Part shown: piece by piece, positions 1 to 58,751 of the stretch
Layout: each line of letters begins with the position of its first letter
How positions within the stretch are numbered: the first letter of the stretch is position 1
Virus record (IMG/VR): IMGVR_UViG_3300019884_000062
Span: 1-58,751 of that record
Source of the DNA: a virus
Lineage: Duplodnaviria; Caudoviricetes
Reading direction: 5' to 3' (one strand)
DNA: 58,751 bases
Notes under the pieces: model-generated
Databases searched by the model: none
The model's input: the letters and a program-made list of their open reading frames with translations, nothing else
What the model was told of the DNA's origin: nothing
Translations under genes and position numbers: made by a program

Positions 1-47
1 AGGACCACGGCGATGACGAAGCTCGCGAACGCTACCTTGGCGCGCAT
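1..47 (-). CDS. 5' part of a 37-aa membrane peptide that continues at 58751..58685 (MRAKVAFASFVIAVVLGIFLIALGYAERAIGWIDVVF)
   Basis: ATG at 47; hand translation across the junction stays in frame and hydrophobic up to TAG at 58685. Confidence 0.75.
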   Translation of the reverse strand, partial: MRAKVAFASFVIAVV

Positions 48-48
48 G

Positions 49-282
49 TTAGCTCCCCTGCTGGCTCATGTAGACGTAGACGATGAGACCGACGATGCCG
101 CCGACCACGATTGCGCCGCGTACGAATGGCTTCTTGAGGATGCCGGCGATGATGAGCGTGAGAACACCGATCACGATCACGGCCGGATGGTCGACTACCC
201 ACTGAGCGACCGATTCGAGCGACAAGCCATCGACGTTGTCAACCGATGGCGGCTCAACGTCTACGGCTGGAAGCTTGCGCAT
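49..282 (-). CDS. Small membrane protein, two TM segments (77 aa)
   Basis: ORF 49..354, likely start ATG 282 with GGAGAGG upstream; two hydrophobic stretches. Confidence 0.75.
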   Translation of the reverse strand: MRKLPAVDVEPPSVDNVDGLSLESVAQWVVDHPAVIVIGVLTLIIAGILKKPFVRGAIVVGGIVGLIVYVYMSQQGS

Positions 283-316
283 GTTGCCTCTCCGAGTTGT
301 GTAGGGAGTTTGGGGT

Positions 317-475
317 CTACTCCACGAGCGACTTGACGAAGTCCCAGAGTCCAACGGCTACGTCGGCCACGGTCCGTCCCAGACCCTGGAACACGTCTCC
401 GGCCGCGTCCGGGCGGTAGGCGATGAAGAACAACAGGAAGGCGATGCCGCCCCACGTCAGGATCTTCTTGATCAC
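317..475 (-). CDS. 52-aa membrane peptide MIKKILTWGGIAFLLFFIAYRPDAAGDVFQGLGRTVADVAVGLWDFVKSLVE
   Basis: Hand-translated (below the ORF-track cutoff); GTG start overlaps the upstream stop (GTGA); TM helix plus amphipathic helix. Confidence 0.75.
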   Translation of the reverse strand: MIKKILTWGGIAFLLFFIAYRPDAAGDVFQGLGRTVADVAVGLWDFVKSLVE

Positions 476-681
476 TTCTCTGGCTCCTTCCAGAGCTCAT
501 CGAGTACGCTGAGGACGGCGCTGCCGATGTCCTTGAGTAGCCGGAAGGCCCCGTCAGCGTGGCCAGTCGATTCCAACCACAGGAAGATCATCGTACCGAC
601 CGCGAGCCCCAGCACGGCTAGGATGATCGTGCCGCAACCGGAGCCTGGTCCCTTCTGGGTGTTGCCGATGCTATCCCACAC
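472..681 (-). CDS. Small membrane protein (69 aa)
   Basis: ORF 472..738; GTG 681 with GGGAGG RBS; TM segment then amphipathic tail. Confidence 0.7.
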   Translation of the reverse strand: MWDSIGNTQKGPGSGCGTIILAVLGLAVGTMIFLWLESTGHADGAFRLLKDIGSAVLSVLDELWKEPEK

Positions 682-683
682 GG

Positions 684-797
684 CTACAGCCTCCCGGTAA
701 GCCAAGCCTGCGCAACACCGAGCAGACCCCAGTACCAACTGACGGCGCAGAAGCCGAGCGCGAGCATGAAGAGCCAGAACTGTGCCGCCTTGCTCAT
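684..797 (-). CDS. 37-aa membrane peptide MSKAAQFWLFMLALGFCAVSWYWGLLGVAQAWLTGRL
   Basis: ATG overlaps the upstream stop (ATGA); hydrophobic. Confidence 0.65.
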   Translation of the reverse strand: MSKAAQFWLFMLALGFCAVSWYWGLLGVAQAWLTGRL

Positions 798-952
798 TGG
801 TCGAGCCAACGGCTGATCTGGCCGGTCCACTCGCCGAGGTCGATCACACCGGCGAAGGCGAGGAACACCACCAACACGGCGACCACGATGACGATCATCA
901 CGACGCCGAGGCAACCGGCCGTCAGGTTCGGTCCACTACGGTCACCACTCAC
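794..952 (-). CDS. 52-aa membrane peptide MSGDRSGPNLTAGCLGVVMIVIVVAVLVVFLAFAGVIDLGEWTGQISRWLDQ
   Basis: Hand-translated; long hydrophobic helix; fills the gap between neighbours with overlapping junctions. Confidence 0.7.
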   Translation of the reverse strand: MSGDRSGPNLTAGCLGVVMIVIVVAVLVVFLAFAGVIDLGEWTGQISRWLDQ

Positions 953-1127
953 GGAACCAGTCTCCTATCCAATCGGGGAACAGCTCCCTGGTCTCGGGAG
1001 CGAGGTAGAGGATGACCACGAGTACGACGAACGCTATGGCGAACGCCCGGACGAAGGTCCAGATTCTGTCGTCGCGGTTCCCGTCACCCATCGCGGCTCC
1101 GATCTTGATTGAGGTTTTCGCTGCCAC
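942..1127 (-). CDS. Small membrane protein (61 aa)
   Basis: ORF track; TM segment FAIAFVVLVVILYL; Trp-rich amphipathic tail. Confidence 0.7.
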   Translation of the reverse strand: MAAKTSIKIGAAMGDGNRDDRIWTFVRAFAIAFVVLVVILYLAPETRELFPDWIGDWFREW

Positions 1128-1158
1128 GCGTAACCTATCGGAGCGCTCCCCGTTGGCG

Positions 1159-1581
1159 CTAGTCGCCTACTAGCTCCAAAAGTCCTAATCGGACACCGAC
1201 CTCGGTCAAGACGCAAAGCGACTCGCTCGCATTCATCTCGGTGCCGCCGGTCACCCACCAACTGTCCTCAGTAGAGCATGTTGGGCCGAACTCGTGTTGC
1301 TCCCACAGAATCACGCCGTAGTTAGCCAAGAAACGTCCCATGTGCGCCTCGCACGGTTGGAACATGGCGCCATCCTTCGTTCGGACGTGCCACGCCGAGG
1401 CCGCCATACAGTCCTGCGCTGGATCGCAGTCCGGCGTGTCATTGTAGTGGCACGAGCCGTCCATGCCGCGCTCCAGATGGCCGACCGGAAGGCCGAGCGC
1501 GCGCTCCACGTCCTCAACGGTTTGTGGGACGAACTCCGGTGTTGGCTCGGTCACACCAGGAGCAGAGTCTATAGGGGACAT
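1159..1581 (-). CDS. Hypothetical protein, Cys/His-containing
   Basis: ORF 1159..1662, likely start MSPIDS with AAGGA upstream. Confidence 0.65.
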   Translation of the reverse strand: MSPIDSAPGVTEPTPEFVPQTVEDVERALGLPVGHLERGMDGSCHYNDTPDCDPAQDCMAASAWHVRTKDGAMFQPCEAHMGRFLANYGVILWEQHEFGPTCSTEDSWWVTGGTEMNASESLCVLTEVGVRLGLLELVGD

Positions 1582-1679
1582 ACAAGAATTCCTTCCAAGC
1601 TCGGATAGCCACAGCCGAGCGCGGCATGTAGCGGATGTCCTTAGGCCAATTGCATACGCCACAGGACGTGTTGAAGGGT

Positions 1680-1874
1680 CTAATGCGACCGTACATCATT
1701 CCTCTTAGGAGGGTCAGAACCCCTCTTCACGAATGGTTGATACTTCGACATACGATGCGGAGCCGCGTCCGCACCGTGCCAGCAGCATCGGCTCGCTACA
1801 TGCCATATGCCGTTGCGAACCACGCAGTAGCAGTCCACGGGCTGAACCCAGTCCGGATCAAGCACGTACATCAT
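1680..1874 (-). CDS. Hypothetical protein (64 aa)
   Basis: ORF track; AAAGGA RBS; overlaps the upstream stop. Confidence 0.5.
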   Translation of the reverse strand: MMYVLDPDWVQPVDCYCVVRNGIWHVASRCCWHGADAAPHRMSKYQPFVKRGSDPPKRNDVRSH

Positions 1875-2050
1875 CGCTTGGTCCTTTCAGGAGGGTTGAT
1901 GAACTCCTTACAAGGGCAGAAGATGCAACCCTTATCTCTATGCGCACCTCGGCGGTGGCCGCATCGCTTGGGATCTTTGACGCGGTGCTTCTCCTCCCAA
2001 GCCCGCGACATAACCCGATCGCATTTGTCTCCGGCCTTAGGGGAGACCAT
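1871..2050 (-). CDS. Small Zn-finger-like protein (CGH..H..C..CPC)
   Basis: Start MVSPKAG with GGAG upstream; Cys/His pattern. Confidence 0.55.
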   Translation of the reverse strand: MVSPKAGDKCDRVMSRAWEEKHRVKDPKRCGHRRGAHRDKGCIFCPCKEFINPPERTKR

Positions 2051-2354
2051 GCGGCCTCGGCTCCACGTACTCCCCGGACGCGCGGCGCTCCTCATAGGTG
2101 GCCGGCCTCCAGATCCGCATCTGCCACGCGTAGTCGATCGCACCCCAGTAGAAACGAGCATTACAGGGAGCGCCATCGCCGTACACGTAGTTACAAGCAA
2201 ACCAGTTGCCATCAGGAATCACACCATGCCTGTGGTGCTCCACAACGTATTCCTTGTGGATCTCCCGGAACCAGCTCTCATCCGGTCCCATCTCCAGGCG
2301 CGGCAATCGCGCACCGTCCTGATCGGACAGTCCTTTATCGATTCGTTGCACCAT
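2037..2354 (-). CDS. Hypothetical protein (105 aa)
   Basis: ORF track; start coupled to the upstream stop. Confidence 0.6.
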   Translation of the reverse strand: MVQRIDKGLSDQDGARLPRLEMGPDESWFREIHKEYVVEHHRHGVIPDGNWFACNYVYGDGAPCNARFYWGAIDYAWQMRIWRPATYEERRASGEYVEPRPHGLP

Positions 2355-2641
2355 CAGAAGCCCTTGACCCTCTCAGCATCGTCATCATCCGCGTACCAAT
2401 CGGCGGGAGTCGGCGGCGGCGGAGCTAACGGAAAGACCGTCGTTTTGACGCTGTCGCGCTTCAATCCCGAGTAGTGGACCGTCACATCGAATCCACCGGT
2501 GTCGTTGATCTTCGTCTCGACTCCCGTGATGATCACAGGCTCGCTCGGCGGCGTGTCGTACGTGAAGGCCCACTCGCTCTTGAACGCGATCCGGTGCTCA
2601 GCCGCCTCGGGCACTGCCGGCTCCTGGTTTCCGTCGCTCAT
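2354..2641 (-). CDS. Hypothetical protein (95 aa)
   Basis: ORF track; protein-like composition; tight spacing. Confidence 0.65.
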   Translation of the reverse strand: MSDGNQEPAVPEAAEHRIAFKSEWAFTYDTPPSEPVIITGVETKINDTGGFDVTVHYSGLKRDSVKTTVFPLAPPPPTPADWYADDDDAERVKGF

Positions 2642-2644
2642 CTC

Positions 2645-2740
2645 TCAGCCCTTCTTGGCGAAGATGAGGCAGGCCACGACCACGAGGCCGATCAGTAGGC
2701 CTGCCCAGAAGTGGTCCCACCTCACCCAACTAAAGTCCAT
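2645..2740 (-). CDS. 31-aa membrane peptide MDFSWVRWDHFWAGLLIGLVVVACLIFAKKG
   Basis: AGGAG RBS; single TM segment with basic tail. Confidence 0.6.
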   Translation of the reverse strand: MDFSWVRWDHFWAGLLIGLVVVACLIFAKKG

Positions 2741-2774
2741 AGCTCCTAGCGTCCCGCGCCGAGCGCGATTGCCG

Positions 2775-3041
2775 CTAGTGTGAGGCCGGGACCTTCCGAC
2801 CCATGATCTCCATAGCCGCGTCGATGATCCGGACGTCCACGTTGGACACGCCCTTCTCCTGCGCGCGCTTGACGATGCGCTCCACATCCTCGATGTAGAG
2901 GTCGCGCGCGTGCGCCAACAGAGCCGTCTCCGAGGTCGCGGCCTCGGGTAGCTTGGGAGCGCTACCGCGTAGGCGGTCTAGCTCCAACTCGGTCGCACGA
3001 CGTACCTCATCGGGCATCTGCGGGAACGGTGTACCTGGCAT
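2775..3041 (-). CDS. Hypothetical helical protein (88 aa)
   Basis: ORF 2775..3122, start MPGTPF with GAGG upstream. Confidence 0.6.
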   Translation of the reverse strand: MPGTPFPQMPDEVRRATELELDRLRGSAPKLPEAATSETALLAHARDLYIEDVERIVKRAQEKGVSNVDVRIIDAAMEIMGRKVPASH

Positions 3042-3135
3042 TACCTCATCCTCCAAGCTGCTAGTCCGAATAGGACGGCCGCAATCACGGCCACGCTCAG
3101 GACCTCGTGGAACGGAGGCCATTCAGCCGGCCACA

Positions 3136-3315
3136 TCAGCGTCGCTCCATACCTGGATGCCATACCGGCTGGTGCGGCGGTACGTCCCGCGCCTGCCACT
3201 CGTTGGGCATGACGGTCGCGTACTCGTTGTCATAGTCGCACGCGCTACAGATCAACACGCCGCCTGGGAATAGGCCGCGCCTCCGGCCGCAACACCGGAC
3301 GGTGAAGAGCTTCAT
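3136..3315 (-). CDS. 59-aa Zn-ribbon-like protein (CC..CxxC)
   Basis: Hand-translated MKLFTVRCCGRR...ICSACDY; GGAGG RBS; ATGA overlap. Confidence 0.55.
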   Translation of the reverse strand: MKLFTVRCCGRRRGLFPGGVLICSACDYDNEYATVMPNEWQARDVPPHQPVWHPGMERR

Positions 3316-3512
3316 GGGACCTCCGTTGGAGATAGCGCTCGGCAGATGAGCGTGTCCGGGTTGCCGTCCGTGGGCATAAGCGAGCGCGCCTCCTTCAGTT
3401 CTACTTTAGACGACCCATTGGCCGTAGAGGTCACCTCTACGAGCCAACGAAGATCATCGAGCGTGATCGGTCCCTCCAGTCTGACTTCGTTGGTCGATAT
3501 CCGCTTGGCCAT
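3312..3512 (-). CDS. Hypothetical protein (66 aa)
   Basis: Start MAKRISTNEV coupled to the upstream stop. Confidence 0.6.
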   Translation of the reverse strand: MAKRISTNEVRLEGPITLDDLRWLVEVTSTANGSSKVELKEARSLMPTDGNPDTLICRALSPTEVP

Positions 3513-3745
3513 CAGTTCGTGCCTCGCGCGGTGGCTGGATCGGTGGGCGCGGTCGGCTCCGGCACCGGCCGATACGTCAAGTCCACATCGGCCAAATCCT
3601 TGGTCCCGTCCGCCGGATTCGAATGGTAGATTTCCCACAGCTCCTCCTCCGCCGTGAGTTGGCGATCGGCCCGAGCCACCGGGTCGATCAACCCGTCGCC
3701 TCCACCGAATTCAGTATGTCCCTTTGGAGCCTTCTCATACGGCAT
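3512..3745 (-). CDS. Hypothetical acidic protein (77 aa)
   Basis: ORF track; AGGAG RBS. Confidence 0.65.
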   Translation of the reverse strand: MPYEKAPKGHTEFGGGDGLIDPVARADRQLTAEEELWEIYHSNPADGTKDLADVDLTYRPVPEPTAPTDPATARGTN

Positions 3746-3779
3746 ATCGAACTCCTACCTCAATACTAGGAGAAAACCT

Positions 3780-4125
3780 CAATTCATCCGTTGCAAAGTG
3801 CCTCGGCGAGGCAGACGGGTTAGCGAAAGTTTAGGACCACTCGCGTAGGCGCGCGCGAGGCTCGCTGTAGGCGTACGACGCGCAATCGCGTCTACCAGTA
3901 CAAATACATATTGCAATAAGAAACACACCCTCCTATAGGGTCTAACTCTCTCTCTAACCCGTCTACCCGTCTGCCTCCTCTAGTCTTTATGCATCTTGAC
4001 CAGCAAAAACTCAGGCAGACGGGTTATCATTTTTACCCGGCTGCTACCCGTCTTCTACCCGGCTGCCTCATTTTTCCCCAAGAGGCCGGCAGACGGGTAG
4101 GCGGACGGGTAGGAAGACGGGTTAG
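3780..4125. repeat. Putative replication origin: about 10 direct and inverted copies of (A/G)GACGGGT(T)AG flanking an AT-rich patch
   Basis: Copies near 3813, 4017, 4091, 4103, 4115 (+) and 3954, 3963, 4033, 4044, 4055 (inverted); AT-rich 3895-3955; immediately downstream of primase-helicase. Confidence 0.65.
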
Positions 4126-6593
4126 AGCGCCCCGAAAAGCCTTGCGAATTCCTCAGAAAGTCGGATACCCGCTCGGACCTTGACCACATGCCTTCCATCA
4201 TCATCAATAACGGTCTTGCTCTTCTTGTCAAAGCCTCGGCCTGACATATAGCTACCAAACTTAGTGTTCGACTCGGGCTTGATCCCGTTCGTCGTACACC
4301 ATTGCTTATAGGCGGTGTAGAGCGCTTCCGGCGCGACCGAGGCACCCGGCTCAGCAATAGCAATCTCGCCTAGCGCTCGGTCGAAGTCGGACAATTCCCC
4401 CAAGAACTTCTCGCGCGCTTCGAGCGCGCCTGCCGGCATATCGAGGTCCCGAGACGCGGCGTACATGGTCCATCCTTCGAGCGCCCACGCGAGCACGGCC
4501 GGTGCGACCTCCGGCGAGGTGAGCCGGTCGAGCATCGTGTCGTCCTCATCAGACTGTAGGATGACTTGGTCCCACGGCACGATCACGAGCCGCCTACGAA
4601 CAGCCTCATCCGCGCCTTCGATCGTGGGAGAGTTGTTACATAGCAACCAAGGCGTGAAGGCCGGGATGACCTCCCAGAAGGTGTCCGATCGCATCCCGCG
4701 CGCGACTACCGGCGCGCCACCTGTGAGCCGCTTGACTTGGTCCGCATGGAGGTGCCAAGCTTGCGAGGTCTCCTCTGCGACTATCATGCGCTTTCTGAGC
4801 GCTCGCACCAGATCCGGGCGCGGGCGGTCATCTTGGTTGTCCCGGAACACGGTCATGGTCACGGCCGCTGCGTAGTCCCCCAGCGCCGAGCGTAGCGCCT
4901 CGGCGAACGTGGTCTTGCCCGTAGATGACGGGCCAAAGCATACAACAAACAGACGACGTGGGTTGGCGCCATACAGCGAGTAACCCACCAGCTTCTGGAG
5001 CCAGGCCCGAATCTCTGGATCCGGTTGGAACCGATCCAGGAATGCGTCCCAGTCCGGATGGGTGGTACCCTCCACCGAGGCGACATCGCGCACTCCTAGC
5101 TTCATGGTCATCTTGTGTTCGGGGAGAGCCGGCGTGATCGTGAAACCCGGGTTTCTAGACAACACAGCCCGGTCTAGCCGCGCTGGGTCCGCGTCGAAAT
5201 CTGAGCCGAGCACAGAGATCCCGCGCAAGCAGGAGGCGACCGAGATCATAGCCTCCAACGAGCCCTTGGATTCCGACTTGCGGGCCCACTTCTTCAACTC
5301 GACCATCTGGGCCGGATCTTCATCGGCCAAGAACTCAGCCTCATCGCCGATTGCCCGCGCCACTTGGATGGCCCGGCGCTTTACCTCGCCGTTCCGGTCG
5401 ATAATCCAACGTCCTTCAGCGTCCGACCAGAAGAGCCAGCCCCAACCTTCGACGTACCGCATATCGTGTCGGTTGGCGATCGCGAGCCGTTCGGCGTTGC
5501 CCGTATCGCTCCGGGCGTAGCTAAGATGTGCACTACCGCCGCTATCTCCGCCCGCCGGCTCATGCTCATCGCCATTCGAAGTGTTGCCGCCGCCCATACC
5601 TCCATCGAGTAGAGCACAGATGTCCCCATCCTCGGCCAAGCCTTCGGCCGCAACCTTTTGTACGCCTCGGATCACGATCCGAGCCCACTCCTCGGCGGCC
5701 TGCCGTTCGTCTGCGCGTCGAGCCGTAGCGGGGATGAACGTCTTTCGTAGTTCGGCAAGCGCCTTCTCCACGCCCGCGTGCCCGGCGTGTGCGTCCCCGA
5801 TGATCGCCCATGCCCCGTCGCGTCCGGCGTCGTGCGTCCCGCCGTCATCCGAGGCTTGCCGCGCCTTACGTTGGTAGGTCGTGAGAGTCCGCCGCATGGT
5901 CGCGCACATCTCCGGCCCGTTCCGGTTGGAGAGCCACATGCGTACATCGGCCTCATCGAGGTCCGCCACCGGCCGATCGGTCCAGCGCTTCCCGGACGTC
6001 AGACCTTCGATCCATAGCGCGGGTAGGTCCGGCACCTCATCCGGTGTTGGAAAGTCGTTACCCGGTCCCTTGATCCCATCGACCCACCAACGGTACCGGG
6101 CACCGTTTGCGTCTGGATTTGTTGAGGGGTCCACCATAGCGTAACGATGGTCCCAACGGACTAGCTCTACACCGCCGCCTTGCGGCAACTTACCGGGCCA
6201 CGCCAACCCTTCTGGAATCCTGAAGAGCCGGATGCCAGAGCCATCCTCCCGCGCGGTTGGGTAGTAGGTCGCAGGTAGCTCGCCCCATGCTTTGATGGCA
6301 GCCGCGAAGGTCTCCCGGCCTTGCTTGCCCTCGTACATATCCACATCGATGCCCAAGACTGTCTTGGGTAGCCGGAGGCCGATGTTTCCGCCCGCCGCGA
6401 GCCACACCATGTTACCGGCTGAGACGCGCGCCTTGGGGCGGAGCCACTTCTTGAGAGTGACTTCGTCAACGTATGCCCCGTGTACGCCAGTGTACCCATC
6501 GACTGGTGGCCACTTACAATTCGCCGGAAACGGGACCGGCGACCAACCTGCGTCGAAGTACGCTTGCGCGGCGAGGCCATATGGCCCAGTCAC
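4122..6593 (-). CDS. Bifunctional primase/polymerase fused to a D5-type SF3 helicase (P4 family)
   Basis: N-terminal NIGLRLP..GIDVD Prim-pol motifs; DTGNAERL D5_N; Walker A GPSSTGKT; C-terminal winged helix. Confidence 0.93.
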   Translation of the reverse strand: MTGPYGLAAQAYFDAGWSPVPFPANCKWPPVDGYTGVHGAYVDEVTLKKWLRPKARVSAGNMVWLAAGGNIGLRLPKTVLGIDVDMYEGKQGRETFAAAIKAWGELPATYYPTAREDGSGIRLFRIPEGLAWPGKLPQGGGVELVRWDHRYAMVDPSTNPDANGARYRWWVDGIKGPGNDFPTPDEVPDLPALWIEGLTSGKRWTDRPVADLDEADVRMWLSNRNGPEMCATMRRTLTTYQRKARQASDDGGTHDAGRDGAWAIIGDAHAGHAGVEKALAELRKTFIPATARRADERQAAEEWARIVIRGVQKVAAEGLAEDGDICALLDGGMGGGNTSNGDEHEPAGGDSGGSAHLSYARSDTGNAERLAIANRHDMRYVEGWGWLFWSDAEGRWIIDRNGEVKRRAIQVARAIGDEAEFLADEDPAQMVELKKWARKSESKGSLEAMISVASCLRGISVLGSDFDADPARLDRAVLSRNPGFTITPALPEHKMTMKLGVRDVASVEGTTHPDWDAFLDRFQPDPEIRAWLQKLVGYSLYGANPRRLFVVCFGPSSTGKTTFAEALRSALGDYAAAVTMTVFRDNQDDRPRPDLVRALRKRMIVAEETSQAWHLHADQVKRLTGGAPVVARGMRSDTFWEVIPAFTPWLLCNNSPTIEGADEAVRRRLVIVPWDQVILQSDEDDTMLDRLTSPEVAPAVLAWALEGWTMYAASRDLDMPAGALEAREKFLGELSDFDRALGEIAIAEPGASVAPEALYTAYKQWCTTNGIKPESNTKFGSYMSGRGFDKKSKTVIDDDGRHVVKVRAGIRLSEEFARLFGAL

Positions 6594-6769
6594 GCGACCG
6601 CCGCGTAACCGGCAACCAGCAGCTCGCGGGCAACAACCGATCGACGTACCTTCCGGCGCTTCGCCTCAGCGCGAATGTACGCCGCAATCTCGTCAGGCGC
6701 GTGGGTCTGAACCTTGGGGCCGATGGGAGGCCGCCCAGGGCCGCTGCCTTGCCTCTCAACAACTTCCAC
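6590..6769 (-). CDS. Ribbon-helix-helix DNA-binding protein
   Basis: GRPPIGPKVQTH...AEAKRRKVRRSVVARELL RHH pattern; GGGAG RBS before GTG 6769. Confidence 0.7.
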   Translation of the reverse strand: MEVVERQGSGPGRPPIGPKVQTHAPDEIAAYIRAEAKRRKVRRSVVARELLVAGYAAVA

Positions 6770-6827
6770 ATCGACTCCCAGGTTATTCGATCGTGATTCG
6801 GGGTACCCGAGTCTATACCCGACGGAT

Positions 6828-7091
6828 CTAGAAGTGCCTGGTGTCGTCTGCCCAACCAAAGCAAGCTCGGCACTGCCGCCCATCCGCGCCGGGCAGGTAG
6901 TAGTGCGGGAACCAGTTGAGGAAGAACTCGCGCGAGATCATGCGCATACGTCTGCGATTACGCTGCCGCTCCATCCGGAGCCGGCTCTGCTTCGTGGTCT
7001 GCCGGTGCTTCGCTTGCTGCGCTCGCTTCGCCTCCGTCTGCGCTAGCATCCGCATCCGTGCTCTCAGCTCTGGGAAGTCCGTGGTCAACAT
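6828..7091 (-). CDS. Hypothetical basic protein with C-terminal CxxC
   Basis: ORF track; AAGGAG RBS. Confidence 0.55.
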   Translation of the reverse strand: MLTTDFPELRARMRMLAQTEAKRAQQAKHRQTTKQSRLRMERQRNRRRMRMISREFFLNWFPHYYLPGADGRQCRACFGWADDTRHF

Positions 7092-7662
7092 AGGTCTCCT
7101 TGATACGCCTGAGCCAGGTTATGTTATGCCGCACCGCATCTCGGGCATGCTCCCGCCCCTTGAGGGGGTTCCAGAAGCCCCAAGCCTTCAAACGCTCATC
7201 GGTGACGGTCCGCATCGCGAGTGAAGCCGACTGCGGCGTTTGGATCTGTAGCGTCCGGCCAGCGATGTACATGCGGTCCTCGAAGCGCGAGAAGACTCGC
7301 ACCGGCGCCAGGAGGTCGCGCGACATGAGAAACTTCTGCAGAATGAAGTCCTCCCACCCCACCTTTGTGTTGTCGCCCCAGGCGAGCACGAGCGCCATCA
7401 TCTGGTCTACCACTTGCGCCTCGGTGCCGGTGAACTCTCCCGCGCTCCACGACGCCACGTTGGCGAGGATGCGGAGATCCTTCTGATACATGGCCTCCGG
7501 CCAGATCCCAAACACGGACCAACCGCAAGTCGAACCGGGGTCATACCAGATGGAGGTGAAGAACGGGTCGTCTGTCGGCTCGCCCATGTCTGCCGGCGTG
7601 ACCGGCGCGGCTCGCCGTGTCGCGATCCGCACGGGTGCTACCCAGCTCTCCAACTCATCCAC
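6958..7662 (-). CDS. RuvC-like Holliday junction resolvase
   Basis: YDPGSTCGW (motif I), GWEDF, HARDAVRH; position next to primase. Confidence 0.75.
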   Translation of the reverse strand: MDELESWVAPVRIATRRAAPVTPADMGEPTDDPFFTSIWYDPGSTCGWSVFGIWPEAMYQKDLRILANVASWSAGEFTGTEAQVVDQMMALVLAWGDNTKVGWEDFILQKFLMSRDLLAPVRVFSRFEDRMYIAGRTLQIQTPQSASLAMRTVTDERLKAWGFWNPLKGREHARDAVRHNITWLRRIKETYVDHGLPRAESTDADASADGGEASAASEAPADHEAEPAPDGAAA

Positions 7663-8242
7663 GCGGCGCCCACAATTTAATCGGATGACCCGCTTGCATG
7701 TCTACCGGCGGCACATAGTTCGGGAACAGTTCCCGGAGCCGTCGCATATACTGTCGCTCGGCGTGACCTGGCGACCAACCCTGGATCTGAACTCCCAAGG
7801 GCTCCAAGTGATCCACCGAGGTCCACGACGCGGGCGGAGCCGACATAAGCGCCTCGCGCTCATCGAGGATGATCCGTGCGTCCGCTTGGCGTACCAAGGG
7901 CGGCATGTCGTGGACGATGACGCCGAACCGATCGCATATCACCTTCATGAGACGGTCTTCAGCCAGACGGTACTCCGGCATGAAGTCCTTGAGCGGCCGG
8001 ATCATGTCGCCCATGTACGCCTCGGTGGCGTCGTGGAGTAGCGCCCAAGGCGCGTACTCCTCCGGCACCGCCCGGCTCATCAGGACACAGTGCTCGGCTA
8101 CCGAGTAGAACCGACGCACATGCCCGCCGTACCGGCACAGGAGACCGAGCGCGTGCGCGATGTCCAAAGGGTCCACATCTCTAACGTCCGCGTCCATTGG
8201 GTAGAACGCTTTGCCCGTGTAGGTCTGCATCCAGCTGTGCAT
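7655..8242 (-). CDS. HD-domain phosphohydrolase (YfbR-like 5'-deoxynucleotidase)
   Basis: DIAHALG..CRYGGH, YSVAEH, LLHDATEAYMGD motifs. Confidence 0.88.
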   Translation of the reverse strand: MHSWMQTYTGKAFYPMDADVRDVDPLDIAHALGLLCRYGGHVRRFYSVAEHCVLMSRAVPEEYAPWALLHDATEAYMGDMIRPLKDFMPEYRLAEDRLMKVICDRFGVIVHDMPPLVRQADARIILDEREALMSAPPASWTSVDHLEPLGVQIQGWSPGHAERQYMRRLRELFPNYVPPVDMQAGHPIKLWAPRG

Positions 8243-8421
8243 TAGTCCTCGATCCAAGCGTCTTTCAACTCGGCGATTTCATCCCAGGCGATGTCGCAAG
8301 TACAGCCGATTGTGTTGCCCTTACACATTTCCGCGCCGCAACTCCCGTCGCACGTGCACGGCTCTTCGGGTCCGTGCGGGCAAGCCTCGGCCATGCGTCG
8401 TTTGTACTCTTCGCGCTTCAT
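8242..8421 (-). CDS. 59-aa Cys-rich protein
   Basis: Hand-translated MKREEYKRRMAEACPHGPEEPCTCDGSCGAEMCKGNTIGCTCD...; overlapping start/stop junctions on both sides. Confidence 0.55.
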   Translation of the reverse strand: MKREEYKRRMAEACPHGPEEPCTCDGSCGAEMCKGNTIGCTCDIAWDEIAELKDAWIED

Positions 8422-8681
8422 TCACGCCTCGCGTTCGGTAGGCCCTTCTCGATGTACACGTCTGCGGCCTCGGAGCGGATCATGAGCGAGCCGAGGTTCA
8501 GACCTTGCTCGCCGAACGGCAACAGGGTCTCTTCGATGGCCTTCATGAGAGCCGCCTGGAGCGCGTGCCGGCGCTCGCGGTCGGCCGGGACCGTACCCGT
8601 CACTAACATCGCGAAGCCGTACACCTCGTGCCCCACTCTCGCAGCGATCTCTTCGATGGACTCGGCGGCAAACCGGCTCAT
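8418..8681 (-). CDS. Hypothetical protein (87 aa)
   Basis: Start MSRFAAES overlaps the upstream stop (ATGA). Confidence 0.6.
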   Translation of the reverse strand: MSRFAAESIEEIAARVGHEVYGFAMLVTGTVPADRERRHALQAALMKAIEETLLPFGEQGLNLGSLMIRSEAADVYIEKGLPNARRE

Positions 8682-9199
8682 ACCACACGACCGTGCTTGT
8701 AGGGCCGCGTCTCGTTGTAGGCCATCTTCTCTGTGATGGCCGCGTCGATGTCGATCCCGTACGCGGCACACGCGTCGAGCACACGGATGATGATGTCGGC
8801 GAACTCGCTGGGCACACCTTCCGGCTTGAGCGGGACCTTGTGAGCTCGCAACAGGTTCTCAAACTCGACCTGCGTCAACTCCTGGTCGCCACCGAACGGG
8901 GTCTTGACGAGCCACTTGCCGCCGCTCATCATTGTGTACTGGAACGGAACCTGGCCCGGCTTGACGCTCCACTTGTAGTGCGTCTCGGTCGGTAGCCGCC
9001 CGTCGCGGTACTCCTCCAGCGCCTCGGAGACCTCGGAGTGGATCAGGGCCAGGATCTCCCCAAAGTTGCGCGCATTGGGCGGAGCCACAGTTTCGCCCGG
9101 GGTAGCCGGCCCACGAGTATAGTCGCTCAGATCTCCCCACCAGCCGTGGTCACAGGCGTTGCGATGGATCACGCGAGCGAGGTCGTTCAGGTAGACCAT
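8678..9199 (-). CDS. MazG-like nucleotide pyrophosphohydrolase
   Basis: LIHSEVSEALEEYR, EFADIIIRVLD, KMAYNETRPYKHG motifs. Confidence 0.88.
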   Translation of the reverse strand: MVYLNDLARVIHRNACDHGWWGDLSDYTRGPATPGETVAPPNARNFGEILALIHSEVSEALEEYRDGRLPTETHYKWSVKPGQVPFQYTMMSGGKWLVKTPFGGDQELTQVEFENLLRAHKVPLKPEGVPSEFADIIIRVLDACAAYGIDIDAAITEKMAYNETRPYKHGRVV

Positions 9200-9342
9200 A
9201 ACAAGAGTCCTTTCAGGACGGACAGCAACGACGCTCCGATTAGGAGCAACAACACAGCCGCGCCGGAAGCGACCCAGTACCGCCAACCATGGTTGTACGG
9301 CGACTCGACCTCTTCCGGCGCATTCAGGGGTTCGAACTCCAT
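9187..9342 (-). CDS. 51-aa membrane peptide
   Basis: Hand-translated MEFEPLNAPEE...WVASGAAVLLLLIGASLLSVLKGLLLWST. Confidence 0.5.
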   Translation of the reverse strand: MEFEPLNAPEEVESPYNHGWRYWVASGAAVLLLLIGASLLSVLKGLLLWST

Positions 9343-9462
9343 CACTCGGTCCAACTCAGCTCAAGTAGCCGGCCTTGCTCGTCGGTTACCGCGTACACGC
9401 GTGTCCCGAACTTCACGGCCGACAATACGGCTCGGATCTCCGAGGAAGTCATGCCGAGCCGG

Positions 9463-9675
9463 TCACGCGCTCGGTACGTCTCCCGCTTTCGCCACTCTGC
9501 CCTCATGTCCGACATCGCCACGCTCCGTTGCGCTCATGAGCCGGTCCAGGTAGGCCAACGTTTCGGCCTTGTCCATCATGATCCTAGTAGGACGCTTGCC
9601 GACCTCGATGATCTCGACTTCGTACCTACCCCGCAAGTTAGTCTGGAGTAGACGGAAGCTCCACGGGACCATCAT
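9463..9675 (-). CDS. Hypothetical protein (70 aa)
   Basis: ORF track; GAGGAGG RBS. Confidence 0.6.
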   Translation of the reverse strand: MMVPWSFRLLQTNLRGRYEVEIIEVGKRPTRIMMDKAETLAYLDRLMSATERGDVGHEGRVAKAGDVPSA

Positions 9676-10157
9676 CCCTCCTCTTTAGACCGTTGAGCGG
9701 CCTTAATGAGCTCGGCGTCCAGCTCGATGCCGTACCGCTGGAAGAACTGCACGGCCGGCTGTAGCATCTGGCTCCACACGATCCGCATCAACTGCGGGAC
9801 GTACGTGTGGCAGAGCGTCAGAATCTGGATAGCCGCGTCCACCGTGCCGATCTTGTCGCGTGGCTGTCTCGGGAAATGGGACGTCAGCCAGTCTTCGAGC
9901 CGTTGGACCTCCGCAGAGAAGAGATCGCGGGAGGACTCCGCGAGCGCCTTCGCGGTCATCGCTTCATCGTACTTCCGAGCGAGCGCGCTCGACTCCTCCA
10001 GCGTGAGCCGCTCATCACGCTCGGCCTCGGCCTGGTCCAACATCTCCGCGTACTGCGACTCGCGCTGGTCGATCATCTTCGCGATGTAGCTCTCGATGGC
10101 GCGCTTCTGCTCGGGAGGCATCATGTACCGCTCCCAAGGCGCCGGCAGATCCGTCAC
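9672..10157 (-). CDS. Hypothetical coiled-coil protein (161 aa)
   Basis: ORF track; helical, E/R-rich. Confidence 0.7.
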   Translation of the reverse strand: MTDLPAPWERYMMPPEQKRAIESYIAKMIDQRESQYAEMLDQAEAERDERLTLEESSALARKYDEAMTAKALAESSRDLFSAEVQRLEDWLTSHFPRQPRDKIGTVDAAIQILTLCHTYVPQLMRIVWSQMLQPAVQFFQRYGIELDAELIKAAQRSKEEG

Positions 10158-10349
10158 CTAGTCCAACCAATCCATGCGTAGGAAGTCCGCGTTGGCTCGG
10201 ACAAACGCCTCATCGGAGGAGATCCGACGTCGCACCGCGTCTCGGTCGAGCACGTGGCGGACGTCCACGAGGTCCTGAGTAGACATCTTCGACATCACGA
10301 CGTCCAAGATGCCCTGACGGGTACCTCGGTCCGCCCACACGGCTGTCAT
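10158..10349 (-). CDS. Hypothetical protein (63 aa)
   Basis: ORF track; AAGGAGG RBS. Confidence 0.6.
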   Translation of the reverse strand: MTAVWADRGTRQGILDVVMSKMSTQDLVDVRHVLDRDAVRRRISSDEAFVRANADFLRMDWLD

Positions 10350-10537
10350 GTGCCCTCCTTACATCCCGGCCGGCGACAGGCGATGACACCGATTCGCTCG
10401 GTCATGTAGGCGACCGACCAAGTACCCGTGTCATAGCCGCAAGCGGTCTGCCGCCAAGCTTGGCCGACTTTGTGTTGTACCGTAACATGCTTCGACTGCG
10501 TACGCGCTATCACGTACGGCTTTGCTCTGGTATCCAA
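10346..10537 (-). CDS. Hypothetical Zn-binding protein (H..TACG..C..C)
   Basis: ORF track; GGAGGAG RBS. Confidence 0.6.
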   Translation of the reverse strand: MDTRAKPYVIARTQSKHVTVQHKVGQAWRQTACGYDTGTWSVAYMTERIGVIACRRPGCKEGT

Positions 10538-10538
10538 C

Positions 10539-10844
10539 TCACTCCTCCCGAGGCTCGATCAGCTCCACCGCATACGACGCCACGCTATCCAGCGGGATCA
10601 TGGTACGCGGCACACCATAGCCGACGATAATTTGCCGAGCCGCCGAGTCAATCTTCCAGCCTTGGCCGAACGGTATGGGGTAGTACATAATCTGGTGGTT
10701 GAAATACGTCACCACGATCTGGATCCGCCGCCGCCGGTAGTGCCGGCACAGCGGAAGGTCAGATGCTTCGCCCTTGTAGTCGAGCGCTAGCCGATTCGGT
10801 TGCGGGGACTGGGTAGGAACACCCGGTTGTCCTGCTTCGCCCAC
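10539..10844 (-). CDS. Hypothetical protein (start uncertain)
   Basis: ORF track; C-terminal half is protein-like. Confidence 0.5.
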   Translation of the reverse strand: MGEAGQPGVPTQSPQPNRLALDYKGEASDLPLCRHYRRRRIQIVVTYFNHQIMYYPIPFGQGWKIDSAARQIIVGYGVPRTMIPLDSVASYAVELIEPREE

Positions 10845-11941
10845 GGGAAGTCACACTGCCTTTCGACGTTCTCCCAGCCCTGGAATGTACATTGCCGGCC
10901 GATACCGCCGCGACCTCCGCAAGTCGGGCAACCCTCCAGGCGGTAAGGCGGCTCTTCGTTGATCTCCGCCGCGTGCTTTTGGATGGCGAGATCGTTGGCA
11001 GAGGCAGCCACGCCGTCCGTGTGGATCCAGCCGGAGCCCTTACACGTTGGGCAGTCCTTGCCGGTCTTCTCGCAGCTGATCTTGACGTGCGGCTCCAGGA
11101 AGGGGTGTGCCTCGACCAGAACGCGCCGCATCTCCCGCGCGCACTGCACCATCTCCCACTGGAACATCGAGCAGCCTCGGTACGCGAAGACGTTGATGAA
11201 CTCGCGCAGCGGGTACTCGCAGAGGATGTAGTTGGTCGTGCCTTCCGGCAGGATGTACCGAGCGTCCTGATAGGACACCCCCGCGTCGCACGCCGCCTTG
11301 TACGCCTCCCAGCAGGCCAGCAGCGCTCGGTTCCAAAGCTCTGGAACTGACCACTCCGAGCGCGGACGATTAGTGCGATCCTCCCAGGCTTGCAGCTTCA
11401 GGATCGACATCGGCCAACGCTGGTTAGGGCGGTCGCCGTACCACGTCGCGCGCTGCGACTGCTGGTGGAAGGCGGCTCGCCGCGACCGCACGAGCTGGTG
11501 CGTCAGAACACGACTCGCGCCGATCACTTCGAAGACGACCACCTGTGACTCCAGCGCGGTCTGGAGGCCGCCACGGAACATCTCCATGGGGTCGGTCTCC
11601 TCCGGCGGCTCATCCGGGTGCACGCCGTTCGTGGCGCGGATGGTACGCCGCAACGTGTTCCGCAGCTGCGCCTCATCGATGCCCTGGATCAGTCGGACCT
11701 CCAGATTGTCCACGCCGTAGTCAACCCGGCCTTCATCGTACGGCGAGACCGCCTTGCCGTCGTTGAAGTCGTGATCATTGAACGCGCGATCGGCGAGCAG
11801 GAGTTGGTTATCCACGTTGGCCCGGCTGAAGATCGGACCGGGCTGGTAGTAGTCTCCGCCGTACTCGGGGTTGTCCAGGATCTCCTTGGGAACCGCATAC
11901 GGCCGGCTAGCCCGGTGCTCGTGAATCCAGTTGCCGGTCAT
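10787..11941 (-). CDS. thyX: FAD-dependent thymidylate synthase (ThyX-like, divergent)
   Basis: SRVLTHQLVRSR..FHQQSQR, DARYILP, QWEM motifs. Confidence 0.85.
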   Translation of the reverse strand: MTGNWIHEHRASRPYAVPKEILDNPEYGGDYYQPGPIFSRANVDNQLLLADRAFNDHDFNDGKAVSPYDEGRVDYGVDNLEVRLIQGIDEAQLRNTLRRTIRATNGVHPDEPPEETDPMEMFRGGLQTALESQVVVFEVIGASRVLTHQLVRSRRAAFHQQSQRATWYGDRPNQRWPMSILKLQAWEDRTNRPRSEWSVPELWNRALLACWEAYKAACDAGVSYQDARYILPEGTTNYILCEYPLREFINVFAYRGCSMFQWEMVQCAREMRRVLVEAHPFLEPHVKISCEKTGKDCPTCKGSGWIHTDGVAASANDLAIQKHAAEINEEPPYRLEGCPTCGGRGGIGRQCTFQGWENVERQCDFPWAKQDNRVFLPSPRNRIG

Positions 11942-12135
11942 GACGCCTCCTTGATGCCGAGCTTGAACAGCTCAGCGATAGCTCCGGCGACCATGGCGAA
12001 GAACGTCACCCAGAACCAGGTCCAGTAGCCAGGAGCCGTCAAACCCATCTCCGGAAACAAAATCCGGCCGATGATGTACTCCAGAGCCGCGAAGACAAAC
12101 CACACGACTCCGAGCAATAGTCCGATTAGGATCAT
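11938..12135 (-). CDS. Small membrane protein, two TM segments
   Basis: ORF track; two hydrophobic helices. Confidence 0.7.
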   Translation of the reverse strand: MILIGLLLGVVWFVFAALEYIIGRILFPEMGLTAPGYWTWFWVTFFAMVAGAIAELFKLGIKEAS

Positions 12136-12446
12136 CCCTTGTGCGCCTCCATCCAGGGGCAGACCTCGGCGCGGAGCAGCGCCGGGCAGTGGGTCTTGAG
12201 GTGTTCCAAAAGCCGGTCGATAGACTCGCGTTGAGTCCTAATTCGACTGTCCAGGCCGGTCTCGAAGCGTGCGCCGACGATGTTGCCCTGAAGGATGATC
12301 TCAGCCGGAGACGTTTGGTTCAGCTCGAAGACAGCCGGCCTCGTGACTTGGAGCGCCCAAGCGACGGTTGCCTTGTCTTTCGTCCCAAGCACGGTCATGA
12401 TCTCCGGCGGAGTCGGTACGTAGAGCGCGGTCCTATCCAAAGCCAT
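12132..12446 (-). CDS. Hypothetical protein (104 aa)
   Basis: ORF track; possible leaderless start. Confidence 0.6.
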   Translation of the reverse strand: MALDRTALYVPTPPEIMTVLGTKDKATVAWALQVTRPAVFELNQTSPAEIILQGNIVGARFETGLDSRIRTQRESIDRLLEHLKTHCPALLRAEVCPWMEAHKG

Positions 12447-12479
12447 AGCGTGAACCTATCCGATCGAAAACGGTTGCCG

Positions 12480-12671
12480 CTAGTACTGCCCGATGCGGAA
12501 CAGCATGGTGTCGCTGAGAGTAACCGGCACCTTGTGAATCTCCACAAGCGCGTGCAGAACGAAGTTCATTTGGTCCAAGTTGCTCGCGGTCGCGCAGTGG
12601 GTAACGAGGCCAGCATAGTCCTCGATGAAGATGCTGTTACCTACCACGATGAACTGCTTGATGGGAGTCAT
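12480..12671 (-). CDS. Hypothetical protein (63 aa)
   Basis: ORF track; GGAGG RBS; ATGA overlap with dnaE. Confidence 0.55.
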   Translation of the reverse strand: MTPIKQFIVVGNSIFIEDYAGLVTHCATASNLDQMNFVLHALVEIHKVPVTLSDTMLFRIGQY

Positions 12672-15600
12672 GAGTCAACCTCCGGATCGATGATGTGTAG
12701 TTCTTTGACGTAGAGCGAGGCGCCGAAACTGTTCTGTGACTTCACGGCGCGGACCCAGATCACATCCTGGCCGAGCCGGATGCGTTCCAGGCCTTGCTTG
12801 AACATTGGGTAGTCGTACCGCTTCACGCGCACATAGACGTCCTCATCTCCATCGTCGCCACAGTGGAGTACGCAAGACGTAGGGAGGTCTGGCCTCCACA
12901 TCTCCGCCTTGATCTCCTCCACGTCCTTGCCGCTCCGCGAGCGCTCATCCTCGATGTAGTCCTTGTACTCCTTGACTCGCGGGATGCCGATCCAGATGAT
13001 CTCTACGTCCGGCGGTACGTCTAGGATGTCATCGCTTCGGCACGTCGGACGGCCGAGCGGGAGCGCGCCTGTGCGGATGTCCGCCCGTACCGCGTCTAGC
13101 ATCCGCTCGACTCGCTTGAGGCCGAACGGGTCATCACCGTCCAGCTGGTCCTCGAAGCCCTCAAGTATCTTCGCGCCGATCCCGTTGACCTTCAACAGAT
13201 CCCACGAGCCTGTGTACTCGTGTGTCTCAAGCCAGCGAAGTATCTTCCCGCTCAGGGACGGACCGATGCCCTTTAGCTGCGTCCATCCAGCCGCGACCTC
13301 GTGATCCGAGACCATCGTCCAGTCCTCAGAGGACCTTCCAGGCTTCACGCCATATACGGTGATCCCATGCTGCTCCGCGTCCTTGATGAGACGCGGCCAC
13401 ATAGTCTCCTTGGTACGCCTCAGTTGCGCGGTGTAGAAGGCAGCCGGGTGATGTACCTTGAACCACATCGCCCATACCCCTAGCATGGAGTAGGATATGC
13501 AGTGCGCGACGTTGAACGCGTAGGTAGCCGAGGTCACAAGCCGGCCCCATATGCCCTTAGCCGTCTCCGCGTCGATGCCGTGGAGTCGCTTGGCTCCGGC
13601 CGCGAAGCTCTCCGCACTCTCGTTGAACTTCGCCTCGCCGAGCTTCTTGCTGATGATCTTGCGGATCTCGTGGACCTCCGCGACCGGCAAGCCGCCGACA
13701 AGCTCCAGAATCTTCAGAATCTGCTCCTGGTAGATGATCTGATAGTTGGTGTCCTTCGTGAGGTCATCGATCATAGGGTGCCAGTGCCGCGCCTTCTTGC
13801 GGCCCCATTTCACGTCCACGTAGTCCGCTGTGGTACCGGAGAACAGAGGTCCAGGGCGGCTCAGCGCGTTGATAGCGGCCAGCTCCATAAACGTGTCCGG
13901 CTTGACATCTCGGTTCACGAGCCGGGTAGCTCGACCTTCGAACTGGAAGATGCCCACGACATCATTGCGGCGGAACGCATCCATGACCTCCGGCTCTTCC
14001 ATGGAGATCCGGTACAGGTCTTCAAGCGTGAGGCCGGTCAACGTGAGCGCCTGGTCGATCATCTCCATCGTAGAGAGTCCCAGGAAGTCAACCTTCAACA
14101 GGTTCAGATACTCGGCGTCATACTTGTCCACCGCGACCACACGAACCTCGTGGCCCTTGACCTCTCTGGTATATGCCGCAACAACTTCATCCAGCGCACG
14201 ATCGGTCGTCACCACGAGTCCGGCCGCGTGCACGTTCATCGTCTTGTAATTGCCTTCGAGCCGAGCCGCCTTCCAGAGGTCCGGATGCCGGTCGAACACG
14301 GCTTGTACGGCCGGGAACATACCGACCGTATCGGCAAGCGTGAAGTCGGCGCGCGAGTCTCCGCCGCTCCGCTCGATCAACATACCCTTCACGGTCTCCG
14401 CGTCTACCTTGGGAATCCGGTACACGCGGGCGATATCATCGATGGAGTTACGACCCTTGTAGCCGACATAGTTGGCGAGGTTCCCAACCCGGTCCTCGCC
14501 GTACCGGCGCACTAGGTGTTCGCGGACCTCGTGCCGTCGCGAGCTAGCAAAGTCGAGGTCGATGTCAGGGATGTCAGTCCTAGTAGGATCGATGAAGCGC
14601 TCGAAGTACATGAGCGGGTACTCCATCGGGTCAATCTCGGTGATCCTAAGTAGATAGCAAACCAAGGAAGCCGCAGCAGAGCCACGGGCCGGTCCCACAG
14701 GGATACCCGCATCCTTCGCAAATCTGACCGCATCGGCAGTGATGAGGAAGTAGTCGATGAAGTCCTTCGCTTTGATGTCCCCCATCTCCCGTAGGAGACG
14801 GTTGTGGTAGGCCACTTTCTCCGCAACCATCTTCCGATTGCCTTGCGCGACGCGGTACGCCCACCCCTCCCTCATCCACTTCCATATCAACTCCTCAGAG
14901 GACAGTCCTAACGCGACTTGGTCAACCGGGAACCGGAGATCACCGGCGCGCGGTAGCTCCACCGTGCAGCGCTCGGCTATCTCCATAGTGGAGCGACAAG
15001 CCTCCATGGCTGCCCGTCTACTTAGGCCAGTCCCTAGTAGACGGTCGAACACGAACTGGTCGGTAATCGGGTGCGTCAACCGGATGTCGTACTCCCACGA
15101 CTCAACCTGCTGCTTTACCGAGTTGCTACCGCGCGAGGCGGCGTGGAGAATGACCTGCATCTCGTTATCGTCAGCCTGCGGGTAGTGAACATCCTGAGTA
15201 CCGACCAACGGGATGCCAAGCTCGCCTCCCAGACGTTGGTACGCCTGGTTGATTTGCCCGGAGCGCGGGAGCTCAGGGAAGGCTTGGCACTCAAGGTAGA
15301 AGCGATCACCCAGTAAACCCTTGAACCGCTGGGCAACCGCCTTCGCGCGAGCATAGGACGCGTCAGCCGCGTCGATGGTCTTTCCACCCAGGAGACTAGA
15401 GGCCAGCAAGGAGTCTGAGCATCCTGATAGGATGATGAGACCCTCATGGTGATCCGCGAGCATGGACCCGTTGACCGTAGGCCAGTAATAGAAATTCTCA
15501 GCATATGAGCGCGTCACAATCCGGTTGAGGTTCGCGTACCCGGTCTGGTTCATGGCCAAGAGCGTGAGGTGGAACTTGCGTTGCGAGCCCGGCTCCGGAT

Positions 15601-15808
15601 GCGTGTACGCCTCCATGCCGAATATGGGCTTAATGCCGGCCTTCTTGGCAGCCTTCTCAAGCTGTACGTGTGACGAGACGTTGCCGTGCTCGGTCAGCGC
15701 TCCCGCGCTCATCCCTAGCTCGGCAGTGCGTAGCACGTGTGCCTCCGGCGTACCGAACCCATCGCCATAGCTGAAGGTCGAGTGGTGGTGCAGGCTAACG
15801 AACTTCAC
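12668..15808 (-). CDS. dnaE: DNA polymerase III alpha subunit (family C)
   Basis: PHP domain SLHHHSTFS; GPARGSAAASLVCYLLRIT; catalytic PDIDLDF; HAAG, KVDFLGL, YAFNVAH motifs. Confidence 0.97.
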   Translation of the reverse strand: MKFVSLHHHSTFSYGDGFGTPEAHVLRTAELGMSAGALTEHGNVSSHVQLEKAAKKAGIKPIFGMEAYTHPEPGSQRKFHLTLLAMNQTGYANLNRIVTRSYAENFYYWPTVNGSMLADHHEGLIILSGCSDSLLASSLLGGKTIDAADASYARAKAVAQRFKGLLGDRFYLECQAFPELPRSGQINQAYQRLGGELGIPLVGTQDVHYPQADDNEMQVILHAASRGSNSVKQQVESWEYDIRLTHPITDQFVFDRLLGTGLSRRAAMEACRSTMEIAERCTVELPRAGDLRFPVDQVALGLSSEELIWKWMREGWAYRVAQGNRKMVAEKVAYHNRLLREMGDIKAKDFIDYFLITADAVRFAKDAGIPVGPARGSAAASLVCYLLRITEIDPMEYPLMYFERFIDPTRTDIPDIDLDFASSRRHEVREHLVRRYGEDRVGNLANYVGYKGRNSIDDIARVYRIPKVDAETVKGMLIERSGGDSRADFTLADTVGMFPAVQAVFDRHPDLWKAARLEGNYKTMNVHAAGLVVTTDRALDEVVAAYTREVKGHEVRVVAVDKYDAEYLNLLKVDFLGLSTMEMIDQALTLTGLTLEDLYRISMEEPEVMDAFRRNDVVGIFQFEGRATRLVNRDVKPDTFMELAAINALSRPGPLFSGTTADYVDVKWGRKKARHWHPMIDDLTKDTNYQIIYQEQILKILELVGGLPVAEVHEIRKIISKKLGEAKFNESAESFAAGAKRLHGIDAETAKGIWGRLVTSATYAFNVAHCISYSMLGVWAMWFKVHHPAAFYTAQLRRTKETMWPRLIKDAEQHGITVYGVKPGRSSEDWTMVSDHEVAAGWTQLKGIGPSLSGKILRWLETHEYTGSWDLLKVNGIGAKILEGFEDQLDGDDPFGLKRVERMLDAVRADIRTGALPLGRPTCRSDDILDVPPDVEIIWIGIPRVKEYKDYIEDERSRSGKDVEEIKAEMWRPDLPTSCVLHCGDDGDEDVYVRVKRYDYPMFKQGLERIRLGQDVIWVRAVKSQNSFGASLYVKELHIIDPEVDS

Positions 15809-15922
15809 GACGTAACCACCACCTACCGCACACGACGCAAAGCCAAGCCGGAATGTACGCAACGGTCGGACGTGGCGCCTCGGACACGTCCGTTACGACC
15901 ATACGCCGACCGCAAGTGTGCG

Positions 15923-16225
15923 TCACCGGAGCCGGAGCCGTTCGATCGTATCGCCGTCAGCGCCCGGACCCTCCCAATTCCAAATCTCGCCTTCCATCTC
16001 TCCATGGACGGTCAGCACGTAGTGCCCGCGCACGAACACCTTGACCGGCTCCGAGTCCGGACCGTTAACGAATGTCAACTCAATCGAGTAGTACATCCAA
16101 CGGCGAACCTCGGCACTACGCAAGTCGCCATGGAGCGGACCGCCCCAGCACTGCGCGCTGAACTCCTGACTCGGAGTCTTCCAATCAACCGGCATGTCGG
16201 CTCCTATGTTGCGTTTGTGCTGCAT
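15923..16225 (-). CDS. Hypothetical protein (GGPLHG motif)
   Basis: ORF track; probable start MPVDWK. Confidence 0.6.
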   Translation of the reverse strand: MQHKRNIGADMPVDWKTPSQEFSAQCWGGPLHGDLRSAEVRRWMYYSIELTFVNGPDSEPVKVFVRGHYVLTVHGEMEGEIWNWEGPGADGDTIERLRLR

Positions 16226-16665
16226 TCGGCGGTGTACTTCCCGGTGACGACGTCATGACACAACACTCGGTTCTGACCTGGTTTCGGATCATCTCGCGCC
16301 ACGACTATGTCGATCGTAACTCGGTTGTTATTGTTAGCGGCCTGCAGGGTTATGGCCGCGTTCTTCCGGACCTCGATGGTACGCGTCCAGTACTTCTTGG
16401 TGATATATCCACCGTGCGTCGGATTCCACTTCCCGTCCAACTTGAAGCGGATCGTTATGTTATTCGGTACCCGGTTGCCGTCATCTCCGTCGATCACCAT
16501 CGACATCTTGACCCGAATGTGGTCTTCATCCGGCGTCGTGGTGACCTCGGGTACCTGGCCGCGCGTCCAAGAGATCCAATCGTGCGAGCCGGACACCCAC
16601 TCGTATCCGAGGCCGAGCAACGCAAGCACGGCCACGAGCGCGAAGACTTCCTTGATGGTCTTCAC
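16204..16665 (-). CDS. Membrane-anchored or secreted beta-rich protein
   Basis: N-terminal MKTIKEVFALVAVLALLGLGY signal/TM segment; C-terminal Cys pair. Confidence 0.7.
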   Translation of the reverse strand: MKTIKEVFALVAVLALLGLGYEWVSGSHDWISWTRGQVPEVTTTPDEDHIRVKMSMVIDGDDGNRVPNNITIRFKLDGKWNPTHGGYITKKYWTRTIEVRKNAAITLQAANNNNRVTIDIVVARDDPKPGQNRVLCHDVVTGKYTAECSTNAT

Positions 16666-16997
16666 CGCGCGAAGGCCGGGTGGTCGAGGGGGTTAGCGTC
16701 CGCCGGCTGCATGGCTCGCATGGCTGCCTCGGCTTGGATCGCGGCGGAGAAGCGGCTGACCTCACGCTGGTGGTAGCTCCATGCCCCGCGCAGGTCCGAC
16801 AGCTCCAAGTCCTGTCCCAGATGTAGCTGGATGGCCGACTCGCTCGCATGGATCCGAGGCGTAGCCGCCATACGCTTCCGCAAGTCCGCTTCGCGCTGAT
16901 CGGCCGCATACGCGTTAGCGCCTGCCTTAGCCATGTGGCGTAGCAACGAATTGTGCCAGCTGATCAGTTGCTCGTCGCTAGTACGCTTGTAGCTCAT
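16662..16997 (-). CDS. Hypothetical helical protein
   Basis: ORF 16662..17012; GAGGAG RBS. Confidence 0.65.
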   Translation of the reverse strand: MSYKRTSDEQLISWHNSLLRHMAKAGANAYAADQREADLRKRMAATPRIHASESAIQLHLGQDLELSDLRGAWSYHQREVSRFSAAIQAEAAMRAMQPADANPLDHPAFAR

Positions 16998-17619
16998 CAC
17001 GCATCTCCTCAATCTCTTGCGCCATATTCTCCCACTGGCGCTCGATGCGGTCCTTGATCCTGTCGTCGCCCCGCATGCCGTAAGCCGGGTGGTATTGGCA
17101 CGCGTAGTAGACGCCGTTGCGTAGCGCGTGGAGGCTACCTCGGTTCGTGATCGGCGTGAATCCCAACGCCTCCGCCGCAGCCGATCCCACGGCTACGATC
17201 AGTTTGGGACTCCCAACCAAAGCATACTCCTTACGTAGGAAATCCCTGGCGTGCACGATCTCTCCATCGGTCAACGCGCGGTTGCCGGGCGTGAGGTACT
17301 TGACGGTGTTGGTAAGCCACACGTTCGGCTCAATCGTACCGGAGGTCTCCGGATGCTTGTCGCTACCGGCGACAACGCGGGGGTAGGCGTACATATCGGC
17401 AAAGGCCATGAGCTCATGGAGGACTCTGCCGCTCGCACCGACGAACGGCTTGCCTACCCGGTCCTCTTCGGCACCCGGATTCTGGCCTACGATGAAGGCC
17501 CACGGCTGGTCCGATCCCATACCGGGCACAAGCCGCCGGCCATCGGTTCGAAGGTGTTCGTAGGCCCAATGCGCGTCGATTTCGTTCCAGAGGTCTATCA
17601 GACCGGCCTTGTCGATCAC
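16978..17619 (-). CDS. Uracil-DNA glycosylase, family 4-like
   Basis: VGQNPG..ED..GKPFVGASG, WLTNTVK, YHPAY motifs. Confidence 0.9.
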   Translation of the reverse strand: MIDKAGLIDLWNEIDAHWAYEHLRTDGRRLVPGMGSDQPWAFIVGQNPGAEEDRVGKPFVGASGRVLHELMAFADMYAYPRVVAGSDKHPETSGTIEPNVWLTNTVKYLTPGNRALTDGEIVHARDFLRKEYALVGSPKLIVAVGSAAAEALGFTPITNRGSLHALRNGVYYACQYHPAYGMRGDDRIKDRIERQWENMAQEIEEMRDELQAY

Positions 17620-17927
17620 GGTCCTGATTCTTCCGGCTCGGCTGGGTTGGCGCTAGCATCGCCGTGGTCGAGGTCGTACAACATGAGAAGCGCGTGCGCC
17701 GCGACCTCGAAGAGCATCGTACGAATACCCTCCCGCCAGCCGGCCGCGCTGTGGCCGTCCCACAGGACCGTCTTGAGCTTCCGCGCCTTGCGGTAGAGAC
17801 CAACAAACTCGCCTCGGATACCGAGGTCGCGCTCTTGTTGGTACTCCACAGCCCACTCATCGAAGCGCTGCATCAACTCAGGGATGATCTTCCTGAATAG
17901 ATAGTCGCGCTCTTCCCGGCTGCTCAC
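17616..17927 (-). CDS. Nucleotide-modification-associated domain (Nmad1/DUF1599-like, MazG fold)
   Basis: LGIRGEFVGLYRKARKLK..LWDG..E.IRTMLFEVAAHALL pattern; GGAGG RBS, GTG start; context between HAD and UDG. Confidence 0.55.
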   Translation of the reverse strand: MSSREERDYLFRKIIPELMQRFDEWAVEYQQERDLGIRGEFVGLYRKARKLKTVLWDGHSAAGWREGIRTMLFEVAAHALLMLYDLDHGDASANPAEPEESGP

Positions 17928-18565
17928 CGCAAGCCGCCTCTCCACACGTCGAGGTTCTTCGTGATCAGTTCCCTTATCTCCCAACAGGAGTGCACGCGGC
18001 CCATGACTGGGATGGTCGGCACGTAGTGGCGGTTGTAGGGCTGGTCCCGGATGTACGTAGTGAAGCGTTGCCGCGCGGCTAGCTCGCACTGCTCCGGAAG
18101 GTCATCGAACACGGCCGCTACCCGCGAGCCGGCTTGCCGGCGTAGCTCCTTGTACTTGTCTTCGCCGAACAGTACGGCATCATAGCGAATCTTGTTGCGC
18201 CGCAACCATTCCCTGGTGTCAGGGTCGATGTTGTCGAGCCGGAGGTATGGCCGTGTCGTACAGATCCAGACTTCGCACTTGGCCTTCCTGATGGCTTGGG
18301 TGAGGTCGCTCGCTCCGTCGTACGCGGGCATGAAGCGCTTCAGGCCGCCCTGACGGTATGCCAGCTTGACCTCCCGGTAGCGCGCTCGGGTCACCCCCAT
18401 GAACTTGTAGAGCGGCATACCCGGGTTGATCGTGTTGTAGCCCGGCATCTCCTTGTCCAGCCACATCGCGGCGAACCAGAGGAAGTGCTTGTGGTAGTTG
18501 CCAAGGGTTCCGTCGATGTCGAGCGCGAAGACTGGAACCCCTTCTCCATTAGTCCTCACGGCCAC
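17924..18565 (-). CDS. HAD-superfamily 5'-nucleotidase/phosphatase
   Basis: DIDGT motif I; CTTRP; FDD motif IV; QPYN. Confidence 0.88.
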   Translation of the reverse strand: MAVRTNGEGVPVFALDIDGTLGNYHKHFLWFAAMWLDKEMPGYNTINPGMPLYKFMGVTRARYREVKLAYRQGGLKRFMPAYDGASDLTQAIRKAKCEVWICTTRPYLRLDNIDPDTREWLRRNKIRYDAVLFGEDKYKELRRQAGSRVAAVFDDLPEQCELAARQRFTTYIRDQPYNRHYVPTIPVMGRVHSCWEIRELITKNLDVWRGGLR

Positions 18566-18664
18566 CCCTTGATGATATCCATCTGCCCGCTACCCTCGCA
18601 GAAGGCGAGCAGGATGACGACTGTGATCATTAAGGCGGTCCAGCCGCCGTGCGTGTAGTTCAAC

Positions 18665-18934
18665 TCAGCCGACCATCACCAGGGGGCGGTCCATCAACGC
18701 CGTGTGCTCAACGGTCGTCGCTTCGCGGATGCGATGGAGCCGATAGGTCTCCCGCGCTCGCGCCGCTTGCCTTTGTTCGTACCAGACCCGCTCCAGAATG
18801 TCGCCGGCCCAGATGCCGGTCGAGTGCCGTCCGCCGCGTCCGGGTAGATAGTCCACCGTCAACAGGTCCCAGACGCGGAGGTCGCGCCCGTAGTGCGTCG
18901 CCTCGCGGACCATCCGCCGTAGCCATGCCATCAT
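18665..18934 (-). CDS. Hypothetical protein (89 aa)
   Basis: AAGGAG RBS; ATGA overlap. Confidence 0.55.
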   Translation of the reverse strand: MMAWLRRMVREATHYGRDLRVWDLLTVDYLPGRGGRHSTGIWAGDILERVWYEQRQAARARETYRLHRIREATTVEHTALMDRPLVMVG

Positions 18935-19764
18935 GATATGCGCTCCTTCACCTTGTAGTACGCCTCGTGCGATAGTACGCCCTTGGTCCACGTACCGTAC
19001 CGCCCGACGCGCATCCAACTCTTGTACTCTCCGATCCAGCAGTCGCACGTGGTAACGAGTGGCTTGGTGATCTTAGCCACGTCACTGATCGGCGGCTTGC
19101 GATCCTCCGGCCATTCGACCGTGTTGTATCCGTACACGTTCGCCGCGCGGTACCAGCCGACGTCTGGCACGCCGTTACAGACTACGGTCATCGGCTCCAC
19201 CTTCAACGGAGCGAAGATGCCGCGCTCCGGCGCGTCGCCGATACCCCAGACCTCCTGGTCTTGAAAGATATGGCTCCGATTGAAGCACAAGGCCGGCGCG
19301 GGTAGCGAGGTCACAACCAGATGATATCGCTCCCACTGAACTCCAATCGGCGTTTGGTTCGGCGTGAGCGCGCCAAAGGTAGAGGCGTTCATCTCGCCGA
19401 TGTCCTCGATGGCATCCGCGTACCGCTCCCAGGCCGCGTAGTACGTCGCACGGATATCCCAAACGGTGTACTCTCCTCTTAGGACTTCGACCGAGGCTTT
19501 GCCGGCTGGCAAACCACCCGCGCCGTACACCTTCCGGATGTAGCCTTCGGTCGTACCCACGAGCTTGTAGTTGAGAGTTGTGGAGCCGTTGGACAAGTAC
19601 GGGATCGGCTCGTGAAGGTACTGCGCGCCGAACATCTCGCTTCGCCGCTTCTTGGAGTAGATGTCGACATCCCAGCCGGCCTCCACGAGCGCGTGCACAG
19701 CGAAGAGTCCGGCCGGACCGCAGCCGAGCACGAGCGCTCGCTTGGCCCTGCGACTAAGACGCAT
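18931..19764 (-). CDS. FAD/NAD(P)-binding oxidoreductase, UDP-galactopyranose mutase-like fold
   Basis: GCGPAG Rossmann motif, GAQYLH, C-terminal VGRYGTW. Confidence 0.75.
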   Translation of the reverse strand: MRLSRRAKRALVLGCGPAGLFAVHALVEAGWDVDIYSKKRRSEMFGAQYLHEPIPYLSNGSTTLNYKLVGTTEGYIRKVYGAGGLPAGKASVEVLRGEYTVWDIRATYYAAWERYADAIEDIGEMNASTFGALTPNQTPIGVQWERYHLVVTSLPAPALCFNRSHIFQDQEVWGIGDAPERGIFAPLKVEPMTVVCNGVPDVGWYRAANVYGYNTVEWPEDRKPPISDVAKITKPLVTTCDCWIGEYKSWMRVGRYGTWTKGVLSHEAYYKVKERIS

Positions 19765-19927
19765 CGCGCACCTCCATCTCTTTGATCCTCCACGAGGTCC
19801 AGCCGACCGTCTTGGTCACCTTGACCTCGGCATCCTCGCTGTGAGTGGCGAGCGCTCGCTTGATCTCGCCTGCGTTCATGCCGACCTTTGGATCGGTCGC
19901 CTGATAGGTCGTGATCTTCCAAGTCAT
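19754..19927 (-). CDS. 57-aa hypothetical protein
   Basis: Hand-translated MTWKITTYQATDPK...; AGGAG RBS; ATGA overlap. Confidence 0.55.
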   Translation of the reverse strand: MTWKITTYQATDPKVGMNAGEIKRALATHSEDAEVKVTKTVGWTSWRIKEMEVRDAS

Positions 19928-20412
19928 GCCGCACGCTCCTGGTACCGGCGCACAGCCTCGGCACGGATAGCTTGGATGTCCGGCTTGGTCGGATTCTCGA
20001 AGATGGCAAGGATGTAGGCGGTCGCCTCGGCGCGGCCGGGGTCACGACCATCCTCGGCCTCCGAGCCCGGGTTCATGAGCCGGTCCATGATGTCGTCCAG
20101 CTCGCCCCAGACCAACTCCCATATGCTCGGCCCGTGCCGGTCCTCCAACACAAGCACGCCGTTCTTGCCCGTGCAGTCCGCCTGGTGCTGTGGCGGATCA
20201 AGGCAAGTACATGCCGTCTTCTGGACCCATCCTCTCGCAGCCATACTCTCACTCCCGTGCTCGTGCGATTGCTTCTTCGTCCTATGTAGATAGTTGTGAT
20301 AGACCTCGTGTGTGCGCCGCGTCCTAATTCGACGGTCGCTACCAATCCATCGCATCCGGAGGTCTGCAGCATGCTCTGCCATCAGGTGGTCGGCGAACTC
20401 CGTATCATCCAT
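19924..20412 (-). CDS. Hypothetical His/Cys-rich protein
   Basis: AGGAGGAG RBS before MDDTEF; possible second start at MAARGW. Confidence 0.6.
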   Translation of the reverse strand: MDDTEFADHLMAEHAADLRMRWIGSDRRIRTRRTHEVYHNYLHRTKKQSHEHGSESMAARGWVQKTACTCLDPPQHQADCTGKNGVLVLEDRHGPSIWELVWGELDDIMDRLMNPGSEAEDGRDPGRAEATAYILAIFENPTKPDIQAIRAEAVRRYQERAA

Positions 20413-20419
20413 GTCTCCT

Positions 20420-20600
20420 CCTGATGAGAGCGGGAGCGGTCCGCTACCGAACGCCAAGCCTCCAGCAAGAGCGCTTTGCCTTACGGTCTTGGGGCTCTCA
20501 CGAACAGCTCCCACTCATCCCGCGAGTCGCGTCGAGCCTAGCGCTCATCCGCCGCGACGCGACATCCCGGCCAGCGGGTGGCCGAGAGTAGGTGCCGATC
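20420..20600 (-). ncRNA. Candidate structured RNA or leader
   Basis: Gap with no convincing ORF and several stems (GTCGCGTCG/CGACGCGAC; GATGAG-TGGGAGC/GCTCCCG-CT-CTCATC; CC-GTAA-GG). Confidence 0.4.
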
Positions 20601-20601
20601 C

Positions 20602-21183
20602 CTAGAACGGGGGTTCGTCGTCTACCGGCCCGGTCGCACCGGCATCCTCCTCCGGAGCCGGCTCCGCCGCCGCCGCCTCGGAAGGCGCCCAATACCCGCC
20701 GTATGCGATCTCCCGGCGTGCCTTGCCCTCGTATGAACCGGTGATCACCTCGGCCAGTACGTAGGTCTTGCCGGACTCGAAGACCCAACGACCGATCTTC
20801 TGCACCGACCGCGAGCCCTGCCGGTTGGCGTCCTTCTCGACGTCCATGCGCTCCATGAAGTCCGCCGCGCTGACACCGATGGCGTCCAGGAACGGCTTGA
20901 GGCGGTCCGCAGTCGAGGACATGACCGGGATGTAGTCGGTGATGTAGAACCCCTTGAACGGAACCTGCTCGGTACGTCCCTTGCGGGGCACCAGTTCCAA
21001 GCCGACGATGAGCTGGTCATTGTCCTGCCGGCTCTTGCCCTTCCGGAGCTGGTTGACCTTGAAGGCATAGATGCCGTCCGGCGGTGGCGGTCCATCGTAC
21101 CTCTTGAACCGCGAGCCTTGCGCGTTCTCAAGGTCATCGCGAGAGATGGGCTCTGCGCCCGATCCCCATGTTGCTCTGGGCAT
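20602..21183 (-). CDS. Single-stranded DNA-binding protein (DUF669-like)
   Basis: PPPDGIY beta-rich core, LKPFLDAIG, acidic tail DDEPPF; follows the AAA ATPase. Confidence 0.75.
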   Translation of the reverse strand: MPRATWGSGAEPISRDDLENAQGSRFKRYDGPPPPDGIYAFKVNQLRKGKSRQDNDQLIVGLELVPRKGRTEQVPFKGFYITDYIPVMSSTADRLKPFLDAIGVSAADFMERMDVEKDANRQGSRSVQKIGRWVFESGKTYVLAEVITGSYEGKARREIAYGGYWAPSEAAAAEPAPEEDAGATGPVDDEPPF

Positions 21184-21247
21184 TCGATCCTCCTGTTAGG
21201 ACTCCCGCGAGCGCGCTGCGCGACGCGGCCTTGCAACCCGGCTCAAG

Positions 21248-22118
21248 CTATTCAGCGTTCGCCGGAGTCTTATCGACCAGTTCCATCAACTGCTGCATAT
21301 TGATGTCGTCCATGAACCGCCCAAAGGCGGTGAACTGATCCTTGGCGAAGTAGATGGTACCCGTATTGGGATCGGCGGTCTGCTGCCAGAGCGCGCGGCG
21401 GACCTCGTGGTGTGGCTTGCGCTTGTTTTGCTCGGTGACGGTCTGCCCCTCTTCGTCCACCCAACGCTTCCGCATGAAGCCGACCGCGTGCATGAGACCC
21501 GAGACGTAGTTGGAGAGCGCGCCATCCTTTTGCTGGAAGGCCGGCACTACAAGCCGATCACCGGCATCATCATCAAACCGCATCGCATGCGCGGTCGTGA
21601 GAGTGTTGACCTGAAGGTCGATCAGGCGCGCCATCGCCGACCGGATGAAGTTCTGGGTGTTGAAGTAGTCCGGCTTGTCGGGGAGATTCCGATGCGCACG
21701 GCTGGCCGGGTTGAGGTCGAACGCCTCGGCCGTATAGCCTAGCCGGACCTTGGTCTCCAACGTCGTGGCGCCTTCGAGGATGATCCACTCGTACTGCTTC
21801 CATCCTCCGGACTCCAACCAGTCGAGTCCTGTTAGGAGGGTCGAGCTGTTGGGGATAGGCCGGATCATCCGCCGCCCGACCGGCACGCCGAGCGATACCC
21901 GCGCGGCGGAGATGTAGCCCGGCTCGCACGCGAGGATCAGAGAGTTGGGGCAAGAGCCGGCCACGACCGTCTTGCCGCAGCCGGAGTCGCCATACAGCAG
22001 GAAGTTCCAAGTCACGGATGCCGGCCGTGAAGTCGTCAACCGACACCACGTTAACATCAGTCGAAGTGCCGACACGACCCGCTGCCCGCGCGGAGCCGGC
22101 TTGCGCTTCCTTCACCAT
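21248..22118 (-). CDS. AAA_24/Sak4-like (RecA-like) ATPase; N-terminus appears to lie in a different frame
   Basis: Walker A YGDSGCGKT in ORF 21248..22075; a natural-looking N-terminus from ATG 22118 needs a +1 shift near 22010 to join it. Confidence 0.8.
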
Positions 22119-22588
22119 GCGCTCGGGAGCTTCCAGGTGACGGGTACCGAGCGAGCCGTGAGCGCCGCGTGGATCTGGTTGAGACGCTTCGGTCCCACGC
22201 CCGGCGTGTCCAGGAGCCGGTCAAGCGTCGCGTGCCCGAGGTCCCAGACGTTCTTGATGCCGGAGTGGTTCTGGAGCGCGAGCAGGATATGCGACGGTAC
22301 GCCGCTCAACGCGGTCACCGGAGTCAACCGCGCGGCTCGCGCCAACTCCGCCTCCTGCTGCCAACGGACGCAATGCGCCGGGGTGCCGGTCCGGATACCC
22401 GACCGGACGCGGCCATACATACCCTGCGTCAGGAGCGCTCGCACCGAGGTACCCGGCTCGGCGTTGTCGGTCAACCGGCCTCGGCTTGGCCGTGCTATCG
22501 AGCCTTGGGCCTTCTGAAGCAACACGTTCGTCATCATACGACGCCAGGCTGAAACGCTCGATGCCGTATTGGCGGTCTTGGTCGTCAT
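22112..22588 (-). CDS. HhH protein with an RNA polymerase alpha-CTD-like C-terminal domain
   Basis: LQNHSGIKNVWDL...LLDTPGVGPKRLNQIHAAL parallels the alpha-CTD pattern. Confidence 0.6.
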   Translation of the reverse strand: MTTKTANTASSVSAWRRMMTNVLLQKAQGSIARPSRGRLTDNAEPGTSVRALLTQGMYGRVRSGIRTGTPAHCVRWQQEAELARAARLTPVTALSGVPSHILLALQNHSGIKNVWDLGHATLDRLLDTPGVGPKRLNQIHAALTARSVPVTWKLPSAW

Positions 22589-23742
22589 AGCTCAAAGCTC
22601 CCAATCTCTTCAGCCGACTTCCGGTGGTTCGCGTACGGATCGGCTACCCGGTACGCGATGCTACGTAGGTCTTGCCAGTTGCCGCTAGTCTCTTCGAGCC
22701 GGCACATGTCGTAGAAGTCGCAGAGTCTCGCGCAGCTCCAGTGCGGAGTCTTCGTGATCGGTAGCTCGCCGCGTCGGTAGACCTCCATGGTGGCCGCGTC
22801 GTCTTGGATCCGAATCAGCTGGTTTCGTTGCTCGGCGCGGGTACGCGGCAACGGATGCCGCACAAGGAGTGGGCTAGGTTGGAGCTTAGAGCGCTCGCCA
22901 AGCACGGTCAACCCTCGCTCCACAGCTAGGTCTGCCAAGCCGCCTAGCGTGAGCTTATCCAGGCTCTTGAGGCCGGGACCGGGAGTCACGCCGGCCGCTT
23001 CGAGCGCGGTCACATAATCGACCTTAATTGGCTTGTTGGTCGCGTAACCTTGCGCGTCGCGCGGCCGGAGGTCCGGTAAGCCCTTCCGCAGGAAGTTGTA
23101 CATGATCCCGTGAAGCCGCTCGGTCTTCTTGATGAGACCGGCCTTCAACAGCGTCCGGTACGCCACAACCCAATAGGTCCCACCTTGCTCGTCTAGCGGC
23201 AAGTGATCGAGCCGGATGGACTTCGCGGTCTTGTGCTCTCCGAGCCAGAGCCAACCGGTGTCCGCGTCGCGGTACACGAGGTCGAAGGTGCCGACGTTCC
23301 GCGCCAGGAGCGAGCGCGTCTCTTCGCCCCACCACTCCGGCCAAGGGATGTCAAAGGTGAACGTCTGCTCGGGAGAGACCACGAGCCAGCGCTCATCATT
23401 CCCGTACGTCTTCACGTACTCCTCAAGGAGCGTGATGCCGAGGTCGCGGAGGTTAGTCCACTCAGCGATCTCTTCATCGGTCGCGGCCTTGGTTTTGAAC
23501 ATGCGCATCTCGTCGGTCGCGAGGCTCGCGAAGGTCTCCGCCGGGTGCGGTCCACGCTTCGTACCGGGACCACAGTACCAGAGCGCCATGCCAACGTGAA
23601 CCAACTCGCCGAACCAGAGCGGGTTGCTGACTCGCTTAGGCTTCAAGCCTTCCCGGTACGCCCACCACCACGCGCGCTTGCAGCGCTTGAAGAGTACGCG
23701 CTCGCTCGTGCGTATCTGTGGTATGGCCGATGAATCCGGCAT
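22585..23742 (-). CDS. PD-(D/E)XK exonuclease (RecB/Cas4-like)
   Basis: IRTSER..FKRC, GELVH, GTFDLV, EHKT, C-terminal C..CDF..C. Confidence 0.88.
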   Translation of the reverse strand: MPDSSAIPQIRTSERVLFKRCKRAWWWAYREGLKPKRVSNPLWFGELVHVGMALWYCGPGTKRGPHPAETFASLATDEMRMFKTKAATDEEIAEWTNLRDLGITLLEEYVKTYGNDERWLVVSPEQTFTFDIPWPEWWGEETRSLLARNVGTFDLVYRDADTGWLWLGEHKTAKSIRLDHLPLDEQGGTYWVVAYRTLLKAGLIKKTERLHGIMYNFLRKGLPDLRPRDAQGYATNKPIKVDYVTALEAAGVTPGPGLKSLDKLTLGGLADLAVERGLTVLGERSKLQPSPLLVRHPLPRTRAEQRNQLIRIQDDAATMEVYRRGELPITKTPHWSCARLCDFYDMCRLEETSGNWQDLRSIAYRVADPYANHRKSAEEIGSFEL

Positions 23743-23759
23743 CGGTTGTCCTCTCACTA

Positions 23760-24115
23760 GCCGAGCAGTCGGAAGAGGGTTTGTCCGGTCACACCCACAA
23801 CGAGGCTCATACAACCCGAGGCGAGGGGACGTCACTCCCGCTGTCTCCTCAAACCGCTTTGATCCGCCTGCCCGAGCTAGTCGAGCGGTTCGGCCTCCGC
23901 GCCTAGGACACTCTGCCCTCTTCCAACCGTATCCCTGGCCCGACTCGGACGGGCAATCTGTCTCCTATGGCCGGCGATCAACCCGGTTGCAACAGAGCAA
24001 GGACCACGTACCGTTTCATCCATCACCGGCGATTCGAGAGGTCCTAAAAGGACATTCAGGCGCGGCGGCAGTCGCTTTAAACAATGGATCGGACGGTACC
24101 ACTCACGGACGTGGG
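23760..24115 (-). ncRNA. Candidate structured non-coding RNA, about 350 nt
   Basis: No convincing ORF; long-range stems GGTTGGAAGAGGG/CCCTCTTCCGACT and GTACCGT..ATCCAT/ATGGAT..ACGGTAC with nested stems. Confidence 0.55.
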
Positions 24116-24118
24116 GGA

Positions 24119-24568
24119 TCAGAAAGGCGCCTCATCCGCAGCCGGAGCGGCGGCAGCGGCAGCCCGGCGCCGGGTGGTCGTGGCCTTCGCGGCCTTCGTC
24201 GCCTTGGCGGCCTTCGCGGGCGGAGCCGCCGCCGGAGCCGCATCCGCAGCCGGAGCCGCCGCCTTGGCCGCCTTCTTGGCGGGCTTGGGTGCCGCCGCCG
24301 CCTCTGCGTCCGCCGCCTCCTTCGCGGCCGCACGCTCCTGCGCGATGACCTCGCGCGCCTCGCGCCACTCGTCCGAGGACTGGTGGACCATCACGAGCGC
24401 CTTCGCGAGCCGGACGCCTTCGTTGAACGCCTCCTGCTTGGACTTCGCGAGGTTCGGGTTGTAGCCGGTCTGCTCCACGATCCACTCGGCGAAGTGGGTC
24501 TGCTGCTCGGTCGGCGCCTTCGTCGCGTAGCCGGTGAGGTCGCGCTCGGCGGTCTCTGCCTCGGGCAT
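24119..24568 (-). CDS. Ala/Lys-rich histone-like protein with an acidic DEAPF tail
   Basis: PAKKAAKAA/KAAKATKAAKA repeats; GAAGGAG RBS; strong GC3 bias. Confidence 0.8.
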   Translation of the reverse strand: MPEAETAERDLTGYATKAPTEQQTHFAEWIVEQTGYNPNLAKSKQEAFNEGVRLAKALVMVHQSSDEWREAREVIAQERAAAKEAADAEAAAAPKPAKKAAKAAAPAADAAPAAAPPAKAAKATKAAKATTTRRRAAAAAAPAADEAPF

Positions 24569-24605
24569 CTCCGTACTCCTTCTCAGTTTCGGTCTCTCTG
24601 CGTCG

Positions 24606-24634
24606 ATCCTACTTGCACGGGTGGAGTTGGCGAA
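24606..24634 (-). promoter_or_regulatory. SigA-like promoter TTCGCC-N17-TAGGAT
   Basis: Upstream of the histone-like gene; shares GCTTTCGCCA with the 29.87-kb promoter. Confidence 0.45.
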
Positions 24635-24636
24635 AG

Positions 24637-24807
24637 CTAACGCCTGAATCTGATCCGGCGGAGCTTGATTCCCTTACGCCGCTTACGATTCACCTCTTGG
24701 ATCTCGCGGAACCTCTGCTGCCTCCCGCGCTCGCGCCGCACTCCCAGGTTGTAGAAGAGCACGGCTGCGAGCACGGAAGTCAGCGTCAGTCCGATTAGGT
24801 CGATCAA
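24637..24807 (-). CDS. 56-aa peptide, N-terminal TM segment with an Arg-rich tail
   Basis: Hand-translated MIDLIGLTLTSVLAAVLFYNLGVRRERGRQQ...RRIRFRR; TTG overlaps the helicase stop; GGAGG upstream. Confidence 0.5.
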   Translation of the reverse strand: MIDLIGLTLTSVLAAVLFYNLGVRRERGRQQRFREIQEVNRKRRKGIKLRRIRFRR

Positions 24808-26747
24808 CGGGAAGCCTCCATCACTGCACGGGCGAAGCTTACTCCACGTCGCTCATCCATGACGCGGCGGGTGTTGCCGGCTCGCATAGAGTTGACTAGC
24901 GCGATGCCGACGTCCACGGTGCCTTCCGACCGGAGGTAGTGGTACCGCACCGGCCTCGGCTTGCTAATCCGGTGAATCCGATCTTCAACCTGGATCATGG
25001 CATCCGAGTCAGCCTCATCAAGCAGCACCATGTCGTCCGCCGAGTCGATCGTGATGGCCACGCCGCCGGCCTTCACGTTCAGAAACATGACGTGCGGGCT
25101 GTCCGTCCCTACAGGACGGTTGAAGCTCTCGATCATGTCGGCTCGGCGGTCATGCTTCGTCTCTCCTGTTAGGACGCAAGCCATCCCATCCGTGTTGCCG
25201 GCGAACAGTCCGAAATAGAACATGTTCAAGAGCCGCGTGAACCTGGAGACAATTACTATCTTGCCGGTAGGATCGGAAGGAATTCCCATCTCCTCCAGAA
25301 ACTGCTGGACCCAGTCGAACTTGTTAGAGGGCAGGCTCGGCATGAAGTCTCCGCCTCGCACATCCCCGTACGCGGAGGCGAACTGCTGGAGCCGCGTCAT
25401 CTCGGCTAGCTCGCCGATGGCATTCAGCCGACCGGACTCAAGCTCCACAGCCGAGTCCTTCTCTATGGCCGCGTACGCCTTCGCTTGGGCCGGCAACATC
25501 GGCAGCCAAATCCCAACCGGTGAGTCGAAGTCGCTCGGGTCGTACGGAGTGCCCATATAGGTCTTCGGCGGCAAATCTGACGCGACCTCGGCTTTGGTGC
25601 GACGCAACACGATCGGGGAGATCTCATTCCACATCATCTGCTCGCGGTCCGGCTTGATCTTGCCGATCTCCCAGCCGGTGTAGCCGCCCGTCCCCCAGTA
25701 CTGCTGGATCCAGCGCCACTTCCCGCTGTATCGCTTGGGGGCCAACCAATTCAGCGTCCCCCAAAGCTGCTCTGGCTTCCCTCGCATCGGCGTACCGCTC
25801 GCGGCAATCGCCAAGCCGTCCGGGCGAATCCGGCCGCGTAGTAGCTCCGCGCCTCGGCGCCTTTGGGTTGGCGTGCCGGACTTCACCACCAACATCTCGT
25901 GCGACTCATCGACCGTGATCGAGCCCCATTCGATGTCGAAGAGTTGGGGAAACTTGTGGGCGTTAACCACCTTCGTCTTCGAGGTCTTGGGGTGCTCGCA
26001 GGCCAAGGTGGGGGTCGGCTTCTTGGTATACGTCGTTGCCTCGCCGCATACCTCGCACTCCCAGTAGGATTTGACCTGCGCCATCTCTGGGTGGATTACC
26101 AGCCAGGTATTCTCAACGTTCGCGGGCCATTCGCTGACGCCGAACCTCCGGTCACGCGTCGCTAGCTCGGTGAGGATCGCGTCGCGCTTCGCCTTGCCGT
26201 CCGGGACCGTCAGGACCTCCTGGCCCACGAGCCAACGCGGGATCTCGCGCGCCCACACGGACTGAACGGCGGTCTTGGGGCAGATCACCAGGTGCGGTCC
26301 GGGGCACTTGGCCTCGATCACGCCGCCTAGCACCTCTAGCGTCTTGCCTAGGCCAGGATCATCCGCGATCAGGACCGCCCTACCGTCCGCGATGAAACGC
26401 GCGCCTACCGGCTGGAACGGACGCGAGAACATGGCCTTGGCGAGCGCTGGCGCTACCTCGGGCACGCGGAGTAGATCGGCACGTGCCGCCGAGGCGAGCG
26501 AGCCCATGGCGCTCCGGCGCTCTAGCTCGGCTCGGTACCACGCGGAGACCTCCGGCCGGATCTTGAGCCGCGCGCCGAACTCCTCTCGGAGCCGCAAGCA
26601 CGTCTCGACCGTGCGCGGGAACGTCCACGCGCTCGCGCGCTTTGACCATCCGGCTCCGGCGATCCGCTTGCATGCCGCGATCGTTCCAGGGTCGTACGGC
26701 GACCGGAGCCAGATGCGGTCCCGGCCTCCCAACTCGATTTCGATCAT
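24804..26747 (-). CDS. SNF2-like SF2 helicase
   Basis: ADDPGLGKT, DESH, SGTP, LRRTK, QVEDRIHR motifs; N-terminal HARP-like region. Confidence 0.92.
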   Translation of the reverse strand: MIEIELGGRDRIWLRSPYDPGTIAACKRIAGAGWSKRASAWTFPRTVETCLRLREEFGARLKIRPEVSAWYRAELERRSAMGSLASAARADLLRVPEVAPALAKAMFSRPFQPVGARFIADGRAVLIADDPGLGKTLEVLGGVIEAKCPGPHLVICPKTAVQSVWAREIPRWLVGQEVLTVPDGKAKRDAILTELATRDRRFGVSEWPANVENTWLVIHPEMAQVKSYWECEVCGEATTYTKKPTPTLACEHPKTSKTKVVNAHKFPQLFDIEWGSITVDESHEMLVVKSGTPTQRRRGAELLRGRIRPDGLAIAASGTPMRGKPEQLWGTLNWLAPKRYSGKWRWIQQYWGTGGYTGWEIGKIKPDREQMMWNEISPIVLRRTKAEVASDLPPKTYMGTPYDPSDFDSPVGIWLPMLPAQAKAYAAIEKDSAVELESGRLNAIGELAEMTRLQQFASAYGDVRGGDFMPSLPSNKFDWVQQFLEEMGIPSDPTGKIVIVSRFTRLLNMFYFGLFAGNTDGMACVLTGETKHDRRADMIESFNRPVGTDSPHVMFLNVKAGGVAITIDSADDMVLLDEADSDAMIQVEDRIHRISKPRPVRYHYLRSEGTVDVGIALVNSMRAGNTRRVMDERRGVSFARAVMEASR

Positions 26748-26917
26748 GAGCCCGTCTCCCACTTCCGGATCACCGCGTTGGCTAGCTCCACCCACGGCTC
26801 TTGCGTTCGCGGGTGGAGCTCATGCCACTCGATACCGGCGCCCCAACCGTCCGGCTCGCCATCACGCCAAGTCTCGAAGGCGACGCGGCCGCACTCGGTC
26901 AAGCGCTCTTCGCTCAT
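26744..26917 (-). CDS. 57-aa hypothetical protein
   Basis: Hand-translated MSEERLTECGRVAFETW...; ATGA overlaps on both sides. Confidence 0.55.
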   Translation of the reverse strand: MSEERLTECGRVAFETWRDGEPDGWGAGIEWHELHPRTQEPWVELANAVIRKWETGS

Positions 26918-27279
26918 GACTCGACGTACCCGCGAGCGTCAACCGCGCGGCCGTCCGAGACGGTATGCGGGTAGACGTACATGCCATCCTCGGGCACCAG
27001 CACCGGCTCCGCGCGCTCGACTCCCTCGATGGGCTTCACGCGAACGTAGTCGTCAACGTCAACGCACGGGTAGCACGAGAAGAAATCGAGGCCACCCGAG
27101 GTCGCGCCGACCGCCACGAGGATGACGTCCGTGTCGGAGTTACGACCGCAACCCTCGCAGTAGGCGCGGGAGTCGCACGACGTCGGGTGGCACTTGAGGT
27201 GCTCCTCCGCCTCAAACTCCCACATGACCAACCCTTCATCGTCAAGTTGGTCGATCGAAACCTTCGCAAACCCGGTCAT
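26914..27279 (-). CDS. Hypothetical Zn-binding protein
   Basis: CEGC..CYPC; GAGGAG RBS. Confidence 0.65.
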   Translation of the reverse strand: MTGFAKVSIDQLDDEGLVMWEFEAEEHLKCHPTSCDSRAYCEGCGRNSDTDVILVAVGATSGGLDFFSCYPCVDVDDYVRVKPIEGVERAEPVLVPEDGMYVYPHTVSDGRAVDARGYVES

Positions 27280-27431
27280 GGGGCGCTCCTCTCGGCTCTC
27301 ACGCGCTTCCGCCGCAAGCCTACCTCAGTTCTCTGTTGCCGTCTACCCGTCCCCGGACCAGCAGAAACTCCTAGAAACCTCAGGCCTATACCCGAGGTAC
27401 CAAACGGGGGTTCCGTTGGCGAGGCTCCAAG

Positions 27432-28208
27432 CTAGCACACCTCGCTGCGCAGCGTCGGAAAGACGCGACGGTACGTGCACAGGAAGTCCTCGAAGTCATC
27501 GGCCTTGAAGGGTAGGAAGACCTCTGGCCAACTCCACCGGGTGATCCGCTTCGAGCCTCGGATGAACCTCGGCCGGTGGACCCCCATGCCGTCTCGGTCC
27601 GCGCCGGGCACTCCGTCGAGCGCGAGCCAGCCGGCTCGCACGCCCGCGTGGAGGTAGAGCGACTCAGGCTCCACCTTGGCCCACGCGCCGATCCGGACCG
27701 CAACGTCGTACGTCGTGACCGGTCCGATCCCACGCGGCCGGATGGTCTCCAGCCGGTCGTGGAGCCGATCGAAGTCCTTGAGGTGCCAATAGGAGGTCGT
27801 ATCGAGGTGGCCATATCCGTTGAGAAACTCCGCCAATATAGCCTCGGCGAACGCCTCCTTGATGACCTTCGGCACCTTCGTCTGGTGGTTGTGCATCCGG
27901 CCGTCCGGCCGTTTCGAGGCGCAGGCGATGACGGTCGCCTCGGCGAAGGTCTTGCGGCTCGCCGCGAAGGTCACGACGTCATCGCGCTTCGCCGCGAGCG
28001 GACCGCCCGGCTCCGTCCGCCACCGCCAGTCCCGGATGATCGCGTCGAGCGAGGTTAGCTCCTCACGCGGCGGGTAAGCCTTGAAGAGCTTCGAGACGTC
28101 CATCATGACATCCAAAGGTAGGCGAAGAATGCGATCCAAACGGCCAAGCCGGCCCAGTGCTCCCACTTCCAGTGCGGTCCCGTCAATCGGATCTTCATCA
28201 GTCGTCAT
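27432..28208 (-). CDS. HhH-GPD/aGPT-Pplase-like protein
   Basis: RGIGPVTTYDVAVRIG..YLHAG...EDFLC motifs; GAGGAG-type RBS before ATG 28208. Confidence 0.5.
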   Translation of the reverse strand: MTTDEDPIDGTALEVGALGRLGRLDRILRLPLDVMMDVSKLFKAYPPREELTSLDAIIRDWRWRTEPGGPLAAKRDDVVTFAASRKTFAEATVIACASKRPDGRMHNHQTKVPKVIKEAFAEAILAEFLNGYGHLDTTSYWHLKDFDRLHDRLETIRPRGIGPVTTYDVAVRIGAWAKVEPESLYLHAGVRAGWLALDGVPGADRDGMGVHRPRFIRGSKRITRWSWPEVFLPFKADDFEDFLCTYRRVFPTLRSEVC

Positions 28209-29025
28209 CCTCTCCGCCGCGCCGCGCCTTGAAGGCGCGCGGGTTTCCGCCGACACGCACGAGCCGGGTGAGATAGAACGCCCGAAAGCCGGTCTGCGGG
28301 CAGACGAAGCTGAAGAGCCGGTCGCCGTTGCGCTCCTCCAGCTTGATGAACCGAGCCGATCGCGTCCGGTCGTTGACGTACGCAACTTCGGTGCCCTGGG
28401 AAAGATCGTTATGCCAGCTCACTACCTTGCCGGAAAGAGCGGCCACGACTTCCTCATCAGTCGCCAGCGCCGGATCGAATGGTAACCGAGCGCGCCTCGG
28501 CTCCGTAGGGGTCTTGCGGAAGAACCGGTTGGCCCGGACCTTTGCCAGCTCTTCGCTGCCGACCTCGGCCGGACGCGCGCCATACTGCTTGACGGCGCTC
28601 GCGTTCTTGAGCTTGATCGTCCGATCCTCTACCGTGTAGGTAGGCATTGGGTCCAAGGTCATCTTGCCGGCGCTCCAGGAGATCCACAGAACCTCGGTCC
28701 CGCGCCGGGCGGTCAACTCCAACACGTCTTCGCTCGCCTCGTGGCCCACGACCGGCTCCACCGTGGCGGCCCAACCGTGCGGCTCCAGCGCCTCGACTAC
28801 GGCAGTCGCCTTCTGCCACGATTTGGACGCTCCTGTGTCGGGAGCGCTCGCCGGTACGTCCGACTGGGTCTTGCGGCTCCGCTGCTTAGGCGCCACGCTA
28901 GCGGCCAGCGCCGCGTCGTGCTCATCGGCCACGGCTCGCGCCGGTAGCTCGGTCCGCTGCGCGTGCTTCGCGGTGCGAGCCGCGTGAGCCGCGCGCCTCG
29001 CTCCCTTGGGGGCGGTAACGGTCAT
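28198..29025 (-). CDS. Hypothetical protein (275 aa)
   Basis: ORF 28198..29112, likely start MTVTAPKG. Confidence 0.7.
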   Translation of the reverse strand: MTVTAPKGARRAAHAARTAKHAQRTELPARAVADEHDAALAASVAPKQRSRKTQSDVPASAPDTGASKSWQKATAVVEALEPHGWAATVEPVVGHEASEDVLELTARRGTEVLWISWSAGKMTLDPMPTYTVEDRTIKLKNASAVKQYGARPAEVGSEELAKVRANRFFRKTPTEPRRARLPFDPALATDEEVVAALSGKVVSWHNDLSQGTEVAYVNDRTRSARFIKLEERNGDRLFSFVCPQTGFRAFYLTRLVRVGGNPRAFKARRGGEDDD

Positions 29026-29065
29026 TTCGGTCCCACTCTCACTAGTCGCCTCGGTTGAGGTTCCT

Positions 29066-29101
29066 GAGCGGAGGCCGGGCACTACGTACCGGCCTCCGCT
29101 C
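29066..29101. terminator. GC-rich intergenic hairpin (13-bp stem, 10-nt loop)
   Basis: GAGCGGAGGCCGG/CCGGCCTCCGCTC just after the 29109 stop. Confidence 0.55.
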
Positions 29102-29108
29102 TCCGGCC

Positions 29109-29636
29109 TCACAGGCCTAGCAGCTTGAGCGCTTCGCTCGCGTTCCGGACCTTACGGCTCTTGCCGTCCACGACCGCGCTCGACACGGCGTAGAGGTAGC
29201 GGCCGGTGAGGTCCCAGCGGAGCACGAGGCCGGTCTCTTTCAGTTCGACCTTGAGCGTCACGGTGCCCTTCCGCGTCGAGACCTTGGCCGCGTCGATCGG
29301 GTACTTGCGGGTGATCCGCGTGGCGATCATGTCGGCCTTCTCGCGACCGGAGAGCGAGCGCCGGACCGTCATCCGCATCCCGGCACGGGAGGTCCCGGCG
29401 CGCTCGGCGTAGTCCTCGGCGGACCGGTCAAGCTCCGGATGGCAGATCCAACAGCCGTCCGTGTCGTTGGAGCCTTCCGCGTCGGTCCCGTGGCCATCGT
29501 CGCTGTGGACGTTCTCCATCTCGGCGAAGGTCATGCACGGGTCGCAGTACGGGAAGACGGTCCCAAACTTCGCCATCATCGCAGCCGCCGTCATCGCCGG
29601 CCGCTTCTCGCAGATCTCGCACCGCTTCGCGCTCAT
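29109..29636 (-). CDS. Hypothetical Zn-finger protein
   Basis: CEIC, CDPC, CWICH; GGAGG RBS. Confidence 0.7.
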   Translation of the reverse strand: MSAKRCEICEKRPAMTAAAMMAKFGTVFPYCDPCMTFAEMENVHSDDGHGTDAEGSNDTDGCWICHPELDRSAEDYAERAGTSRAGMRMTVRRSLSGREKADMIATRITRKYPIDAAKVSTRKGTVTLKVELKETGLVLRWDLTGRYLYAVSSAVVDGKSRKVRNASEALKLLGL

Positions 29637-29806
29637 CGCGAGACCTCCGTCACCCGCACGCGGAATTCGCGACCGTCAGCCCGGACGAAGATTGAGTTCA
29701 GTCCATCCGGGTCATCCTCGTTGACCTCGAAACCCTTCACCGTGCCGGAGTCCTCAGCCGCTACCAGCGCAAACTGGATCATCTCGACTACCCGCTTCGC
29801 GTCCAT
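29633..29806 (-). CDS. 57-aa hypothetical protein
   Basis: Hand-translated MDAKRVVEMIQFAL...FRVRVTEVSR; ATGA overlap. Confidence 0.6.
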   Translation of the reverse strand: MDAKRVVEMIQFALVAAEDSGTVKGFEVNEDDPDGLNSIFVRADGREFRVRVTEVSR

Positions 29807-29860
29807 CACTCTCTCACCGCTCTCACTCGGTCCCGGCGCCTCGCGCGCCGTTCGACCCCA

Positions 29861-29888
29861 ACTCTACCCGTTGAACTGGCGAAAGCAA
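29861..29888 (-). promoter_or_regulatory. SigA-like promoter TTGCTT-N16-TAGAGT
   Basis: Intergenic, just downstream of the hairpin at 29894-29925. Confidence 0.55.
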
Positions 29889-29945
29889 AACCATGGCCGG
29901 ACGGAGATCGCATCGCGTCCGGCCACGGCCGCTCTACCAGCTCAA

Positions 29946-31040
29946 TCACGCTTCGATCGCGCCGGTACCGGTCGGCTCAACCTTGGTCTTGCGCGCACCG
30001 CGAGCGATCTCCACCGAGTCCGCCGCGTCCGCTCCCGCGCGACGACCGGCCACAGCTGAGGCGGAGTAGTGGAGTCGATTCCAGCGCGCCTCATCAGCTT
30101 GAGTAACCACATACGGGCGGTGGATCTTGCACTTTCCGGTCTTGCTCGTGGTTTTCGCGCAATCCGTACAAGGTCCTTCCGGCTCCGGCGTAGTGAAGGT
30201 CTGCGGACGGTACTGCGGGAAGCGCTCATAGAACGCCTCGTCCACCCGCTCCGCGCGGCCGGGCAGCACGAGCGCTCCGCCTTCCGCCTTGTCGGTCGCG
30301 TCGCGCGCGTCCCGTAGACGCCGGTTGTACTGCTGGACGAATGCCCGCGCGTACACCTCGCGGAAGGTGCTGACGGAGACTTCGCGGCCGGACACCGCCG
30401 CGTCTTCTCCGCGCTTCGCACAAGCCGCCCGGTAGAGCCGCGTCACCTTGGCGTTGTTCGCGTGCGAGCCTTCGCCCCAGATCATCTTTGCGATCTTGAT
30501 ACGCTCGATGCCGGCTGAGCGGAGCGCGTAGACGTTGTCCTCATCGGACTTCGCGGGATCCACAGCCGGCTCCAGCTTCGCGATCATCATGAGACGCGCG
30601 CTCCGGTGCAAGAACTCCGCATACCGGATGTCAGATTCGTAGCCGATGACCGTAGCGACGTAACTTCCACCAGTCTCGTAACGGTAGATGTACCGCACGC
30701 CGCAGTGCCGTGCGGTTTCGATCCACAGCGCCAGGTGCTGGTCAGAGAAACGGCTCCGCACGTCGGCTAGCGGAATCTTGTACTCCACGGGAAGGATGCC
30801 ACCCGCATCCTCGGCGATGAGCGCTTCCTCGGTGATCTGGTACTTCCGCATCAAGCGCTCGGCGATGGCCCGCTGGTCAGCCGCGAAGGCGGCATCGGCC
30901 TCAGGGTCGGTCTTGCCCGACATCGACCCGTGGCCATTCTCGTAACGCTCGGCGGTCTCCAAGGCAATCCGAATCGCCTTCATGATTCGGTCGAGGTCTG
31001 CCATCTGCTTCCGGCGAACGTCGCTCGCGCTCTCACTCAC
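29946..31040 (-). CDS. DUF2786-like domain protein
   Basis: EADAAF..AERLMRKYQI N-terminal motif; VIGYESDI; F..AF..RLR. Confidence 0.65.
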   Translation of the reverse strand: MSESASDVRRKQMADLDRIMKAIRIALETAERYENGHGSMSGKTDPEADAAFAADQRAIAERLMRKYQITEEALIAEDAGGILPVEYKIPLADVRSRFSDQHLALWIETARHCGVRYIYRYETGGSYVATVIGYESDIRYAEFLHRSARLMMIAKLEPAVDPAKSDEDNVYALRSAGIERIKIAKMIWGEGSHANNAKVTRLYRAACAKRGEDAAVSGREVSVSTFREVYARAFVQQYNRRLRDARDATDKAEGGALVLPGRAERVDEAFYERFPQYRPQTFTTPEPEGPCTDCAKTTSKTGKCKIHRPYVVTQADEARWNRLHYSASAVAGRRAGADAADSVEIARGARKTKVEPTGTGAIEA

Positions 31041-31243
31041 GAGATCCTACCTTTCCAGTTCAAGGGGCCTAGCAAGCCGAGGTAGCTCCCGAAAGCCCAA
31101 CGAAGTATGGCCGCCGCACCGCGCGGCGAGTAGCCGTAATCCTTGATCAAGGTTCGGATCGCGGCAGCCTGCGAGTCGGACTCGATGGCCACTAGCCACG
31201 CGTTCCAGATCTCTTTGCCGTCCGGCCTAGTCATCACGATCAC
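31037..31243 (-). CDS. Hypothetical protein (68 aa)
   Basis: ORF track; GGGAGG RBS. Confidence 0.6.
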   Translation of the reverse strand: MIVMTRPDGKEIWNAWLVAIESDSQAAAIRTLIKDYGYSPRGAAAILRWAFGSYLGLLGPLNWKGRIS

Positions 31244-31266
31244 CTCCCGGCTCCAATACTACGGCA

Positions 31267-31298
31267 CTGAGGTCCGGAGCGTCTACCCCGGACCTCAG
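31267..31298. terminator. Intergenic hairpin (11-bp stem, 10-nt loop)
   Basis: CTGAGGTCCGG/CCGGACCTCAG just after the 31307 stop. Confidence 0.55.
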
Positions 31299-31306
31299 CA
31301 CCTTGG

Positions 31307-32152
31307 TCAGCTCCAGTTCGCCTTGCCGGCACAGATCCGGCCCATCGCTCGCGCGATGCTCTCTTCCAGGGTGAGGTCGCGACCGCACCTCATGCAGATC
31401 CCATAGAGGGCACCGAACTTCTCGGCCTCCTCCAGCGCCATCCGCCACTCCGGCTTGATCTTCGCCAGAAGGCCAGAGACGTACTCGAAGCGCGCCGAGG
31501 CGCCTTCGACCTTCGAGCCGTCCAAGAGCCCTACGGTCCGCGTCTCTCCGTCCGGCATATCGACGTAGAGCTGCTTGGCATAGAGGTGGCGCGCGTCGCC
31601 GTTCGCGCGGTTCCACTGGACCTTGAAGATGGCGCCGGTAGCCGGATCGCGGTACATGCCGTCCTGCGTCACGCGCTCCGGCGACACGTACGGCTCCGCC
31701 GCCTTAACGATCTTCATTCGCTGCGCAGCATTCTTATACGCGTCGATGAAGCGCTTCGCGAAGTCGAACGGCATCGGCTCCGGCTCATCATCGCGGCGGT
31801 GCGCCTCCACTCGCGTCTCCGCCTCGGCCCGCACGTCTTCGTCCATGCTCTTGTAGCGCGCGAGGCTCGCAACGTACTTCACCATCGGCTCGCTCGCGAC
31901 ACGGCGCGAGCCACCCCGGTAGCCACCGGTCATCCGAGCCGCCGCACGCTCTCCGTCCGCGAGGGAAGCTTGCTGCCGGCGGTAGCGCGCTACCTCGGTC
32001 TCTGTTGGCTCGGCATTCATCTCGGCTCGCGCGTCCGACCGAGCTAGCTGCGCCTCGGGGCGGTCCGCCACCGCTACGCCGCCACCGGAGCACTCCCGCA
32101 CGGCCGCGACCGACTCGTGGTAACCCTTGCACTTACCGCACTTGATCGCCAT
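31307..32152 (-). CDS. DUF6011-like Zn-finger protein
   Basis: C-terminal CMRCGRDLT..ESIARAMGRICA; N-terminal CGKC..H..C. Confidence 0.7.
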   Translation of the reverse strand: MAIKCGKCKGYHESVAAVRECSGGGVAVADRPEAQLARSDARAEMNAEPTETEVARYRRQQASLADGERAAARMTGGYRGGSRRVASEPMVKYVASLARYKSMDEDVRAEAETRVEAHRRDDEPEPMPFDFAKRFIDAYKNAAQRMKIVKAAEPYVSPERVTQDGMYRDPATGAIFKVQWNRANGDARHLYAKQLYVDMPDGETRTVGLLDGSKVEGASARFEYVSGLLAKIKPEWRMALEEAEKFGALYGICMRCGRDLTLEESIARAMGRICAGKANWS

Positions 32153-32153
32153 C

Positions 32154-32459
32154 TCAGCTCACACCCATCAACACGAAGTCCGCGCGGCGGAGGTTCCGGA
32201 GGCGCGGGGGAGTCCAGGTCAGTTTGTCGCTTCGGTCGCGGTTGCACGGCCCGCAGGCCGGCTGAACGTTCGCGCGCCGGTAAGAGCCGCCCGGGATGAT
32301 CCGATCGGCCTGAAGCGTCTCGAAGGTCAACGCAATCTCGCAGTGCACACACGGGGCGGTCTTGCCGTTCCCGAACTTGTGGAGAAGGAAGAACTTCCGT
32401 GCGCGGCGGTCGCCTGCGTTCCCGCGACGGTCATCACCGGTCTGCTGCCGGCGGCTCAT
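32154..32459 (-). CDS. HNH endonuclease
   Basis: CVHC, DRIIPGGSY..NVQPACGPCN. Confidence 0.85.
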   Translation of the reverse strand: MSRRQQTGDDRRGNAGDRRARKFFLLHKFGNGKTAPCVHCEIALTFETLQADRIIPGGSYRRANVQPACGPCNRDRSDKLTWTPPRLRNLRRADFVLMGVS

Positions 32460-32746
32460 CGCGCGCCTGCCTTCGCCTCGCGGAGCGCGGAGACCTTCTC
32501 GCGGTTGACCTCGATATAGATCCGCGATCCGGTGTCCTCGGTCGCGTCGAGAAGCGAGCGCGGATCGGTCAACAGGATCTCCGCCAGGTGACGCTCGCGC
32601 TCGCTGAGCACAACGATCACGGCGAAGGCGGAGTCAACACGCTCCCACTGTCCCACGGTCTCCAGCCGGAAGCCCTGCGCCCGGAGGTATCGGCGGATGC
32701 GCGCCTTCAGCAGCTCATCCTCGGTCATCGGTCCACGTCGCGCCAT
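32456..32746 (-). CDS. Hypothetical protein (96 aa), first early gene
   Basis: ORF track; GGGAGG RBS. Confidence 0.65.
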   Translation of the reverse strand: MARRGPMTEDELLKARIRRYLRAQGFRLETVGQWERVDSAFAVIVVLSERERHLAEILLTDPRSLLDATEDTGSRIYIEVNREKVSALREAKAGAR

Positions 32747-32788
32747 CTCGGGTCACCCTCCCAGGTCTCTCACAACCCATCGAGGCCG

Positions 32789-32817
32789 AGCGTACGCCAT
32801 GAATTCGCGATCGTAAA
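32789..32817 (-). promoter_or_regulatory. SigA-like early promoter TTTACG-N17-TACGCT
   Basis: Canonical spacing upstream of the 32746 gene. Confidence 0.55.
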
Positions 32818-32990
32818 CCCCCTAGGCTGATGGGTTACGCGCGAGGCGCTTTTGAGTTTCAAAGCCGGGCGAAACGGACTACCTCAGGAAACTGCCCTAG
32901 CGTGGAGCCTCCTGTGTCGGACCCCAGGGGGTAGGCGATCCCTTGCGACTGCATACGTTCGTTGTTTCTGCTGGTCAGAGTGCATATGAA

Positions 32991-33074
32991 GCGGGCCACT
33001 CCCGGTGAGAGTCAGGAGTGGCCCGCGAGAAGCGCGACCGGCTCGGCGCAAGGTCGAGTCTACCGAGCCGGTCG
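32991..33074 (-). terminator. Tandem 12-bp GC hairpins ending the late/lysis operon
   Basis: GCGGGCCACTCC/GGAGTGGCCCGC (32991-33026) and CGACCGGCTCGG/CCGAGCCGGTCG (33035-33074) just after the holin stop. Confidence 0.65.
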
Positions 33075-33083
33075 GAAATGCCG

Positions 33084-33473
33084 CTAGCGGCGGACGGAGC
33101 TTGAGTTGGGGTCGGTCACGACCTTGTCGCCGAGCACGCCGGTCTGCCAGGCGAAGGCTGCCGGCGAGATCTGCATCCGCGCCAGGAGCGCGAAGAGCGC
33201 CACGATGGCCGTCGAGACCGACGCCACGAACTGATCGCTCAGATCCAGACCGTACTGCGCGAGTAGCGCGACCACGGCCGTGAAGATGCCGGTGAAGAGC
33301 GGCGGACCGACCGGTCGCGTCGTGGCGGCGATGATGATCGCGTTGGCGACACCGGCGATTGCGAAGGCCGCACCCGGCGTGAGGACATCGAGGCCGAGCG
33401 AGCCGAGCATCGCCAGCACGGCGGTCACGGCGGTCACCCAAAGAGCCGGCTCGCGACCAAAGAGATTCTTCAT
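33084..33473 (-). CDS. Holin, about four TM segments
   Basis: MKNLFGREPALW start typical of actinophage holins; hydrophobic; in the lysis cassette. Confidence 0.8.
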   Translation of the reverse strand: MKNLFGREPALWVTAVTAVLAMLGSLGLDVLTPGAAFAIAGVANAIIIAATTRPVGPPLFTGIFTAVVALLAQYGLDLSDQFVASVSTAIVALFALLARMQISPAAFAWQTGVLGDKVVTDPNSSSVRR

Positions 33474-33528
33474 TCCTTTGCCCCTTTCAGGCGGATTCAG
33501 GGTCGAGTTTAGACGCAAGGCATATTGG

Positions 33529-34050
33529 CTAGTTGGACATAAGCATAGTAGCGATGCCAAAGACAAGCACCAACACAACGCTTATGCCGCCGAGAATTGC
33601 CCCATAGTTCAACCGGCTTTCGCCAACCTGCGCCTTTTGCCCGGCCTGTTCATATTGCGTCTTACGTAGATCGGCGATGTCTTTTTGAATTGGCTCCAAT
33701 GAAGCGGCCCAAGCGACTCGAAGCGCCTCCGCCGAGGTCGCCACCTGGCTTCGTAGCGTCTCCGCTTGAACAGCTGCGACCTCTGTCGCGCGCTGGACCG
33801 CCCCCACATCCACCGCACGAATGGCATCAATTCGAGCCGTCTCCGCTTTGCGTAGCCTGTCTTCGTATTCGGACCGCAAGGCCATAAGCTCGCGAAGATG
33901 GATCGATTCGGCTTGAAGCTTCTCGCCATCCGCCTCGCGAAGATCATCCTGTCTTTGGATAGCAGCCTGGACCAGGTCCAACACATTTTGCGTCGGATCG
34001 ACAACCGGCGTACCGGACGCATCGACTCCCGGTCCAGGCTGTCTTGCCAT
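33529..34050 (-). CDS. Coiled-coil protein with a C-terminal TM anchor (lysis-associated)
   Basis: Heptad-rich; C-terminal ILGGISVVLVLVFGIA; between endolysin and holin. Confidence 0.7.
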   Translation of the reverse strand: MARQPGPGVDASGTPVVDPTQNVLDLVQAAIQRQDDLREADGEKLQAESIHLRELMALRSEYEDRLRKAETARIDAIRAVDVGAVQRATEVAAVQAETLRSQVATSAEALRVAWAASLEPIQKDIADLRKTQYEQAGQKAQVGESRLNYGAILGGISVVLVLVFGIATMLMSN

Positions 34051-34051
34051 G

Positions 34052-34996
34052 TTACAGAGCCGCCTTGAGAGCCGCCAGCTCTTCCGCGTCGTACACGCCG
34101 CGCAGGATCTCGGCGGTCTCCGCCACCGGCGTCTCGCCGAGGCCGGACAGGAGTCCCTTCACGGCCTCCTTGGAATCCAACTCCGCCTCGGCCACCTTGG
34201 CGTTGAGCGTGTCGAAGTCGGTCTTGAGGGTCTTCTTGACCTCTTCGTCGGTCTGCCCCACGGCCGTGGCGAGCGCCTTCACGGCGCCGGTCAACCAGCC
34301 GAGGTAGACATGCAGCGGAACGCGCTTGCCGCTTTCGGTCGGCGATGGGATCGCGACAGCCGTGACATAGTGCGCATCGCGGAGCTGCTGCGCCTGCGCC
34401 GGATCGGTGATCTTCCCCACTTCGTCTTCTCCTCCAGTCATGAGCGCGTAGACGCGTGAACGCTCAGCGCTCATATTCACGCCTTTGGGATCGGTCTTGG
34501 TGCTCGTCTCGCCTGGCGGCTTGCCCGCAGCCGGCTGGTGTTCATAATGACCGGCCATCCGCTTGCGCGGGTCAGCGCCGATCTTGGTCATGATGGCGGC
34601 GGTCGCCTTACGCGCCGCATCGAGTTGGACCGCCGGCCAAGGCTCTCCCTTGTTGTCATTGGCCATCTCGATGCCGAATAGCGCGGTATTGCCCAATCCC
34701 TTGTTCGGTCCGGCCCATCCCACCTTGTTGTGATTGCATCGGCCAGACGCGCAAATGTACACCGTGCCGTCGCGCCAAATCATCATCTGCGCGATTGGCG
34801 GCGGAGCGGTTGCTGATCCATTCAGGATCACATTGACCTCTCCTTGCGCGGTAGCGGACCGCGAGCCGGCCGTGGCATGCCAGGTGATACCGATCGGAGA
34901 GAATGACGTTGATCCTCTGGTCTTCCAACCGGAGACCTCCACGACCTTCACACCTGCGGCGCGCAAAGCATCGGCTAACCATGTCTGCCTTGCCAT
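34052..34996 (-). CDS. Endolysin, N-acetylmuramoyl-L-alanine amidase (Amidase_2)
   Basis: WLADALRAAG..GWKTRG, WHATAG, NHNKVG, GIEM, GHYE, KTDP motifs. Confidence 0.9.
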   Translation of the reverse strand: MARQTWLADALRAAGVKVVEVSGWKTRGSTSFSPIGITWHATAGSRSATAQGEVNVILNGSATAPPPIAQMMIWRDGTVYICASGRCNHNKVGWAGPNKGLGNTALFGIEMANDNKGEPWPAVQLDAARKATAAIMTKIGADPRKRMAGHYEHQPAAGKPPGETSTKTDPKGVNMSAERSRVYALMTGGEDEVGKITDPAQAQQLRDAHYVTAVAIPSPTESGKRVPLHVYLGWLTGAVKALATAVGQTDEEVKKTLKTDFDTLNAKVAEAELDSKEAVKGLLSGLGETPVAETAEILRGVYDAEELAALKAAL

Positions 34997-35029
34997 GGCA
35001 CCTCCCTTCCTGCCGATAAGCCTAGTTTG

Positions 35030-35986
35030 CTAGAAGAACTGAGTTACGATCACGATTCCTTCGCCGCCATTTGACCCCGCGCGGGCCGATTGGCTTGGGT
35101 CATTCGCGGCTCCGCCGCCACCGCCGCCCATCGAGCCGGTCGTGCCGGAGCTATTGCCGATACCGCCTCGGCCTCCCGTGCCTAGCGGTGAGTTACCGCC
35201 ATTACCTCCGGCCGCCTGACCCACGCCTACGCCCACCCGGATGCTGTTCTGTCCGGCTCCACCGCGCACTCGGAACGCACCGGTTCCAGAACCGGCATCC
35301 GGACCACCGGTGCCAAAGCCAGGCGAGACTCCCGCGCCGAGCACGCCTGCTGCGGATCCACCGGGGGCAGAGACTAGCGTCGCGGCCGCACTGAAGGAAG
35401 AGACCGCACCGACGCCACCGGACGCTCCGGCCACACCGACTCCGCCAGTGCCGACAACTACCGGCTCGCTGGAGGCCAGATCATCTGCGGCGAACCATCT
35501 TTCGCAATACGTGCCGGCCGCGCCTCCGCCTCCGCACGAGGTCTGGCCGGCCGGCGTAATCGCCGCACCGGCTCCGGCGGCTCCACTACCTTGGACCTGA
35601 ACGCGTACCGTTCGCGTCGAGCTGCCCTTGTTCCAGGTCCCAGACCCAAAGAAGAATTGACACAGAGCGTTTGCGTCTCCTGTTAGGACGGTCGGGTTGA
35701 CGTCGATAGCCATGGCGATTGCGCTTGTAGCTATGGCGATTTGCCTCCAGGTCGAGTCATCCGCCCGCCAGACGTACGCCTTTCCGGTGTCGGTCTCCAG
35801 GATTGCCCTACCGGGCCAACGATCCGCGCCGACCGGACGGGTACCAGACGTACAGATCGTGAAGCCGACCGCTGCATCGACCTTGTCCATGTTCTCGTTG
35901 ATGTCGGTCTCGACATCAACGCTATCGCCCGTAGTGGGGTCCGGATCTGGCTTTCGGAGCCCAAGTCGAGTAGTCTGTGTCGCCAT
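35030..35986 (-). CDS. Glycine-rich tail fibre/minor tail protein
   Basis: Gly-rich domain (GGGGAAG..VGTGG..GGEGIVIV); N-terminus shared with the neighbouring fibre. Confidence 0.8.
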   Translation of the reverse strand: MATQTTRLGLRKPDPDPTTGDSVDVETDINENMDKVDAAVGFTICTSGTRPVGADRWPGRAILETDTGKAYVWRADDSTWRQIAIATSAIAMAIDVNPTVLTGDANALCQFFFGSGTWNKGSSTRTVRVQVQGSGAAGAGAAITPAGQTSCGGGGAAGTYCERWFAADDLASSEPVVVGTGGVGVAGASGGVGAVSSFSAAATLVSAPGGSAAGVLGAGVSPGFGTGGPDAGSGTGAFRVRGGAGQNSIRVGVGVGQAAGGNGGNSPLGTGGRGGIGNSSGTTGSMGGGGGGAANDPSQSARAGSNGGEGIVIVTQFF

Positions 35987-35995
35987 AGCTCCTCT

Positions 35996-37036
35996 TTAGA
36001 CTGGGCCGATGTCTTCGACGTACAGCTGTCGATCGCCCGTTGGAGTGATGGCCGGGTTGCCGGCGCCGGCAATCGATCGGATCGTGAAGGCTCCCAACGT
36101 GTGCGTGCCGGCCGAGAAGGTCACCAGCTTCTCGACGTGGATCGTAACTTGACCGGAGCCGCCGGCTACCGCAGCATGCGAAGCAGAGTTTGCTACCGAG
36201 GTGCTACCGGTCGTGGGCGTACTCGCACCCCCGTCACGAACGTGAATGTTGATAAGGCAGTTCGCCGAGGCAATGCTCAAGTTCACCTTCAGACCGCACA
36301 AGACGACGCGGTATCTACGGCTCGTCTCGGCCGTGAAGACATAGTTCCCCAGCAATGCATCCCGGACCTCCACACCATCAGCGGCAGTCGGCGTGCCGGA
36401 TCCATTCAAGACAGTAGGCGTGCCCATGATTCCGCGTGGCAGGGATCGGTTGGCCCGCAACACGTCCAGAGTCGCGTCAAACGCGTCATCAGTCCTAAGT
36501 AGATTGGCGCTGGCTCGCTTCAAGTTCACATCCGCAGCAGCGCCACCCGAGGACCACTGCATAGTCCCATCGAAGTCCAGGATGTAGTGGTCCTGCGTGT
36601 CACCGGAGCCTCGGAAGGAGATTGCGCGGTGCCCGGTCGCGGCGGATGACGTCTCGATGAGAACCTGAGCGGTAGAGCCACCACCGGCCGCAATCGTCTT
36701 GATCAGCTGGCTACCCGCGCCGGGCGCGACACCGAGGCCGAGCCGGTCAGCGCGCAGGCCGGCATTGAACTGCGCGGAACCGATCAAGAGCTGTAGCCAG
36801 CTAGCTCCGGTCGCGCTCCACACATACGCCTTCAACGTATCCGTCTCCAGGATGCCGCGACCATCCCAACGCTCTGCGCCAACCGGTCGCGTACCGGAGG
36901 TACAGATGTGGAAGCCGACCGCTGCGTCCAATTTGTCCATCGACGCGTTGATGTCGGTCGCTACATCGACATTGTCCCCGGTTACCGGATCAGGGTCAGG
37001 CTTTCGCAGCAACAGCCTAGTCGTGAACGTCGCCAT
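35996..37036 (-). CDS. Tail fibre/receptor-binding protein
   Basis: N-terminal anchor MATFTTRLLLRKPDPDP; C-terminal YVEDIG; GGGAGG RBS. Confidence 0.8.
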   Translation of the reverse strand: MATFTTRLLLRKPDPDPVTGDNVDVATDINASMDKLDAAVGFHICTSGTRPVGAERWDGRGILETDTLKAYVWSATGASWLQLLIGSAQFNAGLRADRLGLGVAPGAGSQLIKTIAAGGGSTAQVLIETSSAATGHRAISFRGSGDTQDHYILDFDGTMQWSSGGAAADVNLKRASANLLRTDDAFDATLDVLRANRSLPRGIMGTPTVLNGSGTPTAADGVEVRDALLGNYVFTAETSRRYRVVLCGLKVNLSIASANCLINIHVRDGGASTPTTGSTSVANSASHAAVAGGSGQVTIHVEKLVTFSAGTHTLGAFTIRSIAGAGNPAITPTGDRQLYVEDIGPV

Positions 37037-37595
37037 CCCGGCTTGCCTCCCTCTCCAGCAACAGTTGGTAGCGTGCAAGCCGGTCCATCTGGGCTCCGCC
37101 GCGCCCCATGTTCGCTCGCTTCTTTTCCACCATTTGCCGTTTGATATCCACAATCTCCCAATCCACGGCGCACTTCTCGCGCACGAGGTCCATAGGGTCG
37201 GTTGGGTCTACCTCGGCCACGTCTATATTCAACGCCCTAGCCCGCAAAGCCGGAGCCGGCTTCGTGACGCGTAGCGCGGAGCGCTTAGCGCCTTCAAGTC
37301 GAGCTAGGTGGAACGCTCCCGCTTGCTCCCGGCTCGGCGCGTTGAAGAGCGTAAACGGATGGTCCTCGGGCACCTGCGGCATGAAGTGTTCCATGAGGAT
37401 AAGCTCTACCAACTCATCCGTGGTCCAACCATCCAGTCCATACTCGGCGATCCGCCACTCAGGCGTGTCGGCCGGGAACACGAACTTGTGCATGATCGAG
37501 GTCTCGCCATCGGTCACATTGACTGCGAGCGCTATCATGTCCTCTGCCCCCGGACGGGGGTACAACTCGGATGCTATGATCTCCAAATCAATCAC
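37017..37595 (-). CDS. Hypothetical tail-region protein
   Basis: GTG start overlaps the upstream stop; located in the tail module. Confidence 0.65.
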   Translation of the reverse strand: MIDLEIIASELYPRPGAEDMIALAVNVTDGETSIMHKFVFPADTPEWRIAEYGLDGWTTDELVELILMEHFMPQVPEDHPFTLFNAPSREQAGAFHLARLEGAKRSALRVTKPAPALRARALNIDVAEVDPTDPMDLVREKCAVDWEIVDIKRQMVEKKRANMGRGGAQMDRLARYQLLLEREASRDGDVHD

Positions 37596-40339
37596 AACGC
37601 AGCTCCTGCCCTGAACGCCCAGACGAACACCGCACGAGTGCGATAGTTCGGAGAAGTACCGCCCCAACCGACCGTGAAGCCGGTAGACGTTGAAACCGCA
37701 AGGTTGGATCGCTCTACAACTCCTGAATCCCAGAGAATGGAGCAGACCGGTCCCATCAGCTCGGACATCGTTGCCCCGTACACATAGGACGCGGCGCCGA
37801 ACACGTGCGGCGTTACGAAAGTGTTGTCTATAACGGTCCAGAGCGCGTCATCAGAGGCAACACCATACCCGTTCGGAAATTTGCCCTTGAACTGGATGAG
37901 GCCGGCTAGCGGCCAACCGAGGCTCAGATACAACTCCGGCGCGGAAGGCTTGTCGTGGCTAAGGATCGCGGCGAAGTCGAAGAGCGCCAGCTTGCCGCCA
38001 TCCTGCACATCGTCGGACGCGCGCCGGACCGAGGTCTCTACCGCCATACCTAGCGGTGTGTCCCAAGCGAGCTGCCGGCCAAAGTGGTCGAACGGACCGT
38101 GCGGCGTCATCCGGATCTGTGGCTGTACGCCCGGAAGGATGGAGATGCCGTTGCCGTTCACGAAGGTCTGGATCGTACCGGTGAAGCTCGCCGTACCGCT
38201 GGCCGCATCAATGTTCACATTGAGGTCATTCTCGGAGTCGTACGCCTTGATGCCGGTGCTCGTGATCTCGATACGCGAGCCGGACAATGCGGTCCGAATA
38301 GCAGCTGCCAGGATCCAGTTGGCCGTGATCGTCCCAGCCGTGACCTTCGAGACCGAGAGGTCAGAGATGTGAGCGTTATCAAGGAGATCCGCTGTCGCTT
38401 GAACCGCAGCGGAAGCTGCCGACTTGTTACCCATCCGGTCCACGGCTACGATGCGAACCCAGATGGCCTCCGTATTGGGGATCTGGAAGGTGCCCACGGC
38501 GCCAATCAGACCGAGCATCATACCGATGTTGGCGGCTAGCTCGCCGACCTTGTTGGAATCGTCCGGGTAGAAGTGATCCGAGCCGCCCACGTGAACATTA
38601 AGCCGCACCAGATCCGGCTCCAGATTGAACGTGCCGCCGCTCGCCTTCCCAAGGTTGTGCGTGACCTGGATTGCGATCAGTGAGCTAGCCACGATCGGCG
38701 CGGCCGGCGTGCTCGGCGCGAACAGGTCTCCGGTTGTGGTCTGGAAACTTGAGGCGGAGTACGGTCCCTGGTGTGGCGGGTTAGCCGAGTCCACGGCCCG
38801 AATCTGGAACTCATACCGCACGCCCGGCGTGAGCTCAAGGATGGTCGCTTCGTTCGTGCCCCATGGGACGTTGATGTAGTGCCATTCCGGATCGGCCGAC
38901 ACCGCGTCGGAAACCGGTGCGGTCCAACGATTCGTCTCCAGGTCTCCCCATTTGAATGGCGCGAGCTGTCCCCACTTCACCGCGTAGCCGAGGATCTGGT
39001 CAATCCGGTAGCGGATCTCATAGTGATCGCCATCAGTGATGACGGATGCGTCACCATTCAATGGAGTCGTCCAGCCCACCCGGATGACTGCCTTGGTATC
39101 ATTGGTGTCAACGGACTGGTACGCGCCAAAGTTCCAAGTCGTGAACGCAGGCGCAGCCGGGATGGTTAGGTCGGCTCCGCCGCCTTCCGGGAGGTTCGGA
39201 CGGATGCCGATCGGTTCCGCCGCTACGGTAACGGACCGGTTTAGCGCACCGACCACCACGGTGGTCTCGCCGGACTCCGGCGCGTAGTACGGCGACAGAT
39301 CCAACCACGCTCCGTCAACGGTTCTGAAGGCGACCGTCCACCCTTCTGGTACCGGCCAAGTCATTTCGACGCAGCGGAGCGCGACCGGGTTGATCGGCTG
39401 ACCCTCCCAGTAGACCTCACGCGACGGGTCGATGAACCCGTTGTTCGGGTCGTACACGTTGAGATAGTCCCCAACGGCGAAGTCTCCCTTGATGTCAAAA
39501 GCGTCCGTGCTGAGAGTAACCGCCTGTCGCTTCCCTTGAAACTGGGAGAGCGCTAGTTGAGCGCGGGTCGCAGCATTAGCGGATGAGGTCTCGCTCTCGC
39601 TCACGAGCCGGACAACCTTGATGTCCCCGCCGTGAAGGTGGTTGAATGGCGTAGCCGGCCCGTTCGCCGAGCCGGTCGCGATCGAGCCACCTTCGCCTTC
39701 AGCGAGCAACACGACGCGGGTGGTGTAGTCCTCCACATCCTCGGCTAGCGCCTGATTGCCCGGGAAGGCCGAGATCAGCAAGTCACGTCCTGCGGACTTA
39801 GACCGCATTAGGATGGCCTTAGGCGTGGTAACGTACAGTTGCGCGATCGTACCTGCGTCTAGCGTCCCGTTGTTGTTTACGCGCCACTCCGCGTCGAAGA
39901 TGGACGTCACGTAGTCGAGTGCCTGGCGCGGAGTCTGCCAACGGTGGACCCCGGTGTAGGTCCCAGCGATGGAATTGATGATGCCCGAGATCACCGACCC
40001 GCTCGGCGGCAACAGAGCCGCGACCGAGGCCGCGAAGGTCTGCGCGGTAAGCGTGACGGCGGTCTCGAAGACGTCTCCCTTGCCGTCCTCATCACCGAGC
40101 CAGTAGGCCATACCCGACCCGTTGAGTAGGAATTCATTTTGCGCATCCCGGCGCCTGAACACGCCGACGTACCGCGCGGCGGTCAGAAGATTGTCGCCAT
40201 ACTCCGCCGGATTGACATGGTTCGGTAGCACGGCGATGTGACCAAAGTACGAGAGCTGATCGAGGATTGATCGCGGCGTGGACTCGCGGAGCCGGAGCTG
40301 CCACGAGCCGAGCGCCTGCTTGACCTCGGTGATCGTCAT
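37592..40339 (-). CDS. Large minor tail (baseplate hub) protein with FN3-like domains
   Basis: 915 aa, second gene after the TMP; LTPGVRYEFQIRAVD and VRIVAVDRMGNKS FN3 motifs. Confidence 0.85.
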   Translation of the reverse strand: MTITEVKQALGSWQLRLRESTPRSILDQLSYFGHIAVLPNHVNPAEYGDNLLTAARYVGVFRRRDAQNEFLLNGSGMAYWLGDEDGKGDVFETAVTLTAQTFAASVAALLPPSGSVISGIINSIAGTYTGVHRWQTPRQALDYVTSIFDAEWRVNNNGTLDAGTIAQLYVTTPKAILMRSKSAGRDLLISAFPGNQALAEDVEDYTTRVVLLAEGEGGSIATGSANGPATPFNHLHGGDIKVVRLVSESETSSANAATRAQLALSQFQGKRQAVTLSTDAFDIKGDFAVGDYLNVYDPNNGFIDPSREVYWEGQPINPVALRCVEMTWPVPEGWTVAFRTVDGAWLDLSPYYAPESGETTVVVGALNRSVTVAAEPIGIRPNLPEGGGADLTIPAAPAFTTWNFGAYQSVDTNDTKAVIRVGWTTPLNGDASVITDGDHYEIRYRIDQILGYAVKWGQLAPFKWGDLETNRWTAPVSDAVSADPEWHYINVPWGTNEATILELTPGVRYEFQIRAVDSANPPHQGPYSASSFQTTTGDLFAPSTPAAPIVASSLIAIQVTHNLGKASGGTFNLEPDLVRLNVHVGGSDHFYPDDSNKVGELAANIGMMLGLIGAVGTFQIPNTEAIWVRIVAVDRMGNKSAASAAVQATADLLDNAHISDLSVSKVTAGTITANWILAAAIRTALSGSRIEITSTGIKAYDSENDLNVNIDAASGTASFTGTIQTFVNGNGISILPGVQPQIRMTPHGPFDHFGRQLAWDTPLGMAVETSVRRASDDVQDGGKLALFDFAAILSHDKPSAPELYLSLGWPLAGLIQFKGKFPNGYGVASDDALWTVIDNTFVTPHVFGAASYVYGATMSELMGPVCSILWDSGVVERSNLAVSTSTGFTVGWGGTSPNYRTRAVFVWAFRAGAAL

Positions 40340-41553
40340 CGCTTCACCACCGCCGTTGTTTCGCTTACTGCGCCGATGTATTGGTCTCTTAGGACGGTCG
40401 CTGCGTCGCCAGCCGCCGCCGAGCCGCCAGCGAAAACAACTCCTAAGTAGACGTCCAACCCGGTCACGGCTGCCTTCGAGATCCCACGATCGGTTGTGTA
40501 GGCCACGGTCTTGCTCGACCCCACGATGAACCGGTTACCATCCGCATCATCGGCAGTCGCAGTCACGTAACCGGTCGCGGTCTGGTTGCTAGCCGTCTCC
40601 GTGGTCTCCAAGTACGCACCAAGAGTAGAGCTGACATCGGTCTGGATGTAGACCTCGGCGAGCCGCGACCCGCGCCGGAGCGAGACGTCCACATAGGTCC
40701 GACCGATCGTATGTGCCTTCAACAGACGTATGGTCGCTAGCTCGAAGTCGTTGCGGATGACGGTCATGGAGTCGAAGTTACCAAGCGATGTCGTCGCTCC
40801 GCCGCGCGCGATATGCCAGGCCTTAGTCTCCCATGCCGTCCCGCCCCAGGCCGAGACTTGGAGCATACCGGCGGCCAACAGCGGCGTAACGCGCACGAGA
40901 CCGTTGTTCAATTCCCAACCGGTCGCCGAGGCGCGGATGCCGACTCCGGTACGTTCGAACCCTCCTGTTAGGACTCGCACGCGGCCGGCTGGGTAAGCGA
41001 GCGCTGAGCAAGCGTAGCGCGGGTTGATGTTAGCCGGGATGGTGCGGTAGATCGTGATTGCGCCGTCCGTGCCGGTTCGCGTCATCGAGGTCGAAGGCAG
41101 CGTGGAGCCGGTGAAGTAGGCAGTATGGCCGATCGGCGGAGCGTGCCAACGCTCGCCCGTCAACACGTAGTTGTTGGCCCGTACCACAGTCCCCATTCGA
41201 CTCTCGATATCGAGTACGTTGTCCGGTCCGTACTTGGACAAGATGAAGTTCCACTCGAAGGAACGCATCATGTCTTCCGGCCAGTCGAGCACGGACGCAC
41301 CAACATCCTGCACTCGATAGAAACCGTCCTGATCGGACTTGTTGGAGAACCGGACCGGCACGATCCGGTCGGCAAGTCCAAGGATGTCCTCTTGCTTCCG
41401 TTGTACCTCCGCAAGGTCAGCGCCTCGGTAGCCGATGAAGTGTTGGCCGGTCACCTGAATCGTCCGCTCGCCGGTGCCGGCGTTATGCTGCTCGGACAGC
41501 TCGTGTCGCTCGGAGACTTCCAAGCGACCGATAGTCATCAGACCCCAGCTCAC
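40336..41553 (-). CDS. Minor tail protein (distal tail position)
   Basis: Immediately after the tape measure gene; beta-rich. Confidence 0.75.
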   Translation of the reverse strand: MSWGLMTIGRLEVSERHELSEQHNAGTGERTIQVTGQHFIGYRGADLAEVQRKQEDILGLADRIVPVRFSNKSDQDGFYRVQDVGASVLDWPEDMMRSFEWNFILSKYGPDNVLDIESRMGTVVRANNYVLTGERWHAPPIGHTAYFTGSTLPSTSMTRTGTDGAITIYRTIPANINPRYACSALAYPAGRVRVLTGGFERTGVGIRASATGWELNNGLVRVTPLLAAGMLQVSAWGGTAWETKAWHIARGGATTSLGNFDSMTVIRNDFELATIRLLKAHTIGRTYVDVSLRRGSRLAEVYIQTDVSSTLGAYLETTETASNQTATGYVTATADDADGNRFIVGSSKTVAYTTDRGISKAAVTGLDVYLGVVFAGGSAAAGDAATVLRDQYIGAVSETTAVVKR

Positions 41554-44366
41554 TTGTACCCCTTTGCATAGCGGTCCAGCTCTTCGTGCAGCTTCGCCAC
41601 GAACTTACGCGGCACCTCAGGGTCATCGAGGTCCCAAGTCCCCGTGATGCTCACGGTACCGATGGTAATCGTTCGGTCTCCGCCGCTCGGCGCTGCCGGC
41701 GCGGGTGGCCGTTCCACGTGAGCGGCCATGCCGGCGTTAGCCTGGCCTACCGCCGCACCCGCCGGCATCGGCACCGCCTTCGACACGCCGCCGAGCGTCC
41801 GGGCAACCGCGTCCCGCGCGGCTTTCGCGGTCCCGATGATGCCGGATGCGAAGTCCTCGACCATATGCTGGCCACGGTACTTCACATATCCTCGGCCGGA
41901 CAAGGGGCCTTCCTTCGCAGGCGAGCCCGGCAAGAAGCGCGTCACGGAGTTGACGATGTTGCGAGCGGTATCTGCGACTACGCCAAGCATCGACCTGATC
42001 CCGTTGATGAATCCTTGGATTAGCTCGCGTCCCTTGTTGTATAGCATGCCACCGAGGTTCCCAATGGCGCCGATCACGCGGCCCGGGATGCCCTTGACGA
42101 AGCTGATCAGCGAGCCGGTGCCGCCTTCCGCCGCGCGCTTGAGTTCGTTGAAGAACCCTCGCACCTTGTCCACGATTGCTTTGATACCGTTGATGATCGC
42201 CACGATCGTGTTGACGGCGGTCCGCACGATAGCAGCAATCGCGTTCCAAGTCGTCGTGAAGATGAGCTTGATCGCGTTGAAGACCGTGGTCACGATCGCC
42301 TTGATCGCATTCCACGCAGTCGTAAAGACCGCCTTCTGGAAGTTCAACCAGGCGACGATGAAAGGCTTGAGGAAGTTGACAACAATCTCGATTGCCTTCT
42401 TGATGGCGTTGAAGGCGGCTGTGGTAGCCTTCGAGACTCCGCTCCAAATTGCGCCCCAGATCGCCTTCTGCGCGTTCAGCCAACCCTCGATGAACGGTCG
42501 CAAGAAGTTGATGACGGCCGTCACGACCATCTTGATTGCGTTCCACCAGTGCTCGAAGAGGAATGCCACGAACCTGAGGATGGGCTCCCATATGGTCCGC
42601 ATCAAGGTGATCCAGACCGCGAACAGAGCGTCCATGATCGCGAACGCAGTCTTTACCACAGAAACGATGAGGTCGAAGGCTGCCTTCCAGATCGGCGCCA
42701 CGACGCTGAAGATGGTCTTGAGAACGTTGAACCAGGTCCGCGCGACCGTCAGCCATGCGTTGAAGATGACCTTGATGACCTTCCATGCCGCTTCGAAGAA
42801 TCCTGAGATAGAGCCCCAGATATTCTTGAAGAATGGCACGAGCGTGTTCATGAACCACGAGGCAACCGCTTGTGCGGCCTTCTTGATCGCGGCCCAAACC
42901 GCGAGCACGATGTTGCGGAAGGTCTCGCTGCGCTTCCACAGAAGGATGATCGCGGCCACCAGCAGAATGATGGCCAATACTACCAGGCCGATAGGAGAAG
43001 TCAGGAATACCGCGTTGAACAGACGCCAGGCGAGCGCTAGCACCTTGATGGCGACGGTCCACGCGACCGTCACGATCCGCAGGAGCTTCATCGCGACCAC
43101 GAGCGCCTTCACGGCTCGCACGAACTGCATCACCTTGACGGCTACACCGAGGAACAGAAGAAAGCCGGCCGTCACCATAGCGATGTTGAGAATCAACGAC
43201 TTCGTGCCATCGTCCATGCTGTTCAGGAAGTTGGCGAACTTCGTCAGTGCCTTCACGATCTTCGTGATGGCCGGCAACAGAAGCGTCCCGAATGCGATGG
43301 CGGCGGTCTCCGCTGAGCCCTTCAATTGCTCGATGGCTCCGGCGGTGTTGTCGAGCCGCTTAGCCGCGACCTCTTCCGCCGTTACCTTGCCCATGGCGGT
43401 GGCCATCTCTTCGAAGCCCTTGCTGCCGGCCTTCGTGAGCACTGCCGCCGCTCGGATCGCATCCGAGCCAAAGATGGTCTCCAGCGTGAGCTGCTTCTGC
43501 TCCGCCGTCATGTTCTTGGTGCGGTCCTGCAAAAGCTGTGAGATGTCGGCCAGAGACTTGATGTTTCCCTTGGCATCGAAGAACTGGTTGGACCCGTCCT
43601 TGGTGACTAGCCCCAGTTCCTTGAAGAGCTCAATCTGCTTCTTGGTGGTCGGCGAGAGGTTCGACAGCATCGTCTTGAGCGAGGTGCCGGCATCCGATCC
43701 CTTGATGCCGGCCTGGCCCATAAGGGCGATGGCAGTCGCTGTGTCCTCAAAGGACAGTCCTACTAGGTTGGCCACCGCGCCGACTTGCTTCAGAGACTGC
43801 CCAAAGTCGCCCACGGAGATAGAGGATGCGTTGGCCGCGCCGGCAATCTGGTCCGCCACCTTGGGGAGATCGCTCGCCGAGAGGCTGAACGCGTTCATCG
43901 CGTCCGCCGCTAGCTCCGCCGCCGCCGGTAGCTCGACACCCCCTGCGGCCGCTAGGGCCACCGTAGCATCTGCGGCTCCGCCAAGGATTTGGTCTACTGT
44001 CAAGCCTGCCTTCGCAAGCTCCTCCATGGCGTTAGCGGCTTCGCCCGCACCAAAGGATGTATCCGCGCCTAGCTGGAGCGCCTTCTTGCGGAGCCGTTCC
44101 AAGTCCTCGGAGCTAGCGCCGGACACGGCACCGATCGCGCTGATCTGCTTCTCGAAGTCGATGGCGACCTTCGCGGCCAAGCCGATGCCTACGGCGATAA
44201 CCCCACCGGCGACCGCCATCTGGTGGCCGGCCTCATTGAAATTCTGACCGGAGCCCTTGGCAGACTTGCCGGTCTTGTCCATGTCCCGACGCGCTTGGTC
44301 AAGTCCCTTGCCGTCATAATCGACTTGGACTTTGCCCTTGGCTGTGCCCAGATTGTAGTCTGCCAT
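41550..44366 (-). CDS. Tape measure protein (TP901-type core)
   Basis: FEKQISAI..LRKKALQLG..GIKGSDAGTSLK; Trp/Phe periodic repeats; LPGSPAKEGPL. Confidence 0.96.
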   Translation of the reverse strand: MADYNLGTAKGKVQVDYDGKGLDQARRDMDKTGKSAKGSGQNFNEAGHQMAVAGGVIAVGIGLAAKVAIDFEKQISAIGAVSGASSEDLERLRKKALQLGADTSFGAGEAANAMEELAKAGLTVDQILGGAADATVALAAAGGVELPAAAELAADAMNAFSLSASDLPKVADQIAGAANASSISVGDFGQSLKQVGAVANLVGLSFEDTATAIALMGQAGIKGSDAGTSLKTMLSNLSPTTKKQIELFKELGLVTKDGSNQFFDAKGNIKSLADISQLLQDRTKNMTAEQKQLTLETIFGSDAIRAAAVLTKAGSKGFEEMATAMGKVTAEEVAAKRLDNTAGAIEQLKGSAETAAIAFGTLLLPAITKIVKALTKFANFLNSMDDGTKSLILNIAMVTAGFLLFLGVAVKVMQFVRAVKALVVAMKLLRIVTVAWTVAIKVLALAWRLFNAVFLTSPIGLVVLAIILLVAAIILLWKRSETFRNIVLAVWAAIKKAAQAVASWFMNTLVPFFKNIWGSISGFFEAAWKVIKVIFNAWLTVARTWFNVLKTIFSVVAPIWKAAFDLIVSVVKTAFAIMDALFAVWITLMRTIWEPILRFVAFLFEHWWNAIKMVVTAVINFLRPFIEGWLNAQKAIWGAIWSGVSKATTAAFNAIKKAIEIVVNFLKPFIVAWLNFQKAVFTTAWNAIKAIVTTVFNAIKLIFTTTWNAIAAIVRTAVNTIVAIINGIKAIVDKVRGFFNELKRAAEGGTGSLISFVKGIPGRVIGAIGNLGGMLYNKGRELIQGFINGIRSMLGVVADTARNIVNSVTRFLPGSPAKEGPLSGRGYVKYRGQHMVEDFASGIIGTAKAARDAVARTLGGVSKAVPMPAGAAVGQANAGMAAHVERPPAPAAPSGGDRTITIGTVSITGTWDLDDPEVPRKFVAKLHEELDRYAKGYK

Positions 44367-44373
44367 AGCGGAC

Positions 44374-44641
44374 CTACCCTCCTGGGCCAGAGAACTCCCC
44401 AGCGCCTAGATACTTCTGCATCACCATTCGCCGAGCCATGTCCTTGCCTCGCTTGGACTTCCGCCTAGCTTCCGCCTTGTCCAGTTCCTGTTCAAGATGG
44501 ATCGCGAACACGCCCACAGCCCGGTCGAGATAGAACGCTGCCGGCTGCTCGTCAATCCCCAGGAGTTGGCTCGGTCGCGTCCGGTACGTCGTTGAGAGCT
44601 GATAGAGCGCCCAGAGCTGCTGAGGATTCCGCACGAAAGGC
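44374..44641 (-). CDS. Tail assembly chaperone extension (gpT-like), reached by frameshift
   Basis: ORF overlaps the chaperone 3' end in the +1 frame and ends just before the TMP. Confidence 0.7.
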
Positions 44642-45115
44642 AACCAGGTCGCTGGTACCTCCCACGCACCATTGGAAGATGAACATCTTGTCCTCTTCGT
44701 CCACATCTTCTGCCCAGAGAGCGCCGGGATAACTCGCCATCAGCTCTTCAGATGCGGCCTCAGCATCCCACAAGTTGCCGTCCAGCTCCGGCGGCTTCTT
44801 GGGACGCGTCAACACCTTCGGCTCGGCCACCACGAAGGCGGTCACCCGGTCGATCATCTCCATGGCCTCAAGGACCTTGGCCGGATCGCGCGCGAGACCC
44901 TTGACGGCTTGCGCCATCTTCCGGGGGTCCTTGGAGTCGATCAGCTCCACCTGCACGAGCGCGGTCAGCTGATCGAGGTCGTTGAGAAGATTCGCCTTGA
45001 TCAGACCCTGCGCACCCGGCCGGCGTGCGAGACATGTGTTCCCGGAAGGCAATGCCAACTCAACGGGGCGCATGCCCACGCCGAGTCCATACTTTGGCTT
45101 GGTCTTAGCCGGCAT
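44552..45115 (-). CDS. Tail assembly chaperone (gpG-like)
   Basis: LALPSGNTCLARR..EDKMFIFQWCVGG; position before the TMP. Confidence 0.8.
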   Translation of the reverse strand: MPAKTKPKYGLGVGMRPVELALPSGNTCLARRPGAQGLIKANLLNDLDQLTALVQVELIDSKDPRKMAQAVKGLARDPAKVLEAMEMIDRVTAFVVAEPKVLTRPKKPPELDGNLWDAEAASEELMASYPGALWAEDVDEEDKMFIFQWCVGGTSDLVAFRAESSAALGALSALNDVPDATEPTPGD

Positions 45116-45141
45116 CCTAGTGCTCCTTGGCTAGAAGTGGT

Positions 45142-45438
45142 CTACGCGGTCAACAACCACGCATGGTATCGAACTGAAAGCCGGTACGGCACCTGAAACT
45201 TCAGGCTCGCGTACCAAAGCTCGGTGGTCTCGTTGTAGGAGAGGTACGTAGACACCAGCGGGAAGTCCCCGCTAATGTATCCTTCAAACTCGGCCTCGGC
45301 ATCCGGATCGGTCGGTAGGCTGACATATCCACCGTGACCCCGGTAATCGGCCAGGTCGAACTCCCCAGAGCCGGCGAAGGCGTAGATGGAATCCTTCGCA
45401 TCGCCGGTCTGCGACTGGTGGTGCCAAGTCACGGTCAC
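45142..45438 (-). CDS. Hypothetical tail-region protein
   Basis: GTG start overlaps the upstream stop; acidic, beta-rich. Confidence 0.55.
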   Translation of the reverse strand: MTVTWHHQSQTGDAKDSIYAFAGSGEFDLADYRGHGGYVSLPTDPDAEAEFEGYISGDFPLVSTYLSYNETTELWYASLKFQVPYRLSVRYHAWLLTA

Positions 45439-45797
45439 GGGAGTGGTCCCGTGATCTCGACCGTGGAACCCACGCCCGTACCGGCGCTGTAGGTCCACGA
45501 GATCATGCCGGCAGGGTTAGAGCGGAAGCGAGCCGCGTCCACCGTGACCTGCCGGACCTGGGCGTTGGTGACCACCACGGTAACGTCTGGATCGAACGTC
45601 TCTGCGTTCGGCGGAGCTACGGATGTGGGGTCGTCCAACTTGATCGTGAAGGCCACTCCCGTCGGGTTGTTGAACCGCAACAGATACTTGGCCGCGAACT
45701 GCGCCGCGAACTGATCCGGTCCAGCACTGAGCGCGTTCGTGGTCGGCACGGCAACCGGCTTGAGCGTCGGCAGCGTGAAGTTGGTAAGGGTTGCCAC
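45435..45797 (-). CDS. Virion accessory/decoration protein (paralog of 50495..50836)
   Basis: AAGGAGG RBS; aligns by eye with the head-module paralog. Confidence 0.65.
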   Translation of the reverse strand: MATLTNFTLPTLKPVAVPTTNALSAGPDQFAAQFAAKYLLRFNNPTGVAFTIKLDDPTSVAPPNAETFDPDVTVVVTNAQVRQVTVDAARFRSNPAGMISWTYSAGTGVGSTVEITGPLP

Positions 45798-45806
45798 GAC
45801 GCCTCC

Positions 45807-46373
45807 TTACGGGAGTGGGGTTTCGGTCTCGTTCTGGACCCACTGCCAGACGCGGTTGAGGGTCGTCGCTTCGTTGGACTTGTAGCCCTTGCCGGAGGCG
45901 CCGGTGAGGAAGAACTGGCCATCGGCCATCTCACCCTCCAGGTTGTCGGTCGCCTTCGCTCGGTAGATGACGCACCAGAAGTCGCCACCGCTGTCCGAGA
46001 TTGAGCGACCCATGATCTTGAAGTACGGGCGCTGGCTCTGCGCGTAGGTCGTGCCGACGTACTTCGTGATGGTCTTGATCTGGTTCGGCGTAACACCCGT
46101 GGTTTGCACCACACCGCCGTACATGACCGCGACCGCCTCGAAGGAAACGCCTCCACCCTCCAGCTCCCATTCGACCTCGGCGCCGGCACCATGGGATGCC
46201 TGGAGCGCGTCATCGCCGCGTAGGTCTTCGAACTCCTCGACCTCCGCGAAGCTCAGAGTACGCGAGTTGGGAAGCTTGACCGCACTGCCGAGCGTCGTTG
46301 CCGCCGCATCCGTGTACGGCGTGAGACGTACCTCACGAAGACCGAATGGCAACGGGATTGTGTCGAGCGGCAT
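45807..46373 (-). CDS. Major tail protein
   Basis: LPFGLREVRLTPY..LRGDD..RPYFKIMG..YRAK; position; codon bias. Confidence 0.85.
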   Translation of the reverse strand: MPLDTIPLPFGLREVRLTPYTDAAATTLGSAVKLPNSRTLSFAEVEEFEDLRGDDALQASHGAGAEVEWELEGGGVSFEAVAVMYGGVVQTTGVTPNQIKTITKYVGTTYAQSQRPYFKIMGRSISDSGGDFWCVIYRAKATDNLEGEMADGQFFLTGASGKGYKSNEATTLNRVWQWVQNETETPLP

Positions 46374-46572
46374 CTGTCCCTCCCTTCAGGACACTCTCTG
46401 GTCCCGGCTCGCGGAACCTCTTGGTTTCCAACAACTTCCCAGTCTCCGGGTTGAAGCGGTGGATGACAACGACGCCCGGTGCGGCGCCACAGAACTTCGA
46501 CGGGCACTTGACCTCCAGCCAACCATCCTCGGTTAGCTCGCCGAACTTCTTGGCCTCGCAACGGATTTCCAT
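46333..46572 (-). CDS. Small Zn-ribbon protein (Com-like)
   Basis: EIRC...LEVKCPSKFC..H. Confidence 0.6.
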   Translation of the reverse strand: MEIRCEAKKFGELTEDGWLEVKCPSKFCGAAPGVVVIHRFNPETGKLLETKRFREPGPESVLKGGTDAARHNPVAIRSS

Positions 46573-46573
46573 G

Positions 46574-47020
46574 TCAGACCGTCACGACCTCGAAGCGTCC
46601 ATCACCGAGGATGTACAGGTTGAACTGGTCCTCGGTGAGGAAGTCCAGATCCGAGCGCGGCACCATGAAGTCGTTTCCCTTGTACCAGTGCACGGTCTTG
46701 CCGTCTTCGACACCGAGCTTGGACCAGTTCTGCTCGGTGAGGGTTCGGATCTCGAAGTGCTGCGCGTCCTTCCATCGCACCATCTCCGTGCCCTCGCGCT
46801 CCTTGTCGACCTCGGCCTGCTCCTCTTCGGACAGTCGCCGGACCTCCGGCGGCTCCGGCTGCGCGGTTGCCGCGTCGGCAGTCGTGCCGTGAACCGCCTC
46901 GACCTCCGGCACGCTGTCCCCGGCTACGTTCGCCGGTAGCGGAGGCGCCTGCTGCGCCGAGCCGCCTTCGGCCGCACCAGCCTTCTGCTTGCCCGTCATC
47001 ATCCCCTCCTCAGTTGCCAC
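46574..47020 (-). CDS. Hypothetical virion-module protein
   Basis: ORF track; GAGGAGG RBS before MMTGKQ. Confidence 0.65.
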   Translation of the reverse strand: MATEEGMMTGKQKAGAAEGGSAQQAPPLPANVAGDSVPEVEAVHGTTADAATAQPEPPEVRRLSEEEQAEVDKEREGTEMVRWKDAQHFEIRTLTEQNWSKLGVEDGKTVHWYKGNDFMVPRSDLDFLTEDQFNLYILGDGRFEVVTV

Positions 47021-47423
47021 TCGCGATGATCGTGTACGCCCAATTGCGCGTCACGGCTTCATAACCCGGATCGTACAGGTCTTCGGACTGCCCATTGTCC
47101 ACAACTTCCGTGATCCAGCCGCCGTTAACGTTGACCGCCTTCAACGGGTACAGGATCGCGTGCGTCCTGAGTAGAGCGTCGATGATCGCGCTGTAGTCCG
47201 ATTCCTTGTCATACGCCCACACCGTGAGAAGCTGCCGACGTACGTCACTGTCCCGCCCCAGACGCGGCTCGGTAGTCCCCCAACGGAGTACCATGAACCG
47301 GCGCTGCGTCCCGCGCGGCGAGTCCGGCGCCTGAGCCGGGTAGAGCGTGTTTTCGTTGAACCCCAACGCATTCAGCTGAATGTCATCCTTCAGGAGGTCG
47401 AAGACGAACTCACGGAGGCTCAT
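47010..47423 (-). CDS. Tail terminator
   Basis: FMVLRWG, LTVWAYD, DLYDPGY; position. Confidence 0.7.
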   Translation of the reverse strand: MSLREFVFDLLKDDIQLNALGFNENTLYPAQAPDSPRGTQRRFMVLRWGTTEPRLGRDSDVRRQLLTVWAYDKESDYSAIIDALLRTHAILYPLKAVNVNGGWITEVVDNGQSEDLYDPGYEAVTRNWAYTIIASGN

Positions 47424-47812
47424 CGGTTCGCTCCATCCTGAAGCCGAGCGAAGAGCTTGTTGAGCGTCCCCATGACTTTTGGTCCGGCCGTGATGAGCGT
47501 TGGGATCACGATCGCATACTTGCCGGCCCAACGGACCTCAAGCCATATGCCGTAGGAGACCGAGTGGAACAGGTCAATCCAATGCGACACGAACGGCTCG
47601 TGGCCGGCTACCGCGCGGAGGCCGAGCCGAGCGTTGCCGGTCCGGTCGGTCCAAGTAGCTCCCACCTTCATGGTTGCCTCGATGCGGGAGTCCCAATACT
47701 CCATCACGCCGGCCACGCCTCGGTCGAGCTGCTTGTCCAAGTTCAACGTTCCCTTTAGGAGCGGTGTCATGTCTAGCTCAAGGTTGATGTTCGCCCCGTC
47801 ACGCTTCGCCAT
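47420..47812 (-). CDS. Neck protein (HK97 gp10-like)
   Basis: WTDRTGNAR.GL, HSVSYGIWLE motifs. Confidence 0.8.
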   Translation of the reverse strand: MAKRDGANINLELDMTPLLKGTLNLDKQLDRGVAGVMEYWDSRIEATMKVGATWTDRTGNARLGLRAVAGHEPFVSHWIDLFHSVSYGIWLEVRWAGKYAIVIPTLITAGPKVMGTLNKLFARLQDGANR

Positions 47813-48179
47813 AGCGCACCACCTGAGCGCGGATCTCATATCCGTTATCGGGCAACAGATTCCCGACCTCGAATACGATCCCATCGATGTCAACCCAAGT
47901 GTCGTGGAGGCCGATGGTCGCGGTGTACTCGCCCAACAGTTGGTATTCTGCCTTCCGCTGCTTGCCATCCAACGTCAGCACCGTGCCCGGCTCCGAGCCG
48001 AATGTGCGGGTCTGATCGATGAGACGGAAGGTCTGCGCCTCGCGCGGCGGACCTTCGACGTACCGCGTCCCGGTGCCGCTCTTCACGGGCGTACGCGGTA
48101 CCAAGGCAATCGACGTTGGGTTAGCCGCGATGAACGCCGTAGTGTTGATCCGGTGCATCTTCAGCTCACCCGCTTCCAT
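47799..48179 (-). CDS. Head-to-tail stopper
   Basis: TTAFIAANP, QTFRLI; position. Confidence 0.7.
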   Translation of the reverse strand: MEAGELKMHRINTTAFIAANPTSIALVPRTPVKSGTGTRYVEGPPREAQTFRLIDQTRTFGSEPGTVLTLDGKQRKAEYQLLGEYTATIGLHDTWVDIDGIVFEVGNLLPDNGYEIRAQVVRYGEA

Positions 48180-48181
48180 CG

Positions 48182-48502
48182 CTACCTCACAAGCTTTCGA
48201 ATTCTGGTTGCCCTAGGGGCATCCGGCTCCACACCGCCGGGTACCTGCGAGCCAAAATGAGCCGCCATCGACAGAGCCTGCTCGTACAAGTCGCCCATCT
48301 TCCGCGAAGAGCCGCCTTCGCTGATGTCTACTAGGGACGCTGCGCTCGCAGCCTTCTCGGTCCACACATCGTAGGCCACAAGGTTCAGTTCGCTTTGCGC
48401 CGCATCGATCCGCGCTCCGAGCGCGACATCTGTGTACGGTGGCAAATCCTCAGACTCCGCGATCAGAAGGCGAAGCTGAGCGATCTCTGCCGGTGTCGCC
48501 AC
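48182..48502 (-). CDS. Head-to-tail adaptor
   Basis: LRLLIAE, WTEKAA..VDISEGGSSR; position. Confidence 0.75.
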   Translation of the reverse strand: MATPAEIAQLRLLIAESEDLPPYTDVALGARIDAAQSELNLVAYDVWTEKAASAASLVDISEGGSSRKMGDLYEQALSMAAHFGSQVPGGVEPDAPRATRIRKLVR

Positions 48503-48573
48503 AACCTACCCCCTTGGTAGGCCGGCGACCGGTCTGGGCATACCGGCCGCCGGCTCCTCCACCCGGTGAAGTC

Positions 48574-48909
48574 CTATTCGGACCGCGTGGCGTCGTCCAC
48601 CTGGAGCGCGGTCGCGTAGTCCGCCACCTTCACAGCTCCGTTGGCGCCTGTGCCGACCACCACGATGCCTGCGCCAAACTTCTCGTTGCGCGCGGCCACC
48701 TCGGCCTCCAGCTCCTTCTTGGGCCACTTGTTGTAGTCGTCCGGCAGTTCGGCGCCGGAGTCGGCGCCTCCGTCGTCCGGCTCGCTGTCCTCGGCGTCCG
48801 CCGGGAACTGCGCGTCCAGGTAGGCCACGCGCGAGTCGTCGCCTCGCATCAGCATGTAGGCACGGTCCTCATCGGACAGAGGCCGGTCCATCGGAATCTG
48901 GCGTGTCAT
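48574..48909 (-). CDS. Hypothetical protein following the capsid gene
   Basis: PLSDEDRAY; Y.KWPKKELEAE SAP/HeH-like segment. Confidence 0.7.
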   Translation of the reverse strand: MTRQIPMDRPLSDEDRAYMLMRGDDSRVAYLDAQFPADAEDSEPDDGGADSGAELPDDYNKWPKKELEAEVAARNEKFGAGIVVVGTGANGAVKVADYATALQVDDATRSE

Positions 48910-48922
48910 CTCAGATCACCCC

Positions 48923-50071
48923 TCACGCCCACGCGAAGGCAGCCGGCACCGAGTAGGCCACGGCGTTCTGCATGATCGCAGCCGCGCCACGCGGACCCAC
49001 GCCGGTGCCGAGGCCACGGATGTAGTAGGAGTCGATGAGCGGGTACGCCTGGGTATTGCCCGGACGCAGGACCAGGCCGCGCAGACCGGGCAGACCGTGC
49101 TCCCGGATACCCACGACGTTGGTCTGAGTGGACGTTCCGCGCGTGGCGACCGCGATGAAGTACCCGGCCGGAATCTGGCCGTGCGTCACGATCAGGTACG
49201 GTCCCCACGACCCCAGGACGTTGAGGCCGGCGAAAGTGTTGGCCGGCAGACCACCCACGAGCGTGAAGCCCGGTGGCAGCTGCACGACCAAGTTCTGGCC
49301 AGCGCTCGGGATGAAGTCGTAGATGGAGTTCACGCCGCCGAACGACACGCCGCGCGCGAAGTTGGCGATCGTGGCCTGGGCATCGGCGAGGTTCATCACC
49401 ATGAGGATGTTGTAGCCGGCGCCACGGTCGTAACCGTGGTGCTCGACGTGCCCGCCCGCCGTCATGAAGTCGCCGGGGTCGAAGATGTGGGCCTGAGCCG
49501 ATCCGGTCGAGAGGTAGTGCGTGTGAGTCAGACCGTTGAAGTCCACACCCTGGTACGGCGGGATGAACGAGCCATCCGCGTTGTAGAGCGCCGTCACCAT
49601 GTAGTTGAATCCGTCGATGATCGTCTGGCGGTTCACGTTATTGAACAACGCCCGCATGACGTTCTTGAACTGGAGGTTGTTGTCAGCCTCCATCACCATC
49701 GAGAGGATCGCGTCCAGCTGCGCCTGGGTCGCACCCTGGGTGTTGGTCGGCCCACCCGCCAGGAACTGGAAGGTGTAGGCCGCACGCGTGTCGAACCACT
49801 TGAAGGGGTAGGCACGCGACGTCGGCGCCGGAGCCGGCCGGATGCCGGTCGGGATGCCGAACTCGGTTGCCTCTTCGAACTCCTCCTGGCCCGGCTGCAC
49901 GACCTCTTCGATGATCTGGTTCGTGGTGAAGGACAACAGGTCGATGAGCGGCTGCCGCTGAGCGTTGAAGAGCGCCAGCATCTCCTGGTACTGCTGCCAG
50001 ATGGCGTTGAGATCCTGACCGTCCCGAGTACGGGTGAGGATGTCGCCGGAAGCGTTGTAGCCCTTAGCCAT
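48923..50071 (-). CDS. Major capsid protein
   Basis: 382 aa after scaffold and decoration genes; FEEATEFG; very strong GC3 bias. Confidence 0.88.
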   Translation of the reverse strand: MAKGYNASGDILTRTRDGQDLNAIWQQYQEMLALFNAQRQPLIDLLSFTTNQIIEEVVQPGQEEFEEATEFGIPTGIRPAPAPTSRAYPFKWFDTRAAYTFQFLAGGPTNTQGATQAQLDAILSMVMEADNNLQFKNVMRALFNNVNRQTIIDGFNYMVTALYNADGSFIPPYQGVDFNGLTHTHYLSTGSAQAHIFDPGDFMTAGGHVEHHGYDRGAGYNILMVMNLADAQATIANFARGVSFGGVNSIYDFIPSAGQNLVVQLPPGFTLVGGLPANTFAGLNVLGSWGPYLIVTHGQIPAGYFIAVATRGTSTQTNVVGIREHGLPGLRGLVLRPGNTQAYPLIDSYYIRGLGTGVGPRGAAAIMQNAVAYSVPAAFAWA

Positions 50072-50091
50072 TGTGAAGTCTCACCCCTCTC

Positions 50092-50481
50092 TCAGGTCGT
50101 CGCCGGGTTGCAGCGAACCACGAGCCGCGTGGCGCGGGTGACGGTGATACCGACCGGAACACCTGCGGTGGCATCGTCGTCCACCACACCGGAAGCGTGC
50201 GCGAACACCGGGAGGCCGAGCACGAAGGCCAAACCACCGGTCTCCGTCGCCTCCTCGATTTCACCAGCCGTCATGACGTCGATCGGCTCACCGGCGGCCA
50301 TGGGCCGGACGGGGCAGATCAGTCCGCTGATTGCGGTCTGGGCCGGGCCGCCGATCACGGCTCGGCCAGTCGCATCGATCGAAACCGCGCGGACGATGCC
50401 GACGTCGGCGATGGAGAGCGCTGCCGCGAGAGGGGCACGGAAGCCACCGACGTGACCGTTGTACTTGTCGAAGCGGGCCAT
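50092..50481 (-). CDS. Capsid decoration/cement protein
   Basis: MARFDKY..GGFRAPLA; AGEPIDVMTAGEI; position. Confidence 0.7.
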   Translation of the reverse strand: MARFDKYNGHVGGFRAPLAAALSIADVGIVRAVSIDATGRAVIGGPAQTAISGLICPVRPMAAGEPIDVMTAGEIEEATETGGLAFVLGLPVFAHASGVVDDDATAGVPVGITVTRATRLVVRCNPATT

Positions 50482-50494
50482 CTTTCCTCCTTCC

Positions 50495-50836
50495 TCAGTC
50501 CAGCGGTCCGTACGCCTCGACCGTAATGGTGGTCACGGCGGAGAACGTGAGGGCCACATCGGCCGTTGGGGTCTTGCCGAAAGCCGGCCGCTTGAACACG
50601 AAGCTACGCGCGGTCGCGTTCACCACGGAGACGTTCGTGTACTCGACCGCACCGGCGCCGGACGCCGGGTCATCGATGCTGACCGTGATGGGCGCACCCG
50701 CACCGTTGATGACCCGCACCAGGTAAGTCTTGCCCGGCTGCATGGGGATCAAGTGGCTGGCGGCATCGGCTCCCACCGGTGTCGCGAGTGCGCCGGTTGG
50801 CGTACGCGGATCCAGTGGAGTCTGAACGACTGCCAT
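50495..50836 (-). CDS. Virion accessory/decoration protein (paralog of 45435..45797)
   Basis: Strong RBS; beta-rich. Confidence 0.65.
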   Translation of the reverse strand: MAVVQTPLDPRTPTGALATPVGADAASHLIPMQPGKTYLVRVINGAGAPITVSIDDPASGAGAVEYTNVSVVNATARSFVFKRPAFGKTPTADVALTFSAVTTITVEAYGPLD

Positions 50837-50859
50837 TCCCTTCCCTCCTTCACAGACTG

Positions 50860-51540
50860 CTAGGTGCCGATACCGCGCGTCCGCAAGGCAGGGATACGGG
50901 CAGCAAACTTCTTGGCGTCGGTCTTCGTGTCGGCCTGACGACCGCCACCTGCCGGCGCTCCGGTGCTGCCCCTTCCGGCCCCGTTGCTGTCTCCCCCAGA
51001 GCCGTCATCGTCGCCGGAGGTGTCTTCCTCCAACAGATACGGCTCGGCCTTCGCGAGCGCATCGAGAGCGGCCGTGAGGTTCCTCACGGTGCCATCGTCG
51101 TCCACTTCGACCTTGGAGAGATCAGCGAGCTTCAGAGCGGTCTTGGGGTTCTTCCACTTGTACTTGTTGTCGGTCACGAAGGCGTTCTCCAGGCGAGTCT
51201 GCTTCAAGTCGGCCAGCGCTGCGTCGCGCACCTTCTCCGCCTCGGCCAGATCTCTGGTCGCCTTCTCCAGCGCCGGCAAGTCCTTGTCGCGGATCTGCTT
51301 GAGGTCCGCCTCGGCCTTGGCGCGGTTCTGGTCTGCCGCTTGGAGTCGAGCCCTGAGCGCGTCGTACTCCGCCTGCGTTACCGTTGCGGGCGGAGGATTC
51401 TGCTGTCCGGCATCCGGAGCGCCACTCTGTGCGCCCGCACCACCGGCTCCAGGATCGCCTCCTGTACCCGTCCCATCACCCGTGCCGCCGCTCTGTGCGT
51501 TCGGGTCGCCGCTCTGTGCATTCGGGTCAGGGTTGGTCAT
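50860..51540 (-). CDS. Scaffolding protein
   Basis: Low-complexity N-terminus (DPNAQSG twice), coiled coil, LAKAEPYL. Confidence 0.85.
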   Translation of the reverse strand: MTNPDPNAQSGDPNAQSGGTGDGTGTGGDPGAGGAGAQSGAPDAGQQNPPPATVTQAEYDALRARLQAADQNRAKAEADLKQIRDKDLPALEKATRDLAEAEKVRDAALADLKQTRLENAFVTDNKYKWKNPKTALKLADLSKVEVDDDGTVRNLTAALDALAKAEPYLLEEDTSGDDDGSGGDSNGAGRGSTGAPAGGGRQADTKTDAKKFAARIPALRTRGIGT

Positions 51541-51578
51541 TTCCGTGTCTCCGATCTTAGCCCATGTTAGCGCGAAGT

Positions 51579-52466
51579 CTAGCGCGCCACCCTGTCTAGG
51601 TAGTCGTTGTACTTACCTGCCACTAGATTCCCCAGAAATTCATCTTCATCCGGTGGTTCTGGTGTTACGTAACAAAAGCAATGCGGGTGTGGCTTACGTG
51701 GTACGTCCTGGGGAAGGTACACACCGTCGCCATCACGTCCGCCGTGCGCGTACTGGTCGCAGACGTCCGCCTTTGGGTGGGACCTCGATAGGCGCCACTT
51801 CATCGCATCAATCCACGGCTTGTCCATGCCGTTCGTGACCGTGATGGCGTGGAACGCATTGTTGATCTCCGAGCGAGCGAGCCGGAGCGCCGCATACCGC
51901 GTCCCACCGGGCACATCCGGATTGAACCATGGCCGAGCCTCCGCCGCGAACTCCCGCGCCGTGAGACCTCGCAGCAAGGCCGAATCGATCATCCGGCTGA
52001 GCCGGCCGTCGAGCCAGACCCGTGTGGTGTAGATCCGTTCGCTCAACGGGAGCGCGCTCGCTCCCATCCGGGCCATAGCCAGCTCGATGGTCTGGTTGAG
52101 GCCGCGCGTTAGCGCCTCGCGAAGTGCCCTAGCTTGGCCCGTACGCCCCGCAGCCTCCAGTAGGGCGGTATCGATTGCGCTCCCAAGCCGAACTGCCCTA
52201 GCGGCAGCTTCGAGCCGCCGAGCGCGGATCACATCGCCGAGCCGGTCGAAGATGGCCGCCTGCTCGCGGAGTAGGTTGCGCTTCACGGTCAACAGTTGTT
52301 CCTCACGGACCATGTTGCCGATCCCGCGAGGCTGCGCCGCGATCCGAGCTAGCATCCTGTTGATGTCTCGTGAAGCTTGTTGTAGAACTTTCAACACATC
52401 GCGGTCAGCTAGGCGCTGAACTCTCGCGTAGGCCACAGACCAATCCGTGGGTTTAGGGATAGCCAT
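51579..52466 (-). CDS. MuF-like minor capsid/maturation protein
   Basis: RLARSEINNA, W..S.SH...CD, PHPHCFC motifs. Confidence 0.85.
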   Translation of the reverse strand: MAIPKPTDWSVAYARVQRLADRDVLKVLQQASRDINRMLARIAAQPRGIGNMVREEQLLTVKRNLLREQAAIFDRLGDVIRARRLEAAARAVRLGSAIDTALLEAAGRTGQARALREALTRGLNQTIELAMARMGASALPLSERIYTTRVWLDGRLSRMIDSALLRGLTAREFAAEARPWFNPDVPGGTRYAALRLARSEINNAFHAITVTNGMDKPWIDAMKWRLSRSHPKADVCDQYAHGGRDGDGVYLPQDVPRKPHPHCFCYVTPEPPDEDEFLGNLVAGKYNDYLDRVAR

Positions 52467-52469
52467 GGG

Positions 52470-54026
52470 TTAGGCGCCTCCCGGTTCGCCTCCTGCCGGG
52501 CCGCCTCCGGCCTCGGTGTCGAGCCGCGCGCTGACCGCATCCAGCATCTGCTGCTGCTCGGCCACGATCTCCGCCAGCATGGTCGTCGGGATGTCATAGC
52601 CCAACCGCTCGCGGATCAACTTCTGTGCGAACTGAATCGATATCACCTTAGCCGTCAACATGTCCGTGATCTCCTTGAGGACGGCCACGCGGTCGAGCGG
52701 CAACGGATCGCCGAATGTCACCGCGAGCGAGAGCCCCATCGGATTGACCGACTCGAAGGCTACCGCCCACTTGTTCACCCAGTCGTACAGGAACTGCTCC
52801 AGCTTTCCCTTGAGCTCAAGCTCCTTCTCTTCGTTCTTGGCAAGCACCGGGCTCATCTGGATCGCGAGCGCAATACCAGACTGTGCGACTTCCACGTCTA
52901 CGCTACCGATGGCGACCTCGGAGGTAGCCGTGGTCCGATACGCTTGCCCCTCAAGGAATTTCGTGTGATCCAGCAACGGCTGAATCGAGTCGATGCCCTT
53001 GACGCGTTCAAACTTGTCCTCGACACCCTCCAGCTCGATGATCGAAGCCGGCGCGATCAACCAATCGACCTCGACTCCTTGGTCATCCTTCGGGCGACCG
53101 GAAGTTGTGACGTAGACGCCAATACCGGTGAGCGCGATCGACGCATCCTCATCGGTAGCCGTCTGGTTGATGCCGACCAACAGGGTCTCGATGCCCTGTA
53201 CCTCGCTCACGCCGAACGGCTCGGAGCCGGACCGGTTGTTGCGGAAGTGGTAGACCGGTAGCGAGTCGATCACCGGCGGCAACTCGTATCCTGCGATCAG
53301 CGGGCTGTCGGCGAACCGCGCCGGCACATCGGCCTCTTCCAGGTCCCCATCGGACAGAGGGAAGCGGTCATCCCACTTATCAATCTCGAAGAACCGCAGC
53401 TGGGTCCAGATCCGTCCAGTCTCTAGGCGCCGGTACTCCTGCCGCTGCGTGATCGCCTCGCCTTCGTCGTCATCCACGATAGTCACGAGGTACACGCCAT
53501 CGAGCCGCGTCGGATCGACCGGGTTAGGGATCGTGAAGTATGTGGACGGGTCAAGCTCTTCCACGCGGAGCTTGGTCCCGTCCGCCTTCGTGTCATCCGC
53601 CAAAAGATGCAGGATCGCGTCGCCTCGGATCAAGTTCCATCGCTTGAGGCTAACGAACTTGGTGTGGAACTCTTCCCGCGCCGCGAAGTCGTTCCACAGC
53701 TTCATGACCTGTGCCATGGTCGCTTCATCAACCTGGAGCGTCGTGCCATCCGGGTTGGTCACGAGCGGCTGCGGCGTGATCGTGATGTCCTTTGCGAGAT
53801 ACCGGTTGGTGGCCTCGATGATGGTACGTACGGATGGCACGAGCCGCCGGGAGAGCGTGTCGTCATCCTCACGCATCACCTTGACGTACGCGTCCGGCAC
53901 GTTCCGGAAGATGTCCCAGTACGTCCAGTATGCAGCGACCCGCTGCTTGTCCATCTCATTCGTGATGTGATTCGGCTGCGGCCGTCCCAGCTCCAGCGCA
54001 GTCGAGTAAGGACTCACAGGTGCCAT
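52470..54026 (-). CDS. Portal protein
   Basis: Follows TerL; PVYHFRN..FGVSE, SGIALAI. Confidence 0.88.
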   Translation of the reverse strand: MAPVSPYSTALELGRPQPNHITNEMDKQRVAAYWTYWDIFRNVPDAYVKVMREDDDTLSRRLVPSVRTIIEATNRYLAKDITITPQPLVTNPDGTTLQVDEATMAQVMKLWNDFAAREEFHTKFVSLKRWNLIRGDAILHLLADDTKADGTKLRVEELDPSTYFTIPNPVDPTRLDGVYLVTIVDDDEGEAITQRQEYRRLETGRIWTQLRFFEIDKWDDRFPLSDGDLEEADVPARFADSPLIAGYELPPVIDSLPVYHFRNNRSGSEPFGVSEVQGIETLLVGINQTATDEDASIALTGIGVYVTTSGRPKDDQGVEVDWLIAPASIIELEGVEDKFERVKGIDSIQPLLDHTKFLEGQAYRTTATSEVAIGSVDVEVAQSGIALAIQMSPVLAKNEEKELELKGKLEQFLYDWVNKWAVAFESVNPMGLSLAVTFGDPLPLDRVAVLKEITDMLTAKVISIQFAQKLIRERLGYDIPTTMLAEIVAEQQQMLDAVSARLDTEAGGGPAGGEPGGA

Positions 54027-54027
54027 C

Positions 54028-55575
54028 TCATCTCCTTGTCCTAGCTCGCGTTTGCCTAGCGGAGCCGCGATCACTCCATGGTCGGCCGAACAGACCGCTG
54101 TAGAAGCGGCCTAGCGCCTCCGGCGTATGGTTGTCTTTGTCCAGTGGGGCCTCCCGAGCACTCCGCCCGCGCTCGGCGGCTTGCTCGGCCGTTTCTGGGT
54201 ATCGGTACGCGCCGAACTCGCGGATTGTGTTGACGCAACGTCTATGGATCGTAAGGCCGGGCATTCCTGTGGCCGGGTTCAACTTTAGACCACGGCGGAT
54301 CCACTCGATGCGATCCTCTAACGGGATGCTTCCCTTGCCGTGGGTTCGCAGCTTGAGTCGCTGGGCAAGCTCCTTGGTCCGGTCAGGCTCGGCTGGGTCG
54401 GGGTAGACCATCCGAACCGTTCGCGGCGCAAGACCGCGAGCAGCAATATCAGCTGCTGCCTCCTCTGTCGTCTTGTGCGTATCATAGTATTCGTCCAGGA
54501 CATGCACGCGCTCTCTATGTGGGTCTACCTGAATTAGCAACCAAACGAACGGGTTGTTGAACCCGTAGTCTACACAGGCGTAGGTCGCCCACGCCGGATT
54601 GAACTCCTCATCGGTAACGTGGAACTCCTCATCAAAGTCCTTGAAGACCCGACCCACGTACTCCGTGAAGAGCGCCGCGACCTCTTGGTTGAACAGCTCC
54701 TGGCTCATGTCCAGGAACATCGCCCAGATCTCAGCGTTGATGACGATGCCGTGCCGGTTATACCCAAGGCCGTGGATCGACTTAGTTGGGTCAAAGCGCA
54801 CAGCGTTATTGCCCCGGATTGCCTTGTATAGCCTCAGAAGCGCGTCAAGCTGGTGCCTGCGCCGCATCTCGATAGCCTTGCCGAGGAACGCCTCATCGAC
54901 TCCGCCCGGGTACACATGCGGGTTACACCACGATGGGGCGCGCCAAGACCTCCAGTCCGTCCTAAAAGGATCCAACCCCAACATGTAGAGGTCATAGAAC
55001 CAGTTCTTGCCTTCCGGGGTCGAGTTGAACATCGACCAACCGTTGAAGTCGGCGAGGGTAGGCCGGATGTACTTGTACCAGACGCTCGGCTTCATCTTCG
55101 CGGCCTCGGCCATGATCACGCCCGACAGACCTTCGCCAACCAGCGTCCCTGGGTACTTCGCCGACTTAGCGTGTATGATGAAGCGCCGACCGAACATGGA
55201 GATGACCATCTCGCCGGACTCGGGGTTGTTATAGCTACCGGGATGGTCGAACTCGAAGCCGAGCCGCTCCAGCTGACTCCAGGTAGTCCTGAACTCCTTC
55301 TCGGAGTCGCTGTATTCCGGCCCAACGATCCAGTACTCACGCCTCTGTCCGAGGCGGATCAACTCATCTAGCTCATACCAGGTCCGAAACGCCTCCGGTA
55401 CAAGCCTTCTACCGCCGGTCTGGGACTTGCCGGCTCGCCGACCGAGCGCGACCACCTTGTTTCTGGTGCCGTCCAACAGGATCTCGCGCTGCACTTTATG
55501 CGGCTCCCATCCCGACTGCTCCCAGAGTGATTCGTTGAGCTCATCTGGGATCGGTGGGGTGAGAAGGATCGGCAT
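54028..55575 (-). CDS. terL: Terminase large subunit
   Basis: GRRAGKS Walker A, AEAA Walker B, STPEG, nuclease DYGF..DPA..DKDNH. Confidence 0.95.
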   Translation of the reverse strand: MPILLTPPIPDELNESLWEQSGWEPHKVQREILLDGTRNKVVALGRRAGKSQTGGRRLVPEAFRTWYELDELIRLGQRREYWIVGPEYSDSEKEFRTTWSQLERLGFEFDHPGSYNNPESGEMVISMFGRRFIIHAKSAKYPGTLVGEGLSGVIMAEAAKMKPSVWYKYIRPTLADFNGWSMFNSTPEGKNWFYDLYMLGLDPFRTDWRSWRAPSWCNPHVYPGGVDEAFLGKAIEMRRRHQLDALLRLYKAIRGNNAVRFDPTKSIHGLGYNRHGIVINAEIWAMFLDMSQELFNQEVAALFTEYVGRVFKDFDEEFHVTDEEFNPAWATYACVDYGFNNPFVWLLIQVDPHRERVHVLDEYYDTHKTTEEAAADIAARGLAPRTVRMVYPDPAEPDRTKELAQRLKLRTHGKGSIPLEDRIEWIRRGLKLNPATGMPGLTIHRRCVNTIREFGAYRYPETAEQAAERGRSAREAPLDKDNHTPEALGRFYSGLFGRPWSDRGSARQTRARTRR

Positions 55576-55691
55576 GATGCTAGCCTATCGTGCGGAGCCG
55601 GCTAGGCCATGCCGGCAACCAGGCCGCTCGTGGCGGAGCCGGTGCCGGCACGGGGGCCGCGCGTCGCCGGAGCTAGCGCGATCGGCAGGAC

Positions 55692-56042
55692 CTACGAACC
55701 GGTGAGAAGTACCTTGCCGGTAGCGATCGGGACCGGCTCACCCGCTGCATCCACGATCTCAAGGAGATATGTGGCCTCTTCCCAGGCGTAGTCGCCGGTT
55801 TCCACGCCCGGCACCACGATACTGACCTTCCCTGCCGGCGCGGCGATGAACAGCCGGCTGTTCTCGGTCGTGTACGTGGCGCGGATCGGCGGCGGCTCTT
55901 CCTCGCTCACCTCGGTGATGTCCATGCGAGCCGTGTAGCCGCTGAGGTCCTTGGGCCCGCCATTCTCGTACAAGATGATCGGCTGCTCGAAACGGCGACC
56001 GGGCCGCATCACCAGGTCCAGCTCTCTGACCGTGACCGTCAT
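55692..56042 (-). CDS. Beta-sandwich virion-associated protein (BppU N-terminal-like)
   Basis: PKDLSGYTARM..YLLEIV..ATGKV pattern; GGAGG RBS. Confidence 0.6.
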   Translation of the reverse strand: MTVTVRELDLVMRPGRRFEQPIILYENGGPKDLSGYTARMDITEVSEEEPPPIRATYTTENSRLFIAAPAGKVSIVVPGVETGDYAWEEATYLLEIVDAAGEPVPIATGKVLLTGS

Positions 56043-56260
56043 GACAAATCCTCCGGTAGGCGCTCGGTCTCCGGAGCCGGGACCGAGTAGCCAACGGTAC
56101 TCCGGCGCGCAAAGTTCGATGTCCACTCGAAAAGCCGCTTGGCAGTGGCTTCAACAACTTCGAGGTCCGCATCGCTGTCCACGATCACGGTATGCCCGGC
56201 GACCGTCAGGTCAATCTTGTGGCGATGCTGTGCCGGCTCTTCGTCGTGCTCGGCCATCAA
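56039..56260 (-). CDS. Hypothetical protein (73 aa)
   Basis: ORF track; GAGGAG RBS. Confidence 0.6.
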   Translation of the reverse strand: MMAEHDEEPAQHRHKIDLTVAGHTVIVDSDADLEVVEATAKRLFEWTSNFARRSTVGYSVPAPETERLPEDLS

Positions 56261-56835
56261 CTCTCCTCATCGGACGGTCCGCCGGCCTGCTTCTCGAACA
56301 CCTTCTTGAGAACATCGAGGTAACCGGGGTCCTTGATATCGACCTCCATGCCCCCGCGCACGCCCACGCGGTCCATGGCGGAGTTGATCGCTGAGATACG
56401 GTCCTTCGGCGCGTTGTCCTCGTTGAGAGCTATGGACACGAGCGCGCCGGTCATGGCGTCGAGCGAGGATGCCAATCGTTCCACAGCTTTCACCTTGACG
56501 CGCTTCACACCGCCGCCATGCTTCAAGCAAACCTTCATGCCCTTCATAGGCCAGTTGTAGCAAGGCCGCTTGAGCCGATTGTTCTTCGCATCCACGATGT
56601 AGTCGCCGTCAGGGTCACGGACGTACGCATGTCCGACGCAACGCTTACCGGGTGGCGGAAGCTTCCAAGGTGAATCGTCTTCGTCATCATCTCCGGTCCA
56701 ACGGAGCTTCGCCGCGAACGGGAGGTCATCCAAGCCAGGCTCGATAACCTCCAGCTGTTCATTCTCTTCCATCCACTGGATCCAGCGGTCATCCTTCTCA
56801 GTATTTCCAACACCTCTAGTGCTACTCCGCGCCAT
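56257..56835 (-). CDS. terS: Terminase small subunit (HGG-type)
   Basis: C..C..VCLKHGG, DRISAINSAMDRVG; upstream of TerL; AAGGAG RBS. Confidence 0.7.
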   Translation of the reverse strand: MARSSTRGVGNTEKDDRWIQWMEENEQLEVIEPGLDDLPFAAKLRWTGDDDEDDSPWKLPPPGKRCVGHAYVRDPDGDYIVDAKNNRLKRPCYNWPMKGMKVCLKHGGGVKRVKVKAVERLASSLDAMTGALVSIALNEDNAPKDRISAINSAMDRVGVRGGMEVDIKDPGYLDVLKKVFEKQAGGPSDEES

Positions 56836-56865
56836 CGCCCAGACTCCTTCCTGACTCGGATGAGC

Positions 56866-56899
56866 GAGCCGGAGCCCACGGGGGTGAGGGCTCCGGCTC
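56866..56899. terminator. Intergenic hairpin (12-bp stem, 10-nt loop)
   Basis: GAGCCGGAGCCC/GGGCTCCGGCTC. Confidence 0.5.
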
Positions 56900-56953
56900 T
56901 GGCCACGCGCGCATGTAGCTCGGTGTGCTCGGCCTCGTGGACTTGCATCGAGA

Positions 56954-57403
56954 CTACCGGAAGGCCGAGCCGCCGGGGTCATCCGCCGTGTCGGCCACGT
57001 CCGCCTTCAGGTCCACCGTGCCGTGATGGCTCGTGTTCGCCGAGGCGGAGTACAACTCGCCGGACTCAGCCATGGCCTTCGCGGCGGAGCGGAGCTTGTC
57101 CAGCATCTGGTCCTCGGCCTCGGCCGTGTCGGCGTGCGCGCTCATCGATACCTGCAGGGTCATGGGGTCTCCTCCCAAGGTGGTGATTTCGGGGGAGAGC
57201 TTACTCGGCGCGGGTACGCCCGGCTCACCAGACATGAACAGCTGGCTAGTACACAGATCCAGCATCTCCTTGGCGGCGCGCGTGTCCTCGTACCGCCCAG
57301 AGCGGTCTACTAAGGACTGAGCAAACCTATGCATCTCCCGCCAAGCCGCGATCCATCCCAGTCTCTTCGCTGCTTCCTGGTACTGTTCCATCTGGCTTGC
57401 CAT
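56954..57403 (-). CDS. Hypothetical protein; strong in-frame internal start at 57163
   Basis: ORF track; GGGAGG before 57403 and GGGAGGAG before MTLQVSM. Confidence 0.55.
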   Translation of the reverse strand: MASQMEQYQEAAKRLGWIAAWREMHRFAQSLVDRSGRYEDTRAAKEMLDLCTSQLFMSGEPGVPAPSKLSPEITTLGGDPMTLQVSMSAHADTAEAEDQMLDKLRSAAKAMAESGELYSASANTSHHGTVDLKADVADTADDPGGSAFR

Positions 57404-57572
57404 TGAGCTTGGCCTCCCGCTTCAGCTGGTTGAAGATCCTCAGGAATTCTTCCGGGTAGAGCTTGGCTAGCTCGCGGAGCGCCTTATGCCGCAAGCGCTC
57501 GATGGCTCTCTGGCGATCCTGCGAGTCGGCATTGCGGGACCGCCAGTTGCGCATGTACTCGGCTGAGGGCAT
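57327..57572 (-). CDS. Hypothetical basic protein
   Basis: ORF track; directly follows the upstream stop. Confidence 0.6.
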   Translation of the reverse strand: MPSAEYMRNWRSRNADSQDRQRAIERLRHKALRELAKLYPEEFLRIFNQLKREAKLNGKPDGTVPGSSEETGMDRGLAGDA

Positions 57573-58025
57573 CTAGTTCACGCGTTCCAGAACACACTTG
57601 AACTTCGACGGCAGCTCTCCGGTCGCACTCACCGCCTTGTCCTTCGCGGTCGCACCGGCGGCCAAGTTGTTCACGACACCGTGCGCCTCGCCGAGCCGGG
57701 TACCGGCCGCGTCCGTGACGCCAAACTGGATCCAGTAACTCTCCGTCCGGTCGCTGGCATTCACGACCGTGAAGCCGACCTCGGCCATCCCCAGCGCGTC
57801 GGCGCGGCAGGCCGTGATCTTCACGTGTTCCTTGAGGCCGGTCGATCCGTTCTGGATCTGGTCGTCCACGGCCTTCGCGCCGAGGCCGAGCGCCGCGACC
57901 GCGACACCTCCGCAGACCAACATGAGCGCGACGAATCCGCCGAGGAGCCAGGGCCACATCTTGCGCTTCTTGGGCGGCTGCGGCGGTCCACTCGGGTAAC
58001 CACCGTGCGTCTGTTGCGGGTACAT
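57573..58025 (-). CDS. Membrane-anchored surface protein, FxLYD-like Ig fold
   Basis: Pro-rich N-terminus, KKRK plus TM segment, VVN.S..SYWIQF..D..GTRLG..NLAAG; AAGGAG RBS. Confidence 0.7.
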   Translation of the reverse strand: MYPQQTHGGYPSGPPQPPKKRKMWPWLLGGFVALMLVCGGVAVAALGLGAKAVDDQIQNGSTGLKEHVKITACRADALGMAEVGFTVVNASDRTESYWIQFGVTDAAGTRLGEAHGVVNNLAAGATAKDKAVSATGELPSKFKCVLERVN

Positions 58026-58250
58026 ATCATCTCCTTGATTGAGTTTCAAAGGCAAGGAGACCTTACCCGACGGTAAACACCTGGCGCTATATGTGGGCCT
58101 CCGGCCGCTTCCTGGGGAAGGCACGGCCGGAGGCTGGCTAGACGTAGTAGTTGGTAGGCCACATTACTCTCGTGGTCGCATAGCTACCTCCCAACCTACC
58201 GCTGATAGCAGCACAGTACTCGAAGCGTAGGCGAGCCGGCTAGGGTGGCG

Positions 58251-58682
58251 CTACGGGCGTGTTCGGTCAGGGGTCCAGGCCCGTATGTCCCTCCACGCCT
58301 CGCGCGCCGGTACGACCACAGGAGTGCCGTCGTACGCGGTGCCGAGCCGGGTACCCGACCGGTCCGGCGCGAAGCCACCCGGGCAGTTTGTACACGTGTC
58401 CAGCTGTGTTCGGCCGTGGTCGCAACGTCCCGCGCTAAAAGCGATGGCACGCCACTTCTCCTCATCACGCGCGTCTCGGTCACCACTGAATTTCGCAACG
58501 ACGTGCGCGTGGGTCGCATCCGAGACGCGGCCAGGTTCCGGCGCGGGAGGCAAGTCCTCCTCGATCATGAGGACTGGGTAGGGGTCCTTGCGACAGTCCT
58601 CTAGGGACCGACCGCAAAGGACCAGCTTCCAAGGCACGGTGTCGTACCGGAAGCTGGTCCTCTCGTACTGCGTGTTAGCCAT
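58251..58682 (-). CDS. Hypothetical protein
   Basis: ORF 58251..58706; start MANTQY two nt after the junction-gene stop. Confidence 0.6.
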   Translation of the reverse strand: MANTQYERTSFRYDTVPWKLVLCGRSLEDCRKDPYPVLMIEEDLPPAPEPGRVSDATHAHVVAKFSGDRDARDEEKWRAIAFSAGRCDHGRTQLDTCTNCPGGFAPDRSGTRLGTAYDGTPVVVPAREAWRDIRAWTPDRTRP

Positions 58683-58684
58683 AG

Positions 58685-58751
58685 CTAGAAGACTACATCG
58701 ATCCAACCGATGGCGCGCTCCGCGTACCCGAGCGCGATCAGGAAGATGCCC
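58685..58751 (-). CDS. 3' part of the junction-spanning 37-aa membrane peptide
   Basis: In frame with 47..1. Confidence 0.7.
   Translation of the reverse strand, partial: GIFLIALGYAERAIGWIDVVF

Follow-up and report, generated by a model that had tools for sequence, protein, structure and literature searches.

Seven consecutive genes for small predicted membrane proteins in an uncultured soil phage, with one related to an actinobacterial microprotein family

The uncultured tailed phage of soil represented by record IMGVR_UViG_3300019884_000062 possesses seven tightly packed minus-strand ORFs of 37-77 aa, of which the seventh depends on the joining of the record ends. These ORFs are genuine genes, and their products are predicted to be membrane proteins. 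One of them, m5, is by sequence a member of an unnamed actinobacterial family of membrane microproteins of ~52 aa. This family, which has no Pfam or NCBIfam model, and its phage copy m5 are new. With moderate confidence, we read the cluster as a mosaic accessory cassette of microproteins targeted to the host membrane, among them one host mimic (m5). No part of phage genomes is understood less well than the small membrane proteins, which gene callers often miss; here seven such genes offer a clean case which can be demonstrated by sequence statistics alone.

Layout, coding pattern and membrane segments of the cassette

The window, which is the whole stretch of 58,751 nt that was analysed, represents a lytic-looking, siphovirus-type phage. 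Its host is most likely a Phytohabitans-like member of Micromonosporaceae, which gives this uncultured phage of soil a predicted host. Copies nearly identical to the region were present in soil sequencing runs of three studies, one of which is possibly the source of the record, and no RNA was found among the runs listed as holding the region. The region showed no match to cultured phages in megablast or blastn, no tRNA was found and no Rfam family was matched. The features of the cassette are as follows.

1127..942, minus strand: m1, 61 aa, GTG start
952..794, minus strand: m2, 52 aa
797..684, minus strand: m3, 37 aa
681..472, minus strand: m4, 69 aa
475..317, minus strand: m5, 52 aa, GTG start
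282..49, minus strand: m6, 77 aa
47..1, minus strand: m7, 5' part, start codon and 15 codons, runs off the record
58751..58685, minus strand: m7, 3' part, 22 codons and stop; the joined ORF has 37 aa

The initial annotation treated the record as a circle. In favor of this, the two halves of m7 share one frame across the record ends, with a GC3 of 0.93 in the 5' part and 0.86 in the 3' part, and in the related phage L005 the homologues of the window-end genes adjoin each other. However, the record is classed as linear in IMG/VR and has no terminal repeat of at least 12 nt. The joining of the ends is therefore suggested by these genes but not proven.

The start and stop codons overlap as described earlier, by 11 nt between m1 and m2, as ATGA between m2 and m3 and as GTGA between m4 and m5. 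The remaining gaps are 2 nt (m3/m4), 34 nt (m5/m6) and 1 nt (m6/m7), and the m7 stop is followed by the next gene after 2 nt. The GC3 peak matches the proposed frame exactly and shifts frame at every ORF boundary. GC content at the first, second and third codon positions follows a mid/low/high order in all seven ORFs, with GC3 ranging from 0.77 to 0.89 (0.56/0.45/0.77 in m1; GC3 of 0.81 in m2 and 0.82 in m3). For m3, m4 and m6, the initial annotation had preferred starts which differ from the mechanical ORF starts. These preferred starts are supported by the low GC3 of the mechanical upstream extensions (0.33, 0.58 and 0.54, respectively). GGAG-type Shine-Dalgarno sites were found 5' of five of the seven genes, i.e. 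m2, m4, m5, m6 and m7, the last with GGGGAG 6 nt before the start codon. In m1, an alternative ATG at 1091 with GGAG 5 nt upstream gives a protein of 49 aa; both the 61-aa and the 49-aa calls are present in the protein database, with no further relative. A variant contig differs at seven positions, all inside m5, and five of these are third codon positions by our own count.

On the basis of this arrangement, the seven genes are probably co-translated, and their spacing suggests that they may also be co-transcribed. A TAGGTT hexamer proposed as a -10-like element does occur at 1137..1132, with 4 nt between it and the GTG, but it carries no weight because a consensus scan of 1..3000 yielded 0 promoter-like sites. 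The palindrome GGAGCGCTCC situated 5' of m1 was considered as a repeated motif and rejected, as its 11 matches with at most one mismatch were equalled by 5 of 100 shuffles.

Using a 19-residue Kyte-Doolittle mean of at least 1.6 as criterion, a hydrophobic segment of transmembrane type was found in all seven proteins, in agreement with the initial annotation, and m6 has two. Outside the cluster, such a segment was observed in 11 of 87 crude ORFs and in 4 of the 23 ORFs of up to 100 aa. The m1 protein has one membrane helix (mean 2.69 at residues 25-43) followed by an acidic Trp-rich tail, m2 and the joined m7 ORF have a single membrane helix each, and m3 has a single weakly hydrophobic, Trp-rich helix (mean 1.69). 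AlphaFold2 predicted a membrane helix along with a second long helix in m5 (pLDDT 94) and in m4 (pLDDT 72; helices 15-39 and 42-64, the second amphipathic). The m6 protein forms a two-helix hairpin with a basic loop.

Most of the proteins had also been described with a C-terminal aromatic amphipathic helix, and this holds in part. A tail moment of at least 0.6 was observed in four of the seven proteins and Trp is enriched (4.4% vs 2.3%, p = 0.009), but only m4 stands out against shuffled tails, with its moment exceeded by 9 of 1000 shuffles. The moments of m1, m2 and m5 were exceeded by 50-77 of 1000, those of m3 and m7 were not distinct from shuffles and the m6 tail is too short for the test. 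The tails are net acidic. Judged by charge, the topology would be mostly N-in/C-out, which would place acidic Trp-bearing tails at the outer face of the membrane.

The size and the one or two membrane helices of these proteins resemble holin classes, and the genes could accordingly be lysis accessories such as extra holins, antiholins or lysis-timing regulators. We regard this as remote. An endolysin gene (34996..34052) and a phrog_9752 holin-family gene (33578..33084) form a separate cassette at 34996..33084, 33 kb from the seven genes, so the latter are not the lysis cassette. Furthermore, m1-m6 have no holin family match and the genes found in the corresponding slot of related phages are non-homologous.

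Relatives of the cassette genes and turnover of the slot

The seven genes had been proposed to be a diversified family sharing one architecture. Pairwise comparison contradicted this, as 20 of the 21 pairs scored z of 2.5 or lower, no better than shuffles. The only pair above composition-matched shuffles was m3/m7 (z 3.4, 1 of 300). The common architecture of one helix with a short tail is generic, and the genes appear unrelated, which would make the cassette a mosaic.

Searches of Pfam, PHROG, NCBIfam and PADLOC gave no family match for six of the seven genes. All PHROG matches had E values of at least 0.026, the best PADLOC match was m6 to a 2TM effector model (E 0.066), and no bacteriocin family was matched. 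Five of the seven (m1-m4 and m7) have no relatives in anything searched. Among 61 Micromonosporaceae genomes m2 and m3 were absent, and m1, m4 and m6 gave only chance-level matches (E of at least 0.14) in five Micromonosporaceae genomes. A weak lead for m2 is its likeness, at 8.4 bits, to helix 1 of a 2-TM family which occurs in relatives. The search of m4 against 5.8 billion proteins returned only itself. Its viral-contig match in locus L002 was rejected as lying in the wrong frame over a phosphoesterase-like gene, and its Protein Atlas leads, a SafA-type connector among them, were rejected for scores of 0.75-0.81, which is the chance level. The m6 protein has two full-length homologues with 60% and 52% identity; in their alignment the three members agree in 32 of 77 columns, among which are those of the loop and of a 9-residue motif at the N-terminus. 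Scans of viral and metagenome contigs with this alignment found nothing. Assignment of m6 to bPH_10 was rejected (Pfam E 0.0025, 17.7 bits against a cut-off of 27, and in only one of the three family members), as was a relation to the host bPH_2 protein (hhalign probability 0.07%).

The initial annotation suggested superinfection exclusion, decoys for a receptor or pilin, or inhibition of membrane-based defences. None of these has sequence support in PADLOC, PHROG or Pfam. T4 Imm and Sp and the lactococcal Sie proteins are small and membrane-located. The cassette proteins are also small and predicted to lie in the membrane, their acidic tails are predicted to face outward and their slot turns over fast, all of which would fit conflict genes which keep the DNA of competing phages from entering or inactivate membrane-based defence effectors. 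We nevertheless consider exclusion or anti-defence unlikely, since besides the missing family matches it leaves the copying of a housekeeping host microprotein by m5 unexplained. Lasting prophage exclusion also looks unlikely because no integrase or repressor was found among the ~20 proteins scanned, a subset of the genome.

On one side of the cassette is the replication arm, and on the other a conserved 143-aa gene which lies upstream of the terminase. The features around the cassette are as follows.

1581..1159, minus strand: 140-aa Cys-rich protein upstream of the cassette; the L005 homologue has 37% identity
58682..58251, minus strand: 143-aa Cys/His-rich protein which bounds the slot downstream; no family match
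58134..58097, minus strand: G+C-rich hairpin within the 225-nt gap that follows the 143-aa gene; stem of 11-12 bp
58025..57573, minus strand: FxLYD protein, 150 aa

The slot is covered in four related phages, L003, L004, L005 and L190, in which the 143-aa protein has 45-50% identity. The L007 locus (39% identity) begins right at this gene and hence does not include the slot. The same cluster was looked for in the related phages and not found, and other sets of small ORFs with hydrophobic segments occupy the same position, with five in L003, four in L004, five in L005 and two in L190. In tblastn of m1-m7 against 73 terminase-related loci, no match had an E value under 0.08; the genes on both flanks, by contrast, are conserved. 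The L005 homologue of the 140-aa protein likewise adjoins the small membrane ORFs of L005, and the variant contig matches 341..952 and then continues into unlike sequence. The slot is thus variable, with its content turning over between relatives. A viral-contig scan with the 140-aa protein found nothing, and the 143-aa protein is absent from five Phytohabitans genomes. The G+C-rich hairpin is a possible end of the transcription unit; having no T-run, it was not listed by the terminator scan. The FxLYD-like surface protein noted earlier beyond the cassette was confirmed (NF038353, 28.8 bits against a cut-off of 23, E 8.6e-7) and is membrane-anchored, with a hydrophobic segment of Kyte-Doolittle mean 2.36.

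The orphan state of five of the seven genes in all searches and the differing slot content of relatives could also mean that the slot gathers young or decaying hydrophobic ORFs of little or no function, with only m5 and m6 maintained. This is quite improbable, as the GC pattern over codon positions is that of established genes in all seven, five have ribosome-binding sites and the region recurs near-identically in the soil runs of the three studies mentioned above.

The m5 gene and the host microprotein family

By phmmer, m5 retrieved a family of 59 representatives at E up to 1e-3, mostly matched over residues 1-51, and single-protein matches reached E 3.5e-11. Among species genomes, 192 relatives were found; the best 80 are mostly from Micromonosporaceae, with a few unclassified Actinomycetota. 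The family is present in 59 of the 61 Micromonosporaceae genomes sampled, and m5 has 75-80% identity with chromosomal genes of Phytohabitans. In the phylogenetic tree, it is placed inside the Phytohabitans/Pilimelia clade with a support of 100/97. Foldseek of the m5 model against PDB gave no match. These relationships point to a host origin of m5, and its dN/dS of 0.10-0.28 (dS ~1-2) indicates purifying selection. The idea of decoys is unexpectedly strengthened for a single member, as m5 is a diverged copy of a microprotein which is near-universal in the host family; the other decoys proposed have no sequence support. The closest phage relatives lack m5, and no relative of it was found in other IMG/VR contigs, searched with one peptide pattern, or in cultured phage records, which suggests that the gene capture is rare and dispensable.

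Of the 86 loci in which the bacterial gene was found, 81 have it directly upstream of the gene for a bPH_2 (PF03703) membrane protein and 78 have it downstream of DUF6758. Adjacency to bPH_2 extends to distant loci of 33-42% identity. Secondary bacterial copies have no bPH_2 neighbour and occur elsewhere, with a sensor kinase or an MFS transporter beside them or within a stretch resembling a mobile element. A bPH_2 gene is missing from the phage, where PF03703 gave no match at E up to 1. Gene adjacency suggests that the host microprotein and the bPH_2 protein are linked; complex prediction of m5 with residues 100-270 of the Phytohabitans bPH_2 gave no verdict either way (score 0.00). The analysis exposes an unannotated microprotein family which is genetically coupled to a bPH_2 protein of Actinomycetota.

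Conservation along m5 is uneven. Residues 1-22, which include the membrane helix, are identical to the host protein (22/22), while residues 23-52 are identical at 19 of 30 positions. The unchanged helix, the diverged tail and the coupling of the bacterial gene to bPH_2 together lead to the mimic reading. The combination of an unchanged helix and a diverged tail would be expected of a working substitute just as much as of an antagonist, and m5 could be an auxiliary-type gene which keeps a host membrane function running, with the other six genes as passengers. The low dN/dS and the unchanged helix agree with such a role, as do the retained Pro22, invariant in the family and located after the membrane helix, and Phe46, nearly invariant and near the C-terminus. 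We judge it improbable, in view of the long m5 branch (0.27, against at most 0.11 elsewhere in the clade), the change of 11 of 30 tail residues and the replacement by Trp of a Gly common in the C-terminal Gly-x-Gly-Asp-Phe stretch (20 of 28 aligned members).

In the preferred reading of a mosaic accessory cassette with one host mimic, the seven genes and the following 143-aa gene would be read as one translationally coupled unit, placed in a variable slot at the distal end of the replication arm. On infection, the products would insert into the host cytoplasmic membrane, where each may act on a different host membrane component. There, m5 would take the place of the host microprotein at its membrane partner, and the module would be altered or hijacked. 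The partner of m5 and any effect on the host are what we infer from sequence and gene order. A tentative and somewhat unlikely extension is that the slot is a toolbox of mimics of host membrane microproteins. The six orphans would then be single-helix binders of other complexes, rapidly born and replaced, and m5 would disable or take over a PH-domain envelope module, whose membrane protein would be a relative of those which carry small leaderless peptides across membranes. If this is true, the host microprotein and bPH_2 would make up a conserved membrane system of two genes in Actinomycetota which has so far not been described.

Comparison with known small membrane protein systems

T4 Imm and Sp, lactococcal Sie2009 and HK97 gp15 are superinfection-exclusion proteins anchored in the host membrane. 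The cassette proteins are similarly small, phage-encoded and predicted to be membrane-anchored, but the exclusion proteins are encoded by single genes while a row of seven is present here, and no sequence relation was found. In bacteria, one-helix small membrane proteins regulate larger membrane partners by binding. The cassette shares this one-helix form with them, with no homology shown. The likeness of m5 to the bacterial microprotein family comprises sequence, length, Pro22 and Phe46 and the predicted two-helix shape, whereas the absence of the bacterial gene neighbours, the diverged tail and the long branch set it apart.

For the bacterial pair, the nearest comparison is the enterocin DD14 module. 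The gene of this small leaderless helical peptide lies beside those of the YdbS/YdbT-like PH-domain membrane proteins DdE and DdF, which handle the peptide, and PH-domain membrane proteins of this type are described as required for export of small leaderless peptides in Firmicutes (PMC8657885). The actinobacterial microprotein/bPH_2 pair is alike in having a small-protein gene beside a PH-domain membrane protein, but it is near-universal and chromosomal while enterocin DD14 is a strain-specific bacteriocin locus. Unlike leaderless bacteriocins, proteins of the m5 type are non-cationic and contain a true membrane helix. No ABC transporter was noted beside the actinobacterial pair in the loci inspected. 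The cassette proteins themselves were rejected as leaderless (class IId-type) bacteriocins on account of their net acidic tails, membrane-spanning segments and the lack of a PH-domain gene in the phage.

Among phages, a close parallel is mycobacteriophage Waterfoul, in which only three of seven small membrane proteins were growth-inhibitory (PMC9339283). Both are siphoviruses of ~60 kb with Actinomycetota hosts and carry, in non-structural regions, short ORFs in which a membrane helix is the only recognisable feature. The seven genes of Waterfoul are scattered (gp19, 31, 32, 41, 45, 58 and 71; PMC9339283), whereas those described here are consecutive within 1.2 kb, apparently coupled in translation, and include one of probable host derivation. 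The kind of gene is thus already known, and what is new is that one member can be traced to a host gene.

Layout, coding evidence and membrane character of the cassette

Seven consecutive minus-strand ORFs (m1 to m7) make up the cassette, which lies downstream of the primase arm.

ORFs of the cassette and flanking genes
1159..1581, minus strand, upstream 140-aa gene
1127..942, minus strand, m1, 61 aa
952..794, minus strand, m2, 52 aa
797..684, minus strand, m3, 37 aa
681..472, minus strand, m4, 69 aa
475..317, minus strand, m5, 52 aa
282..49, minus strand, m6, 77 aa
47 to beyond the record end, minus strand, m7, 37 aa if the ends are joined
58251..58682, minus strand, downstream 143-aa gene

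The ORFs are tightly packed, with overlaps between m1 and m2 (11 nt), m2 and m3 (ATGA) and m4 and m5 (GTGA), and gaps between m3 and m4 (2 nt), m5 and m6 (34 nt) and m6 and m7 (1 nt). GGAG-type sites were found 5-10 nt 5' of m2, m4, m5, m6 and m7. The GTG start of m1 at 1127 has a poor site and the ATG at 1091 a good one; both the 61-aa and the 49-aa version appear among public gene calls. A perfect 10-bp palindrome is situated at 1140..1149, between the 140-aa gene and m1; with one exact copy in the window, it was rejected as a repeated motif.

In a sliding plot, third-position G+C peaked in precisely the proposed frame and shifted at every ORF boundary. All seven ORFs showed a mid/low/high pattern of GC1/2/3, with GC3 of 0.77-0.89 (0.93 and 0.86 for the two halves of m7). 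The upstream extensions of m3, m4 and m6 in the mechanical ORF list lacked this pattern (GC3 0.33, 0.58 and 0.54), supporting the shorter starts proposed in the initial annotation. Two full-length homologues of m6 were found (60% and 52% identity), and the alignment is invariant at 32 of its 77 columns. A variant contig from a soil metagenome run (X2) matched 341..952 with seven differences, all inside m5, m2-m4 being identical; by our count from the listed positions, five of them fall at third codon positions. Frame-exact GC3, codon-position pattern, overlaps and GGAG-type sites together confirm the seven small ORFs, and all are very probably translated. The least certain gene is m3, also the least hydrophobic.

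A hydrophobic segment, defined as a 19-residue window with Kyte-Doolittle mean of at least 1.6, was found in all seven proteins, as had been claimed; m6 has two, with a basic loop between them. Among ORFs outside the cluster, 11 of the 87 crude ones, and 4 of the 23 no longer than 100 aa, reached the threshold, so the run of seven is far from chance. The observation of a seven-gene membrane cassette is confirmed. By charge, the N-termini of m1, m2, m4, m5 and m7 are predicted to face inwards and their acidic tails outwards. AlphaFold2 models of m5 (pLDDT 94, alignment input) and m4 (pLDDT 72, single sequence) have a long second helix after the membrane helix. The C-terminal aromatic amphipathic helix described for most members held in part: helical moment reached at least 0.6 in four of seven and tryptophan is enriched in the cassette (4.4% vs 2.3%, p = 0.009), but only the m4 tail clearly beat shuffled tails (9/1000).

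The further proposal of one diversified family was not upheld. Among the 21 pairs, Smith-Waterman scores compared with 300 composition-preserving shuffles gave m3/m7 as the sole outlier (z 3.4, 1/300 shuffles), the other 20 having z of at most 2.5. No significant match to m1-m7 was found in Pfam, PHROGs, NCBIfam or PADLOC. Assignment of m6 to bPH_10 was rejected, as the match was below cut-off, occurred in one of three family members and had no backing from profile comparison.

Genome setting and the variable slot

IMG/VR classes the 58,751-base record, the whole window, as 'linear', and CheckV puts its completeness at an estimated 90%. Of the crude ORFs whose GC3 is of coding type, almost all are on the minus strand. 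Besides the genes listed here, a tail fibre-like protein and a helicase were recognisable; no tRNA gene and no Rfam match were found in the window. Near-identical sequence occurs in soil metagenome runs from three studies, one possibly the source of the record.

Other features of the window
55575..54028, minus strand, terminase, 48% identity to Gordonia phage terminases
34996..34052, minus strand, endolysin
33578..33084, minus strand, holin-family protein
15862..12668, minus strand, DNA polymerase
6593..4122, minus strand, primase
57573..58025, minus strand, membrane-anchored FxLYD-domain protein (NF038353, 28.8 bits)
58026..58250, non-coding gap of 225 nt after the 143-aa gene
58097..58134, minus strand, hairpin with a perfect 11-12 bp G+C-rich stem and no T-run

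The cassette is unlikely to act in lysis, given the complete lysis cassette found elsewhere in the genome. When the record ends are joined, m7 reads on from 47..1 into 58751..58685, and its stop after 37 codons lies 2 nt ahead of the ATG of the conserved 143-aa gene. Joining is supported by the related phage locus L005, where the counterparts of the two flanking genes (140 and 143 aa) are 670 nt apart. In the protein database, the window's own m6 and the 49-aa m1 are placed on a 58,949-base contig, 198 bases longer, so another assembly of the phage may contain an end overlap or the sequence missing between the ends. The FxLYD match bears out the neighbour named in the initial annotation, and of the ten genes in the row that runs from the 140-aa to the FxLYD gene, eight encode membrane proteins (m1-m7 and the FxLYD protein). 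The hairpin could be an actinobacterial-type factor-independent terminator; alternatively, the packaging site could be close to it.

Scanning IMG/VR with the terminase brought up 73 related loci, the nearest of them at 73-76% identity. By tblastn, m1-m7 gave nothing below E 0.08 against all 73. Around the slot, the downstream 143-aa gene and a 241-aa gene beyond it are conserved, and the upstream 140-aa gene is present in some loci. In four relatives the place immediately 5' of the 143-aa homologue is taken by other small ORFs that have hydrophobic segments (L003, five; L004, four; L005, five; L190, two). Two proteins are common to L003 and L004, one short and lipoprotein-like, the other of 116-136 aa and anchored at its C-terminus.

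Small proteins in the slot of related phages
L003:7808-8104, L004:3570-3815, L005:7761-8009, 2-TM protein, conserved loop Arg-Trp-Gly-Gly-Tyr, immediately 5' of the 143-aa gene, absent from the window
L003:7713-7919, L004:3399-3566, L190:4719-4898, short lipoprotein-like ORFs, hydrophobic N-terminus followed by Cys and two further conserved Cys

No convincing relation was found between m1-m7 and the shared slot proteins of L003, L004 and L005; the best was a weak resemblance of m2 to the first helix of the 2-TM family (8.4 bits). The X2 contig, after its m5 differences, continues into unlike sequence below 341, suggesting a recombination joint inside the cassette, in the tail-coding part of m5 (341..385). 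The slot is one of high turnover.

Origin and host context of m5

An exhaustive phmmer search with m5 retrieved 59 representatives (E <= 1e-3), mostly 50-80 aa in length and matching from one end to the other. In their alignment the proline that follows the helix is invariant and the tail is Gly-x-Gly-Asp-Phe-Phe-like; none of 28 members matched a Pfam or NCBIfam model significantly. A single peptide pattern gave 192 relatives in species genomes (one genome per species), the best 80 being mostly Micromonosporaceae with a few unclassified Actinomycetota, and Phytohabitans showing 75-80% identity. The m5 profile matched 59 of 61 sampled Micromonosporaceae genomes (1-4 copies each) and 30 of 301 sampled across the phylum; seven of these 30 are flagged unpublished, and without unpublished genomes the count is 23/294.

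A maximum-likelihood tree of 81 rows placed m5 inside the Phytohabitans/Pilimelia clade (support 100/97), on a terminal branch of 0.27 vs at most 0.11 for the bacteria of that clade, pointing to a host-derived microprotein. Against six genomes of the clade, dS was ~1-2 and dN/dS 0.10-0.25; against two Micromonosporaceae genomes outside it, dN/dS was 0.27-0.28. These values indicate an old transfer and retention of the gene under selection in the phage. In a second soil run (X1), a short contig has a diverged version of the m5 5' half in a different context; it may stem from a bacterial chromosome in that soil.

In Micromonosporaceae the ~52-aa microprotein gene belongs to a conserved, unannotated trio: a DUF6758 protein gene precedes it by about 100 nt and a bPH_2 protein gene follows. 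In Phytohabitans the microprotein and bPH_2 genes are 10-11 nt apart, the latter encoding a 283-aa two-helix membrane protein with a bPH_2 domain (PF03703); next come genes for an ECF sigma factor, a PHP-domain protein and a MarC protein.

Bacterial loci with the microprotein gene
L078:3163-5018 and 85 others (L077-L156, L170-L175, L177)

By tblastn, a bPH_2 gene follows the microprotein gene in 81 of 86 loci, on its strand and no more than 900 nt away, and DUF6758 precedes it in 78 of 86. The microprotein/bPH_2 pair extends to distant Actinomycetota, in 6 of 10 distant loci of the phylum sample, two of the six (L174, L175) being from unpublished genomes. Ten genomes have secondary microprotein copies without these neighbours, in contexts such as a sensor kinase/response regulator pair (L183), an MFS transporter (L185) and an actinomycete mobile element-like stretch (L184). 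The bPH_2 gene was not found in the phage genome.

Proposed role and comparison with known phages

The earlier interpretation is partly supported. The cassette is best read as a mosaic set of independent microproteins directed at the host membrane and kept in a high-turnover slot. For m5, residues 1-22 are identical to the host protein (22/22) and residues 23-52 at 19 of 30 positions. The simplest mechanism would be mimicry: the unchanged membrane helix would put m5 in the place of the host microprotein beside its partner, presumably the bPH_2 protein, and the altered tail would change the outcome. The main alternative is that m5 is a plain substitute for the host microprotein. YdbS/YdbT-like PH-domain membrane proteins are described as required for export of the small leaderless peptides of enterocin DD14, with homologues in other leaderless-bacteriocin loci (PMC8657885, available text), so handling of small helical peptides is a known job of this protein type. 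The other six (m1-m4, m6, m7) may exclude other phages, interfere with membrane complexes or have little function.

Large surveys predict a membrane or secreted product for many small phage gene families. In actinobacteriophage genomes, small membrane proteins of unknown function are described as routine; phage Waterfoul has seven scattered over its genome, only three of them growth-inhibitory on overexpression (PMC9339283, available text), whereas the seven here stand in a row. No account of the m5 family or of such a cassette came up in a non-exhaustive search of the literature on small phage membrane proteins. Small phage membrane proteins are a known kind; what is unusual in this cassette is its density, with seven coupled genes in a row, the demonstrable turnover of its slot, and a host-derived member of an unannotated, near-universal family.

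What the first reader, a model, noticed from the sequence alone, without database searches (positions are those of the whole stretch)
1182..58608. Genome-wide dispersed palindrome TCCT-N3-AGGA, mostly embedded inside genes
Seen: exact TCCTNNNAGGA at about 1700, 1882, 9208, 9582, 11265, 13323, 14578, 14892, 15422, 19474, 21191, 21827, 24042, 25164, 35678, 40963, 43744 and 54960 (18 counted by eye), often extended to GTCCT-N3-AGGAC. CTCCTGTTAGGAC occurs identically four times. One-mismatch variants lie at about 1182, 3065, 9234, 12120, 25105, 26058, 46380, 47749, 48571 and 58596. My rough estimate, assuming about 65% GC and independent bases, is under one copy by chance. Many copies sit in unrelated CDSs (dnaE four times, helicase, terL, TMP, fibre, thyX) and several force CTA codons, unusual in high-GC genes. 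Several overlap ribosome-binding sites (SSB, MazG-like, major tail). Inference: a binding-site network for a dimeric protein, analogous to mycobacteriophage L5 stoperators or parS-like sites, but in a phage with no recognisable repressor or integrase. Candidate binders are the RHH protein (6590), the histone-like protein (24119) or a host factor. An RNA-hairpin role is an alternative.
Basis: partly seen in the sequence, partly recalled or inferred. Interest (0 to 1): 0.85.

Follow-up and report, generated by a model that had tools for sequence, protein, structure and literature searches.

The report
Private dispersed palindrome in a phage
One uncultured soil phage has written a short mirror-symmetric DNA word into many of its own genes, most likely as landing sites for a paired DNA-binding protein that is still unidentified.

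Summary
TCCT-N3-AGGA occurs 18 times in the 58.7-kb phage record. Dinucleotide shuffles give 0.87. Synonymous-codon shuffles give 4.4, of which 3 are fixed non-coding copies. Only the 3-base spacer is enriched.

The fuller site is a 13-bp dyad, S-TCCT-(A)(W)(T)-AGGA-S. Codon alignments with up to 29 relatives show that the copies arose in this lineage by substitution, not insertion. They use minority codons (CTA, AGG, ACA, GGA) and some amino-acid changes. None of 42 related DnaE loci shares the enrichment.

Overlap with ribosome-binding sites is no more than AGGA alone predicts. Exact copies favour the replication/nucleotide-metabolism arm, 14 of 18. The outer flanks prefer G/C but do not pair, and no wobble variants are enriched. 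This argues against a plain RNA hairpin.

Best reading: docking sites on duplex DNA for a symmetric dimer, acting by density rather than position. The binder is unidentified, and the RHH candidate is not supported.

The closest precedent is the 17-bp dyad repeat of Cluster O mycobacteriophages, whose function is also unknown (PMC4351075). This scan has noted similar dispersed palindromes in other phages.

The parts
1700..1710 (.). exact copy, spacer AAG on the coding (minus) strand; 36 nt upstream of the GTG of ORF 1159-1662
1882..1892 (.). exact copy, spacer GAA; AGGA serves as the SD of ORF 1680-1874 (ATG 7 nt downstream)
9207..9219 (.). perfect 13-mer GTCCTGAAAGGAC; SD of the MazG-like pyrophosphatase gene (start 9199)
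9582..9592 (.). exact copy, spacer ACT, just upstream of ATGATG of a small ORF
11264..11276 (.). perfect 13-mer in the ThyX-like gene (peptide SYQD). This is the only copy also present in G001 and G002, so it is ancestral or a coincidence of the peptide
13322..13334 (.). perfect 13-mer in DnaE (RSSED); absent at the homologous place in all 24 aligned relatives
14578..14588 (.). exact copy in DnaE. The conserved peptide DPTRT is written CCT ACT AGG, whereas 22 of 24 relatives use CGN for Arg
14891..14917 (.). exact copy in DnaE (SSEE), shared with L055, plus an adjacent extra half-site forming AGGAC-T-GTCCT-CTG-AGGAG
15422..15432 (.). exact copy in DnaE. The conserved peptide (V/I)LSGC is written CTA TCA GGA
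19474..19484 (.). exact copy in ORF 18931-19764 (VLRGE, CTA AGA GGA)
21190..21202 (.). GTCCTAACAGGAG; SD of the SSB-like gene 20602-21183 (C-terminus DDEPPF)
21827..21837 (.). exact copy in the Sak4-like annealase gene; LLTGL where relatives have ALAAA or MLAAL (amino-acid changes)
24041..24053 (.). perfect 13-mer GTCCTTTTAGGAC in the 283-nt gene-free gap 23836-24118
25163..25175 (.). GTCCTAACAGGAG in the helicase gene; MLTGE in relatives becomes VLTGE written GTC CTA ACA GGA
35677..35689 (.). GTCCTAACAGGAG in the Gly-rich tail-fibre-like ORF 35030-35986 (VLTGD)
40962..40974 (.). GTCCTAACAGGAG in minor tail gene 40336-41553; ILTDG in G002 becomes VLTGG
43743..43769 (.). perfect 13-mer in the tape measure gene plus an adjacent extra half-site (TAGGAC-T-GTCCT-TTG-AGGAC); TCA TTC CAG GAT in G002 becomes TCC TTT GAG GAC
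54960..54970 (.). exact copy in TerL; DPFRT written CCT TTT AGG where G001 and G002 have DGHRP and DDRRA
2316..2334 (.). degenerate copy GTCCGATCAGGAC preceded by AGGAC-T; third instance of the 10-mer AGGACTGTCC
1182..1194 (.). degenerate copy GTCCGATTAGGAC (inner T to G)
3064..3076 (.). degenerate copy GTCCTATTCGGAC (inner A to C)
25105..25117 (.). degenerate copy GTCCTGTAGGGAC
41326..41338 (.). degenerate copy GTCCGATCAGGAC
48571..48583 (.). degenerate copy GTCCGAATAGGAC at a gene boundary

Best explanation
The motif is a dispersed set of docking sites on double-stranded DNA for a symmetric, probably dimeric, sequence-specific DNA-binding protein. Each subunit reads a (G/C)TCC(T) half-site. 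The half-sites are separated by an A/T-leaning 3-bp centre, giving an ideal site near GTCCT-A-W-T-AGGAC.

There are 18 exact copies and roughly 10-15 weaker ones. They were written into pre-existing genes of this one phage lineage by point substitution, wherever a half-site or a tolerant peptide made that cheap. What matters is therefore the number and density of sites, above all in the replication/nucleotide-metabolism arm, not their exact place relative to promoters.

My committed guess for the effect is that the bound protein coats or blocks this arm of the genome, for example to throttle or shut off its transcription, or to organise or mark the replicating DNA.

What is shown: the enrichment, spacer specificity, dyad symmetry, origin by substitution, and restriction to this lineage. 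What is inferred: that a protein binds, that it is a dimer, and what binding does. The binder is not identified. The confidence given is for duplex-DNA protein docking sites; the particular effect (throttling or marking the early arm) I hold at about half of that.
For: 1. Enrichment is robust to dinucleotide and synonymous-codon shuffles and specific to the N3 spacer.

2. Recognition is by sequence, not pairing. Of 24 single-base variants, only changes of the innermost pair are enriched: TCCG...AGGA 11 vs 3.6, its mirror TCCT...CGGA 5 vs 2.1, and TCCT...GGGA 5 vs 2.0. The four variants that would keep an RNA stem by G-U (both C to T changes in the 5' arm, and the two corresponding G to A changes) occur 0 times.

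3. The two halves behave symmetrically and independently. The outer flank is G/C in 30 of 36 cases (p=0.006), but the two flanks could pair in only 7 of 18 sites against 8.7 expected.

4. Where a spacer position is a free third codon position, it follows a symmetric rule. Spacer-1 is A in 6 of 6 frame-0 sites (CTA). The centre is T in 4 of 4 frame-2 sites. Spacer-3 is T in 2 of 2 frame-1 sites (codons).

5. Sites were made by substitution against codon preference and sometimes against the ancestral residue, with no indels. Examples are DPTRT with AGG, ILSGC with CTA TCA GGA, MLTGE to VLTGE, and DDRRA/DGHRP to DPFRT.

6. The 10-mer AGGACTGTCC places a third half-site beside the site in 3 places. 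This fits cooperative binding and cannot fold as a hairpin.

7. Exact copies favour window 1-25200: 14 of 18 against 43% of the length (binomial p=0.003). One-mismatch sites split 14:20 (Fisher p=0.019).

8. There is a precedent of the same architecture in actinophages: arm, A/T-rich N3, arm, G/C-rich flanks, in and between genes, favouring the non-structural arm (PMC4351075, section 8 read).
Against: No binder is identified. None of the 68 proteins scanned against Pfam (of about 92 ORFs) matched an HTH, RHH, ParB or other sequence-specific DNA-binding family; only a weak HhH match appeared. PHROGs gave nothing for the lineage-specific small proteins.

Only 4 of 22 gaps longer than 40 nt hold a copy, so the sites are not where classical operators sit.

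The 18 spacers fall into only 8 kinds, and none is the reverse complement of another (P about 0.005 after allowing for context composition). On its face this is strand-specific. I explain it by coding constraints, but that explanation rests on 12 sites.

All genes lie on one strand, so DNA and RNA readings cannot be separated by strand.

Conservation could not be tested, because no relative closer than 71% DnaE identity was reachable.
Confidence: 0.5

Rival explanations
1. RNA-level element. The transcript forms a 4-5 bp triloop hairpin, UCCU-NNN-AGGA. An RNA-binding protein or an endoribonuclease recognises it, to tune the stability or translation of early messages. This is loosely comparable to T4 RegB cutting at GGAG (recalled, not checked here).
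For: All copies are transcribed in one sense, because all genes lie on the minus strand. The 5-bp versions fold at about -5 to -7 kcal/mol. Spacer kinds never occur with their reverse complement. AGGACTGTCC occurs 3 times on the coding strand and 0 times in the mirrored form. Some copies include a Shine-Dalgarno sequence. Copies favour the early arm.
Against: There is no covariation. The arms are fixed in sequence, G-U-compatible variants are absent (0 observed for four variant types), and variants that break the closing pair (G.A, U.C) are enriched. The fifth pair shows a base preference without pairing (7 of 18 against 8.7 expected). Fold z-scores against shuffles are weak, from -2.0 to +0.7. 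RBS overlap equals the AGGA baseline. The upstream extra half-site cannot pair, because it would leave a 1-nt loop.
Confidence: 0.15
2. The sites are read by a host protein that the phage exploits, such as a global regulator or nucleoid protein of its particular host. In that case the privacy of the motif reflects a host switch rather than a phage gene. Published examples include host CtrA sites in phages of Alphaproteobacteria (PMC9437464; search listing and abstract start only).
For: No phage-encoded sequence-specific binder was recognised. Relatives with about 60-70% identical core genes lack the enrichment, as expected if their hosts differ.
Against: The host is unknown. The only genomic lead is an Actinoplanes chromosome carrying a 73%-identical lysin domain. 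That genome has 105 copies in 10.8 Mb, about 30 times sparser than in the phage, so there is no sign of a dense host regulon. I could recall no actinobacterial regulator with this site (recall only).
Confidence: 0.15
3. HIP1-like hyper-abundant palindrome. The sites would be targets of a modification or restriction-type enzyme, or of a biased repair process, or would serve as a 'self' mark. They would accumulate genome-wide for reasons unrelated to gene regulation. The core TCC-N5-GGA resembles the bipartite sites of Type I/IIB enzymes (recalled).
For: The pattern matches what is described for HIP1: roughly 20-fold excess, mostly inside genes, indifferent to position, and lineage-specific replacement by other palindromes (PMC5861425 and PMC4390886, abstracts read). 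A sister lineage of this phage family carries TGCCGGCA at 12-13 copies against about 0.6 expected per 23 kb, and those copies are kept more often than control 8-mers (62% vs 36%). The phage has a uracil-DNA-glycosylase-family gene and a lineage-specific nucleotide-pool cassette.
Against: No DNA methyltransferase was recognised. The one PHROG 'methyltransferase' hit is a protein ending in DDEPPF, with no Pfam methyltransferase match. The substitutions that made the sites include transversions and multi-base codon changes (CGT to AGG, ATG to GTC), which deamination-repair bias cannot explain. The skew to one genome arm is not expected from a neutral genome-wide process.
Confidence: 0.15
4. Chance, or a by-product of composition, codon usage or repeated peptides.
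For: Some near-variants are explained by common codons, for example frame-2 TCC GAT GAG GAC encoding SDED. One copy (ThyX SYQD) and perhaps a second (DnaE SSEE) are inherited peptide coincidences.
Against: 0 of 100 dinucleotide shuffles and 0 of 300 synonymous shuffles reach 18. The 12 clearly intragenic copies use all three frames (6, 2 and 4). 42 related loci show 0-2 copies each.
Confidence: 0.01

Closest known systems
17-bp dyad-symmetric repeat of Cluster O mycobacteriophages (5'-TGTTCGG-NNN-CCGAACA, 34 copies in Corndog; PMC4351075, section 8 read)
   Same: Both are inverted arms around a 3-bp A/T-rich spacer with G/C-rich flanks. Both have tens of copies spread through a roughly 60-70 kb actinophage genome, in genes as well as between them, and favour the non-structural arm. 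In both, the site is absent or sparse elsewhere, is interpreted as a dimer-binding site, and has unknown function. I recounted 29 copies in the Corndog part I fetched.
   Different: The arms here are 4-5 bp rather than 7 bp, have a different sequence and are less strict. Two thirds of copies are intragenic, against about one third in Corndog. The motif is private to one lineage rather than shared by a cluster. No protein of this phage resembles anything encoded in Corndog 25-69.8 kb (tblastn E<0.01). Corndog encodes a ParB-like protein and HTH proteins, and none were found here.
Operators and stoperators of Cluster A mycobacteriophages (L5, TipsytheTRex; PMC9283540, passages read)
   Same: Both have more than twenty copies of a 13-bp site spread over a phage genome, read by one phage protein, acting within transcription units rather than only at promoters.
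   Different: Stoperators are asymmetric, bound by a monomer with two domains, oriented with transcription, placed in short intergenic spaces, and belong to temperate phages with an immunity repressor. Here the site is a dyad and mostly intragenic. No repressor or integrase was recognised.
HIP1 (GCGATCGC) and alternate HIPs of cyanobacteria (PMC5861425, PMC4390886; abstracts read)
   Same: Both are hyper-abundant short palindromes, mostly inside genes, with lineage-specific replacement by other palindromes and unresolved function.
   Different: HIP1 is a contiguous 8-mer in cellular chromosomes, conserved between genomes and associated with cognate methyltransferases. Here the motif is gapped, is not conserved in relatives, and no methyltransferase was found.
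Dispersed palindromic chromosome or plasmid sites such as matS/MatP, SlmA and Noc sites, parS/ParB, and the KorB OB operators of RK2 (recalled, not read here)
   Same: These are 12-16 bp palindromes, tens of copies, often inside genes, confined to one region of the replicon, read by a dimer that acts by where and how densely it sits.
   Different: Those binders belong to known families (RHH-containing MatP, TetR-type SlmA, ParB family). None was recognised in this phage.

Membership tests
Cluster A stoperator system | Asymmetric 13-mer bound by a monomer | tested here: not met
   The site is a dyad. Both arms are fixed as reverse complements and the flanks are symmetric. The definition comes from PMC9283540.
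Cluster A stoperator system | Sites in promoters and short intergenic spaces | tested here: not met
   12 of 18 copies are clearly intragenic. Only 4 of 22 gaps longer than 40 nt hold a copy.
Cluster A stoperator system | Orientation tied to the direction of transcription | tested here: inconclusive
   Spacer kinds are orientation-uniform (P about 0.005), but coding constraints can explain this. All genes share one strand.
Cluster A stoperator system | Cognate immunity repressor (HTH) in a temperate phage | tested here: not met
   No HTH, integrase or repressor family was found among 68 proteins scanned with Pfam and 30 with PHROGs. About 24 ORFs, mostly structural, were not scanned.
Cluster O-type dyad repeat | Inverted arms separated by an A/T-rich 3-bp spacer, with G/C-rich flanks | tested here: met
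   N3 only. The centre base is A or T in 16 of 18 sites, and the flanks are G/C in 30 of 36.
Cluster O-type dyad repeat | The specific invariant 7-bp arms TGTTCGG/CCGAACA | tested here: not met
   The arms here are (G)TCCT/AGGA(C). There is no homology between the two phages' proteins.
Cluster O-type dyad repeat | More than 30 copies shared by all cluster members at similar places | tested here: not met
   There are 18 exact copies. Only 1 is shared with G001 and G002, and 2 of the 4 covered are shared with L055. The other 42 loci hold 0-2 copies.
HIP1-like hyper-abundant palindrome | 15- to 300-fold over-representation, mostly within genes | tested here: met
   About 20-fold over dinucleotide shuffles.
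HIP1-like hyper-abundant palindrome | A cognate DNA methyltransferase in the genome | tested here: not met
   No methyltransferase Pfam family was found in 68 proteins. The single PHROG label falls on an SSB-like protein.
HIP1-like hyper-abundant palindrome | Sites conserved between related genomes | tested here: not met
   The relatives available are distant (at most 71% DnaE identity), so this is a weak test.
parS/ParB or KorB/OB | A ParB-family protein encoded by the replicon | tested here: not met
   No ParB-family Pfam match in 68 proteins.
Structured RNA element | Pairing kept through compensatory or wobble changes | tested here: not met
   Wobble-compatible variants occur 0 times, pair-breaking inner variants are enriched, and flank pairing is at chance.
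RHH (CopG/Arc/MetJ) protein as the binder (ORF 6593-6769) | Recognisable RHH fold or family membership | tested here: inconclusive
   No Pfam match even at E up to 5. A PDB profile search gave only chance hits. The AlphaFold monomer is a single helix with pLDDT 68. The strand-helix-helix pattern is my reading of the sequence.
RHH (CopG/Arc/MetJ) protein as the binder (ORF 6593-6769) | Its site lies at its own promoter (autoregulation), as is usual for RHH regulators | tested here: not met
   No copy or near-copy lies in the 240 nt upstream. That region instead carries TCGGGTA x2.

The most novel reading that the evidence does not exclude
Lineages of this DnaE-encoding actinophage family may each carry a private genome-wide DNA 'signature' palindrome: TCCT-N3-AGGA here, TGCCGGCA in a sister lineage. 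These would be written into essential genes by substitution and read by a rapidly exchangeable protein. The system would serve to tell own DNA from foreign DNA, for example by sparing it from a phage nuclease, or by directing recombination, replication or packaging to it. That would make it a phage counterpart of Chi, DNA uptake sequences or HIP1 rather than a gene regulator.
Probability: 0.2. Interest if true: 0.8.

Novelty: new variant of a known kind. Interest (0 to 1): 0.55.

Why it matters
Dispersed dyad repeats were described in Cluster O mycobacteriophages in 2015, and my searches of the held library found no paper that explains them.

This case adds a clean evolutionary picture. The copies are recent, private to one lineage, and created by substitution inside conserved genes, at a measurable cost in codon choice and even in protein sequence. 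That implies strong selection for site number rather than site position.

If the binder and its effect were found, it would explain a recurrent and unexplained feature of phage genomes. This scan has met it in several unrelated phages. It would also provide a compact, orthogonal protein-DNA recognition pair.

Tried and rejected
Closer relatives, needed to test conservation at silent positions.
- A word search with the RHH-like protein found P0003 (86% identical, on an 11-kb Logan contig).
- A metagenome scan with DnaE gave only the two known relatives, a 5.8-kb contig at 71% and a distant one.
- Sequencing runs that hold the window carried only identical fragments of it, plus distant relatives over conserved stretches. 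No microdiversity could be read.

Binder hunt.
- Pfam was run on 68 proteins and PHROGs on 30.
- ESM Atlas was tried on two lineage-specific proteins; there were no usable hits.
- A word search with ORF 2775-3041 found only the ORF itself.
- An AlphaFold monomer of the RHH-like protein was uninformative, and a PDB profile search gave chance hits only.
- The RHH-like gene has a homologue in G001 (6 motif copies) and none in G002 (1 copy). I first took this as a hint. G001's copies are few (6 against about 1.5 expected), sit in a different arm, and one is the inherited ThyX site, so I dropped it.

Ideas rejected.
- Translation control at ribosome-binding sites: the overlap equals the AGGA baseline.
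- Inserted mini-element: no indels at any aligned site.
- Peptide motif: all three frames are used.
- Link to the 'methyltransferase' label: the protein is SSB-like.
- Shared proteins with Corndog: none.
- Host clue: one lysin domain is 73% identical to an Actinoplanes gene, and the motif is not dense in that genome.
- The promoter/terminator scan of 18-36 kb found fewer sites than shuffles gave.
- PLot, the closest isolate (DnaE 51%), has no strong palindrome.
- Comparing gene content between the TGCCGGCA lineage and its motif-poor relative L038 pointed only to an HNH endonuclease and small unknown ORFs. This window also has a lineage-specific HNH (32154-32459). HNH genes are too common in phages for this to count as evidence.
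- The other palindromes are not comparable. The L036 hit looks like a longer regulatory repeat, and the L018 hit is weak.

Full report
WHAT THE WINDOW IS

The window is a whole IMG/VR virus record of 58,751 bp and 62% G+C, estimated about 90% complete. By GC3-guided ORF selection, essentially all genes lie on the minus strand. In coding order it has:
- a structural left arm (TerL 54028-55575, tape measure 41550-44366, tail genes);
- a lysis cassette (endolysin 34052-34996, holin-like 33084-33578);
- a right arm with helicase, RecB/Cas4-like exonuclease, Sak4-like annealase, an SSB-like protein ending in DDEPPF, DnaE, a ThyX-like protein, a MazG-like pyrophosphatase, a dNMP phosphatase and a PrimPol/D5 helicase.

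It is only distantly related to cultured actinophages. The best DnaE match is Mycobacterium phage PLot at 51%. No integrase, repressor, ParB or DNA methyltransferase family was recognised. Pfam was run on 68 of about 92 ORFs and PHROGs on 30.

THE OBSERVATION

- 100 dinucleotide-preserving shuffles give mean 0.87 and a largest value of 5.
- 300 shuffles that permute synonymous codons within each gene give mean 4.38 and max 8. Three of those copies are non-coding and were not shuffled. In the same gene set, 15 real copies lie within ORFs.
- Spacers other than N3 give 0-4 copies, and the everted arrangement gives 2.
- Among all 4-mer inverted repeats with N3, this one ranks first. GTCC-N5-GGAC is the same site seen one base further out, with 17 copies against 1.8 by the product of 4-mer counts and 4.3 in codon shuffles.
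- Against the 13-mer GTCCTNNNAGGAC there are 5 perfect matches (0.07 expected), 21 with one mismatch (2.2 expected) and 38 with two (26 expected).
- I therefore estimate about 18 exact copies plus 10-15 weaker functional ones.

ANATOMY OF THE SITE

The position matrix and a scan of all 24 single-base variants show the following.
- TCC and GGA are strict.
- The innermost pair tolerates change symmetrically: TCCG...AGGA 11 vs 3.6, and its mirror TCCT...CGGA 5 vs 2.1. TCCT...GGGA is also raised, 5 vs 2.0.
- The outer flank is G or C in 30 of 36 cases (p=0.006). The two flanks could pair in only 7 of 18 sites, against 8.7 expected from the marginals.
- The centre of the spacer is A or T in 16 of 18 sites.
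- The 10-mer AGGACTGTCC occurs three times. Each time it places an extra, oppositely oriented half-site one base before a copy, at 14900, 43752 and 2325.

The 18 spacers fall into only 8 kinds (15.4 expected), and none is the reverse complement of another (P about 0.005 after allowing for local composition). At first sight that is strand-specific.

The codon alignments give a simpler account. In the six frame-0 copies, spacer position 1 is the third base of a Leu codon, and it is A every time (CTA, 11% of Leu codons). In the four frame-2 copies the centre is a third codon base, and it is T every time. In the two frame-1 copies spacer position 3 is a third codon base, and it is T both times. 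Where the code leaves a position free, the preference is thus the symmetric A-W-T. The other spacer bases are dictated by the resident peptide. This explanation rests on only 12 sites, and I mark it as inference.

HOW THE COPIES AROSE

I aligned codons at the sites with up to 29 relatives.
- There are no insertions at any site.
- The conserved DnaE peptide DPTRT is written GAT CCT ACT AGG ACT here, while 22 of 24 relatives use CGN for the Arg.
- (V/I)LSGC is written CTA TCA GGA.
- Helicase MLTGE became VLTGE, written GTC CTA ACA GGA.
- The tape-measure codons TCA TTC CAG GAT of G002 are TCC TTT GAG GAC here.
- In TerL and in the annealase the site required amino-acid changes: DDRRA/DGHRP to DPFRT, and ALAAA/MLAAL to LLTGL.
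- Only the ThyX copy (peptide SYQD) is present in both full-length relatives. The DnaE SSEE copy is shared with the 71%-identical contig L055.

So the copies are recent, lineage-specific, and made against codon preference. The multi-base and transversion changes are not what deamination-linked repair bias would produce.

DISTRIBUTION AMONG RELATIVES

The whole record G001 (DnaE 67% identical) has 6 copies against about 1.5 expected, and G002 (61%) has 1. In 23-kb DnaE-centred loci the window has 12 copies against 0.41 expected. All 42 other loci have 0-2.

An unbiased search for gapped 4+4 palindromes in the same loci found a different hyper-abundant palindrome, TGCCGGCA, in eight loci of a sister lineage. 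The longer loci there hold 10-13 copies against about 0.6 expected. A relative of that lineage at 74% identity holds only 1. Among the members of that lineage, which are about 80% identical, 62% of aligned TGCCGGCA copies are kept against 36% of control 8-mers (331 site comparisons; the pairs are not independent). PLot shows nothing comparable. Private dispersed palindromes therefore recur in this phage family, but not in every member.

PLACE IN THE GENOME

Twelve of 18 copies are clearly intragenic, in frames 0, 1 and 2 at 6, 2 and 4 copies. Of 22 gaps longer than 40 nt, only four hold an exact or inner-variant copy.

21% of all 305 coding-strand AGGA lie in an RBS-like position. Of the 18 motif copies, 5 do, and two of those are spurious internal TTGs. 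The overlap is thus what the AGGA half alone predicts. It suggests that copies were built wherever one half already existed.

Exact copies favour window 1-25200, which holds 14 of 18 copies in 43% of the length (p=0.003). One-mismatch sites split 14:20 (Fisher p=0.019).

DNA OR RNA

The 5-bp versions can fold as triloop hairpins of about -5 to -7 kcal/mol, but with weak z-scores. Four points argue against an RNA structure:
- the arms never covary;
- G-U-compatible variants are absent, while pair-breaking inner variants are enriched;
- the fifth pair shows base preference without pairing;
- the extra upstream half-site cannot pair.

Because all genes share one strand, the strand test is unavailable. 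I put the RNA reading at about 0.15.

WHO BINDS

I could not identify the binder.

It has a strand-helix-helix pattern that is conserved in a close homologue (P0003, 86%) and in G001 (48%). However, Pfam, a PDB profile search and an AlphaFold monomer did not confirm the fold. Its own upstream region has no copy of the motif. Instead it has two TCGGGTA words 12 bp apart. These resemble the iterons TACCCGTCTGCC/GGCAGACGGGTA that fill the A/T-rich 376-nt gap just downstream of the adjacent PrimPol-helicase gene. I think this protein more likely serves that origin-like region.

The histone-like protein (24119-24568), the HhH protein (22112-22588) and the many lineage-specific small ORFs remain possible, and so does a host protein. 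The host is unknown. One lysin domain is 73% identical to an Actinoplanes gene, and that genome carries the motif about 30 times more sparsely than the phage.

COMPARISON WITH WHAT IS KNOWN

The closest precedent is the 17-bp repeat of Cluster O mycobacteriophages, TGTTCGG-NNN-CCGAACA. It has 34 copies in Corndog, an A/T-rich 3-bp spacer and G/C-rich flanks. The text puts 14 copies in short intergenic regions and 11 clearly within coding regions, with several others close to gene 5' ends. It favours the non-structural arm. The authors interpret it as a dimer-binding site, and they say a transcriptional regulatory role seems unlikely (PMC4351075, section 8 read). The architecture is the same here. 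The arms, their length and strictness, the share of intragenic copies and the phage proteins differ.

Cluster A stoperators differ in defining respects: they are asymmetric, bound by a monomer, oriented and intergenic (PMC9283540, passages read). HIP1 of cyanobacteria resembles this motif in abundance and intragenic placement. It is contiguous, conserved between genomes and tied to methyltransferases (abstracts read).

My library searches found no paper that assigns a function to the Cluster O repeat or describes TCCT-N3-AGGA. Supplements were closed and could hold more. This scan's earlier notes list several other phages with private dispersed palindromes, some tied to orphan ParB proteins. 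I treat these as leads only. No ParB-family match was found here.

VERDICT

The most likely mechanism is a set of docking sites on duplex DNA for a symmetric dimer, acting by density on the replication/early arm. The binder and the effect are unknown. This is a new variant of a kind already described in actinophages. It is of moderate interest, mainly because the origin of the sites by substitution is unusually clear, and because the function of this whole class of elements is still open.

Noticed in passing
window 3746-4121: The 376-nt gene-free gap just downstream of the PrimPol/D5-helicase gene is packed with iterons in both orientations (TACCCGTCTGCC and GGCAGACGGGTA, periods 11-12 bp). 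They surround A/T-rich stretches, which makes this a candidate replication origin. Two related TCGGGTA words lie upstream of the small RHH-like gene, at 6804 and 6816.
   Followed up: partly
loci L020, L021, L022, L023, L028, L035, L043, L044 (relatives): A sister lineage of DnaE phages carries TGCCGGCA at 5-13 copies per locus, against about 0.3-0.7 expected. The copies are kept in 62% of aligned comparisons, against 36% for control 8-mers. A 74%-identical relative (L038) has only one copy. An HNH endonuclease gene is among the few genes in these loci that are missing from L038's locus.
   Followed up: partly
window, 12 places (e.g. 6979, 20656, 22094, 55596, 58234); also G001: AGCCGGCT occurs 12 times against about 2 expected in the window, and 10 times against 1.8 in G001. 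It is often followed by CCGG. The expectation comes from 4-mer counts only, so this may be compositional.
   Followed up: no
window 7655-10844 and 10787-11941: A lineage-specific block encodes a dNMP phosphatase and a MazG-like pyrophosphatase. It sits next to an unusually long (384 aa) ThyX-like protein. The genome also encodes a UDG-superfamily protein, whose coordinates I did not pin down.
   Followed up: no
window 14872-14903: The DnaE copy at 14892 is followed 6 nt later by an in-frame ATG, so a strong SD-plus-start lies inside DnaE (codon about 326). It may be chance, or it may be an internal start.
   Followed up: no
window 12120-12135 and 24789-24807: Two small ORFs (65 and 56 aa) begin with near-identical DNA (CCTAATCGGAC) that encodes LIGL at the start of a hydrophobic segment. 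They are probably paralogous small membrane proteins.
   Followed up: no
window 20602-21183: PHROGs labels this protein 'methyltransferase' (phrog_9460, E 1e-9). It has no Pfam methyltransferase match and ends in the SSB-type acidic tail DDEPPF, so the label is probably misleading.
   Followed up: partly
window 34052-34996; locus L058: The N-terminal 190 residues of the endolysin are 73% identical to a gene in an Actinoplanes chromosome. This is the only clue to the host range that I found.
   Followed up: partly
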